Virus record (IMG/VR): IMGVR_UViG_3300025133_009608
Location: 124,001-188,000 of that record
Reading direction: 5' to 3' (one strand)
Length of the DNA stretch: 64,000 nt
Part shown: one piece after another, positions 1 through 64,000 of the stretch
How the letters are laid out: each line of letters begins with the position of its first letter
Position numbering within the stretch: position 1 is the stretch's first letter
The notes under the pieces: generated by a model
The model's database searches: none
The model's input: the letters and a program-made list of their open reading frames with translations, nothing else
What the model was told of the DNA's origin: nothing
Position numbers and translations under genes: made by a program

Positions 1-36
1 CTCCTGTTTTCTCTATTGGGGGATATTTTACCAAAA

Positions 37-873
37 CTATCTAAGTAGATCTTCAAAAACTTTAAAAAATTCTTCGCCATAGGGCTCATCGAGAATTGAG
101 GAAAACCCCATTCTCTCAAAAGATTCTATAATTTTTTCCCTATTAAAACTTGAATCCGAGAAAACAATCTCAGATGAAACCGAAGAAAGATCAGCAAGCT
201 TTATTAGGGAATAGCTTAATTCATAAGCTTTTCGAAATGATTCATCCAGCAGTCTAGACTCCAACTCGCTTGGCTGATTTAGAATCTTTGAGGCAGTCTT
301 CTTCCCAATCCTACTAACCCCTGGAATATTATCTGCACGATCCCCTACCATTGCCTTCCACGAAACATAATCATAATCCGTGTTCTCTCTATACTTTTTG
401 GCAATTGGATTCCATAACCTAACATTGTTTGGAAACTCATTTAGTATTTGAATAAAATCAGTATCAGAAGATACAACAACGACATCATCATCAAAGTGCA
501 TATTTTTTACTACGAAATAAATAACATCATCAGCCTCATTGTCCGGATGCCCAACTACGGTCAGGGGAAAATCCTTCCTAAGAAGAGAATAAATAATATC
601 TTTCTGTCGTGAGAAGGATGCCCAGTAATCAGCCGACTCCGGATCATCCCTCCTTCTGTTCGCCTTGTACTCTGGAAACATCCTTAGCCTAGAAACCGGA
701 CTGCCATCAAAAGTAAAGTATACTTTATCTGGAGAGAAGTGCAGTAGAAGGGGCTTTATAATTCTAAAAAAATTATAAACAATTTGGAACTCACCCTCTG
801 CATCTCCGCCGCCCCACTGGAATCGACAACGGTGTATCATATTGTAACCATCTATAACAAGTATTCTATTCAA
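37..873 (-). CDS. 5'-3' exonuclease / flap endonuclease (PolA N-terminal, T4 RNase H/T5 D15-like)
   Basis: DGYNMIHR, FDG, YKANR, EADDVI, SSDTDFIQ, GDRADNIPGV and IGKKTA (H3TH) motifs. Confidence 0.95.
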   Translation of the reverse strand: MNRILVIDGYNMIHRCRFQWGGGDAEGEFQIVYNFFRIIKPLLLHFSPDKVYFTFDGSPVSRLRMFPEYKANRRRDDPESADYWASFSRQKDIIYSLLRKDFPLTVVGHPDNEADDVIYFVVKNMHFDDDVVVVSSDTDFIQILNEFPNNVRLWNPIAKKYRENTDYDYVSWKAMVGDRADNIPGVSRIGKKTASKILNQPSELESRLLDESFRKAYELSYSLIKLADLSSVSSEIVFSDSSFNREKIIESFERMGFSSILDEPYGEEFFKVFEDLLR

Positions 874-1030
874 AACAATCTCCTAGGTGGGGCGCAAGTA
901 GCGTAAGCAGCATAAGGCATAATGCCCATGAATATATTCGAATATAGTATATTTCTTTAGCTGCTTTCGATAAGTAAAATATACCGAGCGTTCTTGTTTT
1001 TTCAAGTGCTCTTTTGGATTTAGTTAAAAA

Positions 1031-1066
1031 AATAGCCACGATGGACTTAATCCGTCGCGGCTATTC
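1031..1066 (-). terminator. intrinsic terminator-like hairpin
   Basis: AATAGCC(A/G)CGA inverted repeat directly after stop of 1090..1293, followed by a T-run on the minus strand. Confidence 0.65.
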
Positions 1067-1089
1067 TGCCGAACACCTCTTACGAGGGT

Positions 1090-1293
1090 CTATTCTTCCA
1101 GATTAGAGTTTAGAAAGCTCTGAAGAGTTTTTGCCTCACGGATAGTCATGCTGACCCGCTGATTTGGAATTCTCCAATCTTCCGAATTGACAGTGATATC
1201 AAGACGGTTGCTTCCGGCCTTCTTTCTGGTATCGTTATCTCGAAGAGACAAGCTAAGCCCCTTCGTTTGATGGGCGCTCTTTTTTGCGGGCAT
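1090..1293 (-). CDS. small basic hypothetical protein (possible PC4-like beta-beta-beta-alpha fold)
   Basis: ORF with AAGGAG RBS; ends RVSMTIREAKTLQSFL. Confidence 0.7.
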   Translation of the reverse strand: MPAKKSAHQTKGLSLSLRDNDTRKKAGSNRLDITVNSEDWRIPNQRVSMTIREAKTLQSFLNSNLEE

Positions 1294-1431
1294 GTTAGTT
1301 CTCCTTTTTTGTATTGAAAATCATTATCTTTTTTGGTGCCGACGAACTCTGCGTAGGCTTTTTCGAGACAACTTCGTTGTTTTTTGTTTGATTATTGTTT
1401 TTTCGAGTATTATTCAATCTCAACCTCTTCG

Positions 1432-1716
1432 TTAGTTTTCTTCATCTAAAAGTGCAGAGTCTATTCCCCAGCCCCTTCCGGCTCCAACCATATTATGAGG
1501 AATAATTCCTCCCATGGTCTTTGCCTCAAAGGACACAGCTCCAGTTTGAGCAAGATCATTTGGCTCGCACTTTTCTCTTAAATAAGATAAAGACATTATA
1601 TACAGACTCTCTGTAATTAACGCTCCATCTTCTATAGAAACCTTGTGAGAATCGAGGACTCCCAGTAGTTCTTCTATAATCGTTTCAAAGTATGCAAGAT
1701 TTTCTTTATTTATCAT
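1432..1716 (-). CDS. hypothetical protein
   Basis: start re-assigned to MINKENL, overlapping the stop of the upstream gene. Confidence 0.7.
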   Translation of the reverse strand: MINKENLAYFETIIEELLGVLDSHKVSIEDGALITESLYIMSLSYLREKCEPNDLAQTGAVSFEAKTMGGIIPHNMVGAGRGWGIDSALLDEEN

Positions 1717-1978
1717 CTGTAAGCCAGCCTGGGTTGTAGCGACTGAGTGACGCAATTTCATTTGTGAACGCCCTATTTCCAGAGGCGTCTGCTGTTTTAT
1801 AAATAACTTCAAGAGAATTCATATCAACCTTTTCTACAATCCCTCTTTCGAGGGTGTTGTTATTTTTTCTTATAGTTATGGAGTCTCCTGGATTAAAATC
1901 CTTAATAAAGAAGCACCGATGCTTGTCGAAGGGATACCCCTTCATTTTTGTGAGATTTGAATTCTTTTTATCTTTCAT
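1706..1978 (-). CDS. hypothetical protein
   Basis: co-directional ORF. Confidence 0.7.
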   Translation of the reverse strand: MKDKKNSNLTKMKGYPFDKHRCFFIKDFNPGDSITIRKNNNTLERGIVEKVDMNSLEVIYKTADASGNRAFTNEIASLSRYNPGWLTDDK

Positions 1979-2116
1979 ATTATTTTCTTTCTTCTCCGCT
2001 AAAGGGTTGCGTAATGTACAGTATTATTTTCTATTACTGATTATAGAAATAATACGCCAAATACAGTTTTAATATAACTCAATTGGGCTATAAAGCTGTA
2101 TTTTTCTAAAATATAA

Positions 2117-2192
2117 TGGCGGGTCTACCAGGACTCGAACCTGGAATAGAAGCTTAGAAGGCTACTGTGATATCCTATTTCACCATAGACCC
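2117..2192 (-). tRNA. trnR: tRNA-Arg(UCU)
   Basis: cloverleaf GGGTCTA/TAGACCC, TTCGAGT T-loop, anticodon loop CT-TCT-AA, encoded CCA. Confidence 0.93.
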
Positions 2193-2257
2193 ATAAAGAT
2201 ATTATACTATGAAAAACTACCTAATATTAAAAACCGGTTAGTTATACTGGTCGATCT

Positions 2258-2503
2258 TTATGATTCCATCTCTTCTTTTAAGAATCGATTTCCACGATTC
2301 CACACTTGAGATGCTGAACTTTTCGACGATATATTTGTTCTTCTCTTTAGTTTTCGAAATTTCCTTCTCATCTTTCTCGCACTCGCAGCAGACATGGCTC
2401 CGAATGGGTCTGTCCCAGATTCAGAGTGTTCCTTCCAGAGAGCCTCTGGGACTATCCCGTATAGGGTTTGTCTAATATAACACTCAATGTGGTAAGGACT
2501 CAT
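2258..2503 (-). CDS. basic hypothetical protein
   Basis: ORF between tRNAs. Confidence 0.65.
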   Translation of the reverse strand: MSPYHIECYIRQTLYGIVPEALWKEHSESGTDPFGAMSAASARKMRRKFRKLKRRTNISSKSSASQVWNRGNRFLKEEMES

Positions 2504-2678
2504 TCATTGCTCTTTTTGGGGTGATTACTAACGAAACCTCAGCTATTTCGCTTTCATCTGAATTACATTTCCCTTCTATGCTACCGACTTGCGACACAAT
2601 CAGTGGTACGGCTGAGAGAGATTATCTTAGGCAGAATGTCGCTTCTGCTTTTTCATCTTATATTCAATGAAAAAATAA

Positions 2679-2761
2679 TGCCCAAAGCCGGACTCGAACC
2701 GGCACGACCAATGGTCAAGTGATTTTAAATCACTCGTGTCTACCTATTCCACCATAAGGGC
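2679..2761 (-). tRNA. trnL: tRNA-Leu(UAA), long variable arm, two U-U mismatches in acceptor stem, no encoded CCA
   Basis: AGTGA-TTTAAAA-TCACT anticodon arm; GCCGG-TTCGAGT-CCGGC T arm. Confidence 0.85.
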
Positions 2762-2854
2762 CAAAGCATATATCTGATAACTAACTTGAAGCAGAAGGCG
2801 GTGCGCTCCGCCGTTGTGATTACCAGAGCAATATAGTCACAAATTTAAAAAAAT

Positions 2855-3538
2855 CTATAGATTATTTGGGCAATTTTCGTATGCGGATTTTACCATCTTC
2901 TTTACTGTCTTTGATATTCCTGGATTTACAATCATCGCCATCGGCAATAATTCATTTCGAATATAGTTTCGCATATACCGAGAATCAGAATTTGACGGAT
3001 CGATAATGTATGGAATATTTTTTCTTTCGCACCAAGAAACAAGATCTTCTTTTTCTGTCAAAAGAAATGGGCGAAGGAAGTTATCCCTTTGGTGCGGAAT
3101 CAGCCTTCCCCTGCCATGGAGAGATGTAAATACCCAGTTCTCAACTGAGTCACCCAAATGATGAGCAGTTATAATTGTAGTAATTGAACAAAAAAATTCA
3201 TTCAAACCCTCTCTGCCAATCCCCATTGATTCGTGCCTCTTGTTTGCATAGCTGGAAAAAAATCCGTACCGCTCATTTCTCCAGTATTCTTCTTGAGATT
3301 CTTCTTTTCTTTTCTCACGAGAAATGCGACCGATAACCAGTGGAATATCATTTTCTTTACAGTAAGCTCTAACAAGCCGCTCTGCGTCCTGAGCGTGTTC
3401 TGATCCATGATTGAAGTGAAGAGCTACCAAGTCTCTCTTGCCGCCGTTATAAGCGAAGCTAAGGGCCGCCATTGAGTCTGCCCCACCACTAACTGCAATG
3501 ACAACTTTATGCGGGATTTGTCCCAGTACTCGAATCAT
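2855..3538 (-). CDS. tilS: tRNA(Ile)-lysidine synthetase, catalytic PP-loop domain
   Basis: AVSGGADS PP-loop, HFNHG, TAHHLGD, RPFL, DPSN, RNYIRNELLP; start moved to MIRVLG (GAGG RBS). Confidence 0.9.
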   Translation of the reverse strand: MIRVLGQIPHKVVIAVSGGADSMAALSFAYNGGKRDLVALHFNHGSEHAQDAERLVRAYCKENDIPLVIGRISREKRKEESQEEYWRNERYGFFSSYANKRHESMGIGREGLNEFFCSITTIITAHHLGDSVENWVFTSLHGRGRLIPHQRDNFLRPFLLTEKEDLVSWCERKNIPYIIDPSNSDSRYMRNYIRNELLPMAMIVNPGISKTVKKMVKSAYENCPNNL

Positions 3539-3556
3539 CTCGAACCTCTCTATCAT

Positions 3557-3588
3557 GGCTATAATAAATCGAGATTATTTATATCAAA
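3557..3588 (-). promoter_or_regulatory. variant-class (TCTCGA) phage promoter upstream of tilS
   Basis: TTGATA-TAAATAATCTCGATTTAT-TATAGC; near-identical copy at ~18935-18963, degenerate copies at ~36019-36049, ~46907-46936 and ~47281-47309. Confidence 0.7.
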
Positions 3589-3593
3589 ATTTT

Positions 3594-3848
3594 CTAATGC
3601 ATTGTTCCGCCAAGGCTTCCGCCGTTGGCATATAGTATTTCAATAATCTTTTCCATATAGATTATGCGCGTTTCTAGCATCTCAATGTTATCAGACAACA
3701 CTCCAAACCTCGCAGAGTGCAGCTGCATATGTTTATTTAATACTTCGACTTTGGCTTGTTCTGCATCTACCTTGTTTTTGTGTAAAAGAAACAAAGTTGT
3801 TACTAAATTTAGTATGCAAAATATCGATAATAAAATTAATGTTTCCAA
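3594..3848 (-). CDS. membrane-anchored coiled-coil hypothetical protein
   Basis: N-terminal hydrophobic helix; GGAG RBS. Confidence 0.7.
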   Translation of the reverse strand: METLILLSIFCILNLVTTLFLLHKNKVDAEQAKVEVLNKHMQLHSARFGVLSDNIEMLETRIIYMEKIIEILYANGGSLGGTMH

Positions 3849-3968
3849 CCTTTAACTCCAAGATTTGCCATAAAACAGATATCTACTACTAAGTGAGATA
3901 TGGTCAACGGCTGTCGCTAAATGAAGTTTCAATAGTAGATGGTAATCATTATGTAAGCGGAGCAAGTC

Positions 3969-4169
3969 ATGCTTAAAGATTTATTTATATATGCAGCAAC
4001 GGCCATAATTGCCTCTGTAGCGACTATCGTTGTATTCGGTCACGAGCCATCCGGCCCGAACCCACACGTGGTAGGAGCGGCCTATGAGCTTCCGGCAGAA
4101 CATCTGATATATTCATCTCAAATGAGCCCAGAGACTCTGGTATTTTCAGACGAACTATTTTCCAACTAA
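3969..4169 (+). CDS. small membrane hypothetical protein
   Basis: GGAG RBS; N-terminal TM helix. Confidence 0.65.
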   Translation: MLKDLFIYAATAIIASVATIVVFGHEPSGPNPHVVGAAYELPAEHLIYSSQMSPETLVFSDELFSN

Positions 4170-4453
4170 GCCTTTAGCTTGTCCAAAATAAACAAAGCAG
4201 AATAACTATTATCTTCTGATAGCTCTACCACTTCCCAGTCGCCTAGCTCGTCAATCAGCCTATCATAGGCCTGGCCGGATCCCATCCTTCTTTGCGACTT
4301 GAGTCCCATATTTATAGTTCGAGTCAGATCGCCGAGTCTCGGCCATGTCTTGCCCAATTTGGACCACTCACTTCTTGAGATTGATCTTAAAAATAAACCG
4401 GTTTTTTTATTTCTCAATTTATAGCCTAGCGGCTTTGGCTTGCTTTCGTTCAT
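4166..4453 (-). CDS. hypothetical protein
   Basis: coupled to upstream CYTH gene. Confidence 0.7.
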   Translation of the reverse strand: MNESKPKPLGYKLRNKKTGLFLRSISRSEWSKLGKTWPRLGDLTRTINMGLKSQRRMGSGQAYDRLIDELGDWEVVELSEDNSYSALFILDKLKA

Positions 4454-4455
4454 AA

Positions 4456-5013
4456 CTACTTAGCGAGGCCTTCTTCGCAAAAGATCTCATACAGTGATCT
4501 TGACTCCCTTCTTAGGGAGGTCGTATCGAGCTGCCTCGCCCAGTCATTTATTATGGACACACCCTCTTCTGGCGTGGAATAGCTATGAGACTCAAGTTCA
4601 ATAACATTTCTTCCATCTGATAATGTATAATATGACAAATCACAATTATGGAAGTTCCAAATCCAGGCCTCCTTGTATACTTGAAATGACTTACTATATC
4701 CGCTTAAACCCAAAAACTCCTCAACTGCAGAGTCATCATTCGCAGATACATCAAGATTAATTTCTGTTCTTACTATATTTTCTTTAAGCTTTCGCTTTAC
4801 AGTAAGCTCGTATAAGCCGCCGCCCTTTCTAAACCTAACGAAGTCCTTGTCGTCCCCGTTGTCTCTTGTGTAATAATCATCGCACGAAACAACATAGATC
4901 GGCTTTGGCATATGGCATTCTGCATCGGCAACAACCAATTCGATCTTCTTGGCGAAGGATTCTTTCGAATAATCGTCGGCCCAATACTTGTATTCTATTT
5001 CTTTAAACTTCAT
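4456..5013 (-). CDS. CYTH (class IV adenylate cyclase/triphosphate tunnel metalloenzyme) domain protein
   Basis: N-terminal EIEYK (ExExK), D-x-Y, VRFR, LTVK, RTEI, ELE. Confidence 0.85.
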   Translation of the reverse strand: MKFKEIEYKYWADDYSKESFAKKIELVVADAECHMPKPIYVVSCDDYYTRDNGDDKDFVRFRKGGGLYELTVKRKLKENIVRTEINLDVSANDDSAVEEFLGLSGYSKSFQVYKEAWIWNFHNCDLSYYTLSDGRNVIELESHSYSTPEEGVSIINDWARQLDTTSLRRESRSLYEIFCEEGLAK

Positions 5014-5068
5014 GTGCTCCTCTTGTTATTTAACAAGAATATAATCTCATGTAGCAATCGGACAACCA

Positions 5069-5341
5069 CTAATCTGCATCAGCATAATCTAAGTCATAAG
5101 GGTCGATGATTTTTTTGCAGTTCTTCTTGGAAAAATTCAAGGCCAGCTGGCCCACTGTCTCTGCTGTGATATTTTTGCCCGAAATTTTAGCAACAAGATC
5201 ATAGTCTACACACTGATAGAACGCCGTGATGAAATCATCAATGTAAGATAGGCTAACCGGCTCTACAAGCTTTGAGGCATCTTCGGAGAATGAGTACATA
5301 AGCCTAACTATATCTATGTAATTACTTTCTATCTCTGTCAT
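5069..5341 (-). CDS. hypothetical protein
   Basis: co-directional overlapping ORF. Confidence 0.7.
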   Translation of the reverse strand: MTEIESNYIDIVRLMYSFSEDASKLVEPVSLSYIDDFITAFYQCVDYDLVAKISGKNITAETVGQLALNFSKKNCKKIIDPYDLDYADAD

Positions 5342-6059
5342 TTTTAATAATCTCCCTCACACTGTTCAGTGTCTTTTTGTCATTAATGCCAACGACCTCT
5401 TGTCGGTTGCTAGTCAGAACCCCTCCGAGCCCTTCTGACTCTGCGGCGAGCTTTATTACGTCTGTTATATAATACTCATTATTTGGAGGATGAGGCTTAA
5501 GACCTGGGACTGCAATCGAAAACAGCCAAGCTGCATCAAATATATAAAATCCAGTATTAAACTCTGTAATAAGAAGCTGCTCCGGTGTTGCTTCCGATGC
5601 TTCAACTATTTCTCTTATAAGATTTTTGTCTCTTACAACCCTTCCATATCCAGAGCTCTTTGCTTCTTCTTTTTTAATATTGGAAGTAAGGATCGTGCAC
5701 AAGCCAGTATGTTTTTTATATAACATCTTTAGGGTATTTGCAGATATAAGAGGCGCATCGCCGGGCATTACCAAGACGACTCCGGAGTGTGGAATCTTAT
5801 CTCCAGCAAGCATAACCGCATGTCCGGTCCCAAGCTGCTGGTCTTGATCTATGAATTGGGTTTTATCGGGAAGGATAAATTTTATTAAATCCTTCTTATG
5901 GCCAACAATGACTACGGGCTCAAACCCAGCGCCACTAGCCGCCGCATATACCATCTCGATCATAGTTTTATCTCCAACCTCATGCAAGACCTTTGGAAGG
6001 CTTGACTGCATTCTAGTTCCCCTTCCTGCTGCCAGGATTAGAGCTACTGGTTTATTCAT
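5322..6059 (-). CDS. glmU: GlmU-type sugar-phosphate nucleotidyltransferase (N-terminal pyrophosphorylase domain only)
   Basis: LILAAGRGTRMQSSLPKVLH, QLGTGHAV, GDAPLI, GYGRVVR, EFNTGFY, EYYITD, GIND; no left-handed beta-helix domain. Confidence 0.9.
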   Translation of the reverse strand: MNKPVALILAAGRGTRMQSSLPKVLHEVGDKTMIEMVYAAASGAGFEPVVIVGHKKDLIKFILPDKTQFIDQDQQLGTGHAVMLAGDKIPHSGVVLVMPGDAPLISANTLKMLYKKHTGLCTILTSNIKKEEAKSSGYGRVVRDKNLIREIVEASEATPEQLLITEFNTGFYIFDAAWLFSIAVPGLKPHPPNNEYYITDVIKLAAESEGLGGVLTSNRQEVVGINDKKTLNSVREIIKNDRDRK

Positions 6060-6694
6060 GACTTTATGGTGTCCAATATATTAGAATAAGACTCTCCGAG
6101 AGTGGCGTATAGCCCCTGGTCCTCTAGGGCTATAGATAGGGGATCGGTTCCGGCAAACGGATCAGCACAGACATCGCCCTCGCACAATGTTCTATTTAAG
6201 ATATCTCTCCAGATCTCTGGGGGTTTCGCCGACTGTCCTTTTGGTTTTTTGTATTCGAAAATATTCGGAACTCCTTGGACGTAATTCTTTGGCTTCCCCT
6301 TTGATGCGTATAAAATATACTCGGTTTGATTCCTCCAATGGTATCCCATCCCCATTACAGACTTGTTCCAAACCAACATGTTTCTGAACTTCCATCCCGC
6401 CGCCTCAAGAGCTCCCCATGTTCTTCTTAGTCCGTCTCTATTGCAAAAGATATAAAGCCTTGCACCATCGTTTGATCTTTCAAAGGCGTTTTTTATAAAG
6501 CTTTCTATTCCAGCCCAATCAAGTCTCGTGTACATTTCGTCGACATTATCAATGTGATTAAATCGAGAAGTTCCGTTTTGATTATTAAAAGGATATGGAG
6601 GGTCTGTTATCCATACATCGATGTTTTTTTCTAGAGCAGAGAACCAATCGTCTATATCCAAAGAGGTCTTTGTTATTTTTGACATTACATTCAT
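6056..6694 (-). CDS. DNA amino-methyltransferase (N6-A/N4-C, beta class)
   Basis: TDPPY catalytic motif IV before DPFAGT SAM-binding motif I; KP motif. Confidence 0.9.
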   Translation of the reverse strand: MNVMSKITKTSLDIDDWFSALEKNIDVWITDPPYPFNNQNGTSRFNHIDNVDEMYTRLDWAGIESFIKNAFERSNDGARLYIFCNRDGLRRTWGALEAAGWKFRNMLVWNKSVMGMGYHWRNQTEYILYASKGKPKNYVQGVPNIFEYKKPKGQSAKPPEIWRDILNRTLCEGDVCADPFAGTDPLSIALEDQGLYATLGESYSNILDTIKS

Positions 6695-6732
6695 CCAGGG
6701 TTCGAGTTACAACTAGTTTACGCAAACTAGTT

Positions 6733-7293
6733 TTAAATAATTTCATCTATAACGCCCATGCTTAGCGCTTCTTCCGCCGACATGTACCAATCTTTTTTTG
6801 TTTTTAATATCTCTGAGAGCTTCTTCTTGGAAATCTTCGTAAGAGATGTTGTCATATCTTCTATTTTCTTTTGAAGCTTCTTGGTTTGAGCCAAGGACTC
6901 TTCCATGTCCTGAACTTTTCCGTAGAATCCAGTTGATACCTGATGATAAAGGGGAGTTGAGTGCTTATATCCAAATCGCTTATGGCCATTTATTAAAATC
7001 ACAAATCCACATGACATAGCGGCTCCAGTCACTATTGTATGAATTGGAACGGCAGAATTTTCAATAACACCAATAAGCCCGAAGCATTGATATACAGCGC
7101 CACCATAGGAGTCGATATATAGCTTAATTGGCTTTGGAATATATTCTAAATCATAAACCGAATATAGTTTTTTTAGCGTTGCATCGTCATCATTTATCTC
7201 TATAATAGACTTTGTAAGATCATTCATCGAAGCCTGAGTAACTTGTTTTGGTAAGTATATATTTCTTTTTAATGGCAATGGTAAGTCCTTCAT
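6733..7293 (-). CDS. clpP: ClpP-family serine protease
   Basis: IKLYIDSYGG, GAAMSCG (Ser), KRF, YHQ (His), DWYMSAEEALSMGVIDEI; start moved to MKDLP (AGGAGG RBS). Confidence 0.92.
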   Translation of the reverse strand: MKDLPLPLKRNIYLPKQVTQASMNDLTKSIIEINDDDATLKKLYSVYDLEYIPKPIKLYIDSYGGAVYQCFGLIGVIENSAVPIHTIVTGAAMSCGFVILINGHKRFGYKHSTPLYHQVSTGFYGKVQDMEESLAQTKKLQKKIEDMTTSLTKISKKKLSEILKTKKDWYMSAEEALSMGVIDEII

Positions 7294-7551
7294 TAGACGA
7301 CCTCCTTTCTTCTTTTTATTAAGATTTATTACCATCAAGCCTCGATCCGCTTTTCACATAGCGGGCGATTAGATTTTATTTATCATAGCTTGCAACTTAT
7401 TGGCTTACTATAATAATGTATTTTCGCAATATTTTATAGAATCAAGTCCAAAAATACATTTAAACTCTAGGCGCAAGATCTAATTAAAAAGCAAACAGGC
7501 TTATCTAGTTTTTATTTTTGTGTCACTTTGCCCGGCCCCAAACACCCCCTC

Positions 7552-7758
7552 CTAAAGCATCGGGGCCAGGTGGAAGTCATCTCGATATAGCGCCCTTACC
7601 TTTCCCTCGTAGTACCCGAAGAACATGCCCCACTTTCCCGAACCGACATCTCCCAAGTAGACTCCAATAGATTTTTTGTGAGTTCCATTGACCTCAACTA
7701 GGGTTCCTACCGTTATCTCTTGGCCCATTGGAATCATCCTGTCTTTCTTGTTATTCAT
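7552..7758 (-). CDS. hypothetical protein
   Basis: ORF with AAGGA RBS. Confidence 0.65.
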   Translation of the reverse strand: MNNKKDRMIPMGQEITVGTLVEVNGTHKKSIGVYLGDVGSGKWGMFFGYYEGKVRALYRDDFHLAPML

Positions 7759-7793
7759 AATTCCTTATCTATAATAAAAATCACCAATTTGCC

Positions 7794-8252
7794 CTACAGC
7801 TTCCCTGATAGCACATCAGATGCTATCAGAGCTCTAACTAGCGAATAGTCTGTCGCTTCATTTCTATAGGAATATTCTTCTTTGAATGATATTGCATATG
7901 TAGCCGCTCCGATCTTCTTGTAAATAGTCCTCTCCCCAACGGACGCCTCCTCTCCTGCCAGGTATGGGGTGATAACTTCATCAATTGCCTTTATTAAAAA
8001 GTCCTTCGTTATAAACCTGGAGATAAGGGCGGCTCTTGAATCCTCATCCAAAGAAAACAAGTGTTCCTCCTCTAATCGCTCGGATAGGTCCGGCGAGTCT
8101 ATCTCTTCGTAAACTTTATCTTCTATCGTTCTTCGAATAATATCCAAAGAGTCGCCAGAAAACTGATTAATTTTCTCTTTAATTTTTGCTATGTTGTGCA
8201 CAGATAATGATTTTGGAATTTCCAGCATAACCATTCTAATTGATCCTGACAT
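7794..8252 (-). CDS. hypothetical protein
   Basis: co-directional ORF. Confidence 0.75.
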   Translation of the reverse strand: MSGSIRMVMLEIPKSLSVHNIAKIKEKINQFSGDSLDIIRRTIEDKVYEEIDSPDLSERLEEEHLFSLDEDSRAALISRFITKDFLIKAIDEVITPYLAGEEASVGERTIYKKIGAATYAISFKEEYSYRNEATDYSLVRALIASDVLSGKL

Positions 8253-8269
8253 TTTACCAACCTATAAGT

Positions 8270-8518
8270 TTAGACTTCTTCTTCAATCTTAATGACCTCG
8301 TAATGATCGCCAAATATAACTCCCGAAAGGCTTACCTCTGGGGACCAAAACACCATTAGGCACTCATCTTCGTATGGCCAGCGTCCCAATATGATCCCAA
8401 AATGAAAATCATCTTCAATGAATTTTTCTTTAAATTTTATAAAATCGCCGGCGCTCAGGTTGTCACACGGTGGAGAAGGCTTTAGTATGCTGAGTGATGA
8501 TGAAAAGGCAGTATCCAC
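8270..8518 (-). CDS. hypothetical protein
   Basis: co-directional ORF. Confidence 0.6.
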   Translation of the reverse strand: MDTAFSSSLSILKPSPPCDNLSAGDFIKFKEKFIEDDFHFGIILGRWPYEDECLMVFWSPEVSLSGVIFGDHYEVIKIEEEV

Positions 8519-8540
8519 AGTTTTCTCTCGGTGATATATT

Positions 8541-8945
8541 TTAGCTTCCGCCGTAAGTGATATGAAGATCTATTTCCTCTTCATAGTCCTCTTCCTTGCC
8601 GAAGATTGCCCGGTCCACATAGCCGCCTGTTGTTGGGTCGTCTATATCTAATACATATTCTTCTGAGTTAATGAAGGTAGGAGTCCCCTCTCCTAGCCAT
8701 GCTCCCAAGATATTATATTCTAGCCACTCCACTGCATCATCCCTGCTCCAATCGTTCTCGGCAACAAGGCACTCTATAACTTTCGCGGTGCAGTATAGAA
8801 CTAGATTTTTCTTTTCTTTTCGATCCCAGTGGTCATATTCTGGGCTTACTTCGCTTACAGACCCAAGTATTGCGCTTTTAAATACATCCTTTGGATCCAA
8901 AAACAGCGCATCTTCATCGGCGTTTTCAATTGGCATTATTAACAT
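8541..8945 (-). CDS. acidic phage hypothetical protein
   Basis: DAVEWLEYNILGAWLGEGTP segment resembles a recurrent phage family. Confidence 0.75.
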   Translation of the reverse strand: MLIMPIENADEDALFLDPKDVFKSAILGSVSEVSPEYDHWDRKEKKNLVLYCTAKVIECLVAENDWSRDDAVEWLEYNILGAWLGEGTPTFINSEEYVLDIDDPTTGGYVDRAIFGKEEDYEEEIDLHITYGGS

Positions 8946-8962
8946 TTATTAATCTCCCGTAT

Positions 8963-9148
8963 CTATGCTTCTAAAATTACCATTAAATATTTTTCTTTAT
9001 TTGACCCCGAAATTCGTCCATCCCGCCATACGATTACGGCTCTTTTGTCCGCGTTTCTATCTGGTCTGCTTGGCGGGAGGCTCGCCTTTATGACAATGCC
9101 ACAATCGTTAGGAGAGTTCTTTTTATAAACTATATCTCCGATCTTCAT
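8963..9148 (-). CDS. hypothetical protein
   Basis: MKIGDIV-type small phage ORF. Confidence 0.65.
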   Translation of the reverse strand: MKIGDIVYKKNSPNDCGIVIKASLPPSRPDRNADKRAVIVWRDGRISGSNKEKYLMVILEA

Positions 9149-9149
9149 T

Positions 9150-9608
9150 TTAAATCCATTCGTCTTTCTTATTAAGATTATTCTCGACCCACGAAATGTC
9201 TAGAGTCCACTCTTCTCCTGATCTCTTCATCCAAGTTTCAAATGCTGCGTCAATGTAATGCTTCGCGTCTGACTCGGCCCAGCTATTTACTCTCATTAAG
9301 TGTCGCATAGCCCTTTGCCCGTTTCCAGTGGCGTTTGCCCTTCCTATGTGCTTTACTTCATGACAACTCGGGCAAAGGGCTATCAGTCCGTCTAGCCGCT
9401 GTACCTTTGTTTTTTCGTCATAATCCCATATTTCGTGGGCTTCAGTTGGCCACCTGCTCCCCTTTCCTCCGCACACTTCGCACCTATATCCCGCCTTAGC
9501 ATAGCATTCTTTTCTGAGCTTATCCCATTCAGACTTTTTTAGTTCGGACCTAAGATTCGCTCCCCATTGGCCGCGTGGTACGAGCTCTATTGTGAGTTTG
9601 GCTACCAT
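9150..9608 (-). CDS. HNH endonuclease-family protein
   Basis: CEVCG ... AHE ... ALCPSCHEVKH zinc/HNH pattern. Confidence 0.8.
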   Translation of the reverse strand: MVAKLTIELVPRGQWGANLRSELKKSEWDKLRKECYAKAGYRCEVCGGKGSRWPTEAHEIWDYDEKTKVQRLDGLIALCPSCHEVKHIGRANATGNGQRAMRHLMRVNSWAESDAKHYIDAAFETWMKRSGEEWTLDISWVENNLNKKDEWI

Positions 9609-9726
9609 TCTTTTGAGAGGGTTAGTAGTCTAGATTTTAGGCGGCGACAGTTAGCGCAAGACAATCGCTTGTCTGTCCCCGGCTTACACTCGAAGTTCTG
9701 GTAACAATAGGGCTTGTTCTTTTCGG

Positions 9727-9996
9727 TCATGACCTAATCACTCCATACTTATTCGTATTATTTTTCCAATCTTCCTCAAGATCATATACTGTAGCTTCAA
9801 CTTCTATTTCTCTCAGGCGAAAGGAGTGAAAACTATTATAGCTCAACTTCGTATAATCTCTTCCTCCGCCTATTGATACGCCGATGTGATGCCCGCGCTC
9901 CTCGCACAGACACCGCCTCATATCGCACCTGTGGCGACTATAGATTGTAACCTTACACTCTCGGCAATATAGGGCTGATACTTTTACTTTTTCCAA
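9727..9996 (-). CDS. small Cys/His-rich (zinc-binding) phage protein
   Basis: CRECKVTIYSRHRCDMRRCLC ... GGG ... Y. Confidence 0.7.
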   Translation of the reverse strand: MEKVKVSALYCRECKVTIYSRHRCDMRRCLCEERGHHIGVSIGGGRDYTKLSYNSFHSFRLREIEVEATVYDLEEDWKNNTNKYGVIRS

Positions 9997-10014
9997 TTAT
10001 CTTAATCCTGCTCT

Positions 10015-11043
10015 CTACTTTATAGCCGCTACCAATGACGAGCCAGGCCATACAATTCCCCCGTTCAAAACATATGGCGGATTAGACTGCTTTGGCCTCC
10101 CGTTTCTTGCAATGTAATCTTTGAGTCCTGGAATTGAATCTGAATCTTTTAGCAAGAACAGGGCATATTCTGGCTTAAAAGTATTCATCAAAGCAAACTC
10201 TTCGAACCTGCCTTTCAGTGTTGCTACCATTTCCTTTAAAGCATCCACTGAAGATATTGACTTACCATATAGATTCTCTAACTCAACAACCTTATCTGCA
10301 TAAGAATCATAGTCGATTCCCCCTATTTCGGAGTAAACTTTAAATACATGATCGCAAAGACCCGGATCGAAATCTAGGGAATATCTCATGGAATATTTAA
10401 ATGCGCGGAGTGCGTTAAAAATACGAGAAGCTATTGACCCGCCATACGCCTTGTCATCGTTCATTTGAAGCTGGAGATCTTTAAACGCAGAATCAATTCT
10501 ATCGTCATAGTATAAGACCCCAGACTTCCATGCGGCCATTGAGTTAATAAAGTCAAATGAACTTATTAAGCTCTCAGGAGATTCTGGCTCTGCCTTTATA
10601 AACTGATACTGTCCGACTCCAAATACGTTGGGGGCCATCCGAAATGTATTTGCCCACCGACTCGCTCTTGAAACTCCAAGGGCTCCGAGTGTTGGAGAAA
10701 AGTAATCCCGACCCGAAAGAGGGACGGCAACCGAGTTTGCCGTAGGTGGTGATATATCTCCAATCAATGGGTTATTTTCATCATTACTACTATGAATTTT
10801 ATGGCCCTTTAAAAACCAGCAGTCAACATCTCCAAAGACTGGCATCCCAGATGTTTTAGGGTTTCTCTCCACTCTTCTCTCAAAGTATTTCCATCTATCG
10901 TCCGTATCGTATAGAGTGACGGACAAATATACAGAAAGGATAGAGCCACCGGCAATTACTGGGTCTAGCTCTTCGAGCTTTTTTGAGTTTATTATCTTAG
11001 AAACAAGTCGATTAACTCTATCGCTCTTAATTGTTTTTATCAT
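10015..11043 (-). CDS. divergent class II nucleotidyltransferase (CCA-adding/poly(A) polymerase-like)
   Basis: VIAGG ... GDVD (DxD) ... FDFINSMA (cf. RDFTINAMA) ... LRAFKY (cf. LRAVRF). Confidence 0.6.
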   Translation of the reverse strand: MIKTIKSDRVNRLVSKIINSKKLEELDPVIAGGSILSVYLSVTLYDTDDRWKYFERRVERNPKTSGMPVFGDVDCWFLKGHKIHSSNDENNPLIGDISPPTANSVAVPLSGRDYFSPTLGALGVSRASRWANTFRMAPNVFGVGQYQFIKAEPESPESLISSFDFINSMAAWKSGVLYYDDRIDSAFKDLQLQMNDDKAYGGSIASRIFNALRAFKYSMRYSLDFDPGLCDHVFKVYSEIGGIDYDSYADKVVELENLYGKSISSVDALKEMVATLKGRFEEFALMNTFKPEYALFLLKDSDSIPGLKDYIARNGRPKQSNPPYVLNGGIVWPGSSLVAAIK

Positions 11044-11329
11044 GGTCGCCCTGCTCCAAAACAAATATATCTTTAATATTGGATAAATTATTTACTATAT
11101 CCGATAGCCTCAAGTCAACCTTGAATCTTGCAGCCTCAGAGGATATCTCTCTTCCTACTGCAACCTCTTTAAGGTCAGAGATGATAACCCAATTCCAATT
11201 ATCTCCGCCTTTAGTAACAATGGCAGCTACCTCTTTTCCATCTTCTGTATTTCGAACAAACATGCCCTCATGTCCAACCGGCGTTCGGAGCTTCCATTCG
11301 TTTATTATTTTATTTTCAATTGCCATCAA
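11027..11329 (-). CDS. hypothetical protein
   Basis: coupled ORF. Confidence 0.7.
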   Translation of the reverse strand: MMAIENKIINEWKLRTPVGHEGMFVRNTEDGKEVAAIVTKGGDNWNWVIISDLKEVAVGREISSEAARFKVDLRLSDIVNNLSNIKDIFVLEQGDHDKNN

Positions 11330-11570
11330 GACTGCCCCCTCTGCTTTTTATTGCTCTGAGCCGGTCCAATATCCAAAGATCTGGCTCTCCACTTCTACAT
11401 TTTGCTATCCCATAAGGCATTTCTTCCATATACACCTCAAACAATTGCTCATAGGCTTTTGAATGAAGAAATGACTCAGAACTCTCATCGCCGCATAGAA
11501 TTAGTTCTATCTTAATAATATCTTCTGGGTCAAGAATCTCTAAAAGATCTTTATTAAAACATAGATCCAA
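11316..11570 (-). CDS. hypothetical protein
   Basis: coupled ORF. Confidence 0.7.
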   Translation of the reverse strand: MDLCFNKDLLEILDPEDIIKIELILCGDESSESFLHSKAYEQLFEVYMEEMPYGIAKCRSGEPDLWILDRLRAIKSRGGSLDGN

Positions 11571-11596
11571 CTAATTAACCCCAAGTAATAAGAAAA

Positions 11597-11999
11597 GGTG
11601 GACCCGGCGGGAGTCGAACCCGCGTCCAGAAAGTTTTAAAAGTTAAGTCATTCACAGGTTTGTTTAGTTAAATTTCCAAACTAAAAAGGTAGCAACAAAT
11701 TTCCCGCTTCTATGTTGCCTCGAAATCCACCTGATACAAAAGGTATCCACCTATCTCTAAGTGAAGTAAGCTTGTGCCAGGGAACCATTTTTGATTTTTT
11801 ATTTTCGTAGGATCTCTACCTATTATTCAATTTTGGGTAATAAGGTTATTGAAAACCCCACCACTAAGCAGCTAAAGCTGCGGCGTAGAAGTGATTATTG
11901 TTATTTGCAATTATCGTTTTGATGAACCTTTTAGCTTGAATCATCATTAAAGCACCTGCACTCTATTTCTCTGCTCCCTGTCGAAACCGTTACGAGCCC
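11597..11999 (-). ncRNA. ssrA: tmRNA, tag peptide ANNNNHFYAAALAA
   Basis: 5' GGGCTCGTAACGGTTTCGAC; 3' GGACGCGGGTTCGACTCCCGCCGGGTCCACC; G3-U70 alanine identity pair; tag ORF 11864..11908 ending ALAA-stop. Confidence 0.95.
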
Positions 12000-12449
12000 T
12001 TATTTTGTTAACTTGTAGATACAAAAATTATTCTTATATTCTTTTACGATTGGAAGATCTAAAAGCACATTCCTTTGAAAGCCTCGGCTTGTCTCTCCCT
12101 CGCTTTTTATATCGCGCCTAACCGCAATATAGGCAACCCCATCACTGCTTAAGAGTGATTTGATCTTATTTATAAGAAGCCCCTCTTGACTCTGCTTTAT
12201 TACATTAAAAACATAAGTGCAAAAGATCGTATTATAACTATTCTCCTTTCCGGCTAATGAGACTGGATTCCAATGAGGATCATAAGAATCTGTCATCAAA
12301 TTAATATTGCACAAATGCTTTGCATCAGCACCCTTTCCACATCCATAATCTATAATTGGAAGTGAAATGCTATCGTAAAAATTATTAAGAATATACTTGA
12401 GCGGGGCGCTCGGGCCACTTCGGTTTATCGCAGTATTATGGCTAGTCAT
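12000..12449 (-). CDS. class I SAM-dependent methyltransferase
   Basis: IIDYGCGKGAD motif I; YDP; YNTIFCTYVFNVI. Confidence 0.8.
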   Translation of the reverse strand: MTSHNTAINRSGPSAPLKYILNNFYDSISLPIIDYGCGKGADAKHLCNINLMTDSYDPHWNPVSLAGKENSYNTIFCTYVFNVIKQSQEGLLINKIKSLLSSDGVAYIAVRRDIKSEGETSRGFQRNVLLDLPIVKEYKNNFCIYKLTK

Positions 12450-12468
12450 GTCAACTCTTTTTTTTCTA

Positions 12469-12663
12469 TTAAAAGATAAGGTTTGCTTTCTCTATCAGCC
12501 TTCTTGCATCTTCCGCTGATACAAATCCAAGAAGATCCTCCATTACGTCCTCGTCGCTTGTCATTTTTTCAGATACAGAGTCAATTATATCTGCCTCTTC
12601 GTGCATCTCAAGCTCGTCCAATCGGGTAGCCAAAGAGATGAGTTTTGATATATTTTTATTCAC
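12469..12663 (-). CDS. small protein with the recurrent two-helix module
   Basis: ISKLISLATRLDELEMHEEADIID. Confidence 0.75.
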   Translation of the reverse strand: MNKNISKLISLATRLDELEMHEEADIIDSVSEKMTSDEDVMEDLLGFVSAEDARRLIEKANLIF

Positions 12664-12859
12664 CCTCCTCTCCTTCGATGACCTTTATTGGCTCCTCGGA
12701 GTCATCGACTGCCTTTTCCATATCATTTAAAAAAGCTGACAGCTCGCTATCAGAAAACTGATCCATATACATAAAGCCTTCATCGCTTTTCCATATTAAA
12801 TACTGATATCTTACATGCTCTCCTTTTTTTCTCTTAGTCATCATCTCCTCCGTTGTCAA
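12656..12859 (-). CDS. hypothetical protein
   Basis: coupled ORF. Confidence 0.65.
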   Translation of the reverse strand: MTTEEMMTKRKKGEHVRYQYLIWKSDEGFMYMDQFSDSELSAFLNDMEKAVDDSEEPIKVIEGEEGE

Positions 12860-13037
12860 TGAATGGCAAAGCGCTATCTTCCCCTAAAGGCACCAGCCCG
12901 ATGGAGGTGGCTACCTCTTTGATTTCCGTATAAGCCTCAAGGATAAGCTCTCGATAGTGTGTTGATACCCACCCATCATTACGGGGAGAGGTGGCCTCCA
13001 TTCTCCAGTTTTTAATCTTTTTTCTTATGTCTTTCAT
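12834..13037 (-). CDS. hypothetical protein
   Basis: GGAGG RBS. Confidence 0.7.
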   Translation of the reverse strand: MKDIRKKIKNWRMEATSPRNDGWVSTHYRELILEAYTEIKEVATSIGLVPLGEDSALPFIDNGGDDD

Positions 13038-13066
13038 GAGAAACCCTCCTTCTTAATAAGAAGTTA

Positions 13067-13918
13067 TTAGTAACTCCTGAAGTCTCTAATATCGAATTCT
13101 CGCCCTAGAGTTTTTCGAATACTGCCAAGCGCCCTGATCTCCATCTTTCTCGCCCACTCTCTAGAGATCTTTAAATCAGCTGCTAACTCCCGCAGTGTTT
13201 TTTTCTTATCCGAAAGGAATCGCTCTTTTACAATGTATCTCTCATCGTCGGGGAGTCGACTCAGAGCCGCCCCTATTGCTAGGGATAAGGCGACTTTTGA
13301 ACTCTCCTTCTCTACCTTGTCCTCCATTGTACCCTCATCAACCAGTAAGTCCTGCATTGTTGCGCCATTAGACTCATCTCCGATCGGAGTGCTAAGAGAT
13401 GTGTCATGTCCAGATAAGGCCTTTTGCATTTCCACAAGATCGGGGATCGAAACCCCCAGCAGATCGGCGATTCTAGTGGTTTTTTTATCCCCACACAATC
13501 CTTCTTTTTCCGCCTTTAGGCGTGCCTGGGTGATTCTAAAGAAAATGGCCCTAGAACTCCTGGTCGTTGCAAGGCGCACTATGCACTTTCGATCCATCAT
13601 GTGCCGCTTCATATAGGCGTTTGCCCACATCATTCCGTAGGACAAAAAGCTTGCGCCCTTATCTGGATCATAAGACTCCGCCGCCCGAAGCAAGCCAGCC
13701 ACCCCCTCTTGCATTAAATCTTCAAACGATGAGGCTACATTTTTTGAAGATAGCTTCCAAGCCTCCCTTGAAACTAATCTCATGTTTGAGAAAATTACAG
13801 CATCAAGAGCCTTTTTGTCTCCATCCGACTGCCAGATAGCTATAAGCTCCTTTTGCTTGTCATGAGGCATTGGGGGGTTTTCTGACAAAACCCTAGAAAG
13901 ATAAGATGAGTGTAGCAT
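13067..13918 (-). CDS. RNA polymerase sigma-70 family factor (RpoH/RpoD-like, regions 2-4)
   Basis: SNMRLV, DLMQEG..GLL.A...YDPDKGASFLSY, SLSTPIG, HTH TLRELA..LKISREWARKME; exact start uncertain. Confidence 0.92.
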   Translation of the reverse strand: MLHSSYLSRVLSENPPMPHDKQKELIAIWQSDGDKKALDAVIFSNMRLVSREAWKLSSKNVASSFEDLMQEGVAGLLRAAESYDPDKGASFLSYGMMWANAYMKRHMMDRKCIVRLATTRSSRAIFFRITQARLKAEKEGLCGDKKTTRIADLLGVSIPDLVEMQKALSGHDTSLSTPIGDESNGATMQDLLVDEGTMEDKVEKESSKVALSLAIGAALSRLPDDERYIVKERFLSDKKKTLRELAADLKISREWARKMEIRALGSIRKTLGREFDIRDFRSY

Positions 13919-13925
13919 GTTTTCT

Positions 13926-14147
13926 CTATTTAAATATGGAATTGTGGCGGGAGATGGAGACTGTAACTGTGTTATCAACCGATGCAATCACTTTTGTCCC
14001 AAAGGAATTAGCGGGGTAATTTTTCTCATAATCATCAATCCAAGATTTGATCTGATATCCAAAGCCTGTTATAGATGTAGTTGTTTTCTTTTTTGTCTTT
14101 TCAGTCCAATTTATCTTAAACATATCCATGATTGTCACGCGGGCCAA
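13926..14147 (-). CDS. hypothetical protein
   Basis: coupled ORF. Confidence 0.6.
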   Translation of the reverse strand: MARVTIMDMFKINWTEKTKKKTTTSITGFGYQIKSWIDDYEKNYPANSFGTKVIASVDNTVTVSISRHNSIFK

Positions 14148-14470
14148 GTATGGTAATGATTATCATCATCAATTATTGTTAATTCGTTAACCCTTGAAAC
14201 TCTCCACCCCAAGGAGCTCCAAGACTTTGCCCGAGGATAGTAAGCAGAAATAATATTTATTATCTTTTTCTCTCTAGAGTCAGAGTACGCGGCCTTACCG
14301 CTATTCTTATCTGCTGGCCAACAAGCTTCTCTCGCAAGAAGGTTAGAGGGAAATACTCCAGACCCAGACAGGGTGAATGAATATCCGATATGACTTATTG
14401 TGTCAGGACGAATGTGATCGCCCACCTCATCTGATTCATAGTATGGAATTAAAGCGTCATTCGTTCCCAT
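14135..14470 (-). CDS. hypothetical protein
   Basis: coupled ORF. Confidence 0.65.
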   Translation of the reverse strand: MGTNDALIPYYESDEVGDHIRPDTISHIGYSFTLSGSGVFPSNLLAREACWPADKNSGKAAYSDSREKKIINIISAYYPRAKSWSSLGWRVSRVNELTIIDDDNHYHTWPA

Positions 14471-14811
14471 TGTCCCTCCCAGTTCGTATATCGAACCCTC
14501 TTTACGCCATATCTTCTAAGATACTTTTGGCAGTATTTGCATGGCTTTGCCATTGAGATTTCTCCATTTTTTCTAAATCTAATAACATAAATCTCATCGG
14601 CGATTTGGCTCCCCATCTTTATCAAAAGATCCATCTCAGCGTGGAGATGGTAGCGAACCGTTCCGTCCCGATACCGTCGCATAAACTTTTTAGAACACCT
14701 CTCTGAGTTGACTCCAAAAGTAAGTGCGGCCCCACTCTTAAACCATGCCGCTATATGAAACGGCTGATTATTATTGAGGGCAATTTCTTGAGCTTTAATT
14801 GGATAATACAC
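14449..14811 (-). CDS. zinc-dependent cytidine/deoxycytidylate deaminase-fold protein
   Basis: HAEMDLL ... KPCKYCQ (HAE + PCxxC). Confidence 0.85.
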   Translation of the reverse strand: MYYPIKAQEIALNNNQPFHIAAWFKSGAALTFGVNSERCSKKFMRRYRDGTVRYHLHAEMDLLIKMGSQIADEIYVIRFRKNGEISMAKPCKYCQKYLRRYGVKRVRYTNWEGQWERMTL

Positions 14812-14854
14812 CAGGCATTTGGCCGCTCCTGTTATGGTTGTGAATAAAGATTCT

Positions 14855-15049
14855 CTATGGAATAATTAATGGACTATGCGCCTCTTCTGGAGAGCCTTCT
14901 TGTGGCTCATCGTCGAGCTGGATGATTCCTGCCTCGCCCAAGGCCATTAAAAGCTGAGAAAACATAGCCTCAAAAAACATCATTTTCTCGTTTAACTCTC
15001 GAATATCATTAGACATCGACTGCATCATTAATTCTGTTTTATCGATCAT
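14855..15049 (-). CDS. hypothetical protein
   Basis: co-directional ORF. Confidence 0.7.
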   Translation of the reverse strand: MIDKTELMMQSMSNDIRELNEKMMFFEAMFSQLLMALGEAGIIQLDDEPQEGSPEEAHSPLIIP

Positions 15050-15107
15050 TTAACTCTCACTTATAATTTACTTGGGAACGCAGATTATAAAAATCTCTGC
15101 GGATTAC

Positions 15108-15347
15108 TTATTGCTCCGGAGGCCTTCCACATCGTATCTCCGTTGTCTGAGCGGAATTGTAAATATAAAACAAAGATCCCTCTTCTACGATACACGGAAA
15201 TAATGCCATTGGCATGGAGATATAACTTACTTCGTTTTCAGAGTTAAGCAACTCAACTTCTGCATAATTATTAATTATTTGGTCTACAGAGCCCACCAGA
15301 ACTACGAATAACGCTGCCGTGTGCTGAATATTTATTTTGATATTCAT
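15108..15347 (-). CDS. hypothetical protein
   Basis: coupled ORF. Confidence 0.65.
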   Translation of the reverse strand: MNIKINIQHTAALFVVLVGSVDQIINNYAEVELLNSENEVSYISMPMALFPCIVEEGSLFYIYNSAQTTEIRCGRPPEQ

Positions 15348-15760
15348 AATTTATATTCAAAATTTACAGTTGTACTGTTTTCTCTTAATTTTATAGCATT
15401 ATTTTTTAAATGAAACTTTTCTGCCATCACAGTTTGTGGGGACAGGGTTATTACTCTAAAATCTTTTTTCTTTTCTCGTGCCATATCTAATATAGATTCT
15501 ATGATTTTTCTACCGGCTCCACGCTGATGACTCCAAACTGTATAGGGAGTTATAATCTTCCCGTTGGGATCGGCCATTAGCTCCAAGTCTGAAACCGAAG
15601 CTGGAATATCATTTAAAAATGATATACAAATAAAAGCTCTAAACTCACCGTCTACTATGAGTCCATAAATTCTTCTACCACTACTTGTTCTGAATTCATT
15701 TGAAAGATTCGGCCTTACCGGATCATCCTCTGTTTTTATTTTAAAGATTTCTTTTAACAT
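15344..15760 (-). CDS. GNAT-like acetyltransferase-fold protein
   Basis: YTVWSHQRGAGRKII resembles motif A (Q/RxxGxG); start re-assigned to MLKEIF. Confidence 0.55.
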   Translation of the reverse strand: MLKEIFKIKTEDDPVRPNLSNEFRTSSGRRIYGLIVDGEFRAFICISFLNDIPASVSDLELMADPNGKIITPYTVWSHQRGAGRKIIESILDMAREKKKDFRVITLSPQTVMAEKFHLKNNAIKLRENSTTVNFEYKL

Positions 15761-15832
15761 TATTTTCCACAACTGTATATCAAAAAAGGAGAGAAATTTA
15801 GCACTTCTATTTTCTCTGCTTGTGATCACCAA

Positions 15833-16448
15833 GCCTTTTGGGCCTGTCCCCTTTTCGGGTTAGGTGTAAGCACACCGGAAAGTAAAAACCGTTCACAAGC
15901 TTTCTCCCTGTTCTCGGCCTGTAAAGACCACGGAACAGCACGCCCTACTATCGTCATAATATTCTGCGTTTCTTCGAGTAAGCTGTACACTTCACCTCTT
16001 AGTTGCGCGTTATGTTTTTAACCCTTGGTAGGCCATCCACATAACCCCTTTCGGGACGACAGACTTGCTTCCAAATCCGCCAGAGAGACTTCTATTACCG
16101 ACAGTTAGATTCTAGAGAGGTTTAGCTCCCATTTCCAAGACTTTGTTTCTTGGTTATACCCTTATCCCGCTTCCACGATGAACCTACAAGTCCGTGGATA
16201 CTCTCGGCAGTACTCCTTCAGTGGTATGAAGGCCCATGCGTCGAATCACTAGATGATATTCAAAGCTACCACGCTTCTTTACTCATCCCCTCTCTTAGCT
16301 GGGCGGCAGTGGAGCATAAGAATGCTCCTTTCCCAATCGAGGTTTTCTCTATTGCCTTGGCTTTCGCCGTTGCACTCAAAGATCGGTAATTCCATTTGAG
16401 TTTAAAGACCCGAGAACTGGGGTCTTTATAGTGATGTAAAAGATCAGA
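15833..16448 (-). ncRNA. large (~615 nt) structured ncRNA candidate, GOLLD/ROOL size class
   Basis: no credible ORF; many hairpins (16404-16427, 16359-16368 GAAA loop, 16311-16328, 16135-16153, 16046-16055 GAAA loop, 15908-15938); TATAAT at 16455-16460; adjacent to tRNA-Ser. Family not verified. Confidence 0.7.
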
Positions 16449-16500
16449 AGATATATTATAATACAATTATTACAAATATAATTTAATTTTTTCTAATAAA

Positions 16501-16586
16501 TGGCGGAAGGCTAGGGACTCGAACCCTAAACTGCTTTCACAGCGACGGATTTCAAATCCGCGTCCTAGCCAATTCGGATGCCTTCC
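16501..16586 (-). tRNA. trnS: tRNA-Ser(UGA)
   Basis: GCGGA-TTTGAAA-TCCGT anticodon arm, long variable arm, G73, CCA. Confidence 0.93.
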
Positions 16587-16593
16587 TTTGTGG

Positions 16594-16788
16594 TTAATTC
16601 TCAATAGACCTACTTGATTCATCTTCATTGTCATCTGGGTCGCTGGGTGCGCTCAGCGCAACATAAATTACTTCATTTGTAATGACAGACTCTGGGTCAT
16701 CCCTAAGTGAGTCTAGGGCTTTTTGAAAGGCCTCATCTACAGACGAACCTCTTCCTTTTATTGTGATATTAAACTCATAATTTTTCAC
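16594..16788 (-). CDS. hypothetical protein
   Basis: GTG start; GGAAGG upstream. Confidence 0.65.
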   Translation of the reverse strand: MKNYEFNITIKGRGSSVDEAFQKALDSLRDDPESVITNEVIYVALSAPSDPDDNEDESSRSIEN

Positions 16789-16803
16789 GGAACCCTTCCT
16801 CTT

Positions 16804-17097
16804 CTAGCCATAATCGCGCTCTGTTTCATACTGCCTTCGATATTTATGTTCGACCCACATATTCGGAAGAATATGTTCTCCAAACTTATAATACTTAGTT
16901 GAAGTTTGTTTCCCGGTAATTAAATCACGGATAATAGCAAAAACACACTTGCCGGCCTCGCCCTTACTTAGATCCTCAGAGTCAATCATTAAAAATTTTC
17001 CGTCCGGAAGAACCTGTGCAATGTCTGTTGTTATAGTTACAAGCCGCTCCTCTACTGTTCCATGAGTCCAGCGAATTCTTTCTGCTCTATATCCCAC
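16804..17097 (-). CDS. hypothetical protein
   Basis: GAGG RBS. Confidence 0.7.
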   Translation of the reverse strand: MGYRAERIRWTHGTVEERLVTITTDIAQVLPDGKFLMIDSEDLSKGEAGKCVFAIIRDLITGKQTSTKYYKFGEHILPNMWVEHKYRRQYETERDYG

Positions 17098-17132
17098 AAT
17101 TCCTCTCGCAAAAGTTTATTCCAAATAAATGA

Positions 17133-17209
17133 TGGCGGTTCAGGTAGGACTCGAACCTACGACCCTTCGATTAACAGTCGAATACTCTAACCATCTGAGT
17201 TACTGAACC
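17133..17209 (-). tRNA. trnN: tRNA-Asn(GUU)
   Basis: TTCGA-CTGTTAA-TCGAA anticodon arm, G73, CCA. Confidence 0.93.
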
Positions 17210-17216
17210 TTGTATT

Positions 17217-17474
17217 TTAATGATAAAACGCCTTCTCTTCTAATAGTTCTGACATAATCCACGGAGCCAGTATATCGTAGCTCTCACTTTCGGCATACAT
17301 TCTCGACATTATGTCTGCTATATGTACCTTGCTTACACGTGGGGCTAAAGTTAGCTCTTCGTAAGTTATTTTAAAATCGAGGAGGATCTCCATGATTTCC
17401 TCATTTGATATGTTTTGAACTATCAAATGTAGCGTCAACGAACCAATACACCTTAAATACTCGCTATTGTCCAA
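17217..17474 (-). CDS. hypothetical protein
   Basis: GAGG RBS. Confidence 0.7.
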   Translation of the reverse strand: MDNSEYLRCIGSLTLHLIVQNISNEEIMEILLDFKITYEELTLAPRVSKVHIADIMSRMYAESESYDILAPWIMSELLEEKAFYH

Positions 17475-17535
17475 TTCAACTTTCCTCTGGGCTAATTACG
17501 GGAATAGCGTATCTCAGGCCGTCAGATGTGGCAAG

Positions 17536-17772
17536 CTATTTATTTTTATTCTCTACGGCGACCCTGCGAGAAAGAATTGCCCTCTCAACCTCTTCGGTTG
17601 GAAGATCAAATGAGTCTTTAAGCTCTCTTAGGGCCAGCTCTATTTCGTCCGTCATATCCTCTGGCTCTTCAACATTATAAGTCAAAGGCTCCAAAGACCT
17701 TGTAGGTTTTTTGAAAATATCTCTTAAATTAAAGTGCATCATGCTAAACACAGGGAGTCTCCTTTTTGCCAT
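17536..17772 (-). CDS. hypothetical protein
   Basis: co-directional ORF. Confidence 0.65.
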   Translation of the reverse strand: MAKRRLPVFSMMHFNLRDIFKKPTRSLEPLTYNVEEPEDMTDEIELALRELKDSFDLPTEEVERAILSRRVAVENKNK

Positions 17773-17789
17773 GAGGAAACTATTAGTAG

Positions 17790-17984
17790 CTAATCTGGTA
17801 TATGATTCTTTTTGTATCTAGGATCGGCATCTCGTCCGGTTTTAAATGATTGACGATCTCCGCCCTCCATATACCCCAACTCCTTTTCTAGACCTTCCGT
17901 TGCCCTTCCCTTTGCCTTAAATTTTTTAATCTTAGCGATAAGCCGCTTGATGTGCTGGTTTTGTCGCTCTGCCTTGCTTCCCAT
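17790..17984 (-). CDS. small basic hypothetical protein
   Basis: co-directional ORF. Confidence 0.65.
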   Translation of the reverse strand: MGSKAERQNQHIKRLIAKIKKFKAKGRATEGLEKELGYMEGGDRQSFKTGRDADPRYKKNHIPD

Positions 17985-18145
17985 TTTTTATACTCGTAGT
18001 AGTTATTGTTTTCTTAATTGTGCGAGACACCCGCCCTTCCTAACTAGCCCCAACCAAAAGGCTTTAAAACATTAGAATATACGCTCGCAGTTCCATCCAG
18101 TTAAGCAGCCGCCTATTAAGAGGGGACGGCCGCTTAGGAAAATGT

Positions 18146-18466
18146 TTAGTTTTGCTTCCAAGTACAGTTATTATTTCTCTCGCACTCTTCAATTGCCCGA
18201 AGAATTTGGCACGTGTTAAAGCTGAACGTATCACCCTCCAACTCTCCGCCTTCTGCAAACAACTCAGAGCCACACCTCTGCTCTATAAACTGCCTTGTTG
18301 TTAACTCCTCTTCTGCCCCTGGAGCCGAGAGAAGGTCAGAGGTAGATCTAAGCTGATCAGCAATGCTGTCAGTGCTTGGCGACGATCCCTCAGGAGTCTC
18401 GGCTCCATCGGTTAGTGGCTCTGTGGCAGTTATACAGGCTGCCAGTAAAAATATAACTTGATTCAT
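18146..18466 (-). CDS. putative lipoprotein
   Basis: short signal with LAAC lipobox. Confidence 0.7.
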   Translation of the reverse strand: MNQVIFLLAACITATEPLTDGAETPEGSSPSTDSIADQLRSTSDLLSAPGAEEELTTRQFIEQRCGSELFAEGGELEGDTFSFNTCQILRAIEECERNNNCTWKQN

Positions 18467-18501
18467 ATAATTTTCTCGAAAAAGAGGGTTTGAATGTTAG
18501 A

Positions 18502-18578
18502 TGGTAGGCCCACTCGGACTCGAACCGAGAACATCTTCCTTATGAGAGAAGCACTCTGACCAATTGAGTTATGGGCCT
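18502..18578 (-). tRNA. trnI: tRNA-CAU, most likely Ile2 (lysidine-modified) rather than Met
   Basis: anticodon CT-CAT-AA; acceptor AGGCCCA/UGGGCCU with A73 and C4-G69, C5-G68; no initiator features. Confidence 0.8.
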
Positions 18579-18595
18579 GAATTAAAAGCGCTTAT

Positions 18596-18820
18596 TTATT
18601 CGTTGACTACTGACGCGGAAGATAAAATTGTAATAAGAGAATCAGTGGAGTTAATTGTCATGGTCCCGCCGCTATTGTCCTCTGCGGTAACTGTCAAGAT
18701 TGATCCGCCATGAGGATCTTCCTCAATTTTAATGATTCGATTAACAGCGTAATACACAACTCTGTTTGTCGCCTCTCCGATAAGGTTTGATCTCATTGTT
18801 ACTGGTACGAATTTAGCCAT
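18596..18820 (-). CDS. hypothetical protein
   Basis: GGAG RBS; downstream of variant promoter. Confidence 0.7.
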   Translation of the reverse strand: MAKFVPVTMRSNLIGEATNRVVYYAVNRIIKIEEDPHGGSILTVTAEDNSGGTMTINSTDSLITILSSASVVNE

Positions 18821-19013
18821 TTATTATTCTCCAAAATATACGCCGCCCCTTCTTGGGCGACCCATACAGCTTAATCACATTCGGGCATGGTGCCAACGAA
18901 AAGTTTGGAGCGATCTTCTGCGCTCTCATATCCCAATAATAAATCGAGATTATTTATATCAAAATTTTATATCAAACTTTATTAATTTTTAATGACTAAA
19001 ATATGGAGACACA

Positions 19014-19358
19014 ATGCAATCAAAGCTAATGGCCGCAATTAGCCTCATAGCGCTTGGAAACATAGTAACGTGGTTATGCTCCAATTCTCAGTTTATCTCT
19101 ACCTGGTGGAAAGCTAGGCCCATCTTGGCTATATCCGTGGCCTGCTTTCCTGCTTCCCTGTGCTTTTATTACGGATGGAAGTATGCAGTAGAGACAACTG
19201 GAGAGCTATGGGCAGCAAGATTTATTGGATTCGGAACAGCGACGATAGTGTTCGCGCTGATGACTCATTTTATAATGAACGAACAGATTACATCAAAAAC
19301 AGTATTGTGTCTTTTTCTTTCTGTAGTTATAATAATGATTCAAACACTGTGGAAATGA
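19014..19358 (+). CDS. small 4-TM membrane protein (SMR/DMT-like)
   Basis: four hydrophobic helices in 114 aa; GGAG RBS. Confidence 0.7.
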   Translation: MQSKLMAAISLIALGNIVTWLCSNSQFISTWWKARPILAISVACFPASLCFYYGWKYAVETTGELWAARFIGFGTATIVFALMTHFIMNEQITSKTVLCLFLSVVIIMIQTLWK

Positions 19359-19672
19359 CTATAACATGATAGCCAATAGGAGGCAGTTAGCTCACTTCCT
19401 TTTGGAATATTCTTTATTGCCCTTAACTTTATAAACCTTCCACATTTATATGCCTCACAGTTTGGCTCATCTGAATGATTAAAGAACCCCCCTAGGGGGG
19501 TTCTAATGAAACTGTCATCAAACTCGTCATCTCTTACATGTGTTATTCCGAACTCATGCCCTGAAAGTATGTCTACTTTTGCAAACAAGCCAAGCCCCTC
19601 TATTCCTGATGTTGAGATGGTTACCTCTGAGGGCAACGGCCTATATGTTTTTTTGTCGCCTACTATAGTCAT
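19340..19672 (-). CDS. SET-domain protein (lysine methyltransferase fold)
   Basis: SGIEGLGLFA, FNHSDEPNC, AIKNIPKGSELTASY. Confidence 0.9.
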   Translation of the reverse strand: MTIVGDKKTYRPLPSEVTISTSGIEGLGLFAKVDILSGHEFGITHVRDDEFDDSFIRTPLGGFFNHSDEPNCEAYKCGRFIKLRAIKNIPKGSELTASYWLSCYSHFHSV

Positions 19673-20036
19673 CTTCTATAATCTCTACTTCAGACTGATT
19701 GTTATTTGATGATTCTATTATGACCGAATCCACAATAGCCTCCAATCTATATGGACAGCCCGATGGAACCGTAAGAACCTGTCCCTCTAATAACTCTCCA
19801 GTGTTCATATCAGAGATATCAATGGAGCGGTCATCTCCATATACTACCAGCAATCTTCCGGATAGCAGGTAAAATGTTTCATCTTTTATGGAGTATTTCT
19901 TTAGAGATGTTCGGTGGCCCTTGTTAATCTTTAAGATCTTGTTGCAAGAGTGTCCAACGCTATTCCATGGAGAAACCTCTCCCCATGGCTTTTTCTGCGT
20001 TGTTATGTCTGAAATCCAAGCTACCTTGTTTGCCAT
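19641..20036 (-). CDS. cupin-domain protein (mannose-6-P isomerase C-terminal-like)
   Basis: KPWG, KILKINKG..TSL, ETFYLLSG, VPSG..RLEA; metal-binding His residues apparently replaced. Confidence 0.75.
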   Translation of the reverse strand: MANKVAWISDITTQKKPWGEVSPWNSVGHSCNKILKINKGHRTSLKKYSIKDETFYLLSGRLLVVYGDDRSIDISDMNTGELLEGQVLTVPSGCPYRLEAIVDSVIIESSNNNQSEVEIIEDDYSRRQKNI

Positions 20037-20426
20037 CTATGCCTCCTTCCACCAGACATAGCTTTTTCTGGTCTTTAGATAATCTGGGTTGTTTTCATGT
20101 TTGTACGCTTCAATTTCAAATGGAATTTGAAAATAAGCATCCATAGGATTCATTCCGCGAAAAAGATTTCTTACCCAAAAGAATGCGTACAGTACGGGGA
20201 ATCCAACGAACAGGAGTTCTATCCACTGCTGGTAATGAATTGTTTCATGGACTTTCATCTCTGGAGGTGCAGTCTCTCTGCAGAACACTAAGAATAGAAT
20301 ACTTATTGCGCTAATTTCTATTGGAGATATTTTAGATAGCAGCCTCGGAACGAAGCTATTTTCAATAAATATAGGCTTAAAGTCTTTTATCCTTCTTAGC
20401 GGCTCTTCTTCATTCTTGACTGTCAT
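20037..20426 (-). CDS. HExxH-motif membrane-associated protein (putative metallopeptidase)
   Basis: VHETIHYQQ ... FEIEAY. Confidence 0.6.
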   Translation of the reverse strand: MTVKNEEEPLRRIKDFKPIFIENSFVPRLLSKISPIEISAISILFLVFCRETAPPEMKVHETIHYQQWIELLFVGFPVLYAFFWVRNLFRGMNPMDAYFQIPFEIEAYKHENNPDYLKTRKSYVWWKEA

Positions 20427-20934
20427 AATCTTTTAGCTCTCTATTATGAAGCGCGGGCAGAACCTCAATTCGTTGAAATTCAATCATATTCATGTATTCC
20501 TCAAATTTAGTCGCCATCCACTTTAAAGGGTCCTCTATATCCTCTCCCTTTCGATCAATAGCCTCCGCTATTATTCCATCAACAATGGCGTAGCCAAGCT
20601 CACGGCTTATGCCGTTGTCTCCGGTAGCCATGTCTGCCCGCTCGAAAACTCCATCAAAGTACTCTACGATCTCAAGATCTGGTGACTGCCAAAGATCAGT
20701 GAGATCTTCATAGTTGCCCCACTCAGACATGAGGACGAAATTCTCAATAGCAAAATTCTTCCAGAATGCTTTTGACTCCTCTTCATTGGCATCCTCCGGG
20801 AGTCTATCACTGACGTCTTCCGAATACCCCTCTGAGCTTGCTACGTCCTCGATAACCCGGTCGAGAGTACTCGACTCTTCTACCAGACCTCTTTCGTCTA
20901 ATTCATTCGCTATCTTAATTAATTCTTTTAACAT
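20410..20934 (-). CDS. acidic protein with N-terminal two-helix module
   Basis: MLKELIKIANELDERGLVEESSTLD. Confidence 0.8.
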   Translation of the reverse strand: MLKELIKIANELDERGLVEESSTLDRVIEDVASSEGYSEDVSDRLPEDANEEESKAFWKNFAIENFVLMSEWGNYEDLTDLWQSPDLEIVEYFDGVFERADMATGDNGISRELGYAIVDGIIAEAIDRKGEDIEDPLKWMATKFEEYMNMIEFQRIEVLPALHNRELKDYDSQE

Positions 20935-20940
20935 TTAAAA

Positions 20941-22134
20941 CTATGCCTCACCAAAATAAAGGTTATTACCATACCCTGTATGACCTGCCGGGAGAGAGTC
21001 CTCAAAAACAAACCCCATTCCTTCCAGTTTGTCTATAACCTTATCCCTCATTCCAGCGCCAAAGTCACCATTGGCATATATGTGCAAAAGAGCGGTGCCA
21101 TCAGTAATCGAGGTAGCCTTAACGTCGATCTCGCTGCCATAATGTTTAATCATTGATTTAACTTGATACTCAATACTGCGGGCTTCCGCAGCCATGTCAT
21201 TTGATTTTGATTGAAAAATACTTGCATTTCGACGGCTCTCAAAGTATCCTGCGGCGCTTACCCCGCCCTCCGTTGGAGGCTCTGATGACTCGGCTTCTAA
21301 AATCAACTCATTCAAAGCGTTGTACAAATACTCAATAACCTCGCTTTTGTTCGAGGCATTTTTATAATTAGATTCACGGTAAGAAAAAATCTCTAAGAAG
21401 CTATTTATTGACTGAGCAACACTGTCCCTCCTTCTCTCAGGAGACTCGTCACCGCCGTAGCGCCAAGGGCCATTCTTTGCGTTCTCGAGTTCGGCCACTA
21501 CAGAATTTTCTGTATTATTAAAATCTATCTCTACCCTTCCTTGCTCGTCTAGTGCGGCCTCTCCCTCTGCATCATGAACAAGCCAGTCTCCCCAATCACC
21601 GTACCGTATAGCGGCTTTTTTTAATAATTCCATATCTGAAGCAATATTATCCAAATCATCAGCCTCTTTAACGAGGCCTCTTTCGTCTAATTCATTTGCT
21701 ATCTTAATTAATTCTTTAATCATATTATATCCTTTCCTGTCAAATAAGCTTAGTTGCCTTTCTCCGTAATCCATATTACTCCGAAACGGAGAGGGGGCAA
21801 TAGATGGCCCTTCGCTTGTAATCAACTGAGTCACGGACCGCTCAGGTGGGGATGATAGCCCCTTCCACTCATTAAAATATCTCAAATACTCTCTTGGGTA
21901 ATCTCTTAATCGCCTATTTACATTTTGCATCTGTATCGCGGGAGTTAGCCTTGGGTCAATTTGACCCAAAGAAACAAGCTTTCTCTTTAGCCATACCCGA
22001 AAGACCTGAGGGAATTTTATCTTAGCAGATCCGGATGCAGTCAGAAGAAGAACAGTGGAGGCCTCAGGGAACAGTCCCTTGCCCTCCAAGTTCGTCGCCA
22101 ACGCCCGCAGGGATTTCAAAATATTATCGCGCAT
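20941..22134 (-). CDS. protein with degenerate N-terminal module and a canonical internal module (internal start at 21723)
   Basis: MRDNILKSLRALATNLEGKGL...; internal MIKELIKIANELDERGLVKEADDLD preceded by AGGAAAGGA RBS. Confidence 0.75.
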   Translation of the reverse strand: MRDNILKSLRALATNLEGKGLFPEASTVLLLTASGSAKIKFPQVFRVWLKRKLVSLGQIDPRLTPAIQMQNVNRRLRDYPREYLRYFNEWKGLSSPPERSVTQLITSEGPSIAPSPFRSNMDYGERQLSLFDRKGYNMIKELIKIANELDERGLVKEADDLDNIASDMELLKKAAIRYGDWGDWLVHDAEGEAALDEQGRVEIDFNNTENSVVAELENAKNGPWRYGGDESPERRRDSVAQSINSFLEIFSYRESNYKNASNKSEVIEYLYNALNELILEAESSEPPTEGGVSAAGYFESRRNASIFQSKSNDMAAEARSIEYQVKSMIKHYGSEIDVKATSITDGTALLHIYANGDFGAGMRDKVIDKLEGMGFVFEDSLPAGHTGYGNNLYFGEA

Positions 22135-22200
22135 AGTTTAACCAAATTAACTCAACCAAGTCCTAATTATTCATAGAAGATTTATTGGTTTTTGTTTTTG

Positions 22201-22779
22201 TCATCGCGATTTATTTTTTGACCCAACGGCCTTGCAGAATAATCCGCTTACTCTTTTCGATGCAAAGTTAGTTATTTTATGTTGTTTGTTCTTTCGATTT
22301 TTATTTTTATCATTCAGTAGCTCGTATAGTTTCCCCGGAGGCATTTCGCGGCAATCATACAATCCAAATGTATCCCAACTTACAACCCCAGAAGCCTCAA
22401 GAGCATACGCCACCCACTCACTGCAATACCACTTCTTCGTTCTCTTTACTTTGAACTTAGTGATGTGAGACAGAACCATTCCAACCCAGTCGTAACCTTG
22501 AGCTTCGGTCGCATAAAAGAACTTCATTATATTATGAAACTGCTGCTCGCTAATAGTGAGATCTATAAAGTCCCAATCTCTAAGCTCCTTAGCGCCCTTT
22601 GTCGTCGGCCTTAGGCGCACATCACTATAAAACGGCGGACGAATACCAATCCAGCTTCCATCCGGTAGCACCAACTCAGTGTGACTATACTTGCTCTTTG
22701 TGTATTTTCTTATAAACTTATCTCGAAGCAATCCAGATCCCTTATAAAATGCTATCCTTATTTTTCTATCGGTACTCAA
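22201..22779 (-). CDS. permuted papain-like (NlpC/P60, YiiX/YebB-type) amidase
   Basis: YSHTELV (His) precedes GYDW and KWYCSEWVA (Cys). Confidence 0.8.
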   Translation of the reverse strand: MSTDRKIRIAFYKGSGLLRDKFIRKYTKSKYSHTELVLPDGSWIGIRPPFYSDVRLRPTTKGAKELRDWDFIDLTISEQQFHNIMKFFYATEAQGYDWVGMVLSHITKFKVKRTKKWYCSEWVAYALEASGVVSWDTFGLYDCREMPPGKLYELLNDKNKNRKNKQHKITNFASKRVSGLFCKAVGSKNKSR

Positions 22780-22835
22780 TATAACTCCGGGTTGGTTTGT
22801 TCTTTATGTTGTTTGTTCTTTCGATTTTTATTTTT
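22276..22835. repeat. 33-bp perfect direct repeat flanking most of the amidase gene
   Basis: TTTATGTTGTTTGTTCTTTCGATTTTTATTTTT at 22276-22308 and 22803-22835. Confidence 0.9.
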
Positions 22836-22898
22836 GCTCGCGTAGTCTGCAGAGTCTTGCACTATAACTATAATATTACTGCATTTCTTTGAGATATC

Positions 22899-25688
22899 TT
22901 AACTTCCCTCTCGGATTGCCCTAACTGCCCATAAGATTAAGTTGCCGAACTCCCTCTTCTCTCGAGATAGCACCTTTGAATCCCGGAATACTACATCTAT
23001 CGCCTGAGACTCATTAAATAATCTTTCTAGCTCCGGAATTAATGGTGCGCCAGATATACCTGTTGACCCTGCATAGTGAATCCAATCTCTCGCTGATATT
23101 GGAGAAGTATTTCTAGAGATATCATTTCTATCTTTTACGGTTACTTTCTTCATCTCCTCTTTGTAAAAGGATATAGTCCTTGGGTTATGCGCCTTGATTA
23201 GATAAAGATTATGCACCATATCTTTCTTAAGATCCCCTGCGCCCCGAGGTGTTAGAGGATCTTCGGCCAAAGAGTTTGTCGAACTTGGGGCGCTCGATTC
23301 TTCTAACTCTAACTTCTTTAGATCTGCTCCGCTTGTGTACCCTTTAAGCTCTTTGTCTGCCATCCTAAAGTTGTCTATTAGCTTGTCCGAAATATTATTT
23401 CTTAGGGGACTCGCTTCGTTTAAATAGCCAAGTATTGATCGATCCAGCCTTCTCTTGTAAATGGTTTTGAATCTTCCATAAGTTCCATCTTTTCTGCGAA
23501 TAGCTCCCTCTGTTCTGTTTTCTCTTTCGAACCCATCCCTTAGTCTTTCATAATCTAGTTTTTCCAAAACTGAAGATATCAAGGTTTCTCTTAGTTCTCT
23601 CTTTCGGGGAGAGTCCTTCATATTGGAATATGCCTCCGCCATCCTATCTAGTTCGACCTCATTCGAAGCTCTTGAGGTTGCCAAAAGATTGCTTAACTCC
23701 TCCTCTGTAAACCTCTCTGGGAAAATTTTAGCCAGTTGGATCAACCTATAGTTTCCTTTAAATATTCCTGCGTAATCATATAGCTCTTTAAATAATTCAT
23801 CACTCACGTTTGATGGATCGAATCTATTATGAAGAACCTCTCCGTTTATCTTGGTGATTAAAGAGCTCTTAATATTATTAAGAGCATCCCTGATCTGCTC
23901 TTCCTTTGTCGTATGAAGTACAGAATACCTTTTTCTATCTCCCGATGCGAATTCTAATAAATCTTCTCCTTCGGAAGTTAAAGCCTTGTTTGCCCCGAAG
24001 TCATCTTCTTCAATTTTGAACCCACATTCGTTTTTTTTAATATCATATTCTGAAGCTAATTCGTAACTATAGTCACCAACCCTCCAGATGAATTCATGTA
24101 GCTCCTCGCGCCAGTAGTTTGATTCATATTTTATCCACTGTTCTGCCTCATCTCTTGAATAAAATATAATTCCATTACCTCCGAGGTGCGGTGTGGTTAT
24201 TTTATCTCCGTAATAATCATCGTCGCCATCTGTGAAAATCTCACTATGCTCGTTGTAGAGATCATCTATAACTGTATATGTATCTTCTTTCTCTATCATC
24301 TCGGGATTTAAAACTATTTTAGATAGTCCAGATATCGTTCCTCCTGCCCCCGATGTTTCGTCTATTGTGTGAATCTTGGAGTCATCATCGAAAGTATCCG
24401 AATAACCGCCGCCTCTTAAGAAGTATGTCCCGAGCGGAAGCTTTCCCTGCTTGCTATCGAGCCATTCCTGCACTATCCTTTCGAATCCTGGATACTCTGT
24501 GCCATCAGAATATAATTCATCTTCCATTATGGCAACGGCTTCTTTTGTTCTTGCGGAATCAAATCTTCTTATTCTATATCTGGCTAACGGGTTCTCTACT
24601 TCTTTATCTTCTTTGTTAATTAGATATGCAATAAAGCCGCCCTCTCTTATCTCACAATATACTCCCCGGCTAAAGCCTCCCCCGTCCAGATTCATGCAGG
24701 AGGTCCATCTCTTGCCCGTGGACATCCCCGCTATATCCGTTGGGTCTTTAGATATAACAACTAAATAATCTTTATTGGCTAAGTTTCCTCTTATGGGAGA
24801 ATTTAAATAATCACTCATTGTAGTTTTAACTTCATAAACTACATTATTAATGTTTACAATTAATGAATACTTATCAAGTCCTTCCTCGCGAATTAGTTTA
24901 TTATCTTCTATTGCGGCCCCCAGTTGGTCCTCGGGGCCGCCGAGCACTCTTCTTATGTAGGCGTCCAGGAAAAAAGAAACAAAAGCCTCCTGAGACATCG
25001 AGGGCTCGGTGGCGGGGGTTCTCCATGATGCCGGGTCATTATATATCCCTGCGGCTATTTCTTTTATTCTATCTTCGTTTCCGTTCTTTTTAAATTCATT
25101 CAAGAATCTTCTATAAATATCATCCAAAGATATCCCCAAGGGGTTTCCCTGTTCGGTCATGGTTCTTTGCAGATTGTTGTATGTCTCTTTTAATAAAGAT
25201 AAATGTTTATTTCTAATTCCCTTATCCCCCCATTGATTTGAAATGGTGGACACAAAGTTTCTTTTATCTTCCGTTAAAGAGCCGCTGTGCTGGGCGTGAA
25301 GCTCTTCTAACTCTTTCCTTAGGACTTGATAGAAGAACTTTTCTCCGAGGCGTCTGCCGGAGCTCAGACGTCCGTAAAGCAGGGATGCTTCATCGGATGA
25401 CTCTCCGGTATAGGCATCTATCCAACCAAGGATAGTTTTAAACTCTTCTCTTAGGGATTTTTCTTTTTCTTCATCCGTTGAGCTATCTTCTTCATATTGC
25501 AGATATATTCTTTCTTTTCCATCGAACCATTTTGCAAACGGATCCTCTCTATCTCTACCTGCCGCATCTATTTTTTCCCTATGGTCTTCTATTCCTGCGT
25601 AGGAGAAAAGACCATAAGCCGCAGAAGAGGCAACAAATAATCCTTTAGAGTCAAGGTATTTAATTAATGTTCTTGCGGCTTTATTCAT
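22899..25688 (-). CDS. large (929 aa) hypothetical protein, degenerate module at N-terminus
   Basis: long ORF; TLIKYLDSKGL; central SKDPTDIAGMSTGKRWTSCM segment. Confidence 0.85.
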   Translation of the reverse strand: MNKAARTLIKYLDSKGLFVASSAAYGLFSYAGIEDHREKIDAAGRDREDPFAKWFDGKERIYLQYEEDSSTDEEKEKSLREEFKTILGWIDAYTGESSDEASLLYGRLSSGRRLGEKFFYQVLRKELEELHAQHSGSLTEDKRNFVSTISNQWGDKGIRNKHLSLLKETYNNLQRTMTEQGNPLGISLDDIYRRFLNEFKKNGNEDRIKEIAAGIYNDPASWRTPATEPSMSQEAFVSFFLDAYIRRVLGGPEDQLGAAIEDNKLIREEGLDKYSLIVNINNVVYEVKTTMSDYLNSPIRGNLANKDYLVVISKDPTDIAGMSTGKRWTSCMNLDGGGFSRGVYCEIREGGFIAYLINKEDKEVENPLARYRIRRFDSARTKEAVAIMEDELYSDGTEYPGFERIVQEWLDSKQGKLPLGTYFLRGGGYSDTFDDDSKIHTIDETSGAGGTISGLSKIVLNPEMIEKEDTYTVIDDLYNEHSEIFTDGDDDYYGDKITTPHLGGNGIIFYSRDEAEQWIKYESNYWREELHEFIWRVGDYSYELASEYDIKKNECGFKIEEDDFGANKALTSEGEDLLEFASGDRKRYSVLHTTKEEQIRDALNNIKSSLITKINGEVLHNRFDPSNVSDELFKELYDYAGIFKGNYRLIQLAKIFPERFTEEELSNLLATSRASNEVELDRMAEAYSNMKDSPRKRELRETLISSVLEKLDYERLRDGFERENRTEGAIRRKDGTYGRFKTIYKRRLDRSILGYLNEASPLRNNISDKLIDNFRMADKELKGYTSGADLKKLELEESSAPSSTNSLAEDPLTPRGAGDLKKDMVHNLYLIKAHNPRTISFYKEEMKKVTVKDRNDISRNTSPISARDWIHYAGSTGISGAPLIPELERLFNESQAIDVVFRDSKVLSREKREFGNLILWAVRAIREGS

Positions 25689-27180
25689 CTAACAGCTCCT
25701 CGTGCGAAATGCTCCACTCATTTCGATGCTCCATTTTAATATCATTAATTATAGCGGTCGAGACTTTCACCTCGCCTTCTTCCTCCGGGTTTCCGGATAT
25801 TATATCTTCCGGTTTATACTTTAACTTAAGGATGGCCTCCTCGGAATCCGTAAGTCCTGAGTAATAATCAACCACAAACTCCTCTGAGGTTCCAATATAG
25901 ACCCCGTTCGGGTGTGAAATCATATTATCATTCCTGCCACCACTGTATGGGTATCGTATCTCGGGATTCTGCAAGGAGAATAATCCACGCTTATCCCTTC
26001 CGACTATCTTATACCCAGTTAGAAAACTATCCTTATATCTCTCCCTTCTTTCGCGAGTGACGTCATAAGAGTCTTTAGCGGCAGATAATAGCTGCTCGTC
26101 TGTAATGCCCTCCTTTAAATATCCATTTGAATATCCATAACTTTTAGCTAAGTGCCTTAACCTTAGCGCAAGCCCAGTGGCTCCACTATCATGAGCGTCT
26201 TCATATAAATAGCTCCTACCTCTATGCTCCGATTGCCCCATAAGGTATTCAAAGTGCATCTTTGAAAATTCTAACATTAATTCATTCAAGTCTCTGGATT
26301 GATGCTGGTGTTCCACATCAGAGCCTCCCGTGTTGCTCTCCCCTTGAAATCCCACTTCTGCCATCATGCTTCCAAGCTCTTCTTCTGCCTCTGCATATTC
26401 AACATCCAACGCCTCTGCGTTTGGCGAGCCGTCCTCGTAAGCATCCATTGATAGTTGATTTAGTTCTTCGAGCCTATGGATTCTACTTCTGATGTCTGCT
26501 GAGAGTCCGAATAAGTTGTATAAACTTTCGGGAGTATCCGCCCTAGACTCGTCCCCATACTCAAGAGATGCCGCCCTCCATAGTGCTGCCACCTTTAGCT
26601 CTCTGCGGTGCGGTCGGCACAATACCTTTTTCTGCTCCACGGTATGATGATGATTATCATCACCAAATGCACTAACACCAGAGGGTTCCGAAATAATCTT
26701 AATTGATTGATTTTCATTAAAACAATGAGATGATAGCTTCATAAAATACTTTATTGAAGCTTCTCTGTTGCTTTTGTCTTGAGGGTCATATGATATCCAT
26801 AGCGAATCAAACTCTGGGCCACTAGATGCTTCTTTGTCCGCTTCTTCCATCGACTCGGGAGTGTTCCTTAGGACCGCCTCCGCTTCATCTAATTCTATAA
26901 TCTTTGGGCCAATTAGATTTACGTCCCCGTCCCAAGTAACTTCCTCTACGAAGCCTTTGCTTGGGACTGTATCCGTTCGAAACATTACAGCTACGATGTC
27001 ATCGCTATCTATATGGGTATGTTGCACTTGCGGAAGATAAACCCCCCAGACTCCGGACACTGCAAAGTTAGAGTACCCACGCTCAACGGACAGCCTTCTT
27101 TCCGATACAATCTTCTTTGCAATTTCTCTATCAGCAAAGTGAATAAAGAAATCATTTTCTACTTTCTTTTCTACTCTCAC
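25681..27180 (-). CDS. multi-domain acidic hypothetical protein (499 aa)
   Basis: long ORF overlapping the downstream gene. Confidence 0.8.
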   Translation of the reverse strand: MRVEKKVENDFFIHFADREIAKKIVSERRLSVERGYSNFAVSGVWGVYLPQVQHTHIDSDDIVAVMFRTDTVPSKGFVEEVTWDGDVNLIGPKIIELDEAEAVLRNTPESMEEADKEASSGPEFDSLWISYDPQDKSNREASIKYFMKLSSHCFNENQSIKIISEPSGVSAFGDDNHHHTVEQKKVLCRPHRRELKVAALWRAASLEYGDESRADTPESLYNLFGLSADIRSRIHRLEELNQLSMDAYEDGSPNAEALDVEYAEAEEELGSMMAEVGFQGESNTGGSDVEHQHQSRDLNELMLEFSKMHFEYLMGQSEHRGRSYLYEDAHDSGATGLALRLRHLAKSYGYSNGYLKEGITDEQLLSAAKDSYDVTRERRERYKDSFLTGYKIVGRDKRGLFSLQNPEIRYPYSGGRNDNMISHPNGVYIGTSEEFVVDYYSGLTDSEEAILKLKYKPEDIISGNPEEEGEVKVSTAIINDIKMEHRNEWSISHEELLDE

Positions 27181-27340
27181 TGTTATTTATCCTAATAATA
27201 TTCAAATTAACTGTCCGAACCGCGAACTGAACCGACCACGTTATTAATAACAAAATTAGTAGTGGCGCTACCAAGAGATACGTCATGGGAATCATTATAG
27301 AATCGAATATATCATCCCATAGCGTTGAGAACTTACTCAT
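27152..27340 (-). CDS. small membrane protein
   Basis: single TM helix. Confidence 0.55.
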   Translation of the reverse strand: MSKFSTLWDDIFDSIMIPMTYLLVAPLLILLLITWSVQFAVRTVNLNIIRINNSESRKESRK

Positions 27341-27342
27341 AC

Positions 27343-27585
27343 TTAGCGCCTCTGAAGATCGGTTACGGTCATTACTCCCCAGTTATAATCGCTTCGAACG
27401 GAACCCTCCAGCCCCAACTCTTCCAGGGCGGCAAAAACCTCTCTCTGCATATCAATCGATTTACCTGTTATTACCTCGAACGGCAAAGCCCAATCGTTCT
27501 TCAAGAGAAACGACTCTATAGCCTTATAGACATCGCAGTGACGAACCCCGTGAAGATCTACGGAAGATGGCCTACCATTCCCCAT
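27343..27585 (-). CDS. stand-alone Smr-like domain protein
   Basis: VDLHGV ... VITGKS. Confidence 0.7.
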   Translation of the reverse strand: MGNGRPSSVDLHGVRHCDVYKAIESFLLKNDWALPFEVITGKSIDMQREVFAALEELGLEGSVRSDYNWGVMTVTDLQRR

Positions 27586-27982
27586 AGATCCTATTATCAG
27601 ATCCTTCTATTGGCATCCCATGATCCCAAGCGGCATGTGGAATATCCGCTCCGAGTCTTTCATTGTGCCTTTCGTTATCCTCCGGGGTGACAATCCAGCA
27701 GTTTAATGTGTTATCCACACCCATAGCATGATAGATGACCAGCCCATCTTCTTTCTCGGCCTTTATCTCGACCAGCTCTCCGAGAGCATCACGGCTATCT
27801 TTATTAATTTTATTGAAGAACTTTTCTACGGCGCTTCGTATCTCCGGGGACATTTCTTTTTCTCTTTTAAAGAAGTCGAACATACCAGCGCAATTTATAA
27901 TGATATTATCTATTTCATTTGCACCAGACTCAAGTCCCAGCTTATCTAGCTCATTTGCCAACCTAATTAGCTTGTCTAACAT
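27572..27982 (-). CDS. protein with N-terminal two-helix module
   Basis: MLDKLIRLANELDKLGLESGANEID. Confidence 0.8.
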   Translation of the reverse strand: MLDKLIRLANELDKLGLESGANEIDNIIINCAGMFDFFKREKEMSPEIRSAVEKFFNKINKDSRDALGELVEIKAEKEDGLVIYHAMGVDNTLNCWIVTPEDNERHNERLGADIPHAAWDHGMPIEGSDNRIYGEW

Positions 27983-27993
27983 ATTATTATCCT

Positions 27994-28623
27994 CTAGGAG
28001 ATTTCATCCATTATTTGCTCAACGACAGTATCGATATCCATATCTTTATCCCCTGTCTCTACGTCATCAGTCAGAGCGGCAGTAATCAGGTCAGAAAAAT
28101 AACTTGTTGCATCATACTCCTCAAACTGCTGAGGATCAGTGGCTCCGTTATCAAATACAAAGTTGAGCCGGTCACCATCCAAATAGATTACCTCTTCTTT
28201 CCCGTCCCACAAGTCCCATGGAGTCTCGGTTCTAGCGTGCCAAAACAAGCTCTCAATTAGCTCCGAAGCCTCAGGGCCAGCGCCAAGCTCTATTACTGCA
28301 TTCTTTTTTCTTTCTTCCAATGTAATTGACTCTTCATCATCTGGGCTATGCGGTTCTTCTTCGGTTCCCGCCATGATCTTTGCCGTTGCGATAGCATCCT
28401 CCTTATCTCCTGTGTGATAATGGTCATCGGTTCCAATTGAATCCGGAGGAATAACGCGGTACTCTTTCCATTCGGCGTTATAATAAACTTCCGCGCCTCC
28501 CACTGACAATACAAGGTCTTGAGAGTCGGACGCAAGCCTGACAACTCGGTCCAAAGCATCAGCCTCTTTTACAAGACCTCTTCCGTCCAATGTGTTTGCA
28601 ATTTTAATTAGTTCTTTTATCAT
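27994..28623 (-). CDS. acidic protein with N-terminal two-helix module
   Basis: MIKELIKIANTLDGRGLVKEADALD. Confidence 0.85.
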   Translation of the reverse strand: MIKELIKIANTLDGRGLVKEADALDRVVRLASDSQDLVLSVGGAEVYYNAEWKEYRVIPPDSIGTDDHYHTGDKEDAIATAKIMAGTEEEPHSPDDEESITLEERKKNAVIELGAGPEASELIESLFWHARTETPWDLWDGKEEVIYLDGDRLNFVFDNGATDPQQFEEYDATSYFSDLITAALTDDVETGDKDMDIDTVVEQIMDEIS

Positions 28624-28635
28624 TTTAGTTCTCCA

Positions 28636-29391
28636 TTAAATAACTATAACGCCATCATCTTTGTCGGCGGCTGCTATGAATATCTCTCGAATCGAGTGAA
28701 GCCTGTCGCTCAGATATTCGTCGGAAAGTCCAGAATCAATCATTCTCGCTCCCCTTTGCACGCTTATATCAAACGTGCCGTCATCCCTCTCTTTCATCAC
28801 TCGCGATTCGCGCCTTGTGTCTGATGGAGGAACAACGTGTTTTGCAATTTCGTCCGGGAGGTTTAATAGCCTGTTTATTTTTCGAATAACATTTGAGACA
28901 TCTTCTGCCGGTATCTCTAAAACATGTTCGTCAATGTAAAATCCAAGAATATTAAATAACTTTCTGGCGTTCCGATTTGACAAATTAACATAATCCTCTG
29001 CCAACTCGCTTCCGATGTGCATTCCCATGCCGTCGATAACTTGATCGTGCTTTAGGTCGCAGAGGTCAATAGGGTTCTTTCCATAGAATTTATTCTTTAG
29101 CTCCGCAAATCTTTCGGCGTTTTCTTCTATCCATGGGTCGTCGCTCTTGCCGTCGGAGACAAACTCTATATCATCCTTGGCTCTCTCGCACTTCCAGCAC
29201 TCATTGAGAACATCTTTCCACTCGGCATTCGCCCTTCGAACATCCATACTGGATGTCTTTAGTAATGAGGCGACCTTTTTAAACTCAGAGTAGTTGCCTT
29301 TAAGCAGCCACCGGCGCAACGCGGATAATGCCGCCTCGTCTTTCTCTTTCATGTTAGCTGCCTCTTCGGGCAAGGTTCTCGATAATTTCAT
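28636..29391 (-). CDS. hypothetical protein
   Basis: long coupled ORF. Confidence 0.8.
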   Translation of the reverse strand: MKLSRTLPEEAANMKEKDEAALSALRRWLLKGNYSEFKKVASLLKTSSMDVRRANAEWKDVLNECWKCERAKDDIEFVSDGKSDDPWIEENAERFAELKNKFYGKNPIDLCDLKHDQVIDGMGMHIGSELAEDYVNLSNRNARKLFNILGFYIDEHVLEIPAEDVSNVIRKINRLLNLPDEIAKHVVPPSDTRRESRVMKERDDGTFDISVQRGARMIDSGLSDEYLSDRLHSIREIFIAAADKDDGVIVI

Positions 29392-29908
29392 CGAGAATGT
29401 CAGCCTCTTTCGTTAAAGACTTTTGATCCAGCTCTGTGGCGATTTTTGATAGCCCCGTCAAAACAACAGAGGCTTGCGCGATAGGGTTATAAGCAGGAGT
29501 TAACCGAGCCAGGTCATCTCTCTCATCAGAGAGTCCCCATGCTGGGTGAGTGACATCATCTTTTGGCGCGAAATCTTGGTCACTTCGAGATACTGTTTCG
29601 GCTCCAACGCCAAGGTATATATCAAACATAGTAGATAGTTGATCCTCCATGCCTTGAAGCTTTTCCTTCCCGATAGATATCATATGATCCAATATCTCAA
29701 AGGGATCCTCTTCGTGCTCGCGGGCTTCAGCCTCGGCTTCTTCGAGCGAACTTTTCAAGGATTTAACTCCGCTCTGAAGCCCGGTAACAAGCTCCTGAAA
29801 GTCGGCCATATCAATAATCTTAGAGAACTCCATATCCCCTTCGATTACGGTGTCCTCGTCTGTTATCGCTTCTCTGTTGTCTTCGATTTCTATTTTTTCA
29901 TTTGACAT
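29354..29908 (-). CDS. acidic protein with C-terminal two-helix module
   Basis: C-terminal GLSKIATELDQKSLTKEADILDEII. Confidence 0.8.
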   Translation of the reverse strand: MSNEKIEIEDNREAITDEDTVIEGDMEFSKIIDMADFQELVTGLQSGVKSLKSSLEEAEAEAREHEEDPFEILDHMISIGKEKLQGMEDQLSTMFDIYLGVGAETVSRSDQDFAPKDDVTHPAWGLSDERDDLARLTPAYNPIAQASVVLTGLSKIATELDQKSLTKEADILDEIIENLARRGS

Positions 29909-30784
29909 CTTTCGTCTTTCCTAAAAATACTTTTGGTTTCTGCCCGTACTTTGTACATTGACTATCAATTTATTAGTAGCTTTGTTTTTCGGGAATTTTT
30001 TATTTTTATTTATTTTTAATATTCAGAAATCTCGGCTTGATTTGTTCTGTTGTCTTTGGTTGGTTTTCTTTCGTTATAAAAACCCACGGACCCCGAAGTT
30101 CTATAAAATATAATCCCATACCATATAGCGGGCCAGACTTTATATTTATACGAAAGAGCCGGAGGCTCTTTTATTATAAACTTATCTTATTTGGCCCACC
30201 ATGTAACCTCTGGGGGCTTGGGCTCTTTGGAATCCGTGGGCTCCTAGTTTATTATCTTTTTAAACCCCTCATCATACAGTCCGGCTTTTTCCGGTGAGCT
30301 CTGACGACAAAATTTTAAGCGAGCAGAAAAATTTATATAAAAAACTTTAAAAAAAAATTATAGGAAATTTTTAGGGGGTGCCGTTCTTATATAAAAAACA
30401 TAAAAAATTGAGCAAATTGGGCAACCACCCTACGTGCTTTATCTGCTTTTTCCCAGAAAACCCCAAAAAAAACTGCCGCGAAATAAGCTTCTCTGCGCCC
30501 CAGAAAAAAGACCTCCTCGCTCTCAGAAAAAAGACCTTCTCTCTCTCAGGAATAAAAAGACTCCCCTGTGGGAATAAAGGCCTCTCTACCCCCTATGGAT
30601 TTATTATCTTTATTCTTCTTTATGTTCTCTACCCTATAAGGATAAAAAGAATCCAAAGGACTATGGATAGCTTTTCTTTTATTGTATTCTCCTATAGAGG
30701 TATTGGGCTGGGGGTTATCCTTTTTATTATCCTATTCAACAACTGGGATAATTTATTTATTTATTGTGGGGTCGCTGGATTATA
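29909..30784. other. ~875-bp non-coding, homopolymer-rich block with ~23-bp tandem repeats (origin candidate)
   Basis: no minus-strand ORF; CAGAAAAAAGACCT at 30501 and 30524, degenerate copies at ~30547 and ~30570. Confidence 0.5.
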
Positions 30785-31123
30785 TTATCGTTCAAAATTT
30801 CTCAGATCAATTAGATCTTGCTGCCTCTCCCCCTCCCAATACTCGCGCTCCTCGTAGCCTGACAGGTTCTCGACGTAATCGTAATATGCCTCTTCATAAA
30901 TATCTTTGATTCTTGCCATCGATTGAGCTATCCTGATCATATCGTCGGGGTCCCTAGCCTCTTTCATTTCTTTTGTTAATTCCTTTAGACGAGCTGCTGG
31001 GTCCATGCGCTCGTCTTCTTCTTTCTCTGTCGCCTTCTTTATAATAGAATCTAGATAGTCTGCTTCTTTCGAAAGACCCTTGCTATCTAAGTGAGTTGCT
31101 AATTTTATTAATTCTTTAATCAT
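30785..31123 (-). CDS. protein with N-terminal two-helix module
   Basis: MIKELIKLATHLDSKGLSKEADYLD. Confidence 0.85.
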   Translation of the reverse strand: MIKELIKLATHLDSKGLSKEADYLDSIIKKATEKEEDERMDPAARLKELTKEMKEARDPDDMIRIAQSMARIKDIYEEAYYDYVENLSGYEEREYWEGERQQDLIDLRNFER

Positions 31124-31143
31124 TGTTTAATCCTTGTTTAATC

Positions 31144-31623
31144 CTAACAGCTTTTAATATGTCCCGACACGATATTCTCCCTGGATATCCGCCCATCATT
31201 GTCCAGCTCCCAAGTTAGCTCAACACTAAGCATCCCGGTATCTCCCGTGTCCATATGCATTGCATCTCGTAGGAATTCATAATTCTTACATTTCCATGAT
31301 AGTATAATTTGGTTTCCTTCTTCGCTCTTCTCTGCACATGAGTGATTATTAACATCGCCGTTGCACACCGGATTCACATCTATGGCGGCACCAGAATCAT
31401 CATAAATAAATTCAAAATCTATTTCGCCATTTGTCTCCGAAGATAGATCATCTTTAGATACCGGCTTACACCCAGAGGCTCCTGTTGCGGCAACAGCAAA
31501 ACATAGTGCGATCATAATCGGGGCTATTGCCTCCTTCTTTATAATAGAATCTAGATAGTCCGCCTCTTTCACAAGGCCTCTGCTGTCCAATTCGTTTGCT
31601 AATTTTATTAATTCTTTAATCAT
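31144..31623 (-). CDS. protein with N-terminal module followed by a hydrophobic segment and a lipobox-like ASGC
   Basis: MIKELIKLANELDSRGLVKEADYLD ... IMIALCFAVAATGASGC; start re-assigned. Confidence 0.8.
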   Translation of the reverse strand: MIKELIKLANELDSRGLVKEADYLDSIIKKEAIAPIMIALCFAVAATGASGCKPVSKDDLSSETNGEIDFEFIYDDSGAAIDVNPVCNGDVNNHSCAEKSEEGNQIILSWKCKNYEFLRDAMHMDTGDTGMLSVELTWELDNDGRISRENIVSGHIKSC

Positions 31624-31662
31624 TGTTCCATTTTCCTTAAGAATACATTTCAACGTTGAATA

Positions 31663-32247
31663 TTAATAGTTAAAACTTGCTCTATCAAACTTCCCTGAGA
31701 ATAGAACTTCTTTGTTTTCTTCTATCTTGTCGTCGGGCCATTCCCACCATTTTAATTTAAGTAGAAACTCAATGTCTTCATCGCTAAATCTTTTCCTTAT
31801 TTGCTTGGCCGGGTTCCCTCCGACGATAGCATATGGCTCCACATCTTTTACGACGTTTGCATTGGCAGCAATGACCGCTCCATCCCCGATGGTTACTCCC
31901 GACATTACAGTTGCTCCAAACCCAATCCACACATCGTTTCCGATTGTAATGTCACCATTTGATATGATTCCCGGCTCTTCTATATCATAGTGAAGGTATG
32001 TTGATGTACGTTCGGCGATATGATTTCCGCCCAAGAAAAATATGCAGTTGGTTGCTATCGAGCAATAGTCTCCAATTATTAATCGTGCATCTTCTTTTGC
32101 ATTCGGTGTCGTTTCCCATAAGAAGACTTTAGAGCTTGGGACAAAAGAGGATGTTGAGATCGTGGTTCTGGGTCCCAGAATTACTTTCGCCTCTCCTCCG
32201 AGAGTTTTGTTTATCTCTCTGTAGTTAGCTAAATCATAAATTATCAT
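31663..32247 (-). CDS. hexapeptide-repeat O-acetyltransferase (Vat/CatB xenobiotic acyltransferase-like)
   Basis: IGDYCSIA, IGNDVWIG, IGDGAVIAA, PYAIVGGNPAK.IRKRF, KWWEWP. Confidence 0.9.
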   Translation of the reverse strand: MIIYDLANYREINKTLGGEAKVILGPRTTISTSSFVPSSKVFLWETTPNAKEDARLIIGDYCSIATNCIFFLGGNHIAERTSTYLHYDIEEPGIISNGDITIGNDVWIGFGATVMSGVTIGDGAVIAANANVVKDVEPYAIVGGNPAKQIRKRFSDEDIEFLLKLKWWEWPDDKIEENKEVLFSGKFDRASFNY

Positions 32248-32258
32248 TTTCTAATTAT

Positions 32259-32624
32259 TTAAATTACTTGCATCTCTGGAGTATTCATTTCAGCCGAGTG
32301 ACCATCCAGCGGCGAATCCAATGAGAGCTCAACTATATCAAATGAGGCGCCGTGCGGCTGGCCTTCCGAGGCGGTATCTTCCGCCCAAGTTTCTTTGTAT
32401 TCTTCTTTTACTGATTCATTGTTCCAAGATTTATAATTACTAATAGCCTCTTCCGCTTTGGCTCTAGAGCTATATGCCCCCTCCACTCCCGTGGTGCTAA
32501 AGCTATCCTCTCCCAAGCTTCTATGTGCTGCGACAACAACATAAATTAAATTATTACTTTGTGCTTCTTTTATAAGATTACTATAATTTCTATCTGATGC
32601 TATCTTTATTAATTCCTTAATCAT
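32259..32624 (-). CDS. protein with truncated module (MIKELIKIASDRNY)
   Basis: first helix of module fused to KIASDRNY. Confidence 0.8.
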   Translation of the reverse strand: MIKELIKIASDRNYSNLIKEAQSNNLIYVVVAAHRSLGEDSFSTTGVEGAYSSRAKAEEAISNYKSWNNESVKEEYKETWAEDTASEGQPHGASFDIVELSLDSPLDGHSAEMNTPEMQVI

Positions 32625-32683
32625 TATTCTTTATCCTTCTTAATTATTACGAGGCTGCTTCATCTTCCTGATGGGGCCACTTG

Positions 32684-33166
32684 TTATCGCTCATAATTCT
32701 GCATAAAAAATTCGTCTTGATGGTCGCCCTCTCCCATCTCAGCAACATACTCTTCAGCGGTCTGCTTCTCGCGATTATCAAGATCGTGGGGGGCGTTACG
32801 GCCCTCTTCATCTCGGAATCTCTCCATCATATTCACCATATTAGTCAAAAACTCTTTGCCCGCGCCTTCAACAGAGTAGCTGCGATCGACTAGACTTTTA
32901 AGAGTTCTTTGATGCTCTCCTGAGTTTCTCAGAACATAGGTCAAATCCTCTTGTGATAGGCCCGGAACCAGATCTCCCAAGATATTAGCCAGAGCACCTT
33001 CAAATTGCTCAATATAATTATCGCCAGTATTTCTTGTCAGAGTGTGAATGGTTTCGTTATCAACACCCAGAGAAGCCCGCTTAATAACCGTATCCAAATA
33101 GTCTGCTTCTTTTGCCAAGCCTCTTTCATCCAGATGAGTAGCTAATTTTATTAATTCTTTAATCAT
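32684..33166 (-). CDS. protein with N-terminal two-helix module
   Basis: MIKELIKLATHLDERGLAKEADYLD; GGAG RBS. Confidence 0.85.
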   Translation of the reverse strand: MIKELIKLATHLDERGLAKEADYLDTVIKRASLGVDNETIHTLTRNTGDNYIEQFEGALANILGDLVPGLSQEDLTYVLRNSGEHQRTLKSLVDRSYSVEGAGKEFLTNMVNMMERFRDEEGRNAPHDLDNREKQTAEEYVAEMGEGDHQDEFFMQNYER

Positions 33167-33788
33167 TTGCACTCTCCATCTCTTCTAATTCTTCATCTCG
33201 CATGTTCTTATAAAGATTAAACTGATCCAGAGCGGTGGCGGTTAACGCCTTTGCTACATTCTTTTCGATAAAATACCTATAGTAATCATTTCCCCTAGCC
33301 ATGCGCGAATGGATTTCATGTGCCATCTCATTGACAAAACTTTTTAATCCTTCTTCTGCGAATTGAGCCTGACTGTGAGCTCGATCATCAGAGTTCCAGC
33401 GCCTTTCTTCATTCTCTTCCCGGGACCCATGCTCCTCAAATAGGAAGCTTATAACGCCACTCATAGAGTGCGCGCCCACTTGCGCGGGTGCGGTGTTATA
33501 CACCACGTCCCCATCCGGCCCTGACTTATCGTCAAATAGAACTATATTAAACCCGACGCTATCATCATATCGAAGCTCCGCTGCCGGAGTTATCTCATAT
33601 TTAAATAAATCCGCTCCATCGAGTTCACTTCCATTATAAATAATCTTTTCATCGGTTGATTCCACCAGGGTCAGGGAGCCTATTCTCTCTGGCCATGTGG
33701 TGTCTTTCGACTCTGCAATTTTATTTAAATTATAATTATTGATACTCGCTATCCTCTTGAGATTGCTTCTTTGTGATATCTTTTTCAT
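33159..33788 (-). CDS. acidic hypothetical protein
   Basis: start re-assigned to MKKISQ (GGGAGAG RBS); KRIAS/NKIAES N-terminus. Confidence 0.8.
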   Translation of the reverse strand: MKKISQRSNLKRIASINNYNLNKIAESKDTTWPERIGSLTLVESTDEKIIYNGSELDGADLFKYEITPAAELRYDDSVGFNIVLFDDKSGPDGDVVYNTAPAQVGAHSMSGVISFLFEEHGSREENEERRWNSDDRAHSQAQFAEEGLKSFVNEMAHEIHSRMARGNDYYRYFIEKNVAKALTATALDQFNLYKNMRDEELEEMESAND

Positions 33789-33841
33789 TTTACAACTCTC
33801 CCTATAAATACATTTCAATGTTGATTATTAATAGTTTATTT

Positions 33842-34147
33842 TTAAAATAAAAAATCCAAATGGAACAGTAATTTTCCGGCGATTTCTTTCGGGCAATTAT
33901 CTAATATATAATCTGATGATACTTGCTTATAGAATATTTCTTTATGATTGTCGGTGACCGGGGATATGGTGCCGGTCAAAGACCTTCCGGATGGAACTAC
34001 CGATACAATAGTCTTAACTCTCCACTGTGGGCCGAGGGCGTTTATATTTAAAACAAACTCTGTACCCTTAAGTATAAACTCTCCTCTTTCAAGCGAAATG
34101 GGAGAGAATAATCCGGTCTTAAAAACTTTTGAAGATAATGGGGACAT
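33842..34147 (-). CDS. hypothetical protein with C-terminal LLFHLD motif
   Basis: shares C-terminus with 48047..48337. Confidence 0.7.
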   Translation of the reverse strand: MSPLSSKVFKTGLFSPISLERGEFILKGTEFVLNINALGPQWRVKTIVSVVPSGRSLTGTISPVTDNHKEIFYKQVSSDYILDNCPKEIAGKLLFHLDFLF

Positions 34148-34156
34148 TATTAAATA

Positions 34157-34351
34157 CTAAAGATTTATTCCCAAAATCTTCTTAACCTTGTCAAGAAGGC
34201 CTATTATCTTTTCGCTGGCTTTGATATTTAATTCTATAAGCTTGCGAACGCAGTAGCCAAGGCCCGATAAAAAAAGCAGCACCACCATAAGGACCATTGC
34301 AATTAAAAAAGATATAATATTTAATACCTTTCCCATGACTATCTGGAACAT
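34157..34351 (-). CDS. small membrane protein
   Basis: hydrophobic helix. Confidence 0.55.
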   Translation of the reverse strand: MFQIVMGKVLNIISFLIAMVLMVVLLFLSGLGYCVRKLIELNIKASEKIIGLLDKVKKILGINL

Positions 34352-35238
34352 TAAACGATCGCCGTTGTTGAAGTTCCGGAATCCAAAAACGCAAGACCTT
34401 CTTGGCTTACCGATTCAATCTTCATGTGCACGTGCGGGCGAGCATCACCCGTTTCATCTCCAACTCTTCCGGAAATTAATCCGCGACTTACAGCCTCTCT
34501 TGCGACCGCAAGGGCTCCGGGGGTATTTCTAAGATCAAATGCAATACCGCGGGCGTGATTTGACATAGGGTGAGAAGTCAGCCTTCTCTCTGCGCAGCTT
34601 AGTGATTCGGCATCTGTTGCCATCTCAAAGCAGTCTGCTACAGCGTTTGCGTTATCAGGCTGAGAACTATACAATCTTACTAGATAATCTCTGCCTCTTT
34701 GCGCATCTCCGTTGCCGTTACTTTTATAATTGTTATACATCGCACGCGCCTGCCTGCCTGGGCCTCTAAATCCGGACGTCATAACCAGCGGTGGATGCCC
34801 CATCTCTTCTGCTAACAGCGCTAGAATATCTGCCGCCTTCTTTGCATCTGAGTCTAGGCCGCTATAATCAACTCCATCTTTTATTTCTATAATTGATTCT
34901 CCGGAATAATTTCTTGGACTGACCCTCTGGCGTCTCACCCAAGGAGATGTCGCCTCTGGAGGAACATATCTTCCGCGAACAGAGCTCGCTCCTCCGGCCC
35001 AAGGAGATGTCGCCTCTGGGGGAACATATCTTTGAGTATTGCCCGGCCGAGAGGCGGGAGTAGAGCTTGCATACTGAGAGGATGCTGGACCTTGGCGGTC
35101 CGTCCCATAGAATAGCTCATCTGAGTGCTGCTGTAATATATCTTGAAACCCAACGGCAAGTTTTGTTATCTCGTCAGACTCACTTTGGAGTCCTAGGTCT
35201 TTTAGTTTTTTTGCCAATAATTTTATTTTATCATTCAT
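34351..35238 (-). CDS. peptidase M15-fold Zn peptidoglycan peptidase with degenerate N-terminal module
   Basis: TSGFR..RQ, SNHARGIAFDL (SxHxxGxAxD), HVH; KIKLLAKKLKDLGLQSESDEI; RYVPPEATSPW x2. Confidence 0.8.
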   Translation of the reverse strand: MNDKIKLLAKKLKDLGLQSESDEITKLAVGFQDILQQHSDELFYGTDRQGPASSQYASSTPASRPGNTQRYVPPEATSPWAGGASSVRGRYVPPEATSPWVRRQRVSPRNYSGESIIEIKDGVDYSGLDSDAKKAADILALLAEEMGHPPLVMTSGFRGPGRQARAMYNNYKSNGNGDAQRGRDYLVRLYSSQPDNANAVADCFEMATDAESLSCAERRLTSHPMSNHARGIAFDLRNTPGALAVAREAVSRGLISGRVGDETGDARPHVHMKIESVSQEGLAFLDSGTSTTAIV

Positions 35239-35379
35239 TTTATACCCATGCGCGCGTACATACATTAAGATTTAATATTAGTAATCATAACTTTTTAGTT
35301 ATACTTAAATTATATAAAAATAGCTATACATGTCGATAGATGGATATATTTATATAATTTATCTCACCCCTTGTTCTGG

Positions 35380-35730
35380 CTATTTCTCAAGCATATCATC
35401 TTCATAATCAAGCCATATGGAGCCATAATTAAAAAAATCACTCCATGCCGTATAGTCGCCCTCATAAGCCAAGAGCCCAGACGATGAAGTCAGATCATAA
35501 AAATTACTTCCAGAATCATGTGTTAGCGGAAATAATATAGACCCACCTGGCGCGCTGTGAGCGCCAGGCTGGCTGGGATGAGTTGGGTTATTATTCTGAA
35601 GAAACTCATCTATATCGCTCTTCTCAACATCGGCAAGGATTAATTTATCTGTCGCAATACTAAAAAGTGAGTATTTATTATCATCAGTTTTTACAAAGTA
35701 AAATTTTGTCTCCGCAAATAAGTCGAGCAT
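35380..35730 (-). CDS. hypothetical protein
   Basis: AGGA RBS. Confidence 0.7.
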   Translation of the reverse strand: MLDLFAETKFYFVKTDDNKYSLFSIATDKLILADVEKSDIDEFLQNNNPTHPSQPGAHSAPGGSILFPLTHDSGSNFYDLTSSSGLLAYEGDYTAWSDFFNYGSIWLDYEDDMLEK

Positions 35731-36414
35731 TTTGTTTTCCTTTTGTTTAATAAAATAGATTATAAGCCCTTCTCAAAATGGGACGAAAAAAGCTCACATC
35801 CTACTTCAATTATTAGTTGAAAAAAGACATGAGCTTGGCTATCTTGGCAGTAGAACTGGAATATAAAATATATTTTATTCCGTGGCGCTTTGCGGTTCTA
35901 TTTGGCATTATTAATAATCAAAGCAAGTTCCTAGATTTTAAGCAAAAGAATAACCAGATAAAACGTTTATCTTATCTTGTTAAACACTATATATAATTAT
36001 ATAGAACTATCCTTACTGCTACATAAGAAATCGAGATTATTTATATTAAAAATATCTGATCTAATATTTTAATGAGTTGTCAACTTTTTGCCCAAAAATT
36101 TTTTGACATATCTTGAATATCAACTTCACATCTTTTTTGAACTTAAAGCATATAGAGATATAATATTAGACCAGATAGTATCAAAGTATATGGTCTTTAT
36201 TTGATATACCGTTGCATCTAATAGTTTAATTATTATAGATGATATGGTGTAAAAATATCTTTACGGGAAGTCAATTTTTTGCCCAAACACCCATTGCCGT
36301 GTCAATGGCGCAATAACCTCCGGGCCGAAAAGTTCGATAAATAAGATCGATTTATTATAGTAAAGTGTAAGGGGAAAGGCCTCTTGCGCCCTACTCACAA
36401 CCAAGGAAAATAAA

Positions 36415-36849
36415 ATGAGTATTTCACTATTCAATGATCAGAAGGATGTCTCCTCTGTTCAGACCATTCGCGAGACGATGAACGTCTCGCTCAGCGACGA
36501 TGGGACCCCCATCGTTTCGTTTGCCACAAATCGCGGCAAGGGATCTGGGGCTCAGTCTATGGCTGTCGCTGATTACGCCGAGTATGTCGCGGCTCTTAGT
36601 CACTTTGCTTCTAACGGAATTGAAGAGATTCCAACTGAAGACCTCTCTCCTGCGGAGACTGTCCGTCAGACTATCGCCCTTGATGACTCTGGAGTGATCT
36701 CATTCCGAGTGAAGAGCGGGAAGGGCTCAAAGCCAGCTAAGGTTGGCGCCGGAGAGTTCTCTGAAGTTACCGATCTTCTTCGCTCTACCCTTGAGGCGGT
36801 TGAAGCGGCTGCTGCCCGCCTCACTGGAAGTGACACTGAAGAAGAGTAG
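36415..36849 (+). CDS. MSISLFNDQK paralogue 1; internal tandem repeat, putative PC4/PUR-like ssDNA-binding protein
   Basis: two repeats IVSFATNRGKGSG / ISFRVKSGKGSK; own promoter (36333) and terminator. Confidence 0.8.
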   Translation: MSISLFNDQKDVSSVQTIRETMNVSLSDDGTPIVSFATNRGKGSGAQSMAVADYAEYVAALSHFASNGIEEIPTEDLSPAETVRQTIALDDSGVISFRVKSGKGSKPAKVGAGEFSEVTDLLRSTLEAVEAAAARLTGSDTEEE

Positions 36850-36870
36850 TAACTACTCTCAATAAAGCTA

Positions 36871-36908
36871 AGGCTCCACTGGTTTAATCCCCGGTGGAGC
36901 CTTTCTTT
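36871..36908 (+). terminator. intrinsic terminator
   Basis: AGGCTCCAC/GTGGAGCCT stem plus TTTCTTT. Confidence 0.8.
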
Positions 36909-37006
36909 GCTTAAGATGTCAAACTTTTGCCCAAGTGATCGATCTTTTCATAATAAATCCTCCTTGTTGCGATAGGTGCGATTGGCATGTCTTTTATTTA
37001 TTTTAC

Positions 37007-37213
37007 CTATATCTTCTTAAGCCCTTCGACCTCGCCTTCAAGCTCGAAAATTGAGACGTATGGTGTATTGCGTTCAATGGCCTGATCCCTTGCAGCTTTA
37101 AGTATAGCAAGCGCACTATCAAGAGCTGCATTCCAAGCGGCAGATTCCTTCGCGGAGCAATCCTCACTGCTCTTCCTCAGTCTATAATTTCTATCTGCCG
37201 CAATCTTTCTCAT
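37007..37213 (-). CDS. small protein starting MRKIAADRNY
   Basis: GGAGG RBS; shares 26 nt with neighbour. Confidence 0.7.
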   Translation of the reverse strand: MRKIAADRNYRLRKSSEDCSAKESAAWNAALDSALAILKAARDQAIERNTPYVSIFELEGEVEGLKKI

Positions 37214-37292
37214 AACAAATCCTCCGAGATTTAACACTTCTATCTTACAGATGCCCTATTGAGCAATCCCAATGCCGGCCAAGATTGAGAAG

Positions 37293-37670
37293 TTACTCAA
37301 TAGACAGATCGTCATATTCAGTCTGTCCGCCAAGATGTTGCTCCCGCCGCCTCTTTTGATTTTCGGACAGCGCTCGAACAATCTCAATCGATATATTTCG
37401 AATTGTCTCAGAGATTGTTGGATCAACATTAAGATGACCGCTGTTCTGTAAATGGCCAATCCAATGGGCTACATTGTCAACATCTTCCTCAAATCCTGCC
37501 ATATCCAGTTCTAAGCTGTAGCCCTTAGAGTTCGACCCTAATTCGTCCATAGCGTATTTATAATTTCTATCTGCCGCAATCTTTTTAATCACAGAGTCCA
37601 AATAGTCCGCTTCTTTTGCCAAGCCTCGCTCATCTAGATGAGTCGCTAGCTTAATCAGTTCTTTAATCAT
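37293..37670 (-). CDS. protein with N-terminal two-helix module plus KIAADRNY
   Basis: MIKELIKLATHLDERGLAKEADYLDSVIKKIAADRNY. Confidence 0.85.
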   Translation of the reverse strand: MIKELIKLATHLDERGLAKEADYLDSVIKKIAADRNYKYAMDELGSNSKGYSLELDMAGFEEDVDNVAHWIGHLQNSGHLNVDPTISETIRNISIEIVRALSENQKRRREQHLGGQTEYDDLSIE

Positions 37671-37818
37671 TATTGTAGATCCTCCGAGATTTATTATCTC
37701 TATATTTATTTAACAGTTCTATCTTGATTATTAATATATTGTCAAACTTTTGCCCAATAAATCAATCAACACATTTCGGCATCCTGCCGAATATTCCCCG
37801 TTAAAGCAGGAGGATGCC

Positions 37819-38220
37819 GTGTACTACGCTTCAACAATCGCTGTATTTAACGATAAAAAAGAAATATTAATTATCAAGCGAAGCGACAAGGCCGACAGCT
37901 ATCCTGGATACTGGGGGCTGCCAGGCGGAAAGATCGAGCAAAACGAATCTCCAGTACAAACTGCGGCTAGAGAATTAAAAGAAGAAGTAAACCTAGATGT
38001 TGACATTAAAGATTTAACTTTTCTTTATAATATAAAAAGAAGCCCCGATAAAGAAATCCTATCATTTGTTGCAGAAAATTGGACTGGAAATATAAAGCTG
38101 AACCCAGAAAGCACAGACTATCAATGGATTGATCCTGCTGATTTATTCTCAGTCAATCTTGTTCCCACTCCAGCAATCTTCGTAAAGCTATTAGAGATGT
38201 GGTCCGATCTTGTAATTTAA
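37819..38220 (+). CDS. NUDIX hydrolase
   Basis: GGKIEQNESPVQTAARELKEEVNL Nudix box; GTG start after AGGAGG. Confidence 0.9.
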   Translation: MYYASTIAVFNDKKEILIIKRSDKADSYPGYWGLPGGKIEQNESPVQTAARELKEEVNLDVDIKDLTFLYNIKRSPDKEILSFVAENWTGNIKLNPESTDYQWIDPADLFSVNLVPTPAIFVKLLEMWSDLVI

Positions 38221-38534
38221 AAGATCTCTCCTACCCAGACCTTGGAAAGAACATGGGTTCTCTTTTTATCTATTGCCCTCTGTAGTCGGTGGTTCCCATC
38301 AAGGATGTATTGAAAGTCTCCATCTTTCTTTACTATAATAATTGGTTTAGACAAATCCGCCGTCTCTATTCTGCCCCTCTCAAGTGGTATCTCCTTCCTG
38401 ATGCCAGTTAGCACATCTACCCTCACCTGGATGGCGGGCTCGCCTTCTAATCTCAATAGGACCTCCTGAATGGATACCCTATTGCTTCCTTCGGCATCTT
38501 CCCAATATGTTTTCTCCCAATCGCGTGGTTTCAT
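38217..38534 (-). CDS. ParB/Srx N-terminal-like domain protein
   Basis: KPIIIV ... ILDGNHRLQRA. Confidence 0.75.
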   Translation of the reverse strand: MKPRDWEKTYWEDAEGSNRVSIQEVLLRLEGEPAIQVRVDVLTGIRKEIPLERGRIETADLSKPIIIVKKDGDFQYILDGNHRLQRAIDKKRTHVLSKVWVGEIF

Positions 38535-38740
38535 TTTTGATTTCTATTTAAAAGATTTTCCCTGTACTCTTCAAGTCTTGCGGTAGACATTCCGCCTCGT
38601 ACCATCTCAAGATCAAAATCTAATAATTCCCTCTCTTTTTTCTCTCTTCCTCTATCGCATCGGATAACTTTCTTGCGCTCGTTGCGATGGAAAACAATGG
38701 CAAGGCAACTACTATAAGCCAAATTGATAAAATTGTACAT
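38531..38740 (-). CDS. hypothetical protein
   Basis: coupled ORF. Confidence 0.6.
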   Translation of the reverse strand: MYNFINLAYSSCLAIVFHRNERKKVIRCDRGREKKERELLDFDLEMVRGGMSTARLEEYRENLLNRNQK

Positions 38741-38753
38741 AATGCTATCTCCA

Positions 38754-39005
38754 TTATACTCCCTCTTCGTCGCCGGCCGCCAGCATCATCGTCCCCAAGA
38801 GATCTAAAATATCATCCAAAACAGAAATTGTGGCCTTGATATTATCTTTATCTGATGAAAACTCTAAGTCTCTTACGATATTAAGAAGAGTGTTAAATTG
38901 GTTCTTAACCTCAGTTAGGCTAAAATAAATTGTCATCTGGCCTTTGGCCGACTCAATTTTTACCGAGATATCCAAAATAGTTTTCCTATGATTATAAAGG
39001 TTCAA
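38754..39005 (-). CDS. hypothetical protein
   Basis: co-directional ORF. Confidence 0.6.
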   Translation of the reverse strand: MNLYNHRKTILDISVKIESAKGQMTIYFSLTEVKNQFNTLLNIVRDLEFSSDKDNIKATISVLDDILDLLGTMMLAAGDEEGV

Positions 39006-39084
39006 TCATAGTTACCAAGAATATTAATAAAAAAGGCCGCCCCGAAATTAATCGAAGCGGCCTAAAATCTTAGAGTTTATTTTA

Positions 39085-39264
39085 CTAAACTTCTTTACCG
39101 AGAGTGAGCTTTACTAGATTACCGGCCTCACGTTTAAGCTGACGAAGTCCCTTTCGGGCCCGAGTACCGGCAGCGGCGTTCCCAGTTGCATTCTTTACGA
39201 CATCAGTCTCGAGGCTCGCAACCAATGTTTTAATCTCTTCCCATTTACTTTCTACTGTAGCCAA
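39085..39264 (-). CDS. histone H1-like Hc1-family protein (59 aa, absent from the ORF track)
   Basis: TTG start after GGAGG; MATVESKWEEIKTLVASLETDVVKNATGNAAAGTRARKGLRQLKREAGNLVKLTLGKEV contains GNxAAGTRARK; terminator hairpin at ~39033-39063. Confidence 0.8.
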   Translation of the reverse strand: MATVESKWEEIKTLVASLETDVVKNATGNAAAGTRARKGLRQLKREAGNLVKLTLGKEV

Positions 39265-39360
39265 GATGGCCTCCTGTTTTTAATTTAAGGCAAATTTGAT
39301 TTTGCCAAAAAGGTTTAAGCCCACATCAAAATGCCAGTAATTGATGGTGGTCCATGTATT

Positions 39361-39567
39361 TTACCAATTTATTGGATCATTTGGCAAAAATTCTTCTATT
39401 TCGTACTCTGGCTCTCTCTCGTTGCACAAAACAGACTCGGGAGCTAACGTAATTTTCTTTTCGCAAAGATACGCTATAAGCCCCCCCTCTGTGGCTCTAA
39501 TAGAATAGACGCACCCCAAGCAGCTTCTAGATTCCGGCCATCGGTTTAGATTTAACTTAGATTGCAT
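39361..39567 (-). CDS. Cys-containing hypothetical protein
   Basis: start re-assigned to MQSK. Confidence 0.55.
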   Translation of the reverse strand: MQSKLNLNRWPESRSCLGCVYSIRATEGGLIAYLCEKKITLAPESVLCNEREPEYEIEEFLPNDPINW

Positions 39568-39759
39568 CTTACTTCCTAATCGATAAATACTGTCGCGGTT
39601 GCGGCGACAGCCATCAGCCACAAGCTAGCCAAAGTTGGTAGCATAATTATTTCTAGCATTTTAATTTCCTATTTATTTTATTGTAATATGTCGTCGAACT
39701 TCTAATTAAGATCGTTGAAGGTGCGACATTCTACTAAAAACTTTAATAATTAAAATTAT

Positions 39760-40008
39760 TTATGCTTTCTTTATAAGATAAATCATTTCCTCTTGATTTA
39801 GTTTGTGAACCTTATCAGTTCGAATCCAATTATCGAGAGGGTCGAAGCTAGGATTCTCATGCGCCAAGGACGAATGATATACTTCTCCATTAGAGAATCT
39901 GATCTTGTGATACCTCCAGCCCCCCTCGGTGCACTCTGAGTCCGTAATGGTTCCAAAAAGAATGTTTCCTTTCCAGATCATGTAAACTTTTCTTCCTATA
40001 TGATTCAT
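39760..40008 (-). CDS. hypothetical protein
   Basis: co-directional ORF. Confidence 0.7.
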   Translation of the reverse strand: MNHIGRKVYMIWKGNILFGTITDSECTEGGWRYHKIRFSNGEVYHSSLAHENPSFDPLDNWIRTDKVHKLNQEEMIYLIKKA

Positions 40009-40025
40009 CTCTTACCCTAAATGAT

Positions 40026-40277
40026 TTAACTTTCTTCTCTTGCCCTTTTTCTTTCTTCTCGCTCTGCTTCAAATTGAAGCTGCACGACGACCGAGGATGC
40101 CATTAGCCCAGTCACAAGAGCCGAAGCGTATATCACCTGGCTCGCAATAGAAGATAAGCCCAAAAAGCTACCCCCCCACACAAAAATAAACAATCCTCCG
40201 AAGATCATAGACAGGAACAATAACATTTTCCCCATCTCTTTCGCGGTTCTCAGCGCAACCTTTTGATAAAACTCCAT
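40026..40277 (-). CDS. 2-TM membrane protein
   Basis: two hydrophobic helices. Confidence 0.7.
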   Translation of the reverse strand: MEFYQKVALRTAKEMGKMLLFLSMIFGGLFIFVWGGSFLGLSSIASQVIYASALVTGLMASSVVVQLQFEAEREERKRAREES

Positions 40278-40456
40278 CGATACTACTCCCCATTCTTATA
40301 TTTAATATAAAAAGCAAGCAGAAATAATTATCCACTCACCCATGTGTACCCCTAGCGTGTCTCGCCACTCTCAAGCGGTGGGCGGAGGTGCTATGGGTTT
40401 GTAAAGATTATACTGCGCGCTGCTTTAGTTTTCTAGTTTTATTTCCCAACAAGTTC

Positions 40457-40720
40457 TTAAAGCCAGCGGCCATTCTGGTCGCGAAATCTTACTCCGCCGT
40501 CCCTTTGCCTAACTACGTATCCAGCCCACGAACAATGCTTTGCGCTCTTCAGTGGCGCAACTATCTCTCTTGATGCGAGCAAGCTGTTTGAGCAAAAAAC
40601 GGAGGCTTTCGCCCCATGCTCACCAGAGCGAAGCCCCCACTTGATTGGCGAGCCACAATCTGGGCATTTATTATTCCATTCTTTTGGAACAGAACCAAAT
40701 TGGAAATTATAATATGACAT
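40457..40720 (-). CDS. zinc-ribbon protein
   Basis: CPDCG ... C ... C; downstream of promoter 40805. Confidence 0.7.
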   Translation of the reverse strand: MSYYNFQFGSVPKEWNNKCPDCGSPIKWGLRSGEHGAKASVFCSNSLLASREIVAPLKSAKHCSWAGYVVRQRDGGVRFRDQNGRWL

Positions 40721-40836
40721 GATCCTTCGTATAATGTCATATTATTCATAGTTACCCGCCCAGACCGAGATCGGCTTCGACGATCTTCATATCTATCACT
40801 TGTTTATAATAAGTCGATCTTATTTATCGAAGATTT

Positions 40837-41925
40837 TTATTCATAGTCCCTAACACAGATTCCAACAGGGAATCTGGGAACACCATCCTCTGTTAATTCA
40901 AAGAATTTTACGGTCAGATGCTTTCCAATATAGCTTTGGCCATCCTTAAATGCACGCGCACGCGTTTCGTGCGTTCCCTGCGGACGCACGCCGAACTCAA
41001 ACCCAGAGTCAGTAACACATCTGTATACAATTAATCCAGACTCACGACCATCGCCGTCAGTAAACCCTACGATCTTGTACTCGGCATCTTGGAATCGCTT
41101 AACCTTCATGAGATCGTAACTACGATTCTTAAACTTATAAAGAGAATTACAGTTCCGAGCCATCAGTCCTTCATACCCATCCGCAAGCACGCGCTCCTCA
41201 TACTCGTCCAGCTCATCGGATGTCTTTAGCATCTTCGTTTGCACAAACTTAATACGCGAAGGTGGAGACTGCTCCGTGTTTACGAACCTATCCTCAAATG
41301 TTTCAACCTCATGGGGGCGGTCATAAATGTGATACTCAAGCAGATCGGTATCATCACGCTTCTTCTTTACAGCAGAGATAACTCTCTGGAAAGTCCAGCC
41401 ATGAACATACAACTCACCATCAGTGCACTCTCCATCGCTAAGTAATGTACAGAGCTGATCATTAATTTTATCTGGAATATCAATTAATTTCCCCTTCCTA
41501 GACCACATTGTGACGGCGCCATTCTCTTTTCGCGCAAGCATACGCACGCCATCGAGCTTCGGCTGGCCCCAGCAGGGGAAGCTGATTTTACTTGGGTGCT
41601 TATCATATCTGTGCGCGAGCATAGGAAGAAACAGTCCATCCGACTCTTTAGGGATGTTACTCTTATCCTCTACGTATCCTGAATCTTTTTTACGCTCAAA
41701 CGCAGATCGAGCCTCAGAGAGTGCTTGCTCCCTAATGGTCGTTTCATTTGCACGTCCCAAATTCTTACCTTCGGCAATAAGCCTTGAATCAAGCTGCTTT
41801 TTGCCTGTGACATAACCGTGTTCAGTTTCAACGTAGCAGGTGCCGTCGCCCATTTCAAGGACCGAGATATTCCACTCTTTAATTTTACCATTGGTCGATC
41901 TTCCATATAAGGTTGGTAGACTCAT
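40837..41925 (-). CDS. lig: ATP-dependent DNA ligase with N-terminal WGR-like extension
   Basis: QPKLDGVR (KxDG), DGELY, YHIYD, EGLMARN, LMKVK, GVPRFP; start re-assigned to MSLPTLY. Confidence 0.95.
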   Translation of the reverse strand: MSLPTLYGRSTNGKIKEWNISVLEMGDGTCYVETEHGYVTGKKQLDSRLIAEGKNLGRANETTIREQALSEARSAFERKKDSGYVEDKSNIPKESDGLFLPMLAHRYDKHPSKISFPCWGQPKLDGVRMLARKENGAVTMWSRKGKLIDIPDKINDQLCTLLSDGECTDGELYVHGWTFQRVISAVKKKRDDTDLLEYHIYDRPHEVETFEDRFVNTEQSPPSRIKFVQTKMLKTSDELDEYEERVLADGYEGLMARNCNSLYKFKNRSYDLMKVKRFQDAEYKIVGFTDGDGRESGLIVYRCVTDSGFEFGVRPQGTHETRARAFKDGQSYIGKHLTVKFFELTEDGVPRFPVGICVRDYE

Positions 41926-41926
41926 T

Positions 41927-42130
41927 TTAACACCCCTCTTCTTGTACATAACCTGTAACTTCCAACATAACTTCTCCGTCTTCATTTAGGCCAACAATCA
42001 GCCATCCGATATCCTGAAGCATCGGCTCCGCTAGAAGTTCGCAAAGATATTCGTTCCAAGAATTAATATCTGACTCAATTGCAACATCGAAGTCAATAGA
42101 AATTGTTTCTTTTACATCATACTGAATCAT
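41927..42130 (-). CDS. acidic hypothetical protein
   Basis: GGAGG RBS. Confidence 0.65.
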   Translation of the reverse strand: MIQYDVKETISIDFDVAIESDINSWNEYLCELLAEPMLQDIGWLIVGLNEDGEVMLEVTGYVQEEGC

Positions 42131-42504
42131 CACTCTTCCTCCACTGCCCACTTAAACTGTTCAGGCTCGATAGTTGTTTCAAAGGATTGCGTTTCAAGCA
42201 TCCACTCAAGGTTTCCGTTTATCACCTGCTGAATTGCGTCCGATTCATTTAAAGCGTGTACGCGAGCCTGTGTCAGATAAAGCTCTGGAACCGTGACTAC
42301 ATAATATTTATTATACTCTTTGCCGCCACTGTTATCTACAACGCTAGCCCTAGATTGGAAATGATATATCTCATCCCATGTGGACGTACACATATCACAC
42401 GTAACTTCCTGCCAACAATAAACTTCGTCGAATTTAACTTCGCCACCCGTTATATCTTCGGAGGAACAAATGGGGCATTTATTGTTGCTTACAATCTTCT
42501 TCAT
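42130..42504 (-). CDS. zinc-ribbon hypothetical protein
   Basis: CPICSS ... CDMC. Confidence 0.7.
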   Translation of the reverse strand: MKKIVSNNKCPICSSEDITGGEVKFDEVYCWQEVTCDMCTSTWDEIYHFQSRASVVDNSGGKEYNKYYVVTVPELYLTQARVHALNESDAIQQVINGNLEWMLETQSFETTIEPEQFKWAVEEE

Positions 42505-42506
42505 AA

Positions 42507-42704
42507 TTAGACCTCTTCCCAAGACAGGACGTACCCTCCCCCAGACTCTTCGTGGAGGTAATCATTAATTACATCAATGAAGCTCTCCTCCGCGCACTCT
42601 CCGTCCGCATCCGTATATACATCGGAAGGAATAGTGAACAGGGTTTGCTCTGGAACGAAATCATCAGAATCCCACTCTACCTCTACCCTCATTGAATTTT
42701 TCAT
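42507..42704 (-). CDS. acidic hypothetical protein
   Basis: GGAGG RBS. Confidence 0.7.
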   Translation of the reverse strand: MKNSMRVEVEWDSDDFVPEQTLFTIPSDVYTDADGECAEESFIDVINDYLHEESGGGYVLSWEEV

Positions 42705-42732
42705 ATCTGCCTCCCAAGTAGTCTTTAAAGAT

Positions 42733-43266
42733 TTAAATCAGTACGCCATTAGTTAGGAATACTGCCCTGATCATCTCTGCGGCCTCGCGCGTATGTCCGC
42801 CCATGTTCCATTCCCATACTTCTTCTGGCTCAACCATTACTCCATAATTGGGGCCGTTCTTCCAGTTGTAAATGGTGGCAATAACATCATTTGAAAAATG
42901 GATTCTCCACTCCCAATCTGACTTATCCGCATTTCTATTCTCAGGCTCTCCAAACGCCTTTACAATATCCTCATAGGAAACATCCAAGTGTCCCTGAAGA
43001 CAAGTCCCGTTCGTGTTAATGGATACAGAGTTATGGGTAAAATAGCACTCGCCACTATTAATCGTCGTCGCCATCTTTTTTGCCATAGCTACAACATCCA
43101 TTCCATATTCGGACTCTAACTCCTCAAGAGTCTCGGTGTCGTTGTATTCATCTGGCGGAAACATGGCATTAAGAATATCTGCCGATAGCCCATGTTCCTT
43201 CATAAATCCGTCCAATCTCTCGCCCGCTTCCATATCTTCGTCAGCTTCCATGTATCTTTCCTCCAT
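42733..43266 (-). CDS. hypothetical protein
   Basis: downstream of promoter 43276. Confidence 0.75.
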   Translation of the reverse strand: MEERYMEADEDMEAGERLDGFMKEHGLSADILNAMFPPDEYNDTETLEELESEYGMDVVAMAKKMATTINSGECYFTHNSVSINTNGTCLQGHLDVSYEDIVKAFGEPENRNADKSDWEWRIHFSNDVIATIYNWKNGPNYGVMVEPEEVWEWNMGGHTREAAEMIRAVFLTNGVLI

Positions 43267-43315
43267 TTGCTTTAATATAATAAATCGATCTTATTTATCG
43301 AACTTTTCCGCCCCG

Positions 43316-43993
43316 TTATAGGTTATCCATGTTTACCGCGCTTGCGTTTGCCTGACTAATCGTGGCTGGCACTCCGTGGGTTTCAAACATAACAATCTTG
43401 TTTTTTGTCTTATCGTCAATTCTGCATAGCGTACAGCTATCACAGTTGATATCCTTTTTCCCAGAAACTCCGCTACGAGCGGGGCATAGAAAGGCCGATT
43501 GTCCTGCGATCTTAGTACTCTTTGGAACGCTGCTTCCGTAAACAGATAGGGCGACTCCCCATCCCATTTTAATCGCCTCCTCTGCCTCTTCAATGGAATT
43601 ACAACTTGCTCTAAAGTCATCTTTCAAAACCTGAGCCTCATCCGCTTTCCAGTGGTGAGTATAGCCAATGTTAATTAGACCCTCTTTCTCAATGTATCTG
43701 CACTCCTCATAGGTGTTTTCTGCATCACCTACAACGTCACCAACCACCCTGTGTCGGGCAATACGAGCCTTGCGGCGGCTACTATCCATAGCCGAAAAGA
43801 CACTGCGAATTGTCAGCCTACCATCACTAATTTTTTCTCCCAAATTTCTAATATAGAACAAGGCCCAGCCATAGCAGCCGCCTTTCTTAAATCCACATGA
43901 ATCAGGACAGGTATCTAATGGCGAATAGCTCGCCATTACTTTTCCGATCTTTTTATCTCTCGAGATAGATACCCAGTGTACTTTTCTTTCCAT
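43316..43993 (-). CDS. Cys-rich phage protein (gp88-like, possible Fe-S cluster)
   Basis: TCPDSCGFKKGGCY, GYTHHW, CPA, CDSCTLC; downstream of promoter 44033. Confidence 0.65.
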   Translation of the reverse strand: MERKVHWVSISRDKKIGKVMASYSPLDTCPDSCGFKKGGCYGWALFYIRNLGEKISDGRLTIRSVFSAMDSSRRKARIARHRVVGDVVGDAENTYEECRYIEKEGLINIGYTHHWKADEAQVLKDDFRASCNSIEEAEEAIKMGWGVALSVYGSSVPKSTKIAGQSAFLCPARSGVSGKKDINCDSCTLCRIDDKTKNKIVMFETHGVPATISQANASAVNMDNL

Positions 43994-44279
43994 GATAGGC
44001 TCGCCTTGTATTGGTGTTTTCTTACACCGATATATAATAAATCGATCTTATTTATGAAAAAAGTATGCCTATCGGCAACGATTGATCAATCGTTGTAACC
44101 TCGCGGTACTTGGGCCTGAGTGGGCAATTATCACCGATAAGCGGGTCAGGCTCTCTCTCGCTTGGTCTTTCGGCTTGCGCCATACCAATACCCCTTGAGC
44201 TGCCGCGGCAGCCCTTGGCGGCTCTCAGCCAATTTTGGGCAAAATATTTGTATCTATTTTTGAATAATTCTCTGACATT

Positions 44280-44492
44280 TTATTCAGCCAGATCCCCAAC
44301 GCCGTCGAGAGGATCAATCTCATACATATCGCAAACTCCAAACGCCTCTGTATTTCCCTCTCTTGAGATACTTACAAGTCGGGTCATAGCCGAGTCAATT
44401 AATACTCTTAGGAAATCCTTGGACATTAGCTGATCCTCTTCGGCTTCTGTTTCGACCGAAAAGGCCATATCAATTAAGTAATTCTTTTTCAT
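44280..44492 (-). CDS. hypothetical protein
   Basis: start re-assigned to MKKNYL. Confidence 0.65.
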   Translation of the reverse strand: MKKNYLIDMAFSVETEAEEDQLMSKDFLRVLIDSAMTRLVSISREGNTEAFGVCDMYEIDPLDGVGDLAE

Positions 44493-44499
44493 AATAATC

Positions 44500-44709
44500 C
44501 TAAAGTGCTGGAATTGATTGAATATACTCTTGCATCTCCATTGGAGGGAGGATCTCCCAAAATGGATCGCCCTCATTTAAGCAATTTCCTCGAGAGTCAT
44601 AAATATCATAAAAATCATATTCCCCCTCAGGAGTCATGTCCTCATATACTCCATAAAGATAATACTTTTGATCTCCTATAAAATAGGTTCCAACTATTTC
44701 ACTCCCCAC
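44500..44709 (-). CDS. hypothetical protein
   Basis: co-directional ORF. Confidence 0.65.
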   Translation of the reverse strand: MGSEIVGTYFIGDQKYYLYGVYEDMTPEGEYDFYDIYDSRGNCLNEGDPFWEILPPMEMQEYIQSIPAL

Positions 44710-44848
44710 CCTTAGCCACCTTTACGATAAATGTGTCATGCGCTTGCCTTCTCGCGTCCTCTTCACTTTCTGCGGTTACTTCAAATGAATTTTCTCTAAT
44801 CGCATATTCGCGATAAACCATATTATATTTTTTCACACTACCTCCCTG

Positions 44849-45313
44849 TTATGCTTTGAGAGAAAAATTATCATAATCAAAATCCGAGACTCCAAGCCCA
44901 ACCGAAACTCCAGACTCATCAATCATATTCAGTAGGGAATATGATTCCGTAGGAACATCGCCCCACGATAGTCCTCCAGAGAGTAGCCATCTGGTTCCCT
45001 TCAAGCCAAGCTGCGTAATATCTCGCCCACAGAAATCTTCAGAAAAGACCTTCTCAATGGCTTCTCTTAACCCTTTCCTTGCATATTCGATCATGGCCTT
45101 TTCGGTCAAGTCATCAAGGTCAAAAAGATCACCCTCAGAGAGAGAATTAATCTTATCTTCTACAATATCATCCTCCTCGTTATAAAAGTGGTTTTCTGCA
45201 ATCTGACGGAGTACGCCATCGGGGATATTCTCAAGTCGAATATCCATAACTTCCCGCCCTCGCTTTAAGTCAAATACGTCTTCACAAACTGCTATCACCA
45301 TATCTGCGCCCAT
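44849..45313 (-). CDS. acidic hypothetical protein
   Basis: downstream of promoter 45343. Confidence 0.75.
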   Translation of the reverse strand: MGADMVIAVCEDVFDLKRGREVMDIRLENIPDGVLRQIAENHFYNEEDDIVEDKINSLSEGDLFDLDDLTEKAMIEYARKGLREAIEKVFSEDFCGRDITQLGLKGTRWLLSGGLSWGDVPTESYSLLNMIDESGVSVGLGVSDFDYDNFSLKA

Positions 45314-45373
45314 GTTTCCCCCTCATTTGGTTGTTACTATAATATAATAAATCGATCTTATTTATCGAACTTT

Positions 45374-45664
45374 TCACTCAGACGTATACTTGAGTCCGTC
45401 CTCTGGAAGCTTAGAAGTGTCCATCTCCAGCCCCATAATAATCTTCTCCCCAGTAAAAATACTGGAGCCGAGCGGAACCAGCCTATATCCCATAACATCG
45501 CGGTTCCATTTGAAAATTTCCCATGGCTGATTATCGTATGCAGCTCCACGCACATACGCTCCAAAAACCCACCCGATACAGAATATCACCATATAGCTAA
45601 AGAACATTAACATTATAATACTACCTTGTGCATTTAAAATACGGCTCATTAAATCCAGGAACAA
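45374..45664 (-). CDS. membrane hypothetical protein
   Basis: TM helix; GGAGG RBS. Confidence 0.65.
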   Translation of the reverse strand: MFLDLMSRILNAQGSIIMLMFFSYMVIFCIGWVFGAYVRGAAYDNQPWEIFKWNRDVMGYRLVPLGSSIFTGEKIIMGLEMDTSKLPEDGLKYTSE

Positions 45665-45793
45665 TAAGTGTTACGCTTCCTCCGAACCTCTGTATCGCCT
45701 CGTCCCAAGCAATCGATCGATCGTTTGATCCGTAAAACTTTTCGTACCCATAACTCTCTTCGCTGATTTTTATAATAACAGTATAAGCCAACA

Positions 45794-46462
45794 TTATTTA
45801 GTCCCCTCAGACTCGCACTCACACCAATCTTCCGTTTCATCACAATGAACGCAACGCACACACTCACACTCGGGCGGCCTCTCCCCACATTCTCCGCATA
45901 TAGGGTTTAGATTCTCATGGTTACAATGCACCCCGCCCTCGTAAAGATCTGATCCGTGAAGCTCGCAACCTGACTCATCGTAAGTTATCAAAAAACTCAT
46001 ATCCTTGTACATCGAAGACATTTTTTCAACCGCTTCCAGCGGCGGCCCCCACGGTGAATCAAACTCCAATGTAATATAATTCTCCCCAAAGTCAACCTCT
46101 GGATCTATATCCCATTTTACTCCCCAGTTATTAACCTGCCACGTATAGCCGCCATGATCCTGCTCTGCTCCAATCTCCTCTCGCGCCTTAGATGCCTGAT
46201 TGCAATCATAAGGAAATCTCATAATATCATCTGGGACGGGACATAGTGCGTTCAAAGAAAAATCTTGAATTGGATTATTATTATCGGGAGGCGTTGCATA
46301 GTGAGCTTTTTTAATTTCACAAAACTCCGTTCCGCTTTCAATAGATTCAGATAGATATTTATTATATGCTGGCGAACGCCCACGCATAGATTCTCTAAAT
46401 CTTTTAATATCTTCGACTGAACCGTTAATCTCAATAGTATTTATACACCAGTTTGGCATCAC
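45794..46462 (-). CDS. DUF1281/YubB ferredoxin-like family protein
   Basis: MPNWC.N ... NWGVKWD ... FDSPWGPP. Confidence 0.8.
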   Translation of the reverse strand: MMPNWCINTIEINGSVEDIKRFRESMRGRSPAYNKYLSESIESGTEFCEIKKAHYATPPDNNNPIQDFSLNALCPVPDDIMRFPYDCNQASKAREEIGAEQDHGGYTWQVNNWGVKWDIDPEVDFGENYITLEFDSPWGPPLEAVEKMSSMYKDMSFLITYDESGCELHGSDLYEGGVHCNHENLNPICGECGERPPECECVRCVHCDETEDWCECESEGTK

Positions 46463-46469
46463 TCACCTC

Positions 46470-46667
46470 CTAATCGGTTGCTTTGCTTACATATTCACGC
46501 GCAGACTCAGCCGCCTCAACCCCAGCGACGGCGGCCTTCGCCGTCACCTCTTCGATGTCCTCGCGCAACCTTTCGGCACCACGAGGATTATCCAAAGCAT
46601 AAGCCAAAATAGCATACGCGCATACGCATATCAATGCAAAATAGATAATCTTTTTCACTTCTTCCAC
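46470..46667 (-). CDS. small membrane protein
   Basis: N-terminal TM helix. Confidence 0.65.
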   Translation of the reverse strand: MEEVKKIIYFALICVCAYAILAYALDNPRGAERLREDIEEVTAKAAVAGVEAAESAREYVSKATD

Positions 46668-46882
46668 CTATCAGTTTTTGAGAAAATCATCGTACTCTCG
46701 CGCTCGCGCATACTCTCCAGAAACTTCTTGGACTTTTCAGATCCACGATCCGAAAGATCCCGATGGTACTGCATCCGTCGCGCCCTTGCCTGATCCTTTT
46801 TGTCGGCATATCGCAGAACGTCGATTGAACCTCCGCCAGCCAAAAACCTCTCAATCTCTCGATCCATTTCTTCTCGATCCAT
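46655..46882 (-). CDS. hypothetical protein
   Basis: IERFLAGGGSI segment; GAGG RBS. Confidence 0.7.
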   Translation of the reverse strand: MDREEMDREIERFLAGGGSIDVLRYADKKDQARARRMQYHRDLSDRGSEKSKKFLESMRERESTMIFSKTDRWKK

Positions 46883-46953
46883 GCCACACCTCTCTGTTGT
46901 TAAATAGCTATAATAAATTAAGATTATTTATATTAAAACCTTCTAATATGATA

Positions 46954-47235
46954 TTAGAAAATCGAAATAACATTTTTCAAAAGCTCCCTACTTCTTTTTC
47001 TTTCTCTTTTGGTCTTTTTCTCTTTTACTGGAGATCGAAAAGAAGCGGCATCAGTACCGTTTTCAATTGCGGCCTTTCTTAGCTCCTTCCAGAACCCCGA
47101 AGGGGCCACCAAATTTTCTCCAGAAAAAGCCTGAGAGTTTGGATTTTCAGATCCGCGAGAGACGCAGAGCCAAAAAGCCCTTCCCCCATCGAGATAAAAC
47201 CTAAACGTATTCCCCTCATAAACAACATCAATCAT
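46954..47235 (-). CDS. hypothetical protein
   Basis: start re-assigned to MIDVVY (GAGGT RBS), downstream of variant promoter ~47282. Confidence 0.65.
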   Translation of the reverse strand: MIDVVYEGNTFRFYLDGGRAFWLCVSRGSENPNSQAFSGENLVAPSGFWKELRKAAIENGTDAASFRSPVKEKKTKRERKRSRELLKNVISIF

Positions 47236-47543
47236 AATATACCTCTGGTTTGGTCGAAGCACCTCGCCTCTCTCACCGAAATATAATAAATCGATATTAT
47301 TTATATCAAAATCTATCATCGGTAGATAGAAAGGCTTGTTAAGTTTTTGCCCAAAAATAAAGCAAAAAGCGTCAAAAACAGGAAAGGAATAAATTAGAAC
47401 GATATGAAAAGTTTTTGCCCAATATGGCAGGGGGCGAGGGCGAGTCGGGGCGGAGAAGTTCCATAAATAAGATCGATTTATTATAGGTAAGCGAGAGGGA
47501 GAGTTGGCTTCCTCCATCAACCAAAAAATAGGAAAAAGAAAAA

Positions 47544-47954
47544 ATGAGTATTTCACTATTCAATGATCAGAAGGATGAATCTTCCGTCCAAATCATTCGC
47601 GAAACGATGAATGTTTCGCTTGCCGATGACGGCACCCCAATTGTTTCGTTTGCAACAAATCGGGGCAAGGGTTCTGGAGCACAGTCGATGGCCGTTTCGG
47701 ACTTCGGCGACTACATCGAGGCTCTTGAGGAAGTCGCCCAAAATGGAATCGAGGAGCGGGCAGAAGAGAACCTTTCTCCTGCGGATACTGTTCGGCGCAC
47801 CATCACAAATGTTGATGGCATGGTTCACTTCCGAGTTCGTAGCGGCAAGGGTGCGAAGCCCGCAAAGGTGTCGGCACCAGAGTTTGCCGAAGTTACGGAA
47901 CTTCTTCGCTCCACAGTTGGCGCGGTAGAAGAGGCGGCGGCCCGACTTTCATAG
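47544..47954 (+). CDS. MSISLFNDQK paralogue 2
   Basis: highly similar to 36415..36849; promoter 47459; terminator 47967-48000. Confidence 0.82.
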   Translation: MSISLFNDQKDESSVQIIRETMNVSLADDGTPIVSFATNRGKGSGAQSMAVSDFGDYIEALEEVAQNGIEERAEENLSPADTVRRTITNVDGMVHFRVRSGKGAKPAKVSAPEFAEVTELLRSTVGAVEEAAARLS

Positions 47955-47966
47955 TCAAAAACAAAG

Positions 47967-48000
47967 ATGGGGGCTTCGATTATATAATCGAGGCTCCCAT
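47967..48000 (+). terminator. hairpin after paralogue 2
   Basis: ATGGGGGCTTCGATTA/TAATCGAGGCTCCCAT with G-U pairs on the + strand. Confidence 0.65.
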
Positions 48001-48046
48001 ACCTTCGAAAAAGATGTCAAATTTTTGCCCGCTGTTCTGATAGTCT

Positions 48047-48337
48047 CTACTTGCGAGAAGAAACAAAGTCTCGGGAGAAAAAATCTAAATGAAACAATAA
48101 CCCCTCTTGGACCGAGGGAGGGACATTAGATAAAACTTTTTCAAAAGAAACTATTCGATAGTCGTCCTCTCCGCTTGATCTACGGTACCTCTCCCACCAC
48201 AGGACGGAATCATAATCCAAAAATAAACTAAAATTACTTCCAACTATCTTTAGTTGGAAATCTTCCCCAGGTGGATCTTGGAATAACCCAGTTTCAAGCA
48301 AACTATTTACTGTTTTTAGATAGCGCTCCATATCCAA
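48047..48337 (-). CDS. hypothetical protein with C-terminal LLFHLD motif
   Basis: VLSNVPPSVQEGLLFHLDFF. Confidence 0.7.
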   Translation of the reverse strand: MDMERYLKTVNSLLETGLFQDPPGEDFQLKIVGSNFSLFLDYDSVLWWERYRRSSGEDDYRIVSFEKVLSNVPPSVQEGLLFHLDFFSRDFVSSRK

Positions 48338-48763
48338 AGAGAATAAAGTAGCTGAAAATCAACGTCAGTGGGGCCCAATGAGCATAGGAAGCCAAGAAGC
48401 CAACTGCAGTATACACTATTCAATATACTGAATATAATATGTTTGCTTCCTGTCAAGTAAAATATACCGAACTCTTTCGTTTTTTCAAGTCGAGATTGGA
48501 AAATAATCAAAAATAATTGTTGAATAGGAATTATTCTTTTGATTTTCAATAACTTTATTTTTAATTAAATTTAGTTAATTTTTTGCCCATACACATGCGT
48601 ACAATTTCAATCGTGGACGAAGAAAGAAAATTACAACTGCTTGCCGAGGCAGTTTCCTTTTCCGTAATTCTCTCTCTGGTTGCGGCTCTTATCCTATCTA
48701 CAAAAATTTAAGGCAGACCAATGATGGCCCGCCTATTCTTTGAAGGCTCCAATAAATAAATTA

Positions 48764-48967
48764 TCAGAAAATCTTCAAACTGCTCGGGTAAATCTTTTTC
48801 GCCAAAGAGTAAAACCCAGAAGTAAGAACAAAGGAAATTATAAGCTCTACCGTTCCAAACAATGCCTCTCCATTGAAAATCAACGCCACTGCCCCAAGCA
48901 ATCCGACTGCAAAAAACGCAGAAAACAATAGCAAAATCATTCCAACAATTTTTCGGATAAACCCCAT
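48764..48967 (-). CDS. 2-TM membrane protein
   Basis: hydrophobic ORF. Confidence 0.65.
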   Translation of the reverse strand: MGFIRKIVGMILLLFSAFFAVGLLGAVALIFNGEALFGTVELIISFVLTSGFYSLAKKIYPSSLKIF

Positions 48968-49172
48968 CGCCTAATCTCCAAGAACTGTTGGGGTGTATCT
49001 GGCTTTCATTGTTCTATTCCTTCGATATAGTCCCATTGTTGGGCGCGGGCAGCGTCGTTTTCTTCTTCCGTGCAGTCAATACACAGTGCTGTATTCTTTG
49101 GGCTTGCCATAGCATCTACTTTCTTATATCCACACGACATGCATTTAAATAGTTTTGGTTGTTCGTTACTCA

Positions 49173-49367
49173 TTATTCTAACTCCTGATTGTGGTTGCCG
49201 GAATGCCGCGTGTCAAAAGTATGGTTTTGAGGCCGCGACTTCATATGCTTTCTTGCCTCTTGAATAGTCGAGAACGTCTTTGAAAGCCTCCATGTCCCGT
49301 CTGGAAGCATTTGATATATTTCGCAGCCGCGTCGTTTTAGAATAAGCATCTGTCCGCCCTCTTTCAT
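49173..49367 (-). CDS. hypothetical protein
   Basis: directly downstream of promoter 49371. Confidence 0.55.
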   Translation of the reverse strand: MKEGGQMLILKRRGCEIYQMLPDGTWRLSKTFSTIQEARKHMKSRPQNHTFDTRHSGNHNQELE

Positions 49368-49371
49368 GGAC

Positions 49372-49593
49372 CTATAATGAATCGATCTTATTTATGGAAG
49401 AAGTGCGCGCGTGTGTAAAGTTTTTGCCCCGAGAGTGCGCGGGGCCGCATAGTTTTTCAAGATCTTCTTGCGCTTTCTGCGCGCAAATATCATATACGTA
49501 TTCTTCATATAGGAAAGAATACTTCTCTATTGTATCCCTGTTCAAGGCATACCCATTATTTTTTAGCCACTCCCCGAATGTAAGAATTTCCAT
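49372..49593 (-). CDS. hypothetical protein (3' end runs through regulatory motifs)
   Basis: GGAG RBS. Confidence 0.5.
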   Translation of the reverse strand: MEILTFGEWLKNNGYALNRDTIEKYSFLYEEYVYDICAQKAQEDLEKLCGPAHSRGKNFTHARTSSINKIDSL

Positions 49594-49682
49594 TTACTCT
49601 CCTTCAATTTCTAAATTACAGCACATATGTGGCTACTGCTGCGGAAAATGTAAAGATAGCAAAAAGTACTATCCAAAAAGCT

Positions 49683-49925
49683 TTATTCATTTTTTCTCCT
49701 TATGGGGTCAGGGGCACATCGCCTCATCACAATTTCATGGTGAATAATATCAGAGATAGAATAACCCAGAACTACGGATAAATCAAGAAGATCTACTGGC
49801 CCATCGGCCTCCACCTTTTTGATAAAATCTCGCAGAATATCTACAAACTCGCCCTCTATGCGTACGCCCCTGTCCGTAATCTTGGAGTCGCCCATCGGGT
49901 TTCTGGTAAATAATTCCATATTCAT
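49683..49925 (-). CDS. hypothetical protein
   Basis: start re-assigned to MNMELF. Confidence 0.55.
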   Translation of the reverse strand: MNMELFTRNPMGDSKITDRGVRIEGEFVDILRDFIKKVEADGPVDLLDLSVVLGYSISDIIHHEIVMRRCAPDPIRRKNE

Positions 49926-49995
49926 ACTTCTCAGTGGTAGATTTGCAAATTTAATTTTATATAAAAGTGATGCAGATGGGTAACAAATTTTTGCG

Positions 49996-50214
49996 TTACC
50001 TTGACCAAAGGCCAGCAATAGTAATATATGCACCTATCCAATTTATGCAATAAAAAGTGGGTAGTGCCGCCGACGTTTCTCCGGTTCTTATATATTCCTT
50101 CGCCACAGGCACCCATGCACGAGCCTCTACTACCTGCTCCACCAATATATAAAATATACCTCCACGCCAAACGGCTTCGGGGCTACCCGCACCGACCCAC
50201 TTATGGCAGGGCAT
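49996..50214 (-). CDS. hypothetical protein
   Basis: co-directional ORF. Confidence 0.5.
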   Translation of the reverse strand: MPCHKWVGAGSPEAVWRGGIFYILVEQVVEARAWVPVAKEYIRTGETSAALPTFYCINWIGAYITIAGLWSR

Positions 50215-50342
50215 ACCAGCTTTTTTTACGGAAACTATCCCGCTTCTTCATGGGTAGCTCGCCACACCCACTATCCGAGGTCAGTCGGAACGTACTATTA
50301 TTTTATTTTTTCCTTAATTATAATCTATTTCAACGCCTGTAT

Positions 50343-50576
50343 TTAAGACATTGCCCTCAAAAGTGCGCGATCATTCTCGGCCTCGATAGGCTCGTCCACA
50401 TCCGCCTGACCATAGCCTGTAAGGATTTCTGGGCGATAACAACTGAGCTTGACCTCTTCGCAGTCCTCGCACACTCGGCATAGGTAGATTCCTTGTGCGT
50501 CATATTCTGGCCAAACGGTTTTGGTTGATTCGGCCTCTGTTTTTTCGCACCAATGGGTGATCTCATCCATTTTCAT
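50343..50576 (-). CDS. Cys-containing hypothetical protein
   Basis: start re-assigned to MKMDEI (AAGGAG RBS); CRVCEDC. Confidence 0.65.
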   Translation of the reverse strand: MKMDEITHWCEKTEAESTKTVWPEYDAQGIYLCRVCEDCEEVKLSCYRPEILTGYGQADVDEPIEAENDRALLRAMS

Positions 50577-50577
50577 C

Positions 50578-50907
50578 TCATTCTCCTTCATATCTTTCAT
50601 GGCCCAACTGAATGTCCCCAGAGCAAAGCCCAAGACAGACCTCCAACATCTCAAGTCCGAGATCTTCAGTGTCAACTGGAATCCCCCAGTTTACCTGACG
50701 GCCAGGAAGCACCTTGACGAAGATCCCGCTATTCGGAGTATCGCCCATAATATGAAAAGTTGTTTCATGGCCCTTCGGAATCGTAACGGTGATTCGGCCG
50801 CCATCGTCGTCCTTTACATAGGTGAGGCCATTCCGAGCAAACTGAAGTCTCGACTTAGAATATCCAATCTTCCTCATTCGTGCAAAAAACTGTCGTCGCG
50901 TAAGCAT
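50578..50907 (-). CDS. hypothetical protein
   Basis: AGGAG RBS; promoter 50952. Confidence 0.7.
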   Translation of the reverse strand: MLTRRQFFARMRKIGYSKSRLQFARNGLTYVKDDDGGRITVTIPKGHETTFHIMGDTPNSGIFVKVLPGRQVNWGIPVDTEDLGLEMLEVCLGLCSGDIQLGHERYEGE

Positions 50908-51106
50908 AATCTCATTCTCCTTTTCGGGCCTGTTTGTCTTCCCTTCACTTTACTATAATGAATCGATCTTATTTATCGAGCTTTTGTTGGTCGCTCATGC
51001 CACGATACAGAAGGGCGTAAAGTTTTTGCCCAAGGATATGAAAAAGGATATGAAAGAAGCCCCGTTGAAGCCGCCCGTTTTTGGGCGGCTTCTTGGCGCG
51101 TCCGCC

Positions 51107-51535
51107 CTACTCGGCAGACCATTCGGCGCGATTCAAACGAGCCTTACCCTTTCGAACCTTATTCGGAAGCCCCTGAGCAAGATCGAGTTGCAGGCTCTTT
51201 AGCTCATTCTTCATGTAGGCTACGGTTGTTTCAAGCTCATCGCCGATTGGCCTTCCGTTGCTCATGGCATCTTTCGCAGACTTGATAATCAAATCTCGGA
51301 TGCCATCACGCTGAAACCCTGCACGATGGAGCGCAACGACCATTGTGGCGAGAAGCGGAATGGAAGTTGTGGGAACATATTGTTCGTCCTCTGAAACCAA
51401 AAGCTCTCCACTCAATGTAACGGTGAATGGCTCAACGGTATAAAGACCAGCAGCAGGAGTCGCACTCTTAGCTTCCTTGGCAGAAGCCTTTGAGAGAATA
51501 ACGAGTTGCTCGGGCGAAAGGGATGACAGTGACAT
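51107..51535 (-). CDS. hypothetical protein
   Basis: promoter 51587; hairpin terminator ~51067-51092. Confidence 0.75.
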   Translation of the reverse strand: MSLSSLSPEQLVILSKASAKEAKSATPAAGLYTVEPFTVTLSGELLVSEDEQYVPTTSIPLLATMVVALHRAGFQRDGIRDLIIKSAKDAMSNGRPIGDELETTVAYMKNELKSLQLDLAQGLPNKVRKGKARLNRAEWSAE

Positions 51536-51603
51536 TTTATTTCCGTTCTTTGGAGGGTAGTAGTGAGGGGATTATCCCTTCATATCTCTATAATGAATCG
51601 ATC

Positions 51604-51807
51604 TTATTTATCAAGAGTTGCTGGCTTTAGGTATCCTATCTCTCGCAGGTAATCATAAGCATCGGCCATTGTTGCTCTAAAATGCTCAGTCCTATGTTCA
51701 GACGGGCAATCCTCGTCTGCCTGACCGCACATCGCGACCAATCGATCTGCTAGTTGTTTATTTTGATCTTTTAGATCTTCAATAACTGTACTTGTACTAA
51801 CTGGCAT
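51604..51807 (-). CDS. hypothetical protein
   Basis: GGAG RBS; promoter 51857. Confidence 0.7.
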   Translation of the reverse strand: MPVSTSTVIEDLKDQNKQLADRLVAMCGQADEDCPSEHRTEHFRATMADAYDYLREIGYLKPATLDK

Positions 51808-51949
51808 GGCAATGTCTCCTCTGGCCGAAGACGGGCATTCCGTCTCCTTTCATGTTTCTATAACGAATCGATCTTATTTATCGAGCAAACCCGCCCCAAG
51901 GTGGGAAGAACCCCTCTTTGCACGTGCAAAGAGGGGTTGGCAATATTGA

Positions 51950-52369
51950 CTACTCCTGTGGAGCCAGTCGTTCCGCTGCCGCCTCGACCGCCTCAAGGGT
52001 TCCTCGCAAGAGTTGGGCAACATCGGAAAACTCCGCCGAGTTTACCTTGGCTGGCTTGGCACCCTTCCCGCTCTTGACACGAAACGTGATCACGCCGTTA
52101 TCCATAGCGATAGTCCGACGAACAGTATCCGCAGGAGAAAGGTTCTCTTCTGCCTGTTCCTCGATTCCATTTTTGGCAACCTCCTCAAGAGCCGTAACGT
52201 ATTCGGCATAATCGGCAACAGCCATAGACTGCGCTCCAGAACCCTTGCCGCGATTCGTTGCAAACGAAACGATCGGAGTCCCATCATCGCTGAGCGAAAC
52301 GCTCATCGTCTCCCGAATAATCTGAACGGAAGATTCGACCTTTTGATCATTAAACAGCGAAATAGACAT
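51950..52369 (-). CDS. MSISLFNDQK paralogue 3
   Basis: start re-assigned (GGAG RBS); promoter 52458; hairpin ~51909-51938. Confidence 0.82.
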   Translation of the reverse strand: MSISLFNDQKVESSVQIIRETMSVSLSDDGTPIVSFATNRGKGSGAQSMAVADYAEYVTALEEVAKNGIEEQAEENLSPADTVRRTIAMDNGVITFRVKSGKGAKPAKVNSAEFSDVAQLLRGTLEAVEAAAERLAPQE

Positions 52370-52883
52370 AATATTCTCCATTGTGGGGAAACTGGTCGTC
52401 CCACGTATCGCCCGTGATGGGCTGCGTTCGGGAGGCATCTTGCGCCCCTTACACTTACCTATAATGAATCGATCTTATTTATGGAAGTTTTCTCGGCCAT
52501 CGACACTATGCTAAAAATGAAAATCTTTTGCCCAAATCTGAAAACAAGACTAAGCCGCACCTCAGATTTGGGCATCACTCTAATGGACTATTCCTCAACG
52601 CTGCATACTGTCACGGGTCGGCTACCACTCAGCAGTATCCGTAGATCGCGAATGATAAACGATAATGCAATAACCATATCCCTTTCCATATTCCACTTTG
52701 CACTATTCATTCGTAACTCATACCTCTCTATTAGATTTTCGATATCTTTTTCCACTTCTAATTCCCCCTTGTCTTTATAGCATTTTTTTATAATAAATCG
52801 ATCTTATTTGTCGAAACAACCTCGGAGCCTACGGCGGGCAATGCCTTGAGCTTTGGCTCCAAAGCTCAAGGCGGCACCTATCT

Positions 52884-53078
52884 CTACTTGAGCGGCAAAT
52901 CTTCCCCGCGAAACAGAGTATCAATCTGTTCGTCGGTGTATTTGATGGTCTTATCGGGACGGTCATCGGCCCAAGAGAAGGTTAGGCCTTCTTTGAGCAT
53001 CCGACGCACATTTTCCCGCATCCCTGCCGTGGCCTTAGACCAGGGGATAGGCTTTCTATCCTTCTTGTTATCTTCCAT
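52884..53078 (-). CDS. hypothetical protein
   Basis: AAGGA RBS. Confidence 0.6.
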   Translation of the reverse strand: MEDNKKDRKPIPWSKATAGMRENVRRMLKEGLTFSWADDRPDKTIKYTDEQIDTLFRGEDLPLK

Positions 53079-53197
53079 GTGTGTTTCCTTTGGCTGATTG
53101 GCGCGACCAACCCTCGCGCTGGGCTAACTGACTCCTTCAGCCTTAGGGTTCCGTGGCAAAATCGGAACAGCAAGGCCTTGTCATAATAATCGGTGTT

Positions 53198-53749
53198 TCA
53201 TTCTTCCTCCATTAGTTCGAAAAACTCATCGTCAGCCGCATCAAGAATCTCATCTTGCGTTCGATAAAGAGGGTGAGCCTCGACGCTCCTTAGAATGATT
53301 GGCCGAATCGCATCACCCGCAACTCCGCCGCGCAGTGGAGTGAAGTCTGCCCAGACATCCCCCGTCAATAGGTTTAGCGATTCTGGCCCACTCTCAAAAA
53401 GGTGTTCGCGCATCATACAGACGGTAGACACGGCAACATGAAACTCGCCCATCCTAAGAAACTCAAGAGCAGTTATCGCCCATGGCACTACGTCATCGCT
53501 ACCGTATGGGGTGTTTATCCAGCAGGTTAGCTCTCTCGCCAATCGTTCATCGTGCGGAGTCTGGAGATCCAAGCGTAGATTTTCCAAATCACGCAACAGG
53601 ACTTGCTCGGCCTTCCCAGAGATGATCCACGATTTCATAAAATCTGGCCCCTTATCGAGAAGGTCTTGGTGGATGCCTCGGCTAAAGGCGGCTCTCTCTG
53701 CGAGATAATCCTCAAGTTGGGCTGGGGTGAATAGTTTTTGATTAGTCAT
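53198..53749 (-). CDS. hypothetical protein
   Basis: start re-assigned to MTNQKL (GGAAGGA RBS). Confidence 0.75.
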   Translation of the reverse strand: MTNQKLFTPAQLEDYLAERAAFSRGIHQDLLDKGPDFMKSWIISGKAEQVLLRDLENLRLDLQTPHDERLARELTCWINTPYGSDDVVPWAITALEFLRMGEFHVAVSTVCMMREHLFESGPESLNLLTGDVWADFTPLRGGVAGDAIRPIILRSVEAHPLYRTQDEILDAADDEFFELMEEE

Positions 53750-53793
53750 ATTTTCCTTCCTTCTGCTATTATAACGATCCAACGACTCGTTCA

Positions 53794-53937
53794 CGGACAA
53801 CAAATCTGAGATTTATTTTGAACGCCTCGCCGCGAGGTCTGGGACTATTGGCGGTAACTCGCCTTCCCTACTATTATAGACGACAAGAATGGCCGCTGGC
53901 GGACAACAAATCTGAGATTTATTTTGAACGCCTCGCC
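53794..53937. repeat. 38-bp perfect direct repeat, 2 copies
   Basis: CGGACAACAAATCTGAGATTTATTTTGAACGCCTCGCC at 53794-53831 and 53900-53937. Confidence 0.9.
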
Positions 53938-54167
53938 ATGGCCTCCATCATAACAACGAGGCACAGCCCACTCAGGGACAACGAATCAAAAATAAATCGA
54001 CTATTGAAGTTTTTTCTTCAGCACAATGGCGATATAGCAAGACAATGCAGATAATACATTTAATGCCATCAAGCCCCGATCGCCGAGAATAAAAGTTGAT
54101 ACAATAAATAATAATACATTTATTATAATAAATGTTTCAAATAAATGTATGAAAAGTTTTTGCCCCA

Positions 54168-54479
54168 TTATAGGCACTCATCTCTTCGGGCATCGGAGTA
54201 AAGCCCCGCAACCGATGACGCCAACTCGTTCTCTTCTTGAATCCATATTGAATAACCTCGTCGATATTCTTCGATGTCAATGGTTCCATTTTGAAACTGT
54301 AAAACTTTTGCCCTATACTCAGTACGGGCATCATCACGGAGTTCTTGTATTTCTAAGATTTTGCCCACCACAGAATAACAATCTCTATTAGAGATTATCA
54401 GCCAACCAAGCCATGTAGCAGGAGATAGAAAGATAATGGTAATAATAAACGCCATTATCTTTCTATTGTCCACACGCAC
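54168..54479 (-). CDS. membrane-anchored coiled-coil protein
   Basis: N-terminal TM; GGAG RBS. Confidence 0.7.
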   Translation of the reverse strand: MRVDNRKIMAFIITIIFLSPATWLGWLIISNRDCYSVVGKILEIQELRDDARTEYRAKVLQFQNGTIDIEEYRRGYSIWIQEENELASSVAGLYSDARRDECL

Positions 54480-54529
54480 TCCCGCTCACTATATGCAAAT
54501 ATAGTAGCATGGATTTTCAATAGTCCAGT

Positions 54530-54763
54530 TTGAATCTACTATTTTTAGAAACTGAACCGATGGAAGAGGATATAAAAAAACTAAAATCTGGAGACACTGT
54601 TGAAATAAAGTGCAAAACAGGACTGTACAGAATCGTGAAGATAATCACTACTGATGGTCACAACTTTACCTCAAAGATATCTACCAGTGGGCCCAAGAAA
54701 ATATCATTTATCGCAGATGATATTACAAGAATCATTGGCAAATCAAAATGTCGTTGTCATTAG
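54530..54763 (+). CDS. hypothetical protein
   Basis: isolated + ORF; start uncertain. Confidence 0.5.
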   Translation: MNLLFLETEPMEEDIKKLKSGDTVEIKCKTGLYRIVKIITTDGHNFTSKISTSGPKKISFIADDITRIIGKSKCRCH

Positions 54764-54945
54764 TTTTGATGCATTATTAGTTCTTCGTGTTTATTTTTAT
54801 ACTCAACAATAAGATTTCTTGCTTCCTCTGCTTCTTCCTCAGATAGGTATACTTTATTTTTTATCCCATCCTTATATTGATAACGGAATCCATCTTTGGC
54901 AATCTGTTCATATTTGGCAGCTAAATCTAAATAATCAATAATCAT
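54760..54945 (-). CDS. hypothetical protein
   Basis: coupled ORF. Confidence 0.6.
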   Translation of the reverse strand: MIIDYLDLAAKYEQIAKDGFRYQYKDGIKNKVYLSEEEAEEARNLIVEYKNKHEELIMHQN

Positions 54946-55196
54946 TGTTCTCCTCTCTTGTACTGGGCCATACAGCCGATATATTCCTTTGTAGTATAGT
55001 GATCTACAACAAAGCCGCTGGAGAGTAATGCGTTTTCAAGATTTTCTGAGATTTTATATTGCCAATACATGCTCGGCCTACCCGCGCGCGCGCAGAACTC
55101 CGCATTTCGGATCATAGTTCTGTCCTTGTCGGCCGAAGCCATATAGGTAACGACAAGGTCTCTAATAAATCTTGAATACATTTCACCCTCCACCAA
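54942..55196 (-). CDS. hypothetical protein
   Basis: downstream of degenerate promoter 55198. Confidence 0.6.
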   Translation of the reverse strand: MVEGEMYSRFIRDLVVTYMASADKDRTMIRNAEFCARAGRPSMYWQYKISENLENALLSSGFVVDHYTTKEYIGCMAQYKRGEQ

Positions 55197-55293
55197 TAAC
55201 TTTCATATCGATCTTATTTATCGAAAAGTTGGATTGCCCGCTGTCCGTAAAAAATATTACGATCTGGGCAAAAGTTTTGCGCATGTAAATAAA

Positions 55294-55466
55294 GGCACCC
55301 AGCGGTCAAGTGGGTGCCGTTTTTTCTAAAGCCATTCATTGGCTCACCATACGCGCTTGACCGCGTATGGGTTTTTTATCTTTAGACGGCGGGTAGCGTA
55401 ACCGAGATTTGGGGGAGGTGCACAATAAGCTACCGCCCGATTTGTCTTGCCGCCCCGCCATCTAAA
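55294..55466. ncRNA. four-hairpin structured element with complementary loops (kissing-loop candidate)
   Basis: hairpins 55294-55318, 55330-55344, 55347-55370, 55381-55466; loop GCGGTCAAG is the reverse complement of CTTGACCGC in hairpin 3. Confidence 0.55.
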
Positions 55467-55474
55467 AAATAACT

Positions 55475-55714
55475 TTACTGCCTGAGGATTAGCGTGGAAA
55501 CCGTATGATCTGCACACCAGTCGCTTGCAAATGCCATGCCTCGACCAACATCAAGGGCCGTATCGTGACCCAGCTGTGATGGTAAATCGAAATCAAATCG
55601 CGATGCGTTTAGGCAATCTTCTTCGTCGTTTTCAAAATACTCGATCAACTCGTCGATGGTTTCAAAATCATCCATCGTTCCGATGATAAATATATATTCT
55701 GTAACTTCATTCAT
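55475..55714 (-). CDS. acidic hypothetical protein
   Basis: AAGGAG RBS; promoter 55736. Confidence 0.75.
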   Translation of the reverse strand: MNEVTEYIFIIGTMDDFETIDELIEYFENDEEDCLNASRFDFDLPSQLGHDTALDVGRGMAFASDWCADHTVSTLILRQ

Positions 55715-55908
55715 TTTTCTATCTCCTTATGCTTTACTATAATAAATCGATCTTATTTTCCGAATAAAGGCGGAAGCCCACAAAGAAAATGAGGTTTTGT
55801 CCAGACCCCAAACTGGAGGCTTGCCTTGGGAGTCTCGTTTTCTGCCAGAGTTTATTCCAAGGTTTGTTTGCAGGTTGGCATCCTGCCTGCACTCCGAAGC
55901 CGTAATCA

Positions 55909-56163
55909 CTAATCACCAGTGGCTTTATTCCAATGTTTGTTGGCCATGACCTCGACTGAGGCCGCTGCAAGATGCCGCGCCAAAATCTCTAACTCATCTG
56001 GCTGATTCATATTTCCAAGACCATGACTATATATCACATCTTTCACTTTTTGAGCAACATTCATCGCCGCTTCCAGTCTGAGCCGATCTCTATTGTTGGC
56101 GATATATCGGGCCATTCCGGCTTCTTCTGCGCGGGTTTCGCTATGATCATCTAAGTTTTTCAT
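55909..56163 (-). CDS. hypothetical protein
   Basis: promoter 56187. Confidence 0.75.
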   Translation of the reverse strand: MKNLDDHSETRAEEAGMARYIANNRDRLRLEAAMNVAQKVKDVIYSHGLGNMNQPDELEILARHLAAASVEVMANKHWNKATGD

Positions 56164-56225
56164 TCTTTCTATTCTCCCTTCATATCACTATAATGAATCG
56201 ATCTTATTTATGGAAGAATCCTTTA

Positions 56226-56792
56226 TTACCTTATGACGGCATACTCCGACCAAAATGACACGGATCGCTCATATTCCTCCCTATCGAGAGGGACTCCGCT
56301 CCCGCCCTCTTGCTTTCCAAGGGCGTTCCTCATCATTGTTATTGGTGGCATCGGGCTTTCATCGGCAGATTCCGCCGAGTTTATAGACACAATCCCCCAG
56401 TCTCCCTCAATGTAGATGCCCTCAGTTGCAAGGTGTTCTGCAGAGTAGAGGACAAGATCAAGAAATAGCGATGGGGATGGCTCAATATCATCCGAGTCAA
56501 ACCATCGCGTAAGAATCGGAAGCTCGCCCTCTCGCCGCGCAAAGTATCCTGAGTTCAAATACTCTCTATTCTCAAGAGTGATCCTGCTAACTCCAGATAG
56601 CGCGCCTACAAAGTTCCCAATAAAAATGTGCTTACAGAATGGAGCGTACCCGTCCACAAGGTCTTTGTCTATGAATCCAGCAGCAGAAACCCGAGAAGAA
56701 AATAGATCCACAGTACATGGGATTTTAGTTCCTGCGAACTCTGGGTTATCAAAATGCCTCTTTGAGGCAAAGTCCGTCAAACAGATTTTCAT
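56226..56792 (-). CDS. DUF3228-family protein
   Basis: TDFA..RHF, DGYAPFCKH, SGY.ARREGELP.L.RWF, WGIVSI, PMPPITMMRNALG..EGGSGVPLDRE.Y. Confidence 0.85.
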   Translation of the reverse strand: MKICLTDFASKRHFDNPEFAGTKIPCTVDLFSSRVSAAGFIDKDLVDGYAPFCKHIFIGNFVGALSGVSRITLENREYLNSGYFARREGELPILTRWFDSDDIEPSPSLFLDLVLYSAEHLATEGIYIEGDWGIVSINSAESADESPMPPITMMRNALGKQEGGSGVPLDREEYERSVSFWSEYAVIR

Positions 56793-56801
56793 GGTACAGT
56801 C

Positions 56802-57005
56802 TTATCCTTTATTCTCAGCAGAGTTTGGGCAGCCATCCATATGTCCCATATCCTTTGGAGCATAACAGCACTTAAAATGCTCGTTACGACTCACTTCAAC
56901 GAGAGTTGGCCATTCGGCGCCACACCCTCGGCATATGCGAGTATCTCCATAAAATGTATCGTATGCCTCACAGCATTTGGTTAGAAAGACTAAGTTATTG
57001 CTCAC
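56802..57005 (-). CDS. small Cys-rich protein
   Basis: GTG start overlapping upstream stop; CC, CRGCG, CC..H..GC. Confidence 0.6.
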   Translation of the reverse strand: MSNNLVFLTKCCEAYDTFYGDTRICRGCGAEWPTLVEVSRNEHFKCCYAPKDMGHMDGCPNSAENKG

Positions 57006-57256
57006 AATGTCCCCCAGAGGGTTTTGATTTTTAGAAAGCAAGCCCCCTCGCTGGAGAGTCGACTGAGGCGACGAAGCATTTTTATAGCCTCTGGGGGGGC
57101 AAGTGGCATCCACTCTTTCTCTCTGTAATGAGAAGAAAAGTACGGACTATCATCGTCGTCGTCCCCTCGGCAGTCCCATATAATCATGTCCTCGGTATGA
57201 TCAGGAAAATGGATTCCCTTGCAGTCACATGACCATCGTACAAGCTCGGCTTTCAT
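57002..57256 (-). CDS. hypothetical protein
   Basis: promoter 57277. Confidence 0.7.
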   Translation of the reverse strand: MKAELVRWSCDCKGIHFPDHTEDMIIWDCRGDDDDDSPYFSSHYREKEWMPLAPPEAIKMLRRLSRLSSEGACFLKIKTLWGTL

Positions 57257-57349
57257 TTTTCATCTCCCTTCATATCACTATAATGAATCGATCTTATTTA
57301 CCTAAGAATATTCTGTTACTTTGGGTTTGGGCGACACTGGGCAAAAAGT

Positions 57350-58018
57350 TTACCCTTCTGCGTATTCTCCTCCGATTCCGCAACAAGAGTATCTTGTGCC
57401 ATCTATATCCCAGTTTTCAAGTATATGATGATGCCCGAAGTAGTAATGAGCGGGCCGATGGTTAGAGAGTCTAATAACATTTTGAAGATTTTTCGGGGTG
57501 ACCTGTGAGTCGCGACCACTGCGATTCAGACTCACACATAGTGGAGCCTCGTGCGCGACTACAATATCAGGCCTTCCGGTGTCAAATGCTTCAAAAAAAT
57601 CCGAAAACTCTGATGCGGTAGGTGTTTCGTAGTCCCACCACGTAAGACCGTCCACTCTCATGTGTTTGTCAATAGACTCGGCCCCACCAAAGAACAGGTG
57701 GCTCTTTCCATCAAGCTCAATCGTGTGCGCTCGGGTTACCCAAAAAAATCCAGATACGATTTCGACAACTTTGGATTTTTGCTCCAACTTGTGTGCACGC
57801 CACCTATCCCAGTTCTCGTGATTCCCTCCGCAGCTATACCATATCGGGCTATCAAGGTTTCTTTCTTTGAAATACTTGACTACCGAACAGGAGTCGTTCC
57901 AAGATACTCCCGAGTCTCCAACTTGAACGATAATATCAACATTGTTTTTTCTGGCTATTTGATCAATCTCAGCGAAGGCCGATACCTCTCCGTGCAGATC
58001 TCCAACATACATTATCAT
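57350..58018 (-). CDS. calcineurin-like metallophosphoesterase
   Basis: GDLHG, QVGD, GGNHEN, HEAP, FGHHH. Confidence 0.9.
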   Translation of the reverse strand: MIMYVGDLHGEVSAFAEIDQIARKNNVDIIVQVGDSGVSWNDSCSVVKYFKERNLDSPIWYSCGGNHENWDRWRAHKLEQKSKVVEIVSGFFWVTRAHTIELDGKSHLFFGGAESIDKHMRVDGLTWWDYETPTASEFSDFFEAFDTGRPDIVVAHEAPLCVSLNRSGRDSQVTPKNLQNVIRLSNHRPAHYYFGHHHILENWDIDGTRYSCCGIGGEYAEG

Positions 58019-58028
58019 CGCAAACCCC

Positions 58029-58400
58029 TCACTGCCCAAAGCCGCACAGCGTCTTGTTTAGGCTCCAATCGGTTTGTGCGTTTAGCTCTTTTACTGTATC
58101 CGAAATAATGGCGATAAGTAAGGCTTCGACAAGCTGAATGGGAGCACTCGGAGGAATGGCCATTTCCCTCAAAGAAAACTCTCCGCCGACAACTGCCGCA
58201 ATCGAAAAGATGACCCCATTGCTTCCATCATTTCGACAGGCCGCCGAAACGACAGAGCCACCACTATCTGCAATGCGACTAAGATTATCAAGCCTTTCTT
58301 GAACCTCCTGATCGCTCAGCCTTTTCGCAACAGGCCTCTCAGCTGGATCTACAAAGTAAATCGGAGAGCCTACGCAATCATCACTCGCTTTATCAAACAT
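58029..58400 (-). CDS. hypothetical protein
   Basis: AAGGAG RBS; promoter 58421. Confidence 0.7.
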   Translation of the reverse strand: MFDKASDDCVGSPIYFVDPAERPVAKRLSDQEVQERLDNLSRIADSGGSVVSAACRNDGSNGVIFSIAAVVGGEFSLREMAIPPSAPIQLVEALLIAIISDTVKELNAQTDWSLNKTLCGFGQ

Positions 58401-58471
58401 TTTCTATCTCCTTATGCTTTACTATAATAAATCGATCTTATTTATCGAACAAGTCATGGAGTTTGTCCTCC

Positions 58472-58705
58472 TTACAGGCTTGCATTGTAGGCTTCGATCC
58501 CATGCGCCATGCCCTCTTGCATGGCTTCTTCGATTGCGGCCTTCCCAGCTCGACGCTCGACCGTTTCGTGAGCCTTCTCTACCCGAGAAGCAGAGGCGCG
58601 ACGACGCTTGCCCCTCCCTCCCCCGTTCCCGCCGTGACGACGAGCCTCATACTTCTTTCCATTGGCATTACCGCCACGGCCACTGCATCCTTTTGCTCTA
58701 TTCAC
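58472..58705 (-). CDS. small basic Gly/Arg-rich protein
   Basis: GGAGG RBS; promoter 58726. Confidence 0.6.
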   Translation of the reverse strand: MNRAKGCSGRGGNANGKKYEARRHGGNGGGRGKRRRASASRVEKAHETVERRAGKAAIEEAMQEGMAHGIEAYNASL

Positions 58706-58800
58706 TTTCCGCCTCCCTTCATATCTCTATAATAAGTCGATCTTATTTATCGCAACAATCTTTTGGTCCCTATTTTGGGCAAAAAGTTGTCATCCGAGGC

Positions 58801-59046
58801 CTACCCCACCTCTACGAGATAGGCGAAGTTTGTCCGAATAAATCCATCCCAATGAGCACGAAGCCTATCCGCCGTTGTCTCGGCCACGCACAGTCTGTGT
58901 ACGCCCGTCATGGGAGATGTCATTATATACTCACCTCCCCTGCGCGAGAGGTGAACAGTCCATCCCTCATAGGCGGGGATTATAATCTCCCAACTACGAT
59001 GCAGGGTCAAGCTCAGAACGTCGGTATTTGAAATATTTATTTTCAT
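58801..59046 (-). CDS. hypothetical protein
   Basis: AGGAGG RBS; promoter 59066. Confidence 0.7.
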   Translation of the reverse strand: MKINISNTDVLSLTLHRSWEIIIPAYEGWTVHLSRRGGEYIMTSPMTGVHRLCVAETTADRLRAHWDGFIRTNFAYLVEVG

Positions 59047-59082
59047 CTCATCCTCCTTTCACTTACCTATAATGAATCGATC

Positions 59083-59280
59083 TTATTTATCGAGATTCTT
59101 CGAACATGCTCCTGACTCTATTAGTGCCATTGCAGTGCGCCCGAACCACCCTTGAAGCTCCCATGCAAGGCCAGTATCAATGAGGTGTTGCCATGCTTTG
59201 ATAATAGTTTCTTCATCGGTGCATGGAATAAATCCTTCTGCTATTCCTATCGCGGTAAAATCACTCATTTTTCGCCCCAT
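59083..59280 (-). CDS. conserved small phage protein
   Basis: AWQHLIDTGLAWELQGWFGRTA. Confidence 0.7.
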   Translation of the reverse strand: MGRKMSDFTAIGIAEGFIPCTDEETIIKAWQHLIDTGLAWELQGWFGRTAMALIESGACSKNLDK

Positions 59281-59602
59281 TGTTTATAACGGCCGTTTTG
59301 ACCCACAAAGTGGATTGCCCAGTATCATCGCATATTTTTCTGTAAGTTGTGCTTCTATATAGCTGGCCAGCCTTGACCTTCCCATCTTTATGATCTTTTC
59401 TGCAAGTATGTGTCCGTGTCCGTACTTTTCGCTCCCAGTATCCATAGCTCAGTGTATATCCAGAGTTCTCAAGCCAAGGACGATCAGACCCTGCTACGGC
59501 CTCGGACTCACAGCCACACGAGCCTTCTGACGCATGATAGTTACGGCCGCACCATTCGCAATCAACATAGTAACAGTGCCAATCATCGGGTATATTCTGC
59601 AT
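59261..59602 (-). CDS. Cys/His-rich hypothetical protein
   Basis: CEWCG..H..C.C, HTCRKDH; promoter 59622. Confidence 0.7.
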   Translation of the reverse strand: MQNIPDDWHCYYVDCEWCGRNYHASEGSCGCESEAVAGSDRPWLENSGYTLSYGYWERKVRTRTHTCRKDHKDGKVKAGQLYRSTTYRKICDDTGQSTLWVKTAVINNGAKNE

Positions 59603-59638
59603 CTCATCCTCCCTTCACTTACCTATAATGAATCGATC

Positions 59639-59866
59639 TTATTTATGGGAGTTTTGACGACTCACTACCTCGAACTCTTTGGCCTCCTCCCAGCAGCCAA
59701 AGCCCCCCATAACACCTGGAAAGACCTCAACATCTGGGGCTTCCTCATTCTCCTCGGTCAGCATAACCCAAAGCCCATCATCATCCATAACTGCGGCTAC
59801 CTCAAAAACGAAGTGAGCCTCCTCTGGACGCGCGCGAACATAACGAACCAAATCACCGATCTTCAT
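59639..59866 (-). CDS. hypothetical protein
   Basis: start re-assigned to MKIGDLV (GAGG RBS). Confidence 0.65.
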   Translation of the reverse strand: MKIGDLVRYVRARPEEAHFVFEVAAVMDDDGLWVMLTEENEEAPDVEVFPGVMGGFGCWEEAKEFEVVSRQNSHK

Positions 59867-59907
59867 TGTTTTCCTCGCCGCCCAGTTCTCTGGGCAAAAA
59901 CTTTGCA

Positions 59908-60429
59908 TCATTTTATCTTGCGGAACGAAAGAGAAGCCCCACAGCCTTTATGATAATAGGTGGCCCTTGGGTTTTTTGGCATACGGCTTCTGGTGCCAAC
60001 TACACCGCACCGATCGCAGATAAGCTGAACATTTTTAGGCTGAGTTTTTCGACCAAGCCCTGCTGTATCAAGGGTGTGACACCGATGATTTTTTCTAACT
60101 CCAGTGATCCGAGTCATCATTGATTGAAACTCATAGCCGTGGCCCCCAAGGTTTTTGACCTGAAGAAGATAGGCGTGTACCATCTCGTGAATAAGAGTTT
60201 CTCGGATCTTGCTGGCATCCATATTTTCATTTCTAAAAATACCAAGACTAAGGTCGATCTTCGTAGGGGTAGAAACTCCCATCCGCTTTGTAAAGTGACA
60301 CCGACCCGCAGTGGAGGTAAGGCGACTATTCCATTTTACGGGGATTGTAGAAATCATCCCTTCAAAGTGGGCTTGATTGATCGCGTCGAACATTTGATTC
60401 AGCATTACTTCGGTCATCTCATCCTCCAT
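59908..60429 (-). CDS. SprT-like zinc metalloprotease
   Basis: WNSRL.STAG, LIHEMVH, GHG..F, CDRCG; promoter 60437. Confidence 0.88.
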   Translation of the reverse strand: MEDEMTEVMLNQMFDAINQAHFEGMISTIPVKWNSRLTSTAGRCHFTKRMGVSTPTKIDLSLGIFRNENMDASKIRETLIHEMVHAYLLQVKNLGGHGYEFQSMMTRITGVRKNHRCHTLDTAGLGRKTQPKNVQLICDRCGVVGTRSRMPKNPRATYYHKGCGASLSFRKIK

Positions 60430-60495
60430 ACACTTGCCTATAATGAATCGATCTTATTTATGGGAGTTATTGGATTATTTAATGAAAGATGGAAA

Positions 60496-60572
60496 TGGCT
60501 GGGGCAGTAGGACTCGAACCTACAACGGCCGGGGTAACAACCCGGTGCGACTGCCAGTGTCGCCTCACCCCA
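60496..60572 (-). tRNA. trnN: tRNA-Asn(GUU), second divergent copy
   Basis: CCGGG-TTGTTAC-CCCGG anticodon arm; GTAGG-TTCGAGT-CCTAC; G73; CCA. Confidence 0.85.
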
Positions 60573-60608
60573 TCTGCACGTAAGTACGTTTATATTAGCA
60601 TAGAAAAG

Positions 60609-60684
60609 TGGTGGGTCGAGAGGGGCTCGAACCCTCGGCCGATCGGTTAAAAGCCGATTGCTCTACCAACTGAGCTACCAACCC
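60609..60684 (-). tRNA. trnK: tRNA-Lys(UUU)
   Basis: ATCGG-CTTTTAA-CCGAT anticodon arm; canonical D and T arms; CCA. Confidence 0.93.
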
Positions 60685-60692
60685 TTCTGATC

Positions 60693-61118
60693 CTACTTGC
60701 TAAGCGCGTGCGCCGCCCAAAACTCTCTTGCCGCATCCGCATCGTGGTTATCTGGGTCGTCAGGGTTTTGAGGGGCCAGCGGGCCACCATAAACAGTGAA
60801 CAACGTGGCCGCCTCACCATCTCGAACCCCAATCACCTGAACATACCCAACTGGCCGCGTGGGACGATCAATCATGCGATCTGCCCACGTGCGTGGATCA
60901 TTTGCGCTAAATCGCACAATCCGTTCTACTTCAGTTTCTAATACTGGCTCATCGCCCATAGCTGGGCCGTGAAGCCCGCAAGGAACAGTCCCCAACTCAG
61001 CGGGAATCTCCACTTGACGAATAAAGAACCCATCTACCTGCTCTGCGATCACGGCGTTCACGTGCGCTTGCTGCTCATCGGAAATGCCGTGATCGGCGTG
61101 CAAAACTGTTACTTCCAT
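60693..61118 (-). CDS. hypothetical protein
   Basis: AGGAG RBS; promoter 61162. Confidence 0.75.
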   Translation of the reverse strand: MEVTVLHADHGISDEQQAHVNAVIAEQVDGFFIRQVEIPAELGTVPCGLHGPAMGDEPVLETEVERIVRFSANDPRTWADRMIDRPTRPVGYVQVIGVRDGEAATLFTVYGGPLAPQNPDDPDNHDADAAREFWAAHALSK

Positions 61119-61290
61119 TTTCTATCTCCTTTCTGGGCTGAGTTATTCTGCCCTTCATATCACTATAATGAATCGATCTTATTTATGGGAGTTATTTCGT
61201 AAGCACACCTGCGTGTATAGTCTTATGAAAAACTTTTGCCCAAAAAAAGAAGGGGGCCGCAGGCGGCCCCCTTCTCGCTCTTTGCTCGCC

Positions 61291-61950
61291 CTATGCGTAG
61301 TGGATGGGGATCGGAGCGCGCGCATCAAACGCAACCCAGTCCTGATCCAGCCATAGATCGGGGCGATGTTTTGCCACTCGCGCCCACTCGATCCGAAATC
61401 GAGTATATTCAAACTTCTTTATCGTGCCGTCAGCCTTTTTGTACTTCCGAATATCGGCACGTAGCTTGACAGTCTCAGGGGGCAACTCTCCGAGGTCTTG
61501 AGCCCTGATCACTTCCGAGGCGTTGATCCGCCTCATCTGCAGTTCTCCGCCCATCTCCCTCACCAGAATCACCCAAAGGGGAGTCTCAGCCGCCGCCATA
61601 GCGGTGGGAATCTTGTAATGAAGGGTCAAATCACGGTTGCCGTAACCTCGGCCCTTTGACCCCTTGAGGGCAACTGGCACCATCTCTACAATGGCCCCCT
61701 CAACAATCGTCATAGGGATCACATCATCGAACAGGCCTTGGCCTCGGCCTGCCTGAAGCGGGCGACCGATGCGATCAATCTTTCCGCTCTTGGCCTTGCC
61801 ATCCCTCGCAGGGGGCAACATGTCGGCCAGAGGGCCGAGCCATGCACACACCGCGCCGAAACCAGCACCGATCCCAGCCAGCGATCCACCTGCCTCGGCA
61901 ATACGGCAAGACGCTTCTAACTCTAAATCGTTGATAAAGCTCATTTTCAA
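61291..61950 (-). CDS. hypothetical protein
   Basis: GGAGG RBS; promoters 61987 and 62072; hairpin ~61250-61272. Confidence 0.75.
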   Translation of the reverse strand: MKMSFINDLELEASCRIAEAGGSLAGIGAGFGAVCAWLGPLADMLPPARDGKAKSGKIDRIGRPLQAGRGQGLFDDVIPMTIVEGAIVEMVPVALKGSKGRGYGNRDLTLHYKIPTAMAAAETPLWVILVREMGGELQMRRINASEVIRAQDLGELPPETVKLRADIRKYKKADGTIKKFEYTRFRIEWARVAKHRPDLWLDQDWVAFDARAPIPIHYA

Positions 61951-62171
61951 TCCTCCGAGAAAGGTGGTTTGTCCTCTCTACACTTACCTATAATGAATCG
62001 ATCTTATTTATAAAGTTTTTGCCCAAGTCACTCACTCCCCAGCAAAGAGGCCGAAGGCAGTTCGTGTAATCCATGATAAATCGATCTTACTTATCGAAAA
62101 GTGATAAGATGAAAGCGCGGAGCAGGGAGAACCACAAACCCCTGCTCCGCTGGAGTCGCACCACTGGCGCA

Positions 62172-62381
62172 TTACCAAGACTTGCGGTGCTTCGCGTAAC
62201 GCTGAGCCTTGCCCTTTCCTCGTCGCCCGTCGCCCCTTGAGGCCTTTGATTGATGCTTTCCAGCACCCGCCCCTGCCCGAAGAATAAGGCCAATCGCCCC
62301 CTCGTCGCGGCGGCGAGGTGCCGAAACAACAATCCGCTTTTTTTTCCTCTCGTTTACGATTTGGGGCTTTTTGGCCATCAC
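62172..62381 (-). CDS. small highly basic protein
   Basis: GGAGG RBS; promoter 62398. Confidence 0.65.
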   Translation of the reverse strand: MMAKKPQIVNERKKKRIVVSAPRRRDEGAIGLILRAGAGAGKHQSKASRGDGRRGKGKAQRYAKHRKSW

Positions 62382-62414
62382 ATCCTCCCTATACTTCGCT
62401 ATAATGAATCGATC

Positions 62415-62615
62415 TTATTTACGGGAAACGAGGCCGCCCATTGGAGCGTATTCAAAGATATTCGGATTTGTTAGAATGTCCCTTGTTTTTTCTCGGATAT
62501 ACTCAAGCGTACACGCCGAGAAGGTACGGAGGCAATACCCCTCTGTTCCGTTATGATAAATGGCATGAGCATAGCAAAGCTCGCCCTCGCGCGCTTCAAT
62601 GTATATTCCTTCCAT
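62415..62615 (-). CDS. hypothetical protein
   Basis: GAGG RBS; promoter 62660. Confidence 0.6.
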   Translation of the reverse strand: MEGIYIEAREGELCYAHAIYHNGTEGYCLRTFSACTLEYIREKTRDILTNPNIFEYAPMGGLVSRK

Positions 62616-62746
62616 TTCCTCATCCCTCCGAGAAAGGTGGTTTGTCCTCTCTACACTTACCTATAATGAATCGATCTTATTTATGGAAGTTATTGCTTAT
62701 AAGTATAGCCCGAAGCGGGGCGCGGATATCCGCGCCCCTATGGGAG

Positions 62747-63301
62747 TTATCCGACCCTCTCGCCTCCGATGGATACGTACTCATAAGAGCCGGCGGTAAG
62801 CTTGAACCTGCGGAACTTGCTCGCTGGAGCCTGACGCTGGATCCAGCGTTTTACCAGCGTCTTGTCAGCGGAGGTTACCGCCTTGTAAACTCCGCGCTGT
62901 ACGGTGTCTTTGGAGACAATCAAGCCCCAGAGGTAAAGATCCCCTTGAGGGTCTGACGCAAGTCGGGCCAACCCGTCTTGTACATAGTTGTAGTCGGTAG
63001 AGCCGCCACCAGCGGCGATCCGAGAAATACTTTTCTCGTAACTTGCGGACTGCTCCGCAAGAGCCTTGCGGCAAGTTTCAAGGTCAACACCTTGAACTCC
63101 GCAGTTCGCGAACACCGTCTCGGCAGTCATCTCGGCCAGCACGATCGCCGATCGCTCCAACAGGGACAGGTAACTAACCTTTCCGTTTACCGTGTAATGG
63201 GCGATCTCGCCAGAAGTCTTGCTCTCATAAGAACGAAGATGAAGGAAGCCGCCAGCTACGGCCGCCGAGTTTGCAGTTTGAATATCCATGATAAACTCCA
63301 A
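62747..63301 (-). CDS. hypothetical protein
   Basis: promoter 63347; hairpin ~62718-62738. Confidence 0.75.
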   Translation of the reverse strand: MEFIMDIQTANSAAVAGGFLHLRSYESKTSGEIAHYTVNGKVSYLSLLERSAIVLAEMTAETVFANCGVQGVDLETCRKALAEQSASYEKSISRIAAGGGSTDYNYVQDGLARLASDPQGDLYLWGLIVSKDTVQRGVYKAVTSADKTLVKRWIQRQAPASKFRRFKLTAGSYEYVSIGGERVG

Positions 63302-63479
63302 CGCAAAGAGGGGAAAAGTAAAAGTGGTTTGTCCTCTCTACACTTACCTATAATGAATCGATCTTATTTATGGAAGTTATATAGAAACATTTGAGACATG
63401 AGTTGGGCGGCCGAAGAAAACCACAAACCTCGGCCGCCCTGCGAGAATCACCGCCAGACTCGATCGCAACTCAAAAGTT

Positions 63480-63770
63480 TTAGTATGCCACCTGAACCCA
63501 TTTTGTGGACTCAGGTGTGCTAACGCTCTCCAGACCGTCATACTCAGATATTACATACCTGCACCCCTCATGGCATTCCACCTCAAGCGAGGCGTTCGGC
63601 CCAGAGGCCGCCTCCTCTCCGAGCGCGAGCACACACTCTACGAGAAGGGGATCGTGCCTATTATTGTAATAAAAAGACTCAGGATCAGCCCCACGAGCAG
63701 TCAGCCATTCTTCTGCCGCAGATGACAACCCGAAGCCGCCATAACAACTATTCACTACTACTTTAAACAT
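63480..63770 (-). CDS. conserved phage hypothetical protein
   Basis: VVNSCYGGFGLS, RHDPLLV, ISEYDGLE; promoter 63792. Confidence 0.8.
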   Translation of the reverse strand: MFKVVVNSCYGGFGLSSAAEEWLTARGADPESFYYNNRHDPLLVECVLALGEEAASGPNASLEVECHEGCRYVISEYDGLESVSTPESTKWVQVAY

Positions 63771-63843
63771 TTTCTATTCTCCCTTCATATCACTATAATG
63801 AATCGATCTTATTTATGGAACAAGTGCGTTCGTGCCTACGGGG

Positions 63844-63869
63844 GAATGGGGCCGTATACGGCCCCATTC
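63844..63869. terminator. perfect hairpin upstream of the last promoter
   Basis: GAATGGGGCCG-TATA-CGGCCCCATTC. Confidence 0.65.
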
Positions 63870-64000
63870 CATTTGTCTAAAGCTCCCTTAGAAACTTGAT
63901 GGCACGGTTCGCTTGCCCTGCGGCCTCCGAGATTTTTCTCGGATCTTTTTTGAGACAGCGAATCCAAGACCCGATGTAGGCTTCGTGATTTTTAAAGATC

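Follow-up and report, generated by a model that had tools for sequence, protein, structure and literature searches.

A 32-residue predicted helical hairpin shared by otherwise unrelated proteins of a giant uncultivated marine phage

An array of unrelated phage proteins with a common module

The 64-kb window analysed here is part of a 316-kb contig from a clade of large uncultivated phages that encode GroEL. Between 12.4 and 37.7 kb of the window, ten open reading frames (ORFs), all on the minus strand, carry a 32-residue module with the consensus MIKELIKLAxxLDxxGLxKEADxLDxxIKK (Table 1). Seven have the module at Met1, one has it internally and one at the C terminus, and one copy is divergent. 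A profile hidden Markov model (HMM) built from the window copies, and a wider one, score the seven N-terminal copies at 46–75 bits (E = 1e-14 to 1e-23), and no hit lies elsewhere in the six-frame translation of the 64 kb. The remainder of each protein is unrelated to the others by BLASTP.

Table 1 Features of the array (positions in the 64-kb window; bit scores from the module HMM)
Position	Strand	Feature	Module	Evidence
12469–12663	−	64-aa ORF, GTG start	Divergent, near N terminus (nt 12559–12654)	28.2 bits, E = 1.1e-7 in the six-frame scan
20410–20934	−	174-aa ORF, very acidic tail	Met1 (nt 20839–20934)	54.2 bits; pI 4.1
20941–22134	−	397-aa ORF	Strong internal copy (aa 138–168, nt 21628–21723); possible decayed copy at N terminus (nt 22045–22134)	Internal copy 55.6 bits; N-terminal copy E = 0.075–0.19, not significant
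22899–25688	−	929-aa ORF	Not supported	No HMM hit; only a short resemblance around LIKYLDSKGL
27572–27982	−	136-aa ORF	More divergent, Met1 (nt 27887–27982)	46.3 bits
27994–28623	−	209-aa ORF; tail matches phrog_7884 (unknown function)	Met1 (nt 28528–28623)	57.5 bits; PHROGs hit 1.1e-8 on aa 42–85
29354–29908	−	184-aa acidic ORF	C terminus (nt 29369–29464, 4 residues before the stop)	47.8 bits; TACTAATA box upstream at 29971–29978
30785–31123	−	112-aa ORF, acidic tail	Met1 (nt 31028–31123)	73.8 bits
31144–31623	−	159-aa ORF; module, then hydrophobic stretch and lipobox-like ASGC (lipoprotein-type signal sequence with the tag as an extended n-region)	Met1 (nt 31528–31623)	69.5 bits; hydrophobic segment aa 26–44; ortholog P0019 keeps the lipobox and has a 66% identical tail; TATTAATA box at 31661–31668
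32259–32624	−	121-aa ORF	First 11 residues only (truncated or decayed)	13.7 bits, E = 3e-4, HMM positions 1–11 only
32684–33166	−	160-aa ORF	Met1 (nt 33071–33166)	72.7 bits
34157–35265	−	Probable lysis cassette: M15/VanY-like peptidase (34351–35265) and an overlapping 64-aa holin-like protein with two hydrophobic segments (34157–34351)	Non-significant tag-like N terminus of the peptidase	Weak hits to Peptidase_M15_3, M15_4 and VanY; homolog L041:14575–16029 has PG_binding_1 at 1.3e-17; tag E = 0.15–0.77; TACTAATA box at 35276–35283
37293–37670	−	125-aa ORF; acidic, unrelated tail	Met1 (nt 37575–37670)	74.5 bits; exact protein seen on a 316,664-bp contig; TATTAATA box at 37729–37736, 59 nt upstream
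29971–37736	−	TAYTAATA promoter-like boxes upstream of array genes (37729–37736, 35276–35283, 33826–33833, 31661–31668, 29971–29978)		Distances to start codons 11–63 nt

A preliminary description of the locus had reported a module of about 28 residues on about a dozen unrelated proteins, and this observation is confirmed. The positions at which it had the tagged genes begin are the low (stop) coordinates of the ORFs; the true starts of 31144 and 32684 are the ATGs at 31623 (not the TTG at 31653) and 33166. Of the degenerate copies it had proposed, 12469 is supported, 32259 retains only a fragment, those at the N terminus of 20941 and in 34351 are not significant, and 22899 is not supported. 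The lipobox it had placed in a tagged protein (31144) is visible and conserved in an ortholog. Its tagged M15 peptidase rests on weak Pfam hits plus a homolog with a PG_binding_1 domain, and is more likely the endolysin of a lysis cassette than a cargo protein.

Selection acts on the peptide rather than on the DNA, as had been proposed. The copies in 37293 and 32684 share 28 of 32 residues and differ at 12 codons synonymously (25 residues and 10 codons had been counted earlier). Between copies synonymous sites are saturated whereas dN is 0.08–0.36, dN/dS is 0.03–0.25, and upstream DNA is not conserved. The edge of the module is sharp, with information content falling from above 2 bits to below 0.6 at residue 33, and it is followed by positions rich in D, E, G and P. 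The saturated synonymous sites and unrelated flanks exclude a DNA repeat, and no Rfam family lies in the array, leaving a DNA- or RNA-level repeat such as a recombination site or regulatory RNA very unlikely.

Distribution and predicted fold

The module is not a named family: no match to it was found in Pfam, PHROGs, the PDB (no sequence hit at E ≤ 10) or GenBank phages. However, an exhaustive profile search of 1.84 billion representatives identified 3,939 protein clusters at E ≤ 1e-3. Among the best 141 proteins, 114 copies are N-terminal, 86 internal and 32 C-terminal, and 78 proteins have two or three copies. In the loci that we retrieved, 21 of 162 non-redundant module-bearing ORFs have more than one copy; some linkers are only 6–12 residues, and some proteins carry a copy at both ends. 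The module is essentially confined to viral contigs, with 70 loci in IMG/VR against one 2.9-kb contig among 185,579 species genomes.

AlphaFold predicts each module as a helix, a three-residue loop and a second helix. A natural 67-residue protein that consists of two modules is predicted, without an alignment, as four helices with pLDDT 84.7 and pTM 0.65, although the packing of these helices is inferred from pTM and not from inspected coordinates. Both helices are amphipathic (hydrophobic moment 0.55) and half of the residues are hydrophobic.

We considered whether this is a known helical motif in disguise. The best fold neighbours of the tandem model are TPR and designed helical repeats, which also have helix-turn-helix units of about 32–34 residues that stack on a neighbouring unit, but these matches are not significant (E ≥ 0.57; E ≥ 0.4 for Foldseek overall). 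The R/K-G-L turn faintly recalls SAP motifs, and two of the 141 module proteins have EF-hand hits elsewhere in the protein. Against this, there is no Pfam hit to TPR, EF-hand, SAP, HeH or Rho_N families at E ≤ 0.1, and the predicted loop has 3 residues, not the 12-residue EF loop or the extended HeH linker. The conserved polar residues are acidic. In addition, the consensus differs from that of TPRs, and most proteins carry a single copy (141 of 162), whereas TPR domains need three or more tandem repeats. We regard a disguised known motif as very unlikely.

The tag is 70–87% identical between related large-phage contigs, compared with 61–67% for the DNA ligase, 55% for the exonuclease and 35–44% for the sigma factor. 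Tags are also slightly more alike within a genome than between genomes (0.613 against 0.554; 0 of 2,000 permutations). These values bear on the possibility of a generic self-association domain without a common hub, in which each protein forms homodimers or tetramers through its own hairpins, like the N-terminal helix-loop-helix of small scaffolding or ROP-like proteins, and the tag spreads as a cheap way to oligomerize new small proteins. The predicted compact four-helix unit of the tandem modules, the proteins with copies at both ends and the diversity of partners in different compartments would fit this reading. However, simple oligomerization does not need near-invariant surface residues (D13, G16, E20 and D25) across thousands of proteins, nor conservation above that of essential enzymes, and independent homodimerizers would be expected to drift apart to avoid cross-pairing. 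We therefore consider it unlikely.

Promoter boxes and core proteins

The preliminary description had proposed that the cluster lacks a GATC-class promoter between 20.4 and 36.3 kb and has TAYTAATA boxes instead, and both claims hold. The 18-mer TAAGATCGATTYATTATA occurs 30 times (0.23 expected), of which 28 are at 36.3–63.8 kb, the other two (with 2–3 mismatches) are at 3.6 and 18.9 kb, and none lies inside 20.4–36.3 kb. TAYTAATA gives 17 matches against 7.4 expected, a number reached in 0 of 100 shuffles. Across the clade the same box heads the morphogenesis operons: it lies upstream of gene family cl10 in 20 of 21 distinct loci, is enriched before gene families cl10, cl4 and q17, and is shared by the cl10–cl6–cl8 and cl4...TerL–portal operons. 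In the genome of the window it lies upstream of cl10 and between the portal gene and the next head gene. That the box marks late expression is inferred only from the genes that it precedes.

Two conserved core proteins of the clade also carry the module or a divergent form of it. The first, cl8, is encoded next to the most conserved 519-aa protein and has one to three modules in about 31 loci; its ortholog in the genome of the window has lost a recognizable module, so cl8 cannot be an obligatory hub. The second, q11, lies between the portal and a protein with a head-maturation-protease domain and contains a divergent module (hhalign probability 87.6%, E = 3.5e-6), although the q11 hairpin of this genome has a loop insertion and does not score with the module HMM. 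A tagged gene sits 1–2 kb upstream of TerL in this genome and in many relatives, whereas the array itself lies about 85–110 kb from the head genes of the same genome.

A host-directed handle is also conceivable, in which the hairpin binds one conserved host protein (a chaperone, protease adaptor, RNA polymerase or membrane machinery) and delivers diverse effectors to it, or marks them for timed turnover. High conservation across divergent phages would fit a slowly evolving host target, the near-absence of the module from cellular genomes indicates that it does not mimic a host domain, and the clade always carries its own GroEL. However, the module also sits in cl8 and q11 in the morphogenesis region, occurs in tandem and at both ends of proteins, and belongs to a clade that spans marine and other sample sets with presumably different hosts. 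We regard this reading as unlikely.

A hypothesized docking hairpin

The preliminary description interpreted the module as a position-independent helical-hairpin zip code that loads effectors into the prohead for ejection, or onto one scaffold. This interpretation is partly supported: a peptide-level, position-independent, predicted hairpin that is not a named family and is essentially confined to viral contigs is borne out, whereas the prohead destination and ejection remain inferences. In the strict form of this model, tagged proteins would dock to the scaffold, core or inner capsid surface of the prohead, be packaged and be ejected into the next host with the DNA, as for T4 internal proteins, P1 Dar proteins and the ejection proteins of phiKZ and SPN3US. 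This is a special case of the docking reading that we favour below, with the destination fixed. Indirect support comes from the promoter box shared with the terminase, portal and head operons, the tagged genes near TerL, the divergent module of q11 within the portal-to-protease cluster, the head-maturation-protease domain encoded by the clade and one module protein that hits the Pfam T7 capsid assembly family at 1e-4. Small acidic proteins could, by inference, be DNA-mimic anti-defence factors.

Other features argue against a pure capsid signal. In 31144 the tag precedes a lipoprotein signal sequence, and would be left in the cytoplasm or cut off; it is also fused to a CCA-adding enzyme (L041) and a DUF1232 membrane protein. 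The tagged proteins are strongly acidic (median pI 4.7), which is unfavourable next to packed DNA, and the array is distant from the head genes. Virion loading is plausible but, without a virion proteome for this uncultivated clade, unproven, and we hold it only tentatively.

[quoted passage not shown] The T4 sequence is about 10 residues, strictly N-terminal and removed by the prohead protease. By contrast, the module is predicted to be a folded hairpin of 32 residues that is often not N-terminal, no conserved cleavage motif follows residue 32, and there is no sequence similarity. The helix-turn-helix coat-binding domain at the C terminus of the P22 scaffolding protein, used to load cargo into P22 capsids, and the helix-loop-helix dimer of the phi29 scaffolding protein are small two-helix docking elements of head-assembly proteins that are portable to foreign cargo and pair into four-helix bundles, and the module-like hairpin of q11 lies where scaffolding genes usually sit. 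However, the P22 hairpin is basic and binds coat protein electrostatically, whereas the module has conserved acidic residues; no sequence or significant fold match was found, and the module has spread to thousands of non-scaffold proteins. The PKA RII-alpha dimerization/docking domain, dockerin–cohesin, encapsulin cargo-loading peptides and microcompartment encapsulation peptides are also small, portable, end-located elements on flexible linkers that recruit diverse enzymes to one scaffold or shell, usually through amphipathic helices. Those systems are cellular and have identified receptors, whereas the module is phage-restricted, has no identified receptor, and occurs in tandem and internally.

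We favour, with moderate confidence, the reading that the module is a previously unnamed, virus-restricted, independently folding amphipathic α-helical hairpin (helix 1, about residues 2–14; turn, K/R-G-L; helix 2, about residues 18–31) that works as a protein–protein docking unit, placed at either end of a protein, in the middle or in tandem, and joined to the rest by a flexible acidic linker. Our analysis establishes the existence and boundaries of the module, selection on the peptide, the helix-turn-helix prediction, positional freedom, restriction to viral contigs and a promoter class shared with the packaging and head operons; hairpin–hairpin pairing, the recruiting role and the destination are inferred. 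Pairing is inferred from single-chain predictions and from the reasoning that a lone hairpin that is 50% hydrophobic cannot bury its own surface, and the fusion partners in different compartments fit a generic oligomerization domain as well as a common hub. In this view, hairpins would pair with each other or with the divergent hairpins of cl8 and q11 to form four-helix units.

We hypothesize that such pairing would gather a changing set of mostly small, acidic, probably late-expressed accessory proteins onto one shared assembly, for which our leading guess is the procapsid scaffold or core. The need for every tag to stay compatible with the same partner or partners would explain why these 32 residues are better conserved than the DNA ligase of the phage.

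Copies of the module, selection and family size

All genes between 11 and 39 kb lie on the minus strand, and the coordinates used in the preliminary description are the low ends of the ORFs, by which we name them here. The motif is visible directly in the translations, and the observation of a shared tag on otherwise unrelated proteins holds. We built a hidden Markov model (HMM) from seven copies and ran it on the six-frame translation of the whole 64 kb, and the result was confirmed with a wider HMM. Seven strong copies start at the first Met, and three further copies (one internal, one C-terminal and one divergent) are supported, whereas several of the degenerate copies that had been proposed are weak or absent (see table). 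Nothing else in the window scores. The tails share no BLASTP similarity with each other or with other window genes, and the tagged proteins are more acidic than the rest (D+E 0.206 against 0.140, p = 1e-4).

Coordinates of module-bearing ORFs and other features (L numbers denote fetched loci other than the window)
Feature	Position (strand)	Observation
ORF 20410	20410-20934 (-)	Strong copy at the first Met
ORF 27572	27572-27982 (-)	Strong copy at the first Met
ORF 27994	27994-28623 (-)	Strong copy at the first Met
ORF 30785	30785-31123 (-)	Strong copy at the first Met
ORF 31144	31144-31623 (-)	Strong copy at the first Met, followed by a hydrophobic stretch and a conserved lipobox
ORF 32684	32684-33166 (-)	Strong copy at the first Met
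ORF 37293	37293-37670 (-)	Strong copy at the first Met
ORF 20941	20941-22134 (-)	Supported internal copy (aa 138-168); N-terminal resemblance not significant
ORF 29354	29354-29908 (-)	Supported C-terminal copy
ORF 12469	12469-12663 (-)	Supported divergent copy
ORF 32259	32259 (-)	Only the first 11 residues kept
ORF 22899	22899 (-)	Module not detected
Probable lysis cassette	34157-35265 (-)	M15/VanY-like peptidase (ORF 34351; tag-like N-terminus not significant) overlapping by one base a 64-aa holin-like protein; preceded by a TACTAATA box
tmRNA	11596-11999 (-)	Rfam RF00023, 96.9 bits; ARAGORN tag peptide ANNNNHFYAAALAA
Seven tRNA genes	2117-2192, 2679-2761, 16501-16586, 17133-17209, 18502-18578, 60496-60572, 60609-60684 (all -)	Arg-tct, Leu-taa, Ser-tga, Asn-gtt x2, Met-cat, Lys-ttt; scattered among small ORFs
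Sigma-70-type factor	13067-13987 (-)	Regions 2 and 4; phrog_351, 1.6e-42
Sigma region-4-like protein	L185:6863-7297	Resembles region 4 only; in the core block, directly upstream of the cl10 operon
18-mer TAAGATCGATTYATTATA	36342-63811 (28 sites); 3560 and 18935	The two outlying sites are degenerate
TAYTAATA box with inverted repeat	31661-31690 and 33826-33855 (-)	TCAACnTTGA
TAYTAATA box with inverted repeat	29971-29995	TTGATAGTCAA
Three-copy gene family	36415-36849 (+), 47544-47954 (+), 51950-52438 (-)	135-160 aa
PP-loop ATPase, MobA-like nucleotidyltransferase and N6/N4 DNA methyltransferase	2855-3556, 5322-6059, 6056-6694 (-)	Close together; the PP-loop ATPase has a weak QueC-like hit
Family cl6	L009:7562-9118, L159:1525-3078	Constant length (512-530 aa)
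Family cl8, relative that keeps the module	L150:11568-12056	Example of a cl8 protein with the module
q11	L187:14901-15767	Between the portal and the protease-containing protein
Portal	L187:11792-13489	Head cluster
Tagged nucleotidyltransferase	L041:7724-10090	789 aa; PolyA_pol 2e-30; module at the extreme C-terminus

Between paralogous tags, 5-15 of the 32 codons differ synonymously, and the 70 nt upstream of each start codon are unrelated. NG86 estimates give dN of 0.08-0.36, whereas dS is above 1 in most pairs or too saturated to compute, and dN/dS is 0.03-0.25 where it can be computed. The copies are therefore old duplicates held by purifying selection on the protein, and the same saturation, together with the unrelated flanks, led us to reject a DNA-level repeat or recombination cassette. 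A structured RNA was also considered, but no Rfam family lies in the array. Across 90 distinct N-terminal tags, information content stays high to residue 30-32 and collapses at residue 33, after which a D/E/G/P/S-rich stretch follows, as expected for a flexible linker. L5, A9, L12, D13, G16, E20, A21 and D25 are nearly invariant.

A word-indexed search with residues 1-40 of the 37293 protein returned 53 metagenomic ‘hypothetical’ proteins, nearly all with the tag at Met1 and unrelated tails. IMG/VR holds at least 70 loci, in which our HMM found 156 non-redundant copies: 59 at Met1, 26 C-terminal, and the rest internal or a few residues in. An exhaustive profile search of 1.84 billion cluster representatives (clusters at 50% identity) found 3,939 proteins at E<=1e-3 and 748 at E<=1e-10. 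A search for larger annotated module proteins, using the internal copy of 20941, returned only four proteins. By contrast, among 185,579 species genomes a single contig matched, a 2.9-kb MAG fragment. In GenBank phages, megablast of the array and tblastn of a tagged protein and of the core proteins cl8 and cl6 (see below) gave no match, and the nearest cultured terminase is 25% identical. A full-text literature search for motif strings found only irrelevant papers.

Predicted fold and comparison with known families

In an AlphaFold model of a three-module protein, each module is predicted as helix, three-residue loop, helix, although the model overall is poor (pLDDT 59.8). A natural 67-residue protein that consists of two modules joined by seven residues was predicted without an alignment as four helices, with pLDDT 84.7 and pTM 0.65. 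We read this as the two hairpins packing on each other, an inference from the scores and not from inspected coordinates. Both helices are amphipathic and half of the residues are hydrophobic; a lone hairpin would therefore need a partner surface.

The module has no significant match in the curated families and solved structures searched. Pfam-A and PHROGs v4 scans of the tagged window proteins, of module proteins from related loci and of the best 141 proteins from the exhaustive search gave nothing for the module and only scattered partner domains. A profile search of the PDB gave no hit at E<=10. Foldseek searches with the tandem model gave best E values of 0.57 against PDB and 0.42 against BFVD, neither of them significant, and the nearest shapes are TPR and designed helical repeats. 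Membership of the TPR clan is nevertheless rejected: no Pfam TPR hit was found in the window proteins or in the 141 module proteins, and 141 of 162 module ORFs have a single copy, whereas TPR domains form arrays of three or more tandem repeats. An EF-hand is likewise rejected, because the predicted loop has 3 residues rather than 12, the position equivalent to loop residue 5 is K/R, and the module region has no Pfam EF-hand hit in the window proteins. The HeH, SAP and Rho_N bihelical nucleic-acid-binding motifs are rejected because there is no Pfam hit at E<=0.1, the predicted turn is tight rather than an extended linker, and the conserved polar residues are D13, E20, D22 and D25.

The module also differs from a capsid targeting sequence of the T4 type, a peptide of about 10 residues found only at the extreme N-terminus. 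It has 32 residues with sharp edges, and occurs internally, C-terminally and in tandem in the window and in 3,939 proteins. A T4-type sequence is removed by the prohead protease at a conserved site directly after the tag; here no conserved residue follows position 32 (information below 0.6 bits), and the clade has a head-maturation-protease domain of undetermined specificity. With regard to the coat-binding helix-turn-helix of P22-like scaffolding proteins, a two-helix hairpin is predicted, and a divergent module is present in q11, a protein encoded between the portal and a protease-containing protein. q11 is a scaffold candidate by position only, however, and most module proteins are encoded elsewhere.

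Genomic context, core proteins and promoter boxes

The window (bases 124,001-188,000 of the 316,664-bp contig IMGVR_UViG_3300025133_009608) encodes a 5'-3' exonuclease, a DNA methyltransferase, a sigma-70-type factor and an ATP-dependent ligase, as well as seven tRNAs and a tmRNA. The tmRNA lies just downstream of the sigma-factor region and next to the divergent tagged ORF 12469. The PP-loop ATPase, MobA-like nucleotidyltransferase and DNA methyltransferase may form a DNA-modification module. The three-copy gene family, with two copies on the opposite strand to nearly everything else, is also multi-copy in related contigs (47-59% identity) and has no PDB match; it may be a mobile or homing element.

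Elsewhere on the same contig (39.8-69.2 kb) lies a block conserved in roughly 30-35 of the first 70 fetched loci and in contigs of up to 422 kb (cl and q numbers denote its protein families). Its gene order is Pol III alpha, RuvC-like, GroEL, RecA-like, primase and a sigma region-4-like protein; cl10, cl6 (518 aa), cl8, a tagged 237-aa gene, cl2, cl5, cl1, a PolyA_pol-type nucleotidyltransferase, cl4 and cl0; a tagged 160-aa gene, cl9, the large terminase and the portal; and a 457-aa protein, q11, a 734-aa protein and a 1108-aa protein whose family has a head-maturation-protease domain. The genome therefore has at least 13 supported tags, and the large array lies 85-110 kb from the head genes.

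Two core proteins of this block carry the module or a divergent form of it. cl8 has a conserved 140-residue N-domain followed by one to three modules in most relatives, but its AlphaFold model was too weak (pLDDT 59.8) for a fold search. In the window's genome the module of cl8 has decayed and a tagged gene overlaps its stop codon, which weakens the idea of cl8 as an obligatory hub. A contig labelled as a giant-virus MAG (IMGVR_UViG_GVMAG-M-3300009182-17_000001) carries the cl8 signature peptide DYNEGFK, and is probably a fragment of this phage clade that was binned with a eukaryotic giant virus. q11 contains a divergent version of the module (hhalign probability 87.6%, E 3.5e-6 over 31 of 32 columns), and the window genome has a q11 ortholog (E 1.7e-65) with a loop insertion in that hairpin. 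cl6, the most conserved gene of the clade, always lies next to cl8 and is 35-87% identical across 125 or more clusters and contigs up to 422 kb. Pfam, PHROGs and PDB profile searches and a search of 5.8 billion proteins with the conserved neighbours cl6, cl1, cl0, cl2, q12 and q23 returned only ‘hypothetical’, and thus neither a capsid protein nor a bona fide scaffold was identified among them.

The promoter claims of the preliminary description also hold. Its ‘GATC-class’ element is the 18-mer TAAGATCGATTYATTATA, which has 30 sites against 0.23 expected, almost all on the gene strand in short intergenic gaps, at about one per kb. None lies inside 20.4-36.3 kb or in the tag array, and it is probably the promoter of a different, likely early, gene class. 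TAYTAATA is enriched (17 against 7.4 expected) and lies 11-63 nt upstream of several array genes; at three of these boxes a short inverted repeat follows, which may be an operator. The same box is conserved upstream of cl10 in 20 of 21 distinct loci, and a longer version, TTTCTATTAATAAAGATAAATTTTACAGC, is conserved at this position across the clade. In the terminase-centred loci the box precedes cl10 (15 of 16), cl4 (11 of 24) and the family q17 (6 of 11), against 50 of 660 genes overall. In the window's own genome it lies upstream of cl10 and between the portal and the next head gene. The tag array therefore shares its promoter type with the operons that contain the terminase, portal and head genes, from which we infer late expression. 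Either the sigma-70-type factor or the small region-4-like protein upstream of the cl10 operon could be the factor that reads the box.

Other features do not fit a simple capsid signal. In 31144 the tag precedes a lipobox, a 789-aa CCA-adding or poly(A)-polymerase-type enzyme from locus L041 carries the module at its C-terminus, and one module protein has a DUF1232 membrane domain. A shorter, untagged PolyA_pol-type gene (cl3) is part of the conserved block upstream of the terminase. The M15/VanY-like peptidase 34351 is immediately followed by a small protein with two hydrophobic segments and a charged C-terminus, and is probably the endolysin. An untagged hexapeptide acyltransferase also sits in the array.

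Inferred docking role and possible destination

The safest statement is that this is a new, phage-restricted, position-independent docking hairpin, with hairpin and docking known from prediction and inference, respectively. Its conservation exceeds that of the ligase and exonuclease between related genomes, and tags are slightly more alike within a genome than between genomes; both facts fit many proteins having to remain compatible with the same partner. The tandem prediction and the hairpins in cl8 and q11 make hairpin-hairpin pairing the most economical mechanism, and we consider docking by pairing somewhat more likely than not. The shared promoter class, the tagged genes next to the terminase gene and the q11 hairpin point towards head assembly as the destination, although several fusion partners argue for a broader role. 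The interpretation offered in the preliminary description, a zip code that loads effectors into the prohead for ejection or onto one scaffold, is supported only in part. The module itself, its conservation as a peptide and its distribution are established by the sequence analysis, whereas pairing and late expression are inferred, and packaging into proheads or virions is a hypothesis that no result here shows.

Loading of the tagged proteins into virions is a special case of the docking model that we regard as plausible but less likely than not. In an equally tentative extension, a large, globally distributed clade of uncultivated phages encoding GroEL (about 110-420 kb) would use one universal hairpin ‘Velcro’. 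A scaffold-like head protein (q11) and a core protein (cl8) would present the hairpin, and dozens of interchangeable late accessory proteins carrying the same hairpin would thereby be loaded into the procapsid and delivered into the next host as a pre-made arsenal of anti-defence and takeover factors. This would be a programmable, position-independent cargo-loading code, distinct from the T4 capsid targeting sequence.

The module defines an unannotated domain family, and marks a fast-turnover set of accessory proteins in a widespread but uncultivated clade of large phages. That a 32-residue tag is better conserved than the phage's replication enzymes fits a central, shared binding partner, the identity of which would show how these phages organize or deliver their accessory proteins. 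If the partner is the procapsid, the tag becomes a ready-made handle for predicting injected proteins from sequence alone and for loading cargo into capsids; if it is a self-pairing unit, it is a natural minimal heterodimerization module. In either case, the HMM gives annotators a way to flag thousands of ‘hypothetical proteins’ as members of one functional class.

Follow-up and report, generated by a model that had tools for sequence, protein, structure and literature searches.

The window (the whole stretch of 64,000 nucleotides analysed here) spans positions 124,001-188,000 of a virus record of 316,664 bp from a marine metagenome, with a CheckV completeness of 94% and the standard genetic code. 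For one protein of this record, weak and partial matches (15-20% of the protein length, about 30-38% identity) were obtained in jumbo phages of Erwinia, Pseudomonas (Lu11) and Ralstonia, as well as in uncultured phage records with a size of about 640 kb. The locus is made up of small genes, including seven tRNA genes, a phage tmRNA and a gene of the sigma-70 family, and among them lies the gene of a large, ornate RNA, present in one copy in the source genome (Table 1). The tRNA-Ser gene precedes it with a gap of 55 nt, the tmRNA is found 4 kb away in the same minus-strand block as the seven tRNA genes, and an ORF of 138 aa follows the RNA gene on the same strand. No close relatives of the 306-aa sigma-70-family protein were detected in IMG/VR by a pattern scan. 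The 120-aa ORF at 14449-14811 (minus strand) just reached the cut-off (25.1 bits, with 25 required) for the cytidine/deoxycytidylate deaminase zinc-binding domain, so that this match is borderline.

Table 1. Features of the ornate RNA gene and of its neighbourhood, in window coordinates.
Feature	Position	Strand	Evidence and remarks
Phage tmRNA	11596-11999	-	Rfam, 96.9 bits; tag peptide ANNNNHFYAAALAA
Sigma-70-family protein, 306 aa, regions 2 and 4	13067-13987	-	Phage-encoded
tRNA-Ser(UGA)	16501-16586	-	ARAGORN and Rfam tRNA; same strand, upstream of the ornate RNA
TATAAT, -10-like hexamer	16455-16460	-	Sequence; no good -35 in the window copy
Whole RNA gene, about 664 nt	15782-16445	-	Begins with the conserved 5' motif and ends with the terminator U-tract
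Conserved 5' motif GAUCUUUU, family consensus G(A/U)UCUUUnAnA	16438-16445	-	Columns at least 90% conserved; 5' edge of the alignment
5' hairpin GACCC/GGGUC, conserved loop nnGUUCUC	16407-16424	-	98% canonical, no covariation
Helix CUCAAAUGG/UCUUUGAGUG	16373-16400	-	8 of 8 pairs with compensatory double changes
Three-helix domain with internal pseudoknot	16289-16342	-	Helices 98-100% canonical, 4-5 covarying pairs each
Two hairpins with complementary loops GUGGUA (16272-16267) and UACCAC (16226-16221), kissing-loop pair	16215-16277	-	
Hairpin with the most conserved stretch, GGAYUUGUARRUUCAUCG	16172-16198	-	Invariant in 43 copies
Long-range helix, CUUGGAA (16139-16133) with loop UACCAAG (16030-16024)	16024-16139	-	110 nt apart; 99% canonical, 2 double changes
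3' core domain closed by ACUGUCG/CGAUAGU	15945-16107	-	Model R1, 174 bits
Hairpin CUGUUC...GAACAG, then invariant GGGAG	15904-15942	-	96% canonical; 6 covarying outer pairs; AACAGGGAG invariant
3' domain closed by GCUUGUG/CACAAGC	15818-15900	-	Closing helix 96% canonical, 4 covarying pairs
Intrinsic terminator	15782-15817	-	Stem AGAGAAA/UUUCUCU with conserved loop AUAGAAGUGCUAAA; CC and six U follow

In the family the conservation opens at G(A/U)UCUUU and closes after the terminator, the flanks being unrelated between loci, and the nhmmer and covariance-model matches span the full length of the RNA wherever the contig permits. Since the conservation runs from 16445 to the terminator at 15782, the RNA is about 664 nt long. 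An earlier sequence-only reading had placed the element at 15833-16448; the RNA starts at the 5' motif at 16445, and its 3' end had to be corrected by about 50 nt further 3', and the TATAAT it had pointed out at 16455-16460 was confirmed, on the minus strand. The terminator, composed of a hairpin (15817-15790) and a U-tract (15787-15782), is present in every homologue: the letters of the stem differ, the pairing is kept, and a C-rich stretch and the U-tract come next. At the site equivalent to the TATAAT hexamer most homologues show a clear promoter-like arrangement (TTGAAC/TTGTAC, 17 nt, then a TATAAT-like box), and some of them also have a short hairpin in a leader. In L061 and L058/L077 the 5' motif begins 6-8 nt past the CCA end of a tRNA, thus the RNA must be co-transcribed with the tRNA there. 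In the window copy the -10 hexamer is not accompanied by a convincing -35 and the tRNA-Ser ends 55 nt upstream, therefore read-through from the tRNA is plausible. The ornate RNA is a discrete transcription unit, either promoter-driven or fused directly behind a tRNA, with its own terminator. The promoters of the homologues, with their TTGAAC/TTGTAC -35 box, are sigma-70-like, and the phage encodes a sigma-70-family protein.

More than 80 homologues, full-length or truncated by the contig, were collected at 60-82% identity from IMG/VR, JGI metagenomes and three MAG contigs. The first scan used a pattern derived from the most conserved block (an 18-mer) and returned 6 IMG/VR loci and 64 JGI metagenome loci, all of which align across the whole element where the contig permits, except L016, a chance match that was dropped. 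A second, independent pattern yielded 12 further IMG/VR contigs and the three MAG contigs. Another chance match was L082, a Kiritimatiellia MAG locus returned by the genome scan. The 43 distinct full-length copies show pairwise identities of 60-100% (mean 71%), the window copy being at most 82% identical to any other.

All members of the RNA family lie in viral or viral-like contigs, many of them of jumbo phages, typically within tRNA islands. The IMG/VR contigs carrying the RNA number 19, and the carriers range from 15-kb fragments up to complete, terminally redundant genomes of 204 kb and 293 kb. No 929-aa protein is common to the carriers, therefore these are not close relatives. The samples are of marine, hydrothermal-vent and lake origin. 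Same-strand tRNAs are situated a few kb or less away in most loci, and only 6-60 nt upstream in nine of them. In the 50,697 GenBank phage records, blastn at E<=1e-5 and at E<=10 gave nothing other than chance matches of 20-28 nt, and no cultured phage carrying the RNA was found by this search. The first pattern was absent from 185,579 species genomes, so the RNA is not a cellular gene. Three contigs assigned to MAGs, L083 (PBIO01000025.1), L084 (NHDW01000006.1, 306 kb) and L085 (DQKQ01000101.1), carry the RNA together with tRNAs; their MAG labels are Halobacteriovorax, Methylococcaceae TMED69 and Flavobacteriales. Since the Halobacteriovorax-labelled contig equals an IMG/VR viral contig both in size (101,404 bp) and in its RNA, these contigs are most likely phage DNA that was mis-binned into bacterial MAGs.

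Comparison of the gene neighbourhoods did not bring out any protein partner conserved across the carriers. A gene for an FKBP-type peptidyl-prolyl isomerase stands directly downstream of the RNA in nine loci (L078, at 1918-2508, L036, L037, L047, L061, L062, L070, L080 and L084). The isomerase was rejected as an obligate partner; its gene is absent from the source genome and from the complete 204-kb carrier. Relatives of a downstream 162-aa ORF were found in nine loci, none of which carries the RNA. Some further peculiarities of single loci were observed. One 33-kb metagenome contig (L079) bears two copies of the RNA on the same strand, at 5385-6068 and 12997-13698, which are 76% identical. 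In L034 and L055 a tRNA whose identity ARAGORN leaves undetermined lies about 2.6 kb upstream of the RNA; its 'anticodon' has only two bases (ta), and it is possibly an unusual or broken tRNA. A 29-nt hairpin-like repeat (CGCAGGGAGGCAYGGGNTNACAGRTGCCT) occurs near the RNA gene in eight related loci (L047, L032, L040, L043, L044, L053, L088 and L097) and is absent from the window; L047 holds three copies of it (1401-1429, 1674-1702 and 3257-3285).

The element was described by the sequence-only reading as richer in GC than its surroundings and poor in ORFs, and both observations held: the GC content is 0.46-0.48 within the element versus 0.30-0.38 in the flanks, and the longest ORFs are no longer than those in shuffled sequence. 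The strands and frames of the ORFs are inconsistent among the homologues and only 153 of the 950 gap runs in the homologue alignment are divisible by 3. Thus a coding function could be excluded. The folding energy of the minus strand is -207 kcal/mol, with z = -4.1 relative to dinucleotide shuffles; for the plus strand z = -2.4 was obtained.

A conserved and very elaborate RNA structure on the minus strand is demonstrated by covariation among 43-59 distinct homologues. The consensus fold calculated by RNAalifold from the 43 distinct full-length copies contains 131 pairs, of which 83 show compensatory double changes, and beyond this fold at least five long-range helices (pseudoknots or kissing loops) were found, 96-100% canonical and with double changes. 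A naive all-against-all column covariance gave 13,932 'pairs' and was dominated by phylogenetic signal, therefore it was replaced by a stacked-helix scan with register-shift controls. The covariance model R1, built for the 163-nt core, recovered 64 copies with 105-192 bits, many of them outside the training set. In the core, represented by 59 distinct sequences, the paired cells amounted to 96.9%, against 84.3% when the partners were shuffled and 33-45% when the register was slid; double changes were present in 30 of the 43 pairs, and none of the 500 shuffles matched any observed measure. It has to be noted that the shuffle and slide test covers only the model-made alignment of the core and not the full alignment of 724 columns.

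The long-range contacts are distributed as follows. In the three-helix domain the hairpin loop UUCUUA (16322-16317) forms a pseudoknot with UAAGAG (16297-16292), 20 nt downstream; this pairing is 98% canonical with 3 double changes, the register-shift controls giving 0.38-0.78. The kissing-loop pair occurs in the variants GUGGUA/UACCAC, GUGGAA/UUCCGC and GUGACA/UGUCAC; its pairs are canonical in 96% of cases and show 3 double changes (0.18-0.66 in the shift controls). Within the most conserved stretch, UAGGUUC (16186-16180) pairs with GAAUCUA at 16112-16106 (GAAYYUA in the family), and the RR/YY combinations of this pairing are compatible in all of 79 copies, AA being found solely with UU. The invariance of this stretch in the 43 copies is biased, the same motif having been used to fetch them; it is readable in 10 of 16 independently fetched loci and varies there at 1-2 positions. 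The double changes of the CUUGGAA/UACCAAG helix turn CUUGG/CCAAG into CAUGG/CCAUG, and just 5' of this helix, around 16140-16160, there is a variable insertion of 0 to about 30 nt. An internal GUGCUU (15873-15868) of the 3' domain pairs with the terminator loop at 15806-15801 (99.6% canonical, 3 double changes). The 3' core domain contains the hairpin GUCCC-GAAA-GGGG (16057-16045) and a hairpin with the palindromic loop UGUACA (15989-15984); these two elements, the latter as a loop containing UGUACA, and AACAGGGAG are invariant regardless of the pattern used for fetching. The pairings of the 5' UCUUU motif and of the 5' hairpin loop (GGGAG/CGGGA, CUCUC/GGGAG) remain unproven since both sides hardly vary; for the loop of the 5' hairpin, CGGGA at 16165-16169 is a possible partner. 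Altogether, the element is conserved solely as an RNA structure. This comprises about 30 helices, five or more long-range contacts (pseudoknots or kissing loops), and GNRA and palindromic loops that are invariant.

The proposal made from the window sequence, a large ornate non-coding RNA beside a tRNA, is thus upheld by the covariation, and the phage and tRNA-island context holds throughout the family. The nine stems listed at that time are all present in the sequence and most of them in the family consensus. The pairs of ACTCAAA/TTTGAGT and TTATGT/ACATAA covary (8 of 8 and 6 of 7, respectively), GGAGCAT/ATGCTCC shows partial covariation, CCACG/CGTGG is 99% canonical, almost no variation is seen in CCC-GAAA-GGG and CTGTTC/GAACAG, AAAGACCC/GGGTCTTT is kept in the family as GACCC/GGGUC, and GGC-GAAA-GCC sits at the tip, which is variable, of a helix that covaries. 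The CCAAGA/TCTTGG stem is present in the window copy; family-wide, CUUGGAA pairs with the distal loop UACCAAG instead or additionally.

The RNA is well represented in marine metatranscriptomes, dozens of which contain it at high depth. In each of two of these, positions 15836-16420 are covered exactly by 105-174 short, high-depth contigs of 80-95% identity, and a metagenome from a hydrothermal vent covers the same region with 69 contigs; the flanking ORFs had zero contig coverage in those data. Over 151 nt, one contig of an RNA library is identical to the window copy. Of the 31-mers of one relative, 17-31% are contained in each of at least 20 metatranscriptome runs, which come from at least 12 studies and include runs of only 29-76 million letters. 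The coverage is likely to reflect a highly expressed RNA. This inference rests on assembled contigs of mixed relatives, RNA libraries may hold DNA, and the blank flanks may arise because the flanks are not conserved.

When the 4227 families of Rfam 15 were compared by cmscan with the whole window at the gathering scores and with the region (15700-16600, 901 nt) at E<=10, nothing was found on the RNA; the unmatched families include OLE, raiA, HEARO, RNase P, tmRNA, group I and II introns and rRNA. The scan itself works, since the tmRNA and the tRNAs elsewhere in the window were recovered. In these scans and in those of 16 homologous loci at E<=10 only tRNAs, the tmRNA and chance matches were seen. 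The GOLLD model RF02032 (gathering score 150 bits) and the ROOL model RF03087 (99.1 bits) had no match at E<=10 in the region, in the 316,664-bp genome or in the 16 loci. In case of ROOL there was no positive control, because the control genomes contain no ROOL. Of the two possibilities left by the sequence-only reading, a divergent GOLLD or ROOL remains unsupported by any Rfam 15 model at this threshold, and a new class fits. No description of the RNA family was found in the literature searched, and fragments of it may sit in earlier surveys of viromes or metatranscriptomes, among candidate motifs without a name. Apart from GOLLD and ROOL, no giant ornate RNA carried by phages has been known up to now.

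ROOL and GOLLD are RNAs of phages and prophages located near tRNA islands (PMC12286853). The ROOL model has 574 positions, the env-120 RNA is 659 nt long, and ROOL is as abundant as 16S rRNA; GOLLD exceeds 800 nt, and env-38 lies downstream of a tRNA-Met in a marine sample (PMC12286853). Both form nanocages without protein, held together by A-minor contacts, conserved palindromic loops and kissing loops, the last of which were first recognized from their covariation, and each contains a poorly conserved linker (PMC12286853). Cryo-EM in 2025 reportedly revealed both as protein-free nanocages. The RNA described here resembles ROOL in its length (about 664 nt against about 580-660 nt), its ornate multi-helix fold with covarying pseudoknots, its phage or prophage location near tRNA islands, its great abundance, its kissing and self-complementary loops and its poorly conserved insertion or linker. 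However, ROOL occurs in rumen and Lactobacillales phages, whereas the new RNA comes from marine, hydrothermal-vent and lake, largely jumbo, phages; ROOL forms an RNA-only octameric nanocage, whereas oligomerisation of the new RNA is only inferred. With GOLLD it shares the large ornate fold encoded by phages, the marine and lake metagenomes, the frequent position downstream of or joined to a tRNA, and the invariant GNRA loops. GOLLD has more than 800 nt and is conserved in its 3' half and variable in its 5' half; in contrast, the new RNA has about 664 nt, and invariant blocks and covarying helices are found in both halves. OLE and raiA are similarly large, highly structured and abundant, with long invariant stretches, but they are not phage-borne, being chromosomal genes of Firmicutes and Actinobacteria, and the new RNA has no Rfam match. 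The tRNA cluster of phage T4 encodes the stable RNAs species 1 and 2 (about 120-140 nt), whose function is unknown. These too are non-tRNA stable RNAs co-transcribed with phage tRNAs and excised from a precursor; they are, however, far shorter, and no similarity was detected in the GenBank phages.

These data show that the locus is the gene of a discrete, conserved and highly structured non-coding RNA of about 664 nt, which is specific to phages and linked to tRNAs. On this basis we suggest that it is a stable RNA which founds a new class of ornate phage RNAs, associates with itself and acts on tRNA or translation. The mechanism is inferred, and we regard the proposal as a whole as about as likely as not. 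In this model the RNA would be made in large amounts in the infected cell, would be released by a cut at the conserved G(A/U)UCUUU motif in those loci in which it follows a tRNA or a leader, and would fold into a compact architecture independently of protein. Its copies may then join through loop-loop contacts into a homo-oligomeric particle, like ROOL and GOLLD, the candidate contacts being GUGGUA/UACCAC, a loop pair that covaries, and UGUACA, a self-complementary loop that is invariant. The latter gives no covariation signal because it never varies. The particle is predicted to act in trans on tRNA or on the translation machinery to the benefit of the phage. It is possible that all of the covarying loop-loop pairs are intramolecular; oligomerisation data are not available.

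Several other explanations have to be weighed against this model. The RNA could be a ROOL or GOLLD that has diverged very far: it would have its ancestry and fold in common with one of the two, but its sequence would have drifted beyond the reach of the Rfam models. The length close to that of ROOL env-120, the phage and tRNA-island context, the abundance, the pseudoknots and the linker-like insertion are in line with this; however, neither RF03087 nor RF02032 was matched anywhere in the 317-kb genome or in the 16 loci even at E<=10 (with the reservation made for ROOL), and the hallmark of GOLLD, a conserved 3' and a variable 5' half, is missing, the conservation extending along the whole length. 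Since there is no model match and the layout of GOLLD is absent, the RNA is best placed in a new class of the same kind and in neither of the two families, and the divergent-homologue explanation appears very unlikely. Deep homology with ROOL or GOLLD is still possible in the absence of structures. Alternatively, the RNA might be a monomeric scaffold or decoy without RNA-only multimers, its target being a macromolecule of the host or the phage; the ribosome, a translation factor, a chaperone or a defence nuclease directed against tRNAs would be candidates. Long invariant stretches, single-stranded or in tertiary pairing, such as the most conserved stretch and AACAGGGAG, are typical of binding sites; tRNAs, the tmRNA 4 kb away and, in nine loci, FKBP-type isomerases are found nearby, and GOLLD is reported to pull down ribosomes. 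Against this, no partner gene is conserved across the carriers, and an intramolecular pseudoknot accounts for the most conserved stretch. We consider this explanation unlikely.

A large ribozyme, which would for example process the adjacent tRNA transcripts or cleave itself from them, is also very unlikely. The RNA begins 6-8 nt past the tRNA CCA in three loci, where a cut is needed if the two are to separate, and its size, invariant core nucleotides and pseudoknots recall RNase P and the group I and II introns. However, no ribozyme family of Rfam matches, most copies have their own promoter without an upstream tRNA, and the host RNases P, Z and E suffice for such tRNA-RNA cuts. Finally, it can practically be ruled out that the element is a small protein gene, an intron, a fragment of an rRNA or a leader that acts in cis on the downstream gene. 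Short ORFs do overlap the region and the 138-aa ORF comes next on the same strand, but a conserved terminator stands before the downstream genes, which differ between loci, and the ORFs match those of shuffled sequence with neither frame nor strand conserved. There are no exons since the flanks share no similarity, and no intron or rRNA model matches.

In its size, its context and its abundance the new RNA class is thus similar to ROOL and GOLLD, and it is detectably a member of neither. It exposes a blind spot of the Rfam-based annotation of viral metagenomes, and its reach over marine, hydrothermal-vent and lake samples suggests ecological weight. The 664-nt sequence, the alignment of about 60 distinct copies, the covariance model and the candidate contact loops enable immediate in vitro work on structure and oligomerisation. 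A bolder reading is conceivable, though less likely than not, in which the RNA would be a self-assembling nanostructure made of RNA only, the third class of its kind and independent of the others, or a new large ribozyme, made in bulk by abundant oceanic jumbo phages in order to manipulate tRNAs or ribosomes; if this were true, it would be among the most abundant uncharacterised structured RNAs in the sea. The new RNA provides an independent system for probing what the large ornate phage RNAs do. A third, unrelated-looking class with the same tRNA-island habit and high expression would reveal the traits common to RNAs of this kind, namely the linkage to tRNAs, the loop-loop contacts and the variable linker.

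What the first reader, a model, noticed from the sequence alone, without database searches (positions are those of the whole stretch)
36333..63820. 28 near-identical promoters with a conserved dyad spacer defining a monocistronic early-gene island
Seen: TTC(C/G)AT-AAATAAGATCGATT(C/T)AT-TATAG(G/T/A) recurs 28 times, 27 of them in the last ~23 kb. Most copies lie within ~110 nt of an RBS/start. The only two + strand copies precede + strand genes. The geometry is -35-like / 17 nt / -10-like, but the spacer, normally unconstrained in sigma-70 promoters, is the most invariant part. It is an imperfect dyad, AATAA-GATCGAT-TTATT (AATAAG-ATCGA-CTTATT at 40805 and 58726). Inference: the spacer is an operator for one phage master regulator (repressor or MerR-like spacer-binding activator), or the whole 29-mer is read by a phage-specific polymerase or sigma factor.
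Basis: partly seen in the sequence, partly recalled or inferred. Interest (0 to 1): 0.8.

Follow-up and report, generated by a model that had tools for sequence, protein, structure and literature searches.

The report
Repeated promoter cassettes, phage early island
An uncultured 317-kb marine jumbo phage drives its block of small early-type genes with about 31 almost identical promoter cassettes. Their unusually invariant middle part looks like a phage-specific recognition block and recombination patch, not a symmetric operator.

Summary
The window holds 26 canonical copies of TTCSAT-AAATAAGATCGATTYAT-TATAGN, plus one degenerate copy and five copies of a variant class. At least five more canonical copies lie just past the window end. 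All belong to one ~31-kb island of a 316,664-bp marine phage contig.

Every copy points the same way as the gene that follows it. The start codon sits a median 22 nt after the -10-like hexamer. The geometry fits a sigma70-family holoenzyme: A-tract, -35-like hexamer, 17 nt, TA at -12/-11, GTG, then a Shine-Dalgarno site.

They are promoters, but several details of the reading need correcting:
- The dyad is no better than chance, and the commonest variant does not fold at all.
- Only about half of the units hold one gene, and terminators are rare.
- The hexamers match sigma70 poorly; 7 of 31 copies pass a lenient test.
- The motif carries 64 bits where 14-18 would suffice.

Related phages carry a different invariant block at the same position. 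Variants cluster by neighbourhood, and upstream and downstream halves are mosaic.

Best reading: these are cassettes like the PeSL promoter cassettes of T4-type phages, read by host RNA polymerase core with a phage-specified factor. That factor could be the RpoH-like sigma or an RNAP-bound activator. Plain sigma70 early promoters kept uniform by recombination remain a strong rival. No transcript data exist. It is a new variant of a known kind.

The parts
36333..36361 (+). canonical promoter copy (TTCGAT / T-variant / TATAGT) before + strand gene 36415-36849
40803..40831 (-). canonical copy, GATCGAC variant, TATAAA; heads a ~10-gene run
43274..43302 (-). canonical copy (TTCGAT / T-variant / TATATT)
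44031..44059 (-). canonical copy (TTTCAT / T-variant / TATATA) before the DUF7227 gene
45341..45369 (-). canonical copy (TTCGAT / T-variant / TATATT)
47459..47487 (+). canonical copy before + strand gene 47544-47954 (paralog of 36415-36849)
49371..49399 (-). canonical copy (TTCCAT / C-variant / TATAGG)
50952..50980 (-). canonical copy (CTCGAT / C-variant / TATAGT)
51587..51615 (-). canonical copy (CTTGAT / C-variant / TATAGA)
51857..51885 (-). canonical copy (ATTCGT variant), with a stable hairpin upstream
52458..52486 (-). canonical copy before 51950-52438, the third paralog of the + strand genes
52787..52815 (-). canonical copy (TTCGAC / T-variant / TATAAA)
55736..55764 (-). canonical copy; leader family TATAGTAAAGCATAAGGAGATAG
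56187..56215 (-). canonical copy; leader family TATAGTGATATGAAGGGAG
57277..57305 (-). canonical copy (TTAGGT); heads a 3-gene unit that includes DUF3228
58421..58449 (-). canonical copy before 58029-58400 and the metallophosphatase gene 57350-58018
58726..58754 (-). canonical copy, GATCGAC variant
59066..59094 (-). canonical copy
59622..59650 (-). canonical copy (TCCCAT); the upstream ORF stops at the TAA inside the motif
60437..60465 (-). canonical copy (TCCCAT) before the SprT-like gene
61162..61190 (-). canonical copy (TCCCAT), 60 nt after terminator 61247-61276
61987..62015 (-). canonical copy fused to a GGGCAAAAACTTTAT element
62398..62426 (-). canonical copy (TCCCGT)
62660..62688 (-). 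canonical copy; leader family TATAGGTAAGTGTAGAGAGGACAAACCAC
63347..63375 (-). canonical copy, same leader family
63792..63820 (-). canonical copy; further copies follow beyond the window end (L015:5977-9957)
62070..62098 (-). decayed copy (AAGTAAGATCGATTTAT followed by CATGG, no TATAG), 83 nt upstream of the copy at 62009
55207..55225 (-). truncated copy (TTTTCGAT AAATAAGATCGAT, then unrelated sequence)
   Evidence: L015:18552
47280..47308 (-). variant-class promoter TTTTGA-TATAAATAATATCGATTTAT-TATATT (TTGATA-18-TATATT)
46907..46935 (-). variant-class copy before the 75-aa SutA-RBD-like gene 46655-46882
36020..36048 (-). variant-class copy (weak)
18933..18961 (-). variant-class copy upstream of tRNA-Met and the run of genes leading to the sigma gene
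3558..3586 (-). variant-class copy before the PP-loop (QueC/TilS-like) gene 2855-3556
13067..13918 (-). phage sigma factor, RpoH-like, with regions 2-4; candidate reader of the motif (untested)
61247..61276 (-). the one strong intrinsic terminator inside the dense part of the island

Best explanation
These are about 31 copies (26 in the window) of one promoter cassette belonging to an uncultured 317-kb marine jumbo phage.

Each cassette has the same layout:
- an A-tract at about -40;
- a -35-like TTCSAT;
- an invariant 17-bp spacer;
- TATAG(N) at the -10 position;
- a short discriminator ending in GTG;
- an inferred start site 7-8 nt after the -10;
- GGAGG, then a start codon about 22 nt after the -10.

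The cassettes load a multi-subunit, sigma-dependent RNA polymerase (the host core enzyme) onto the phage's early-type, hyperplastic gene island. That island encodes an ArdC-like anti-restriction protein, SprT, NUDIX, DNA ligase, a CCA-adding enzyme, tRNAs and many ORFans.

The invariant 21-bp block (spacer plus TATA) is asymmetric. It carries far more information than site finding or sigma70 needs. In related phages a different invariant block occupies the same position. It is therefore most likely the docking site of a phage-specified specificity factor. That could be the phage's RpoH-like sigma, or an RNAP-bound activator working in the manner of T4 MotA/AsiA. It is unlikely to be a dyad operator.

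The identical cores also serve as short homology patches. Through them promoter-gene cassettes are duplicated, inverted and shuffled, as with the PeSLs of T4-type phages. This keeps the copies homogenised.

Shown here: the repeats, their orientation and geometry, the excess information, the mosaicism, and the lineage-specific replacement. Inferred: the start site, the polymerase, and the existence and identity of the factor.
For: Enrichment and orientation: 30 hits against 0.11 expected. Every copy is co-oriented with the next gene, and the start codon is a median 22 nt after TATAGN.

Holoenzyme-like extent of conservation: A-tract, -35-like hexamer, core, GTG and Shine-Dalgarno site.

The same architecture occurs in 61 copies from four related contigs, with TA and GTG..AAGG in the same register. 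There the spacer block is different (CATCGGT) and the -35 is nTGAAA.

Three further relatives each have their own invariant promoter:
- CGTGCAW-N8-GCAGCTAAAG-TATAAT;
- CCCTTGACA-N9-TCAAGGG-TATATT;
- TCTGACTTTT-N12-CGTCTA.

Poor sigma70 match: T at the sixth -10 position in 13 of 31 copies. Only 7 of 31 reach >=4/6 plus >=5/6. The generic scan flagged 3 main copies plus one variant-class copy.

Excess information: Rsequence is 64 bits against 14-18 bits needed.

The exact 22-mer is found in no other phage among 2.9 million viral contigs and 241 million metagenome records. It occurs only on this contig and one 100% identical strain.

The phage encodes a full sigma with regions 2-4. It keeps the melting residues Y430 and W434. 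It differs from both E. coli RpoD and RpoH in the -35 recognition helix (SREWARK against TRERIRQ and SAERVRQ) and at positions 437 and 440.

A 75-aa SutA-RBD-like, possibly RNAP-binding, protein sits behind a variant-class promoter.

Evidence for recombination:
- Variants cluster by neighbourhood (p 0.003-0.005).
- -35 variants and leader families occur in mosaic combinations.
- The island contains decayed, truncated and tandem copies.
- One promoter-gene module is present three times, in both orientations.

Precedents:
- PeSL cassettes (PMC2839356, PMC4122927).
- Extra consensus in T4 early promoters, and the MotA box of middle promoters (PMC2988021).
Against: - No transcript 5' ends are available. 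No RNA run was listed.
- The island carries functions expected immediately after entry, such as ArdC-like anti-restriction. That argues for recognition by unmodified host sigma70 holoenzyme.
- The T-variant copies (TCGATA-16-TATATT or TATAGT, 9 of 12) are acceptable sigma70 promoters.
- An alternative -10 frame, YATTAT, has the key A and T in 31 of 31 copies.
- Invariance could come from recent spread and gene conversion alone.
- The copies were found through the core, which inflates its apparent conservation.
- No link between the sigma gene and the motif was shown.
- No sigma orthologs were found on the relatives' contigs, so co-variation could not be tested.
- Only about 85 kb of the 317-kb contig was inspected.
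Confidence: 0.45

Rival explanations
1. These are ordinary early promoters read directly by host sigma70 holoenzyme. The invariant spacer has no reader of its own. The copies are identical because the cassette spread recently and is kept uniform by recombination and gene conversion between copies (PeSL-like concerted evolution). There may be modest RNAP-spacer contacts, as in the extended-consensus early promoters of T4.
For: - The geometry is exactly -35/16-17/-10, with an A-tract where the proximal UP subsite lies.
- T at -12 and A at -11 are invariant.
- The T-variant copies score 9 of 12.
- The gene content is early-type.
- Spatial clustering and mosaicism of variants show active recombination.
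- T4 early promoters carry 'additional regions of consensus' (PMC2988021).
- PeSLs are conserved over about 100 bp (PMC2839356).
- Relative L021 has the same design with consensus hexamers.
Against: - 18 of 31 copies lack T at -7, and the -35 matches only 1-4 of 6.
- Substitutions in the flanking -35 and leader positions are about 30 times denser than in the 21-bp core of the same cassettes. Uniform recent spread does not predict this.
- The closest relatives keep TA and GTG but carry a different invariant block and no sigma70-like -10.
Confidence: 0.3
2. The invariant spacer is an operator. A phage-encoded repressor (for early shut-off) or activator binds it at all copies simultaneously, while host sigma70 reads the hexamers.
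For: - There is excess information at a position sigma70 does not read.
- Relative L021 has a highly significant 8-bp dyad across -35 and spacer (z -5.0).
- Cluster A mycobacteriophage stoperators are a precedent for about 30 asymmetric sites per genome (own knowledge).
Against: - The dyad here is no better than in shuffles, and it is broken in the majority variant.
- No HTH, MerR, Cro or Arc family was hit among 64 island proteins.
- The 16-17-bp spacer is already optimal, so MerR-type untwisting is not called for.
Confidence: 0.15
3. The contiguous ~22-bp block ending in TATAG is the promoter of a phage-encoded RNA polymerase, either T7-like single-subunit or a virion or non-virion multisubunit enzyme. 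Initiation would be at the G of TATAG.
For: - There is a resemblance to T7-class promoters (ATTCATTATAGG against ACTCACTATAGG, from my own recollection of the T7 consensus).
- Conservation is contiguous, and excess information is also a feature of T7 promoters.
Against: - Conservation continues upstream into a -35-like hexamer and an A-tract, where a T7-like enzyme makes no contact.
- No DxDGD motif, and no RNAP family hit, in the 85 kb and roughly 125 proteins examined.
- The best structural-gene hits are to group-2-type jumbo phages, which are reported to lack an RNAP and to encode sigma factors (PMC7824862).
- The related L022-type promoters have no TATAG.
Confidence: 0.06

Closest known systems
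PeSL (promoter-early stem-loop) mobile regulatory cassettes of T4-type phages (Arbiol 2010, PMC2839356; Comeau 2014, PMC4122927)
   Same: - Many near-identical promoter+SD cassettes sit between small ORFan genes of a hyperplastic early region.
- Each lineage has its own consensus.
- Decayed, tandem and truncated copies occur.
- There are signs of recombination between copies.
- The elements are concentrated away from the structural genes.
   Different: - Only 8 of 31 copies have a stable stem-loop upstream.
- The hexamers are far from sigma70 consensus, whereas PeSL promoters are near-consensus with T at -7.
- The spacer is invariant.
- The phage is a 317-kb uncultured marine jumbo phage, not shown to be T4-type.
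- No mini-circles or cassette polymorphisms were demonstrated.
T4 early promoters (extended UP/-35/TGn/-10 promoters) and T4 middle promoters (MotA box + -10, sigma appropriation) (PMC2988021)
   Same: - Tens of copies lie ahead of prereplicative genes.
- They carry extra consensus beyond the hexamers.
- In the middle class, a phage activator box lies upstream of a -10 element and replaces -35 recognition.
   Different: - There is no TGn and no TTGACA-like -35.
- There is no TGCTT box, and no MotA or AsiA family hit.
- The conserved block abuts the -10 and is completely invariant, whereas MotA boxes tolerate much variation.
Host-takeover module of Bacillus phage SPO1 (own knowledge; Stewart et al. 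1998)
   Same: A cluster of about two dozen small early genes with many closely spaced strong promoters and ribosome sites.
   Different: The SPO1 promoters are consensus sigma-A promoters and the units end in terminators. Here the consensus is non-canonical and terminators are few.
T7-class single-subunit RNAP promoters
   Same: A contiguous block of about 22 bp ending in TATAG, with a large information excess.
   Different: Conservation extends upstream to -35/-40. No RNAP gene was seen. A sigma factor is present.
Stoperators and start-associated sequences of mycobacteriophages (own knowledge)
   Same: About 30 asymmetric, co-oriented conserved sites in short intergenic gaps, overlapping stop codons and preceding start codons.
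   Different: Those are 13-bp repressor or translation-associated sites without promoter geometry. No repressor was identified here.

Membership tests
sigma70-family (-35/-10) promoter | Two elements separated by 16-18 bp, upstream of and co-oriented with genes | tested here: met
   TTCSAT-17-TATAGN (or TCSATA-16). All copies are co-oriented with the next gene. The start codon is a median 22 nt downstream.
sigma70-family (-35/-10) promoter | Hexamers close to TTGACA / TATAAT, with A at -11 and T at -7 (housekeeping sigma70 specifically) | tested here: inconclusive
   A at -11 in 31 of 31 copies, T at -7 in 13 of 31. The -35 matches 1-5 of 6. Seven of 31 pass a lenient rule. The alternative frame YATTAT has both key bases but no -35.
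sigma70-family (-35/-10) promoter | Transcription starts 5-9 nt after the -10 | not testable with these tools
   No RNA run was listed. The phage is uncultured.
PeSL cassette | Early promoter directly preceded by a conserved stem-loop or terminator | tested here: not met
   Only 8 of 31 copies have a hairpin with z < -2 within 70 nt upstream. In several cases the upstream gene stops inside the motif.
PeSL cassette | Located between ORFans of a hyperplastic region, with evidence of recombination at the elements | tested here: met
   - The island holds about 70 small ORFs, most without a family.
- Variants cluster by position, and halves are mosaic.
- There are remnants, tandem copies and a triplicated module.
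PeSL cassette | Host phage is a T4-type myovirus | not tested
   Only weak partial hits of one 929-aa protein to group-2-type jumbo phages. No hallmark T4 genes lie in the window.
MerR-type spacer-binding activation | Over-long 19-20 bp spacer containing a dyad operator, and a MerR-family gene | tested here: not met
   The spacer is 16-17 bp. The dyad is not significant. No MerR or HTH hit in the island.
N4-type hairpin promoter (virion RNAP) | Stable 5-7 bp DNA hairpin with a 3-nt loop at the promoter | tested here: not met
   DNA folding gives 0 to -2.9 kcal/mol, with z between -0.95 and +1.0.
T7-like ssRNAP promoter | Cognate RNAP gene in the genome; conservation confined to about -17..+6 | tested here: inconclusive
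   No RNAP gene in 85 kb of 317 kb. Conservation extends to about -40 relative to the inferred start.
T4 middle (MotA/AsiA) promoter | TGCTT MotA box 12+/-1 bp from a TAnnnT -10; MotA and AsiA genes | tested here: not met
   There is no TGCTT box in the motif. No MotA or AsiA Pfam hit among 64 island ORFs. The architecture (box plus YATTAT) is only analogous.
T4 late (gp55) promoter | TATAAATA at -13..-6 ahead of late or structural genes | tested here: inconclusive
   The variant class contains an exact TATAAATA, and the main class contains SATAAATA. These occur ahead of early-type genes, not the structural block. No gp55 or gp33 homolog was identified.

The most novel reading that the evidence does not exclude
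A clade of uncultured marine jumbo phages uses lineage-specific 'hyper-extended -10' promoters. An invariant 7-21-bp block directly upstream of TA(-12/-11) is read by a phage-encoded specificity factor that co-diversifies with it. That factor could be the RpoH-like sigma with an altered region 4.2/2.4, or a small RNAP-binding protein. The same identical blocks act as integron-like attachment points for shuffling early-gene cassettes.
Probability: 0.25. Interest if true: 0.7.

Novelty: new variant of a known kind. Interest (0 to 1): 0.5.

Why it matters
If the block is read by a phage factor, it would be a compact, orthogonal promoter/factor pair from a phage group with no cultured member. It would also show how jumbo phages without their own polymerase redirect the host enzyme to some 30 sites at once.

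The comparison across relatives (five different invariant promoters on a shared early-island gene set) offers a natural series for studying how promoter and reader co-evolve.

They extend PeSL-type cassette shuffling beyond the T4-like phages.

If they are plain sigma70 promoters, the finding is an ordinary, if extreme, case of concerted evolution of phage early promoters.

Tried and rejected
- **Dam or restriction logic of the GATC/ATCGAT in the spacer.** GATC (286 observed, 306 expected) and ATCGAT (43 against 39) are neither enriched nor avoided. Methylation control remains untested. An N6/N4 methyltransferase gene exists at 6056-6694.
- **Sigma32-type consensus** (TTGAAA-N11-17-CCAT): 1 hit against 2 expected.
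- **Sigma54 promoters:** none in the window, although relatives have many.
- **The GGGCAAAA-NN-TTGACA element as the real -35 of sigma70 promoters.** No -10 follows at 16-18 nt in any copy.
- **Hairpin or cruciform promoter:** no folding signal.
- **Phage RNAP:** no DxDGD motif and no RNAP family hit.
- **Natural variation in close relatives.** All other contigs are 99.96-100% identical, so selection on orthologous promoters could not be measured.
- **Read laying on four runs**. One roughly 85-95% relative (X11) has contigs that break exactly at the promoter copies. The joints have short sides and were treated as repeat artefacts.
- **RNA runs:** none was listed.
- **Sigma orthologs for co-variation:** none in the viral contigs.
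- **Ligase-linked relative L013 and PolyA_pol-linked L020:** no repeated promoter.
- **The two + strand genes as candidate regulators.** No family was hit. The atlas hits are viral hypotheticals only.

Full report
**Source and context**

The window is positions 124,004-188,003 of IMGVR_UViG_3300025133_009608, also recorded as Ga0208299_1000006. This is a 316,664-bp contig from a marine metagenome. It has no near match among 50,697 deposited phage genomes.

One 929-aa protein gives weak partial hits to jumbo phages of Erwinia, Pseudomonas (Lu11), Ralstonia and Agrobacterium (Atu_ph07).

Almost all genes lie on the - strand. The left 36 kb encodes:
- a 5'-3' exonuclease, a ClpP-like prohead protease and glycosyltransferases;
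- an N6/N4 DNA methyltransferase and a PP-loop ATPase;
- tRNAs and a tmRNA;
- a sigma factor.

The right part is a GC-richer block of small ORFs.

**The observation**

The 17-mer core occurs 30 times at <=2 mismatches, against 0.11 expected. After sorting the window holds:
- 26 canonical copies, 24 on the - strand and 2 on the + strand;
- one decayed copy at 62092 and one truncated copy near 55219;
- five copies of a variant class, TTTTGA-TATAAATAATCTCGATTTAT-TAT.

Walking off the window end showed five more canonical copies and one with a ruined -10. The first copy in transcription order lies about 3.8 kb beyond position 64000, and upstream of it the motif stops.

All 24 exact 22-mer matches of the whole 317-kb contig fall inside this ~31-kb island. 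The exact 22-mer occurs in no other contig of the viral collection. In the JGI metagenome collection it occurs only on a 100% identical strain.

**Anatomy**

A position-by-position profile shows random sequence up to about 11 nt before the 17-mer. Conservation then runs as follows:
- an A-rich patch;
- TTCSAT at 1.1-1.45 bits per position;
- 17 positions of which 14 are invariant, with a C/T polymorphism at position 14;
- an invariant TATA that was not part of the search, then G in 21 of 26 copies;
- two free positions;
- AAGTG-W-A-R-GGAGG, after which conservation ends.

If the start site is 7-8 nt after TATAGN, the elements sit at about -40, -35..-30, -12..-7 and -3..-1, with the Shine-Dalgarno site at +3. 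This is the footprint of a sigma-dependent multisubunit polymerase.

The start codon follows the -10-like hexamer by a median 22 nt, with a range of 15-126. Thirty of 32 copies have a start within 60 nt.

The motif contains stop codons in all three frames. Several upstream genes end at the TAA inside AAATAA.

The dyad does not hold up. AATAA/TTATT is intact only in the T-variant. The majority C-variant has a mismatch. Single-strand folding gives z-scores of -0.6, +1.0 and -0.95, and the commonest form has 0 kcal/mol.

'Monocistronic' is half right. Fourteen of 26 promoter intervals hold one gene and the rest hold 2-10. Only one strong terminator (61247-61276) and a handful of weak ones lie on the coding strand. 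Often there is no room for one between a stop codon and the next promoter. Transcripts are probably nested read-throughs.

**Which enzyme?**

A single-subunit or other phage polymerase is unlikely:
- Conservation extends well upstream of -17.
- No DxDGD motif and no polymerase family appears in about 85 kb and roughly 125 proteins.
- Jumbo phages of the group that gives the best hits are described as lacking an RNAP and carrying sigma factors (PMC7824862).

Against unaided sigma70:
- The best -35 frame matches 1-5 of 6.
- T at -7 is present in 13 of 31 copies.
- Only 7 of 31 pass a lenient rule.
- The generic scan flagged just three main copies plus one variant-class copy.

An alternative -10 frame, YATTAT, has the key A and T in all copies but then lacks any -35 or TGn.

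The motif carries 64 bits. Locating 31 sites needs 14 bits in the phage alone, or 18 bits if a 4-Mb host genome is included. An excess of this size was classically taken to mean a second reader, or recent common descent (Schneider's argument for T7 promoters, from my own knowledge).

**Relatives**

I used island proteins to find relatives: a CCA-adding/PolyA_pol enzyme, and a metallophosphatase with about 100 marine homologs at 40-57% identity. I fetched nine related loci.

Four of them (L022, L023, L025, L026) share the ArdC / AAA_33 / metallophosphatase / SprT / DUF5658 gene set. Together they carry 61 copies of their own promoter, with consensus T.AAAtca.TTT.taCATCGGTTActt....gTg.aagg.

Aligned on the TA, the GTG..AAGG block falls in the same register as in the window. 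The -35 (nTGAAA) lies 17 nt upstream. The invariant block is CATCGGT, not AAGATCGATTYAT, and the sixth -10 position is again free.

Three more distant relatives each have a different invariant promoter:
- L027: CGTGCAW-N8-GCAGCTAAAG-TATAAT.
- L021: CCCTTGACA-N9-TCAAGGG-TATATT, with consensus hexamers and a real dyad (z -5.0).
- L024: TCTGACTTTT-N12-CGTCTA, which looks like an extracytoplasmic-function (ECF) sigma promoter.

In the four lineages with a -35/-10 layout, the conserved block abuts the upstream edge of the -10. The architecture is therefore old, and the block is lineage-specific. This is the pattern expected if a phage-encoded reader co-evolves with it.

**Candidate readers**

The sigma at 13067-13918 aligns end to end with proteobacterial RpoH, scoring 165 bits, below the equivalog cut-off of 323.

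I aligned it with E. coli RpoH and RpoD. It keeps Y430 and W434 (RpoD numbering). It has A and K at positions 437 and 440. Its -35 recognition helix reads SREWARK, where RpoD has TRERIRQ and RpoH has SAERVRQ. So it differs at two positions (586 and 589) that are conserved in both host sigmas.

From established knowledge of region 4.2, this predicts a -35 preference different from TTGACA/TTGAAA. That is compatible with TTCSAT but is no proof.

A 75-aa protein behind a variant-class promoter matches the SutA RNAP-binding domain just below threshold (27.3 against 29.3 bits). An Hc1-like histone-like protein is also present. No HTH, MerR, MotA or AsiA family was found among 64 island proteins.

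**Recombination**

Variants are not scattered at random:
- Neighbouring copies share -35 variants (9 identical adjacent pairs against 3.9 expected, p 0.005).
- Neighbouring copies share the C/T state (23 against 15.8, p 0.003).
- Leader families such as GATATGAAGGGAG occur behind six different -35 variants. That mosaic implies crossovers within or next to the invariant core.

The island also contains:
- tandem copies 67 and 83 nt apart, plus a decayed and a truncated copy;
- one promoter-gene module present three times, twice inverted.

This is the behaviour described for PeSL cassettes of T4-type phages. There, recombination between conserved promoter elements excises and inserts ORFans (PMC2839356, PMC4122927).

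The cassettes here differ in three ways. They mostly lack the stem-loop (8 of 31). Their hexamers are non-consensus. Their spacer is invariant.

**Weighing**

That these are promoters for a sigma-dependent polymerase is well supported; I put it at about 0.85. Whether a phage factor is needed is not settled.

For a phage factor:
- the poor sigma70 match;
- the excess information concentrated where sigma70 does not read;
- a roughly 30-fold lower substitution density in the core than in the adjacent -35 and leader of the same cassettes;
- lineage-specific replacement of the block;
- a sigma with altered reading residues.

For sigma70 alone:
- the early-type gene content (anti-restriction must act at once);
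- acceptable T-variant copies;
- T4's precedent of extra consensus in sigma70 early promoters (PMC2988021);
- clear evidence of homogenising recombination.

I put the phage-factor reading at 0.45, plain sigma70 with concerted evolution at 0.30, an operator for a repressor or activator at 0.15 (it could coexist with either), and a phage polymerase at about 0.06.

**Verdict**

This is a genuine, striking promoter family and a new variant of a known kind: phage early-promoter cassettes of the PeSL type. The sigma or specificity-factor alternative remains open and can be tested with simple in vitro transcription.

Noticed in passing
window 36093, 36284, 36932, 37755, 47352, 47420, 48030, 49429, 51031, 52533, 54165, 61241, 62024 (-); 44237, 55266, 57339, 58777, 59892 (+); L022, L023, L025, L026: A second recurrent element, GGGCAAAA-NN-TTKACA: about 26 copies in the window and 40-43 per ~20 kb in four related contigs. 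It occurs on both strands, often as inverted pairs forming long palindromes. It often lies 7-40 nt upstream of a promoter copy or just after a terminator. No -10 follows it, so it is not a sigma70 promoter. Unlike the promoter core, it is conserved across lineages.
   Followed up: partly
L022, L023, L026 (e.g. L023:4529-4550, 4663-4725, 6037-6099, 8206-8268): Relatives carry arrays of sigma54-like TTGGCAYG-N4-TTGCA sequences, often as palindromic pairs next to GGGCAAAA elements. None is present in the window.
   Followed up: partly
window 11596-11999 (-): A phage-encoded tmRNA (Rfam 96.9 bits) with tag peptide ANNNNHFYAAALAA. There are also 7 tRNAs, two of them (60496-60684) inside the promoter island.
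   Followed up: no
window gene starts 20934, 21723, 28623, 31123, 31623, 32624, 33166, 37670 (-): Eight genes begin with the same ~25-residue N-terminus, MIKELIKLA(N/T)(E/H)LD.RGL.KEADYLD. They lie near a ClpP-like prohead protease gene. This may be a shared capsid-targeting or propeptide segment.
   Followed up: no
window 36000-64000: CCGG is about 5-fold depleted (15 observed, 72 expected) and CTAG 3-fold depleted (16 against 46) in the island only. In the left 36 kb CCGG is 88 against 94. This may be restriction-site avoidance in the early region.
   Followed up: no
window 46655-46882 (-) and 39085-39264 (-): A 75-aa protein with a sub-threshold match to the SutA RNAP-binding domain (27.3 bits, cut-off 29.3), and a 59-aa Hc1-like histone H1-like protein (E 8.5e-12).
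   Followed up: partly
window 36415-36849 (+), 47544-47954 (+), 51950-52438 (-): Three paralogs (74% amino-acid identity, 79.5% nucleotide identity), each with an internal duplication (..DDGTPIVSF.TNRGKGSG..) and each behind its own promoter copy. No family was hit. Atlas neighbours are viral hypotheticals.
   Followed up: partly
window 29651-30784: A stretch of about 1.1 kb without a convincing ORF, AT-rich, with short direct repeats (GAGGTCTTTTTTCTG) and a TATAAATA. AT-rich gaps also occur at 47960-48760 and 53800-54170. These could be origin or packaging candidates.
   Followed up: no
window 6056-6694 (-) and 2855-3556 (-): An N6/N4 DNA methyltransferase with a DPPY motif, and a PP-loop (TilS/QueC-like) ATPase behind a variant-class promoter. 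The C-variant spacer contains GATTC (GANTC) and every spacer contains GATC. Methylation control of the promoters was not tested.
   Followed up: no
window 58000-63900, run X11: A hydrothermal-vent metagenome holds a relative at roughly 85-95% identity. Its short contigs start and end exactly at promoter copies (60461, 61186, 61987, 62421, 62689). This is as expected if it has the same repeated core at the same sites.
   Followed up: partly
L024:13227-14429: A TnpB/Cas12f-like (OrfB_IS605) gene sits in the early island of a related phage contig, with a second ~120-nt copy of its downstream sequence 10 kb away.
   Followed up: no
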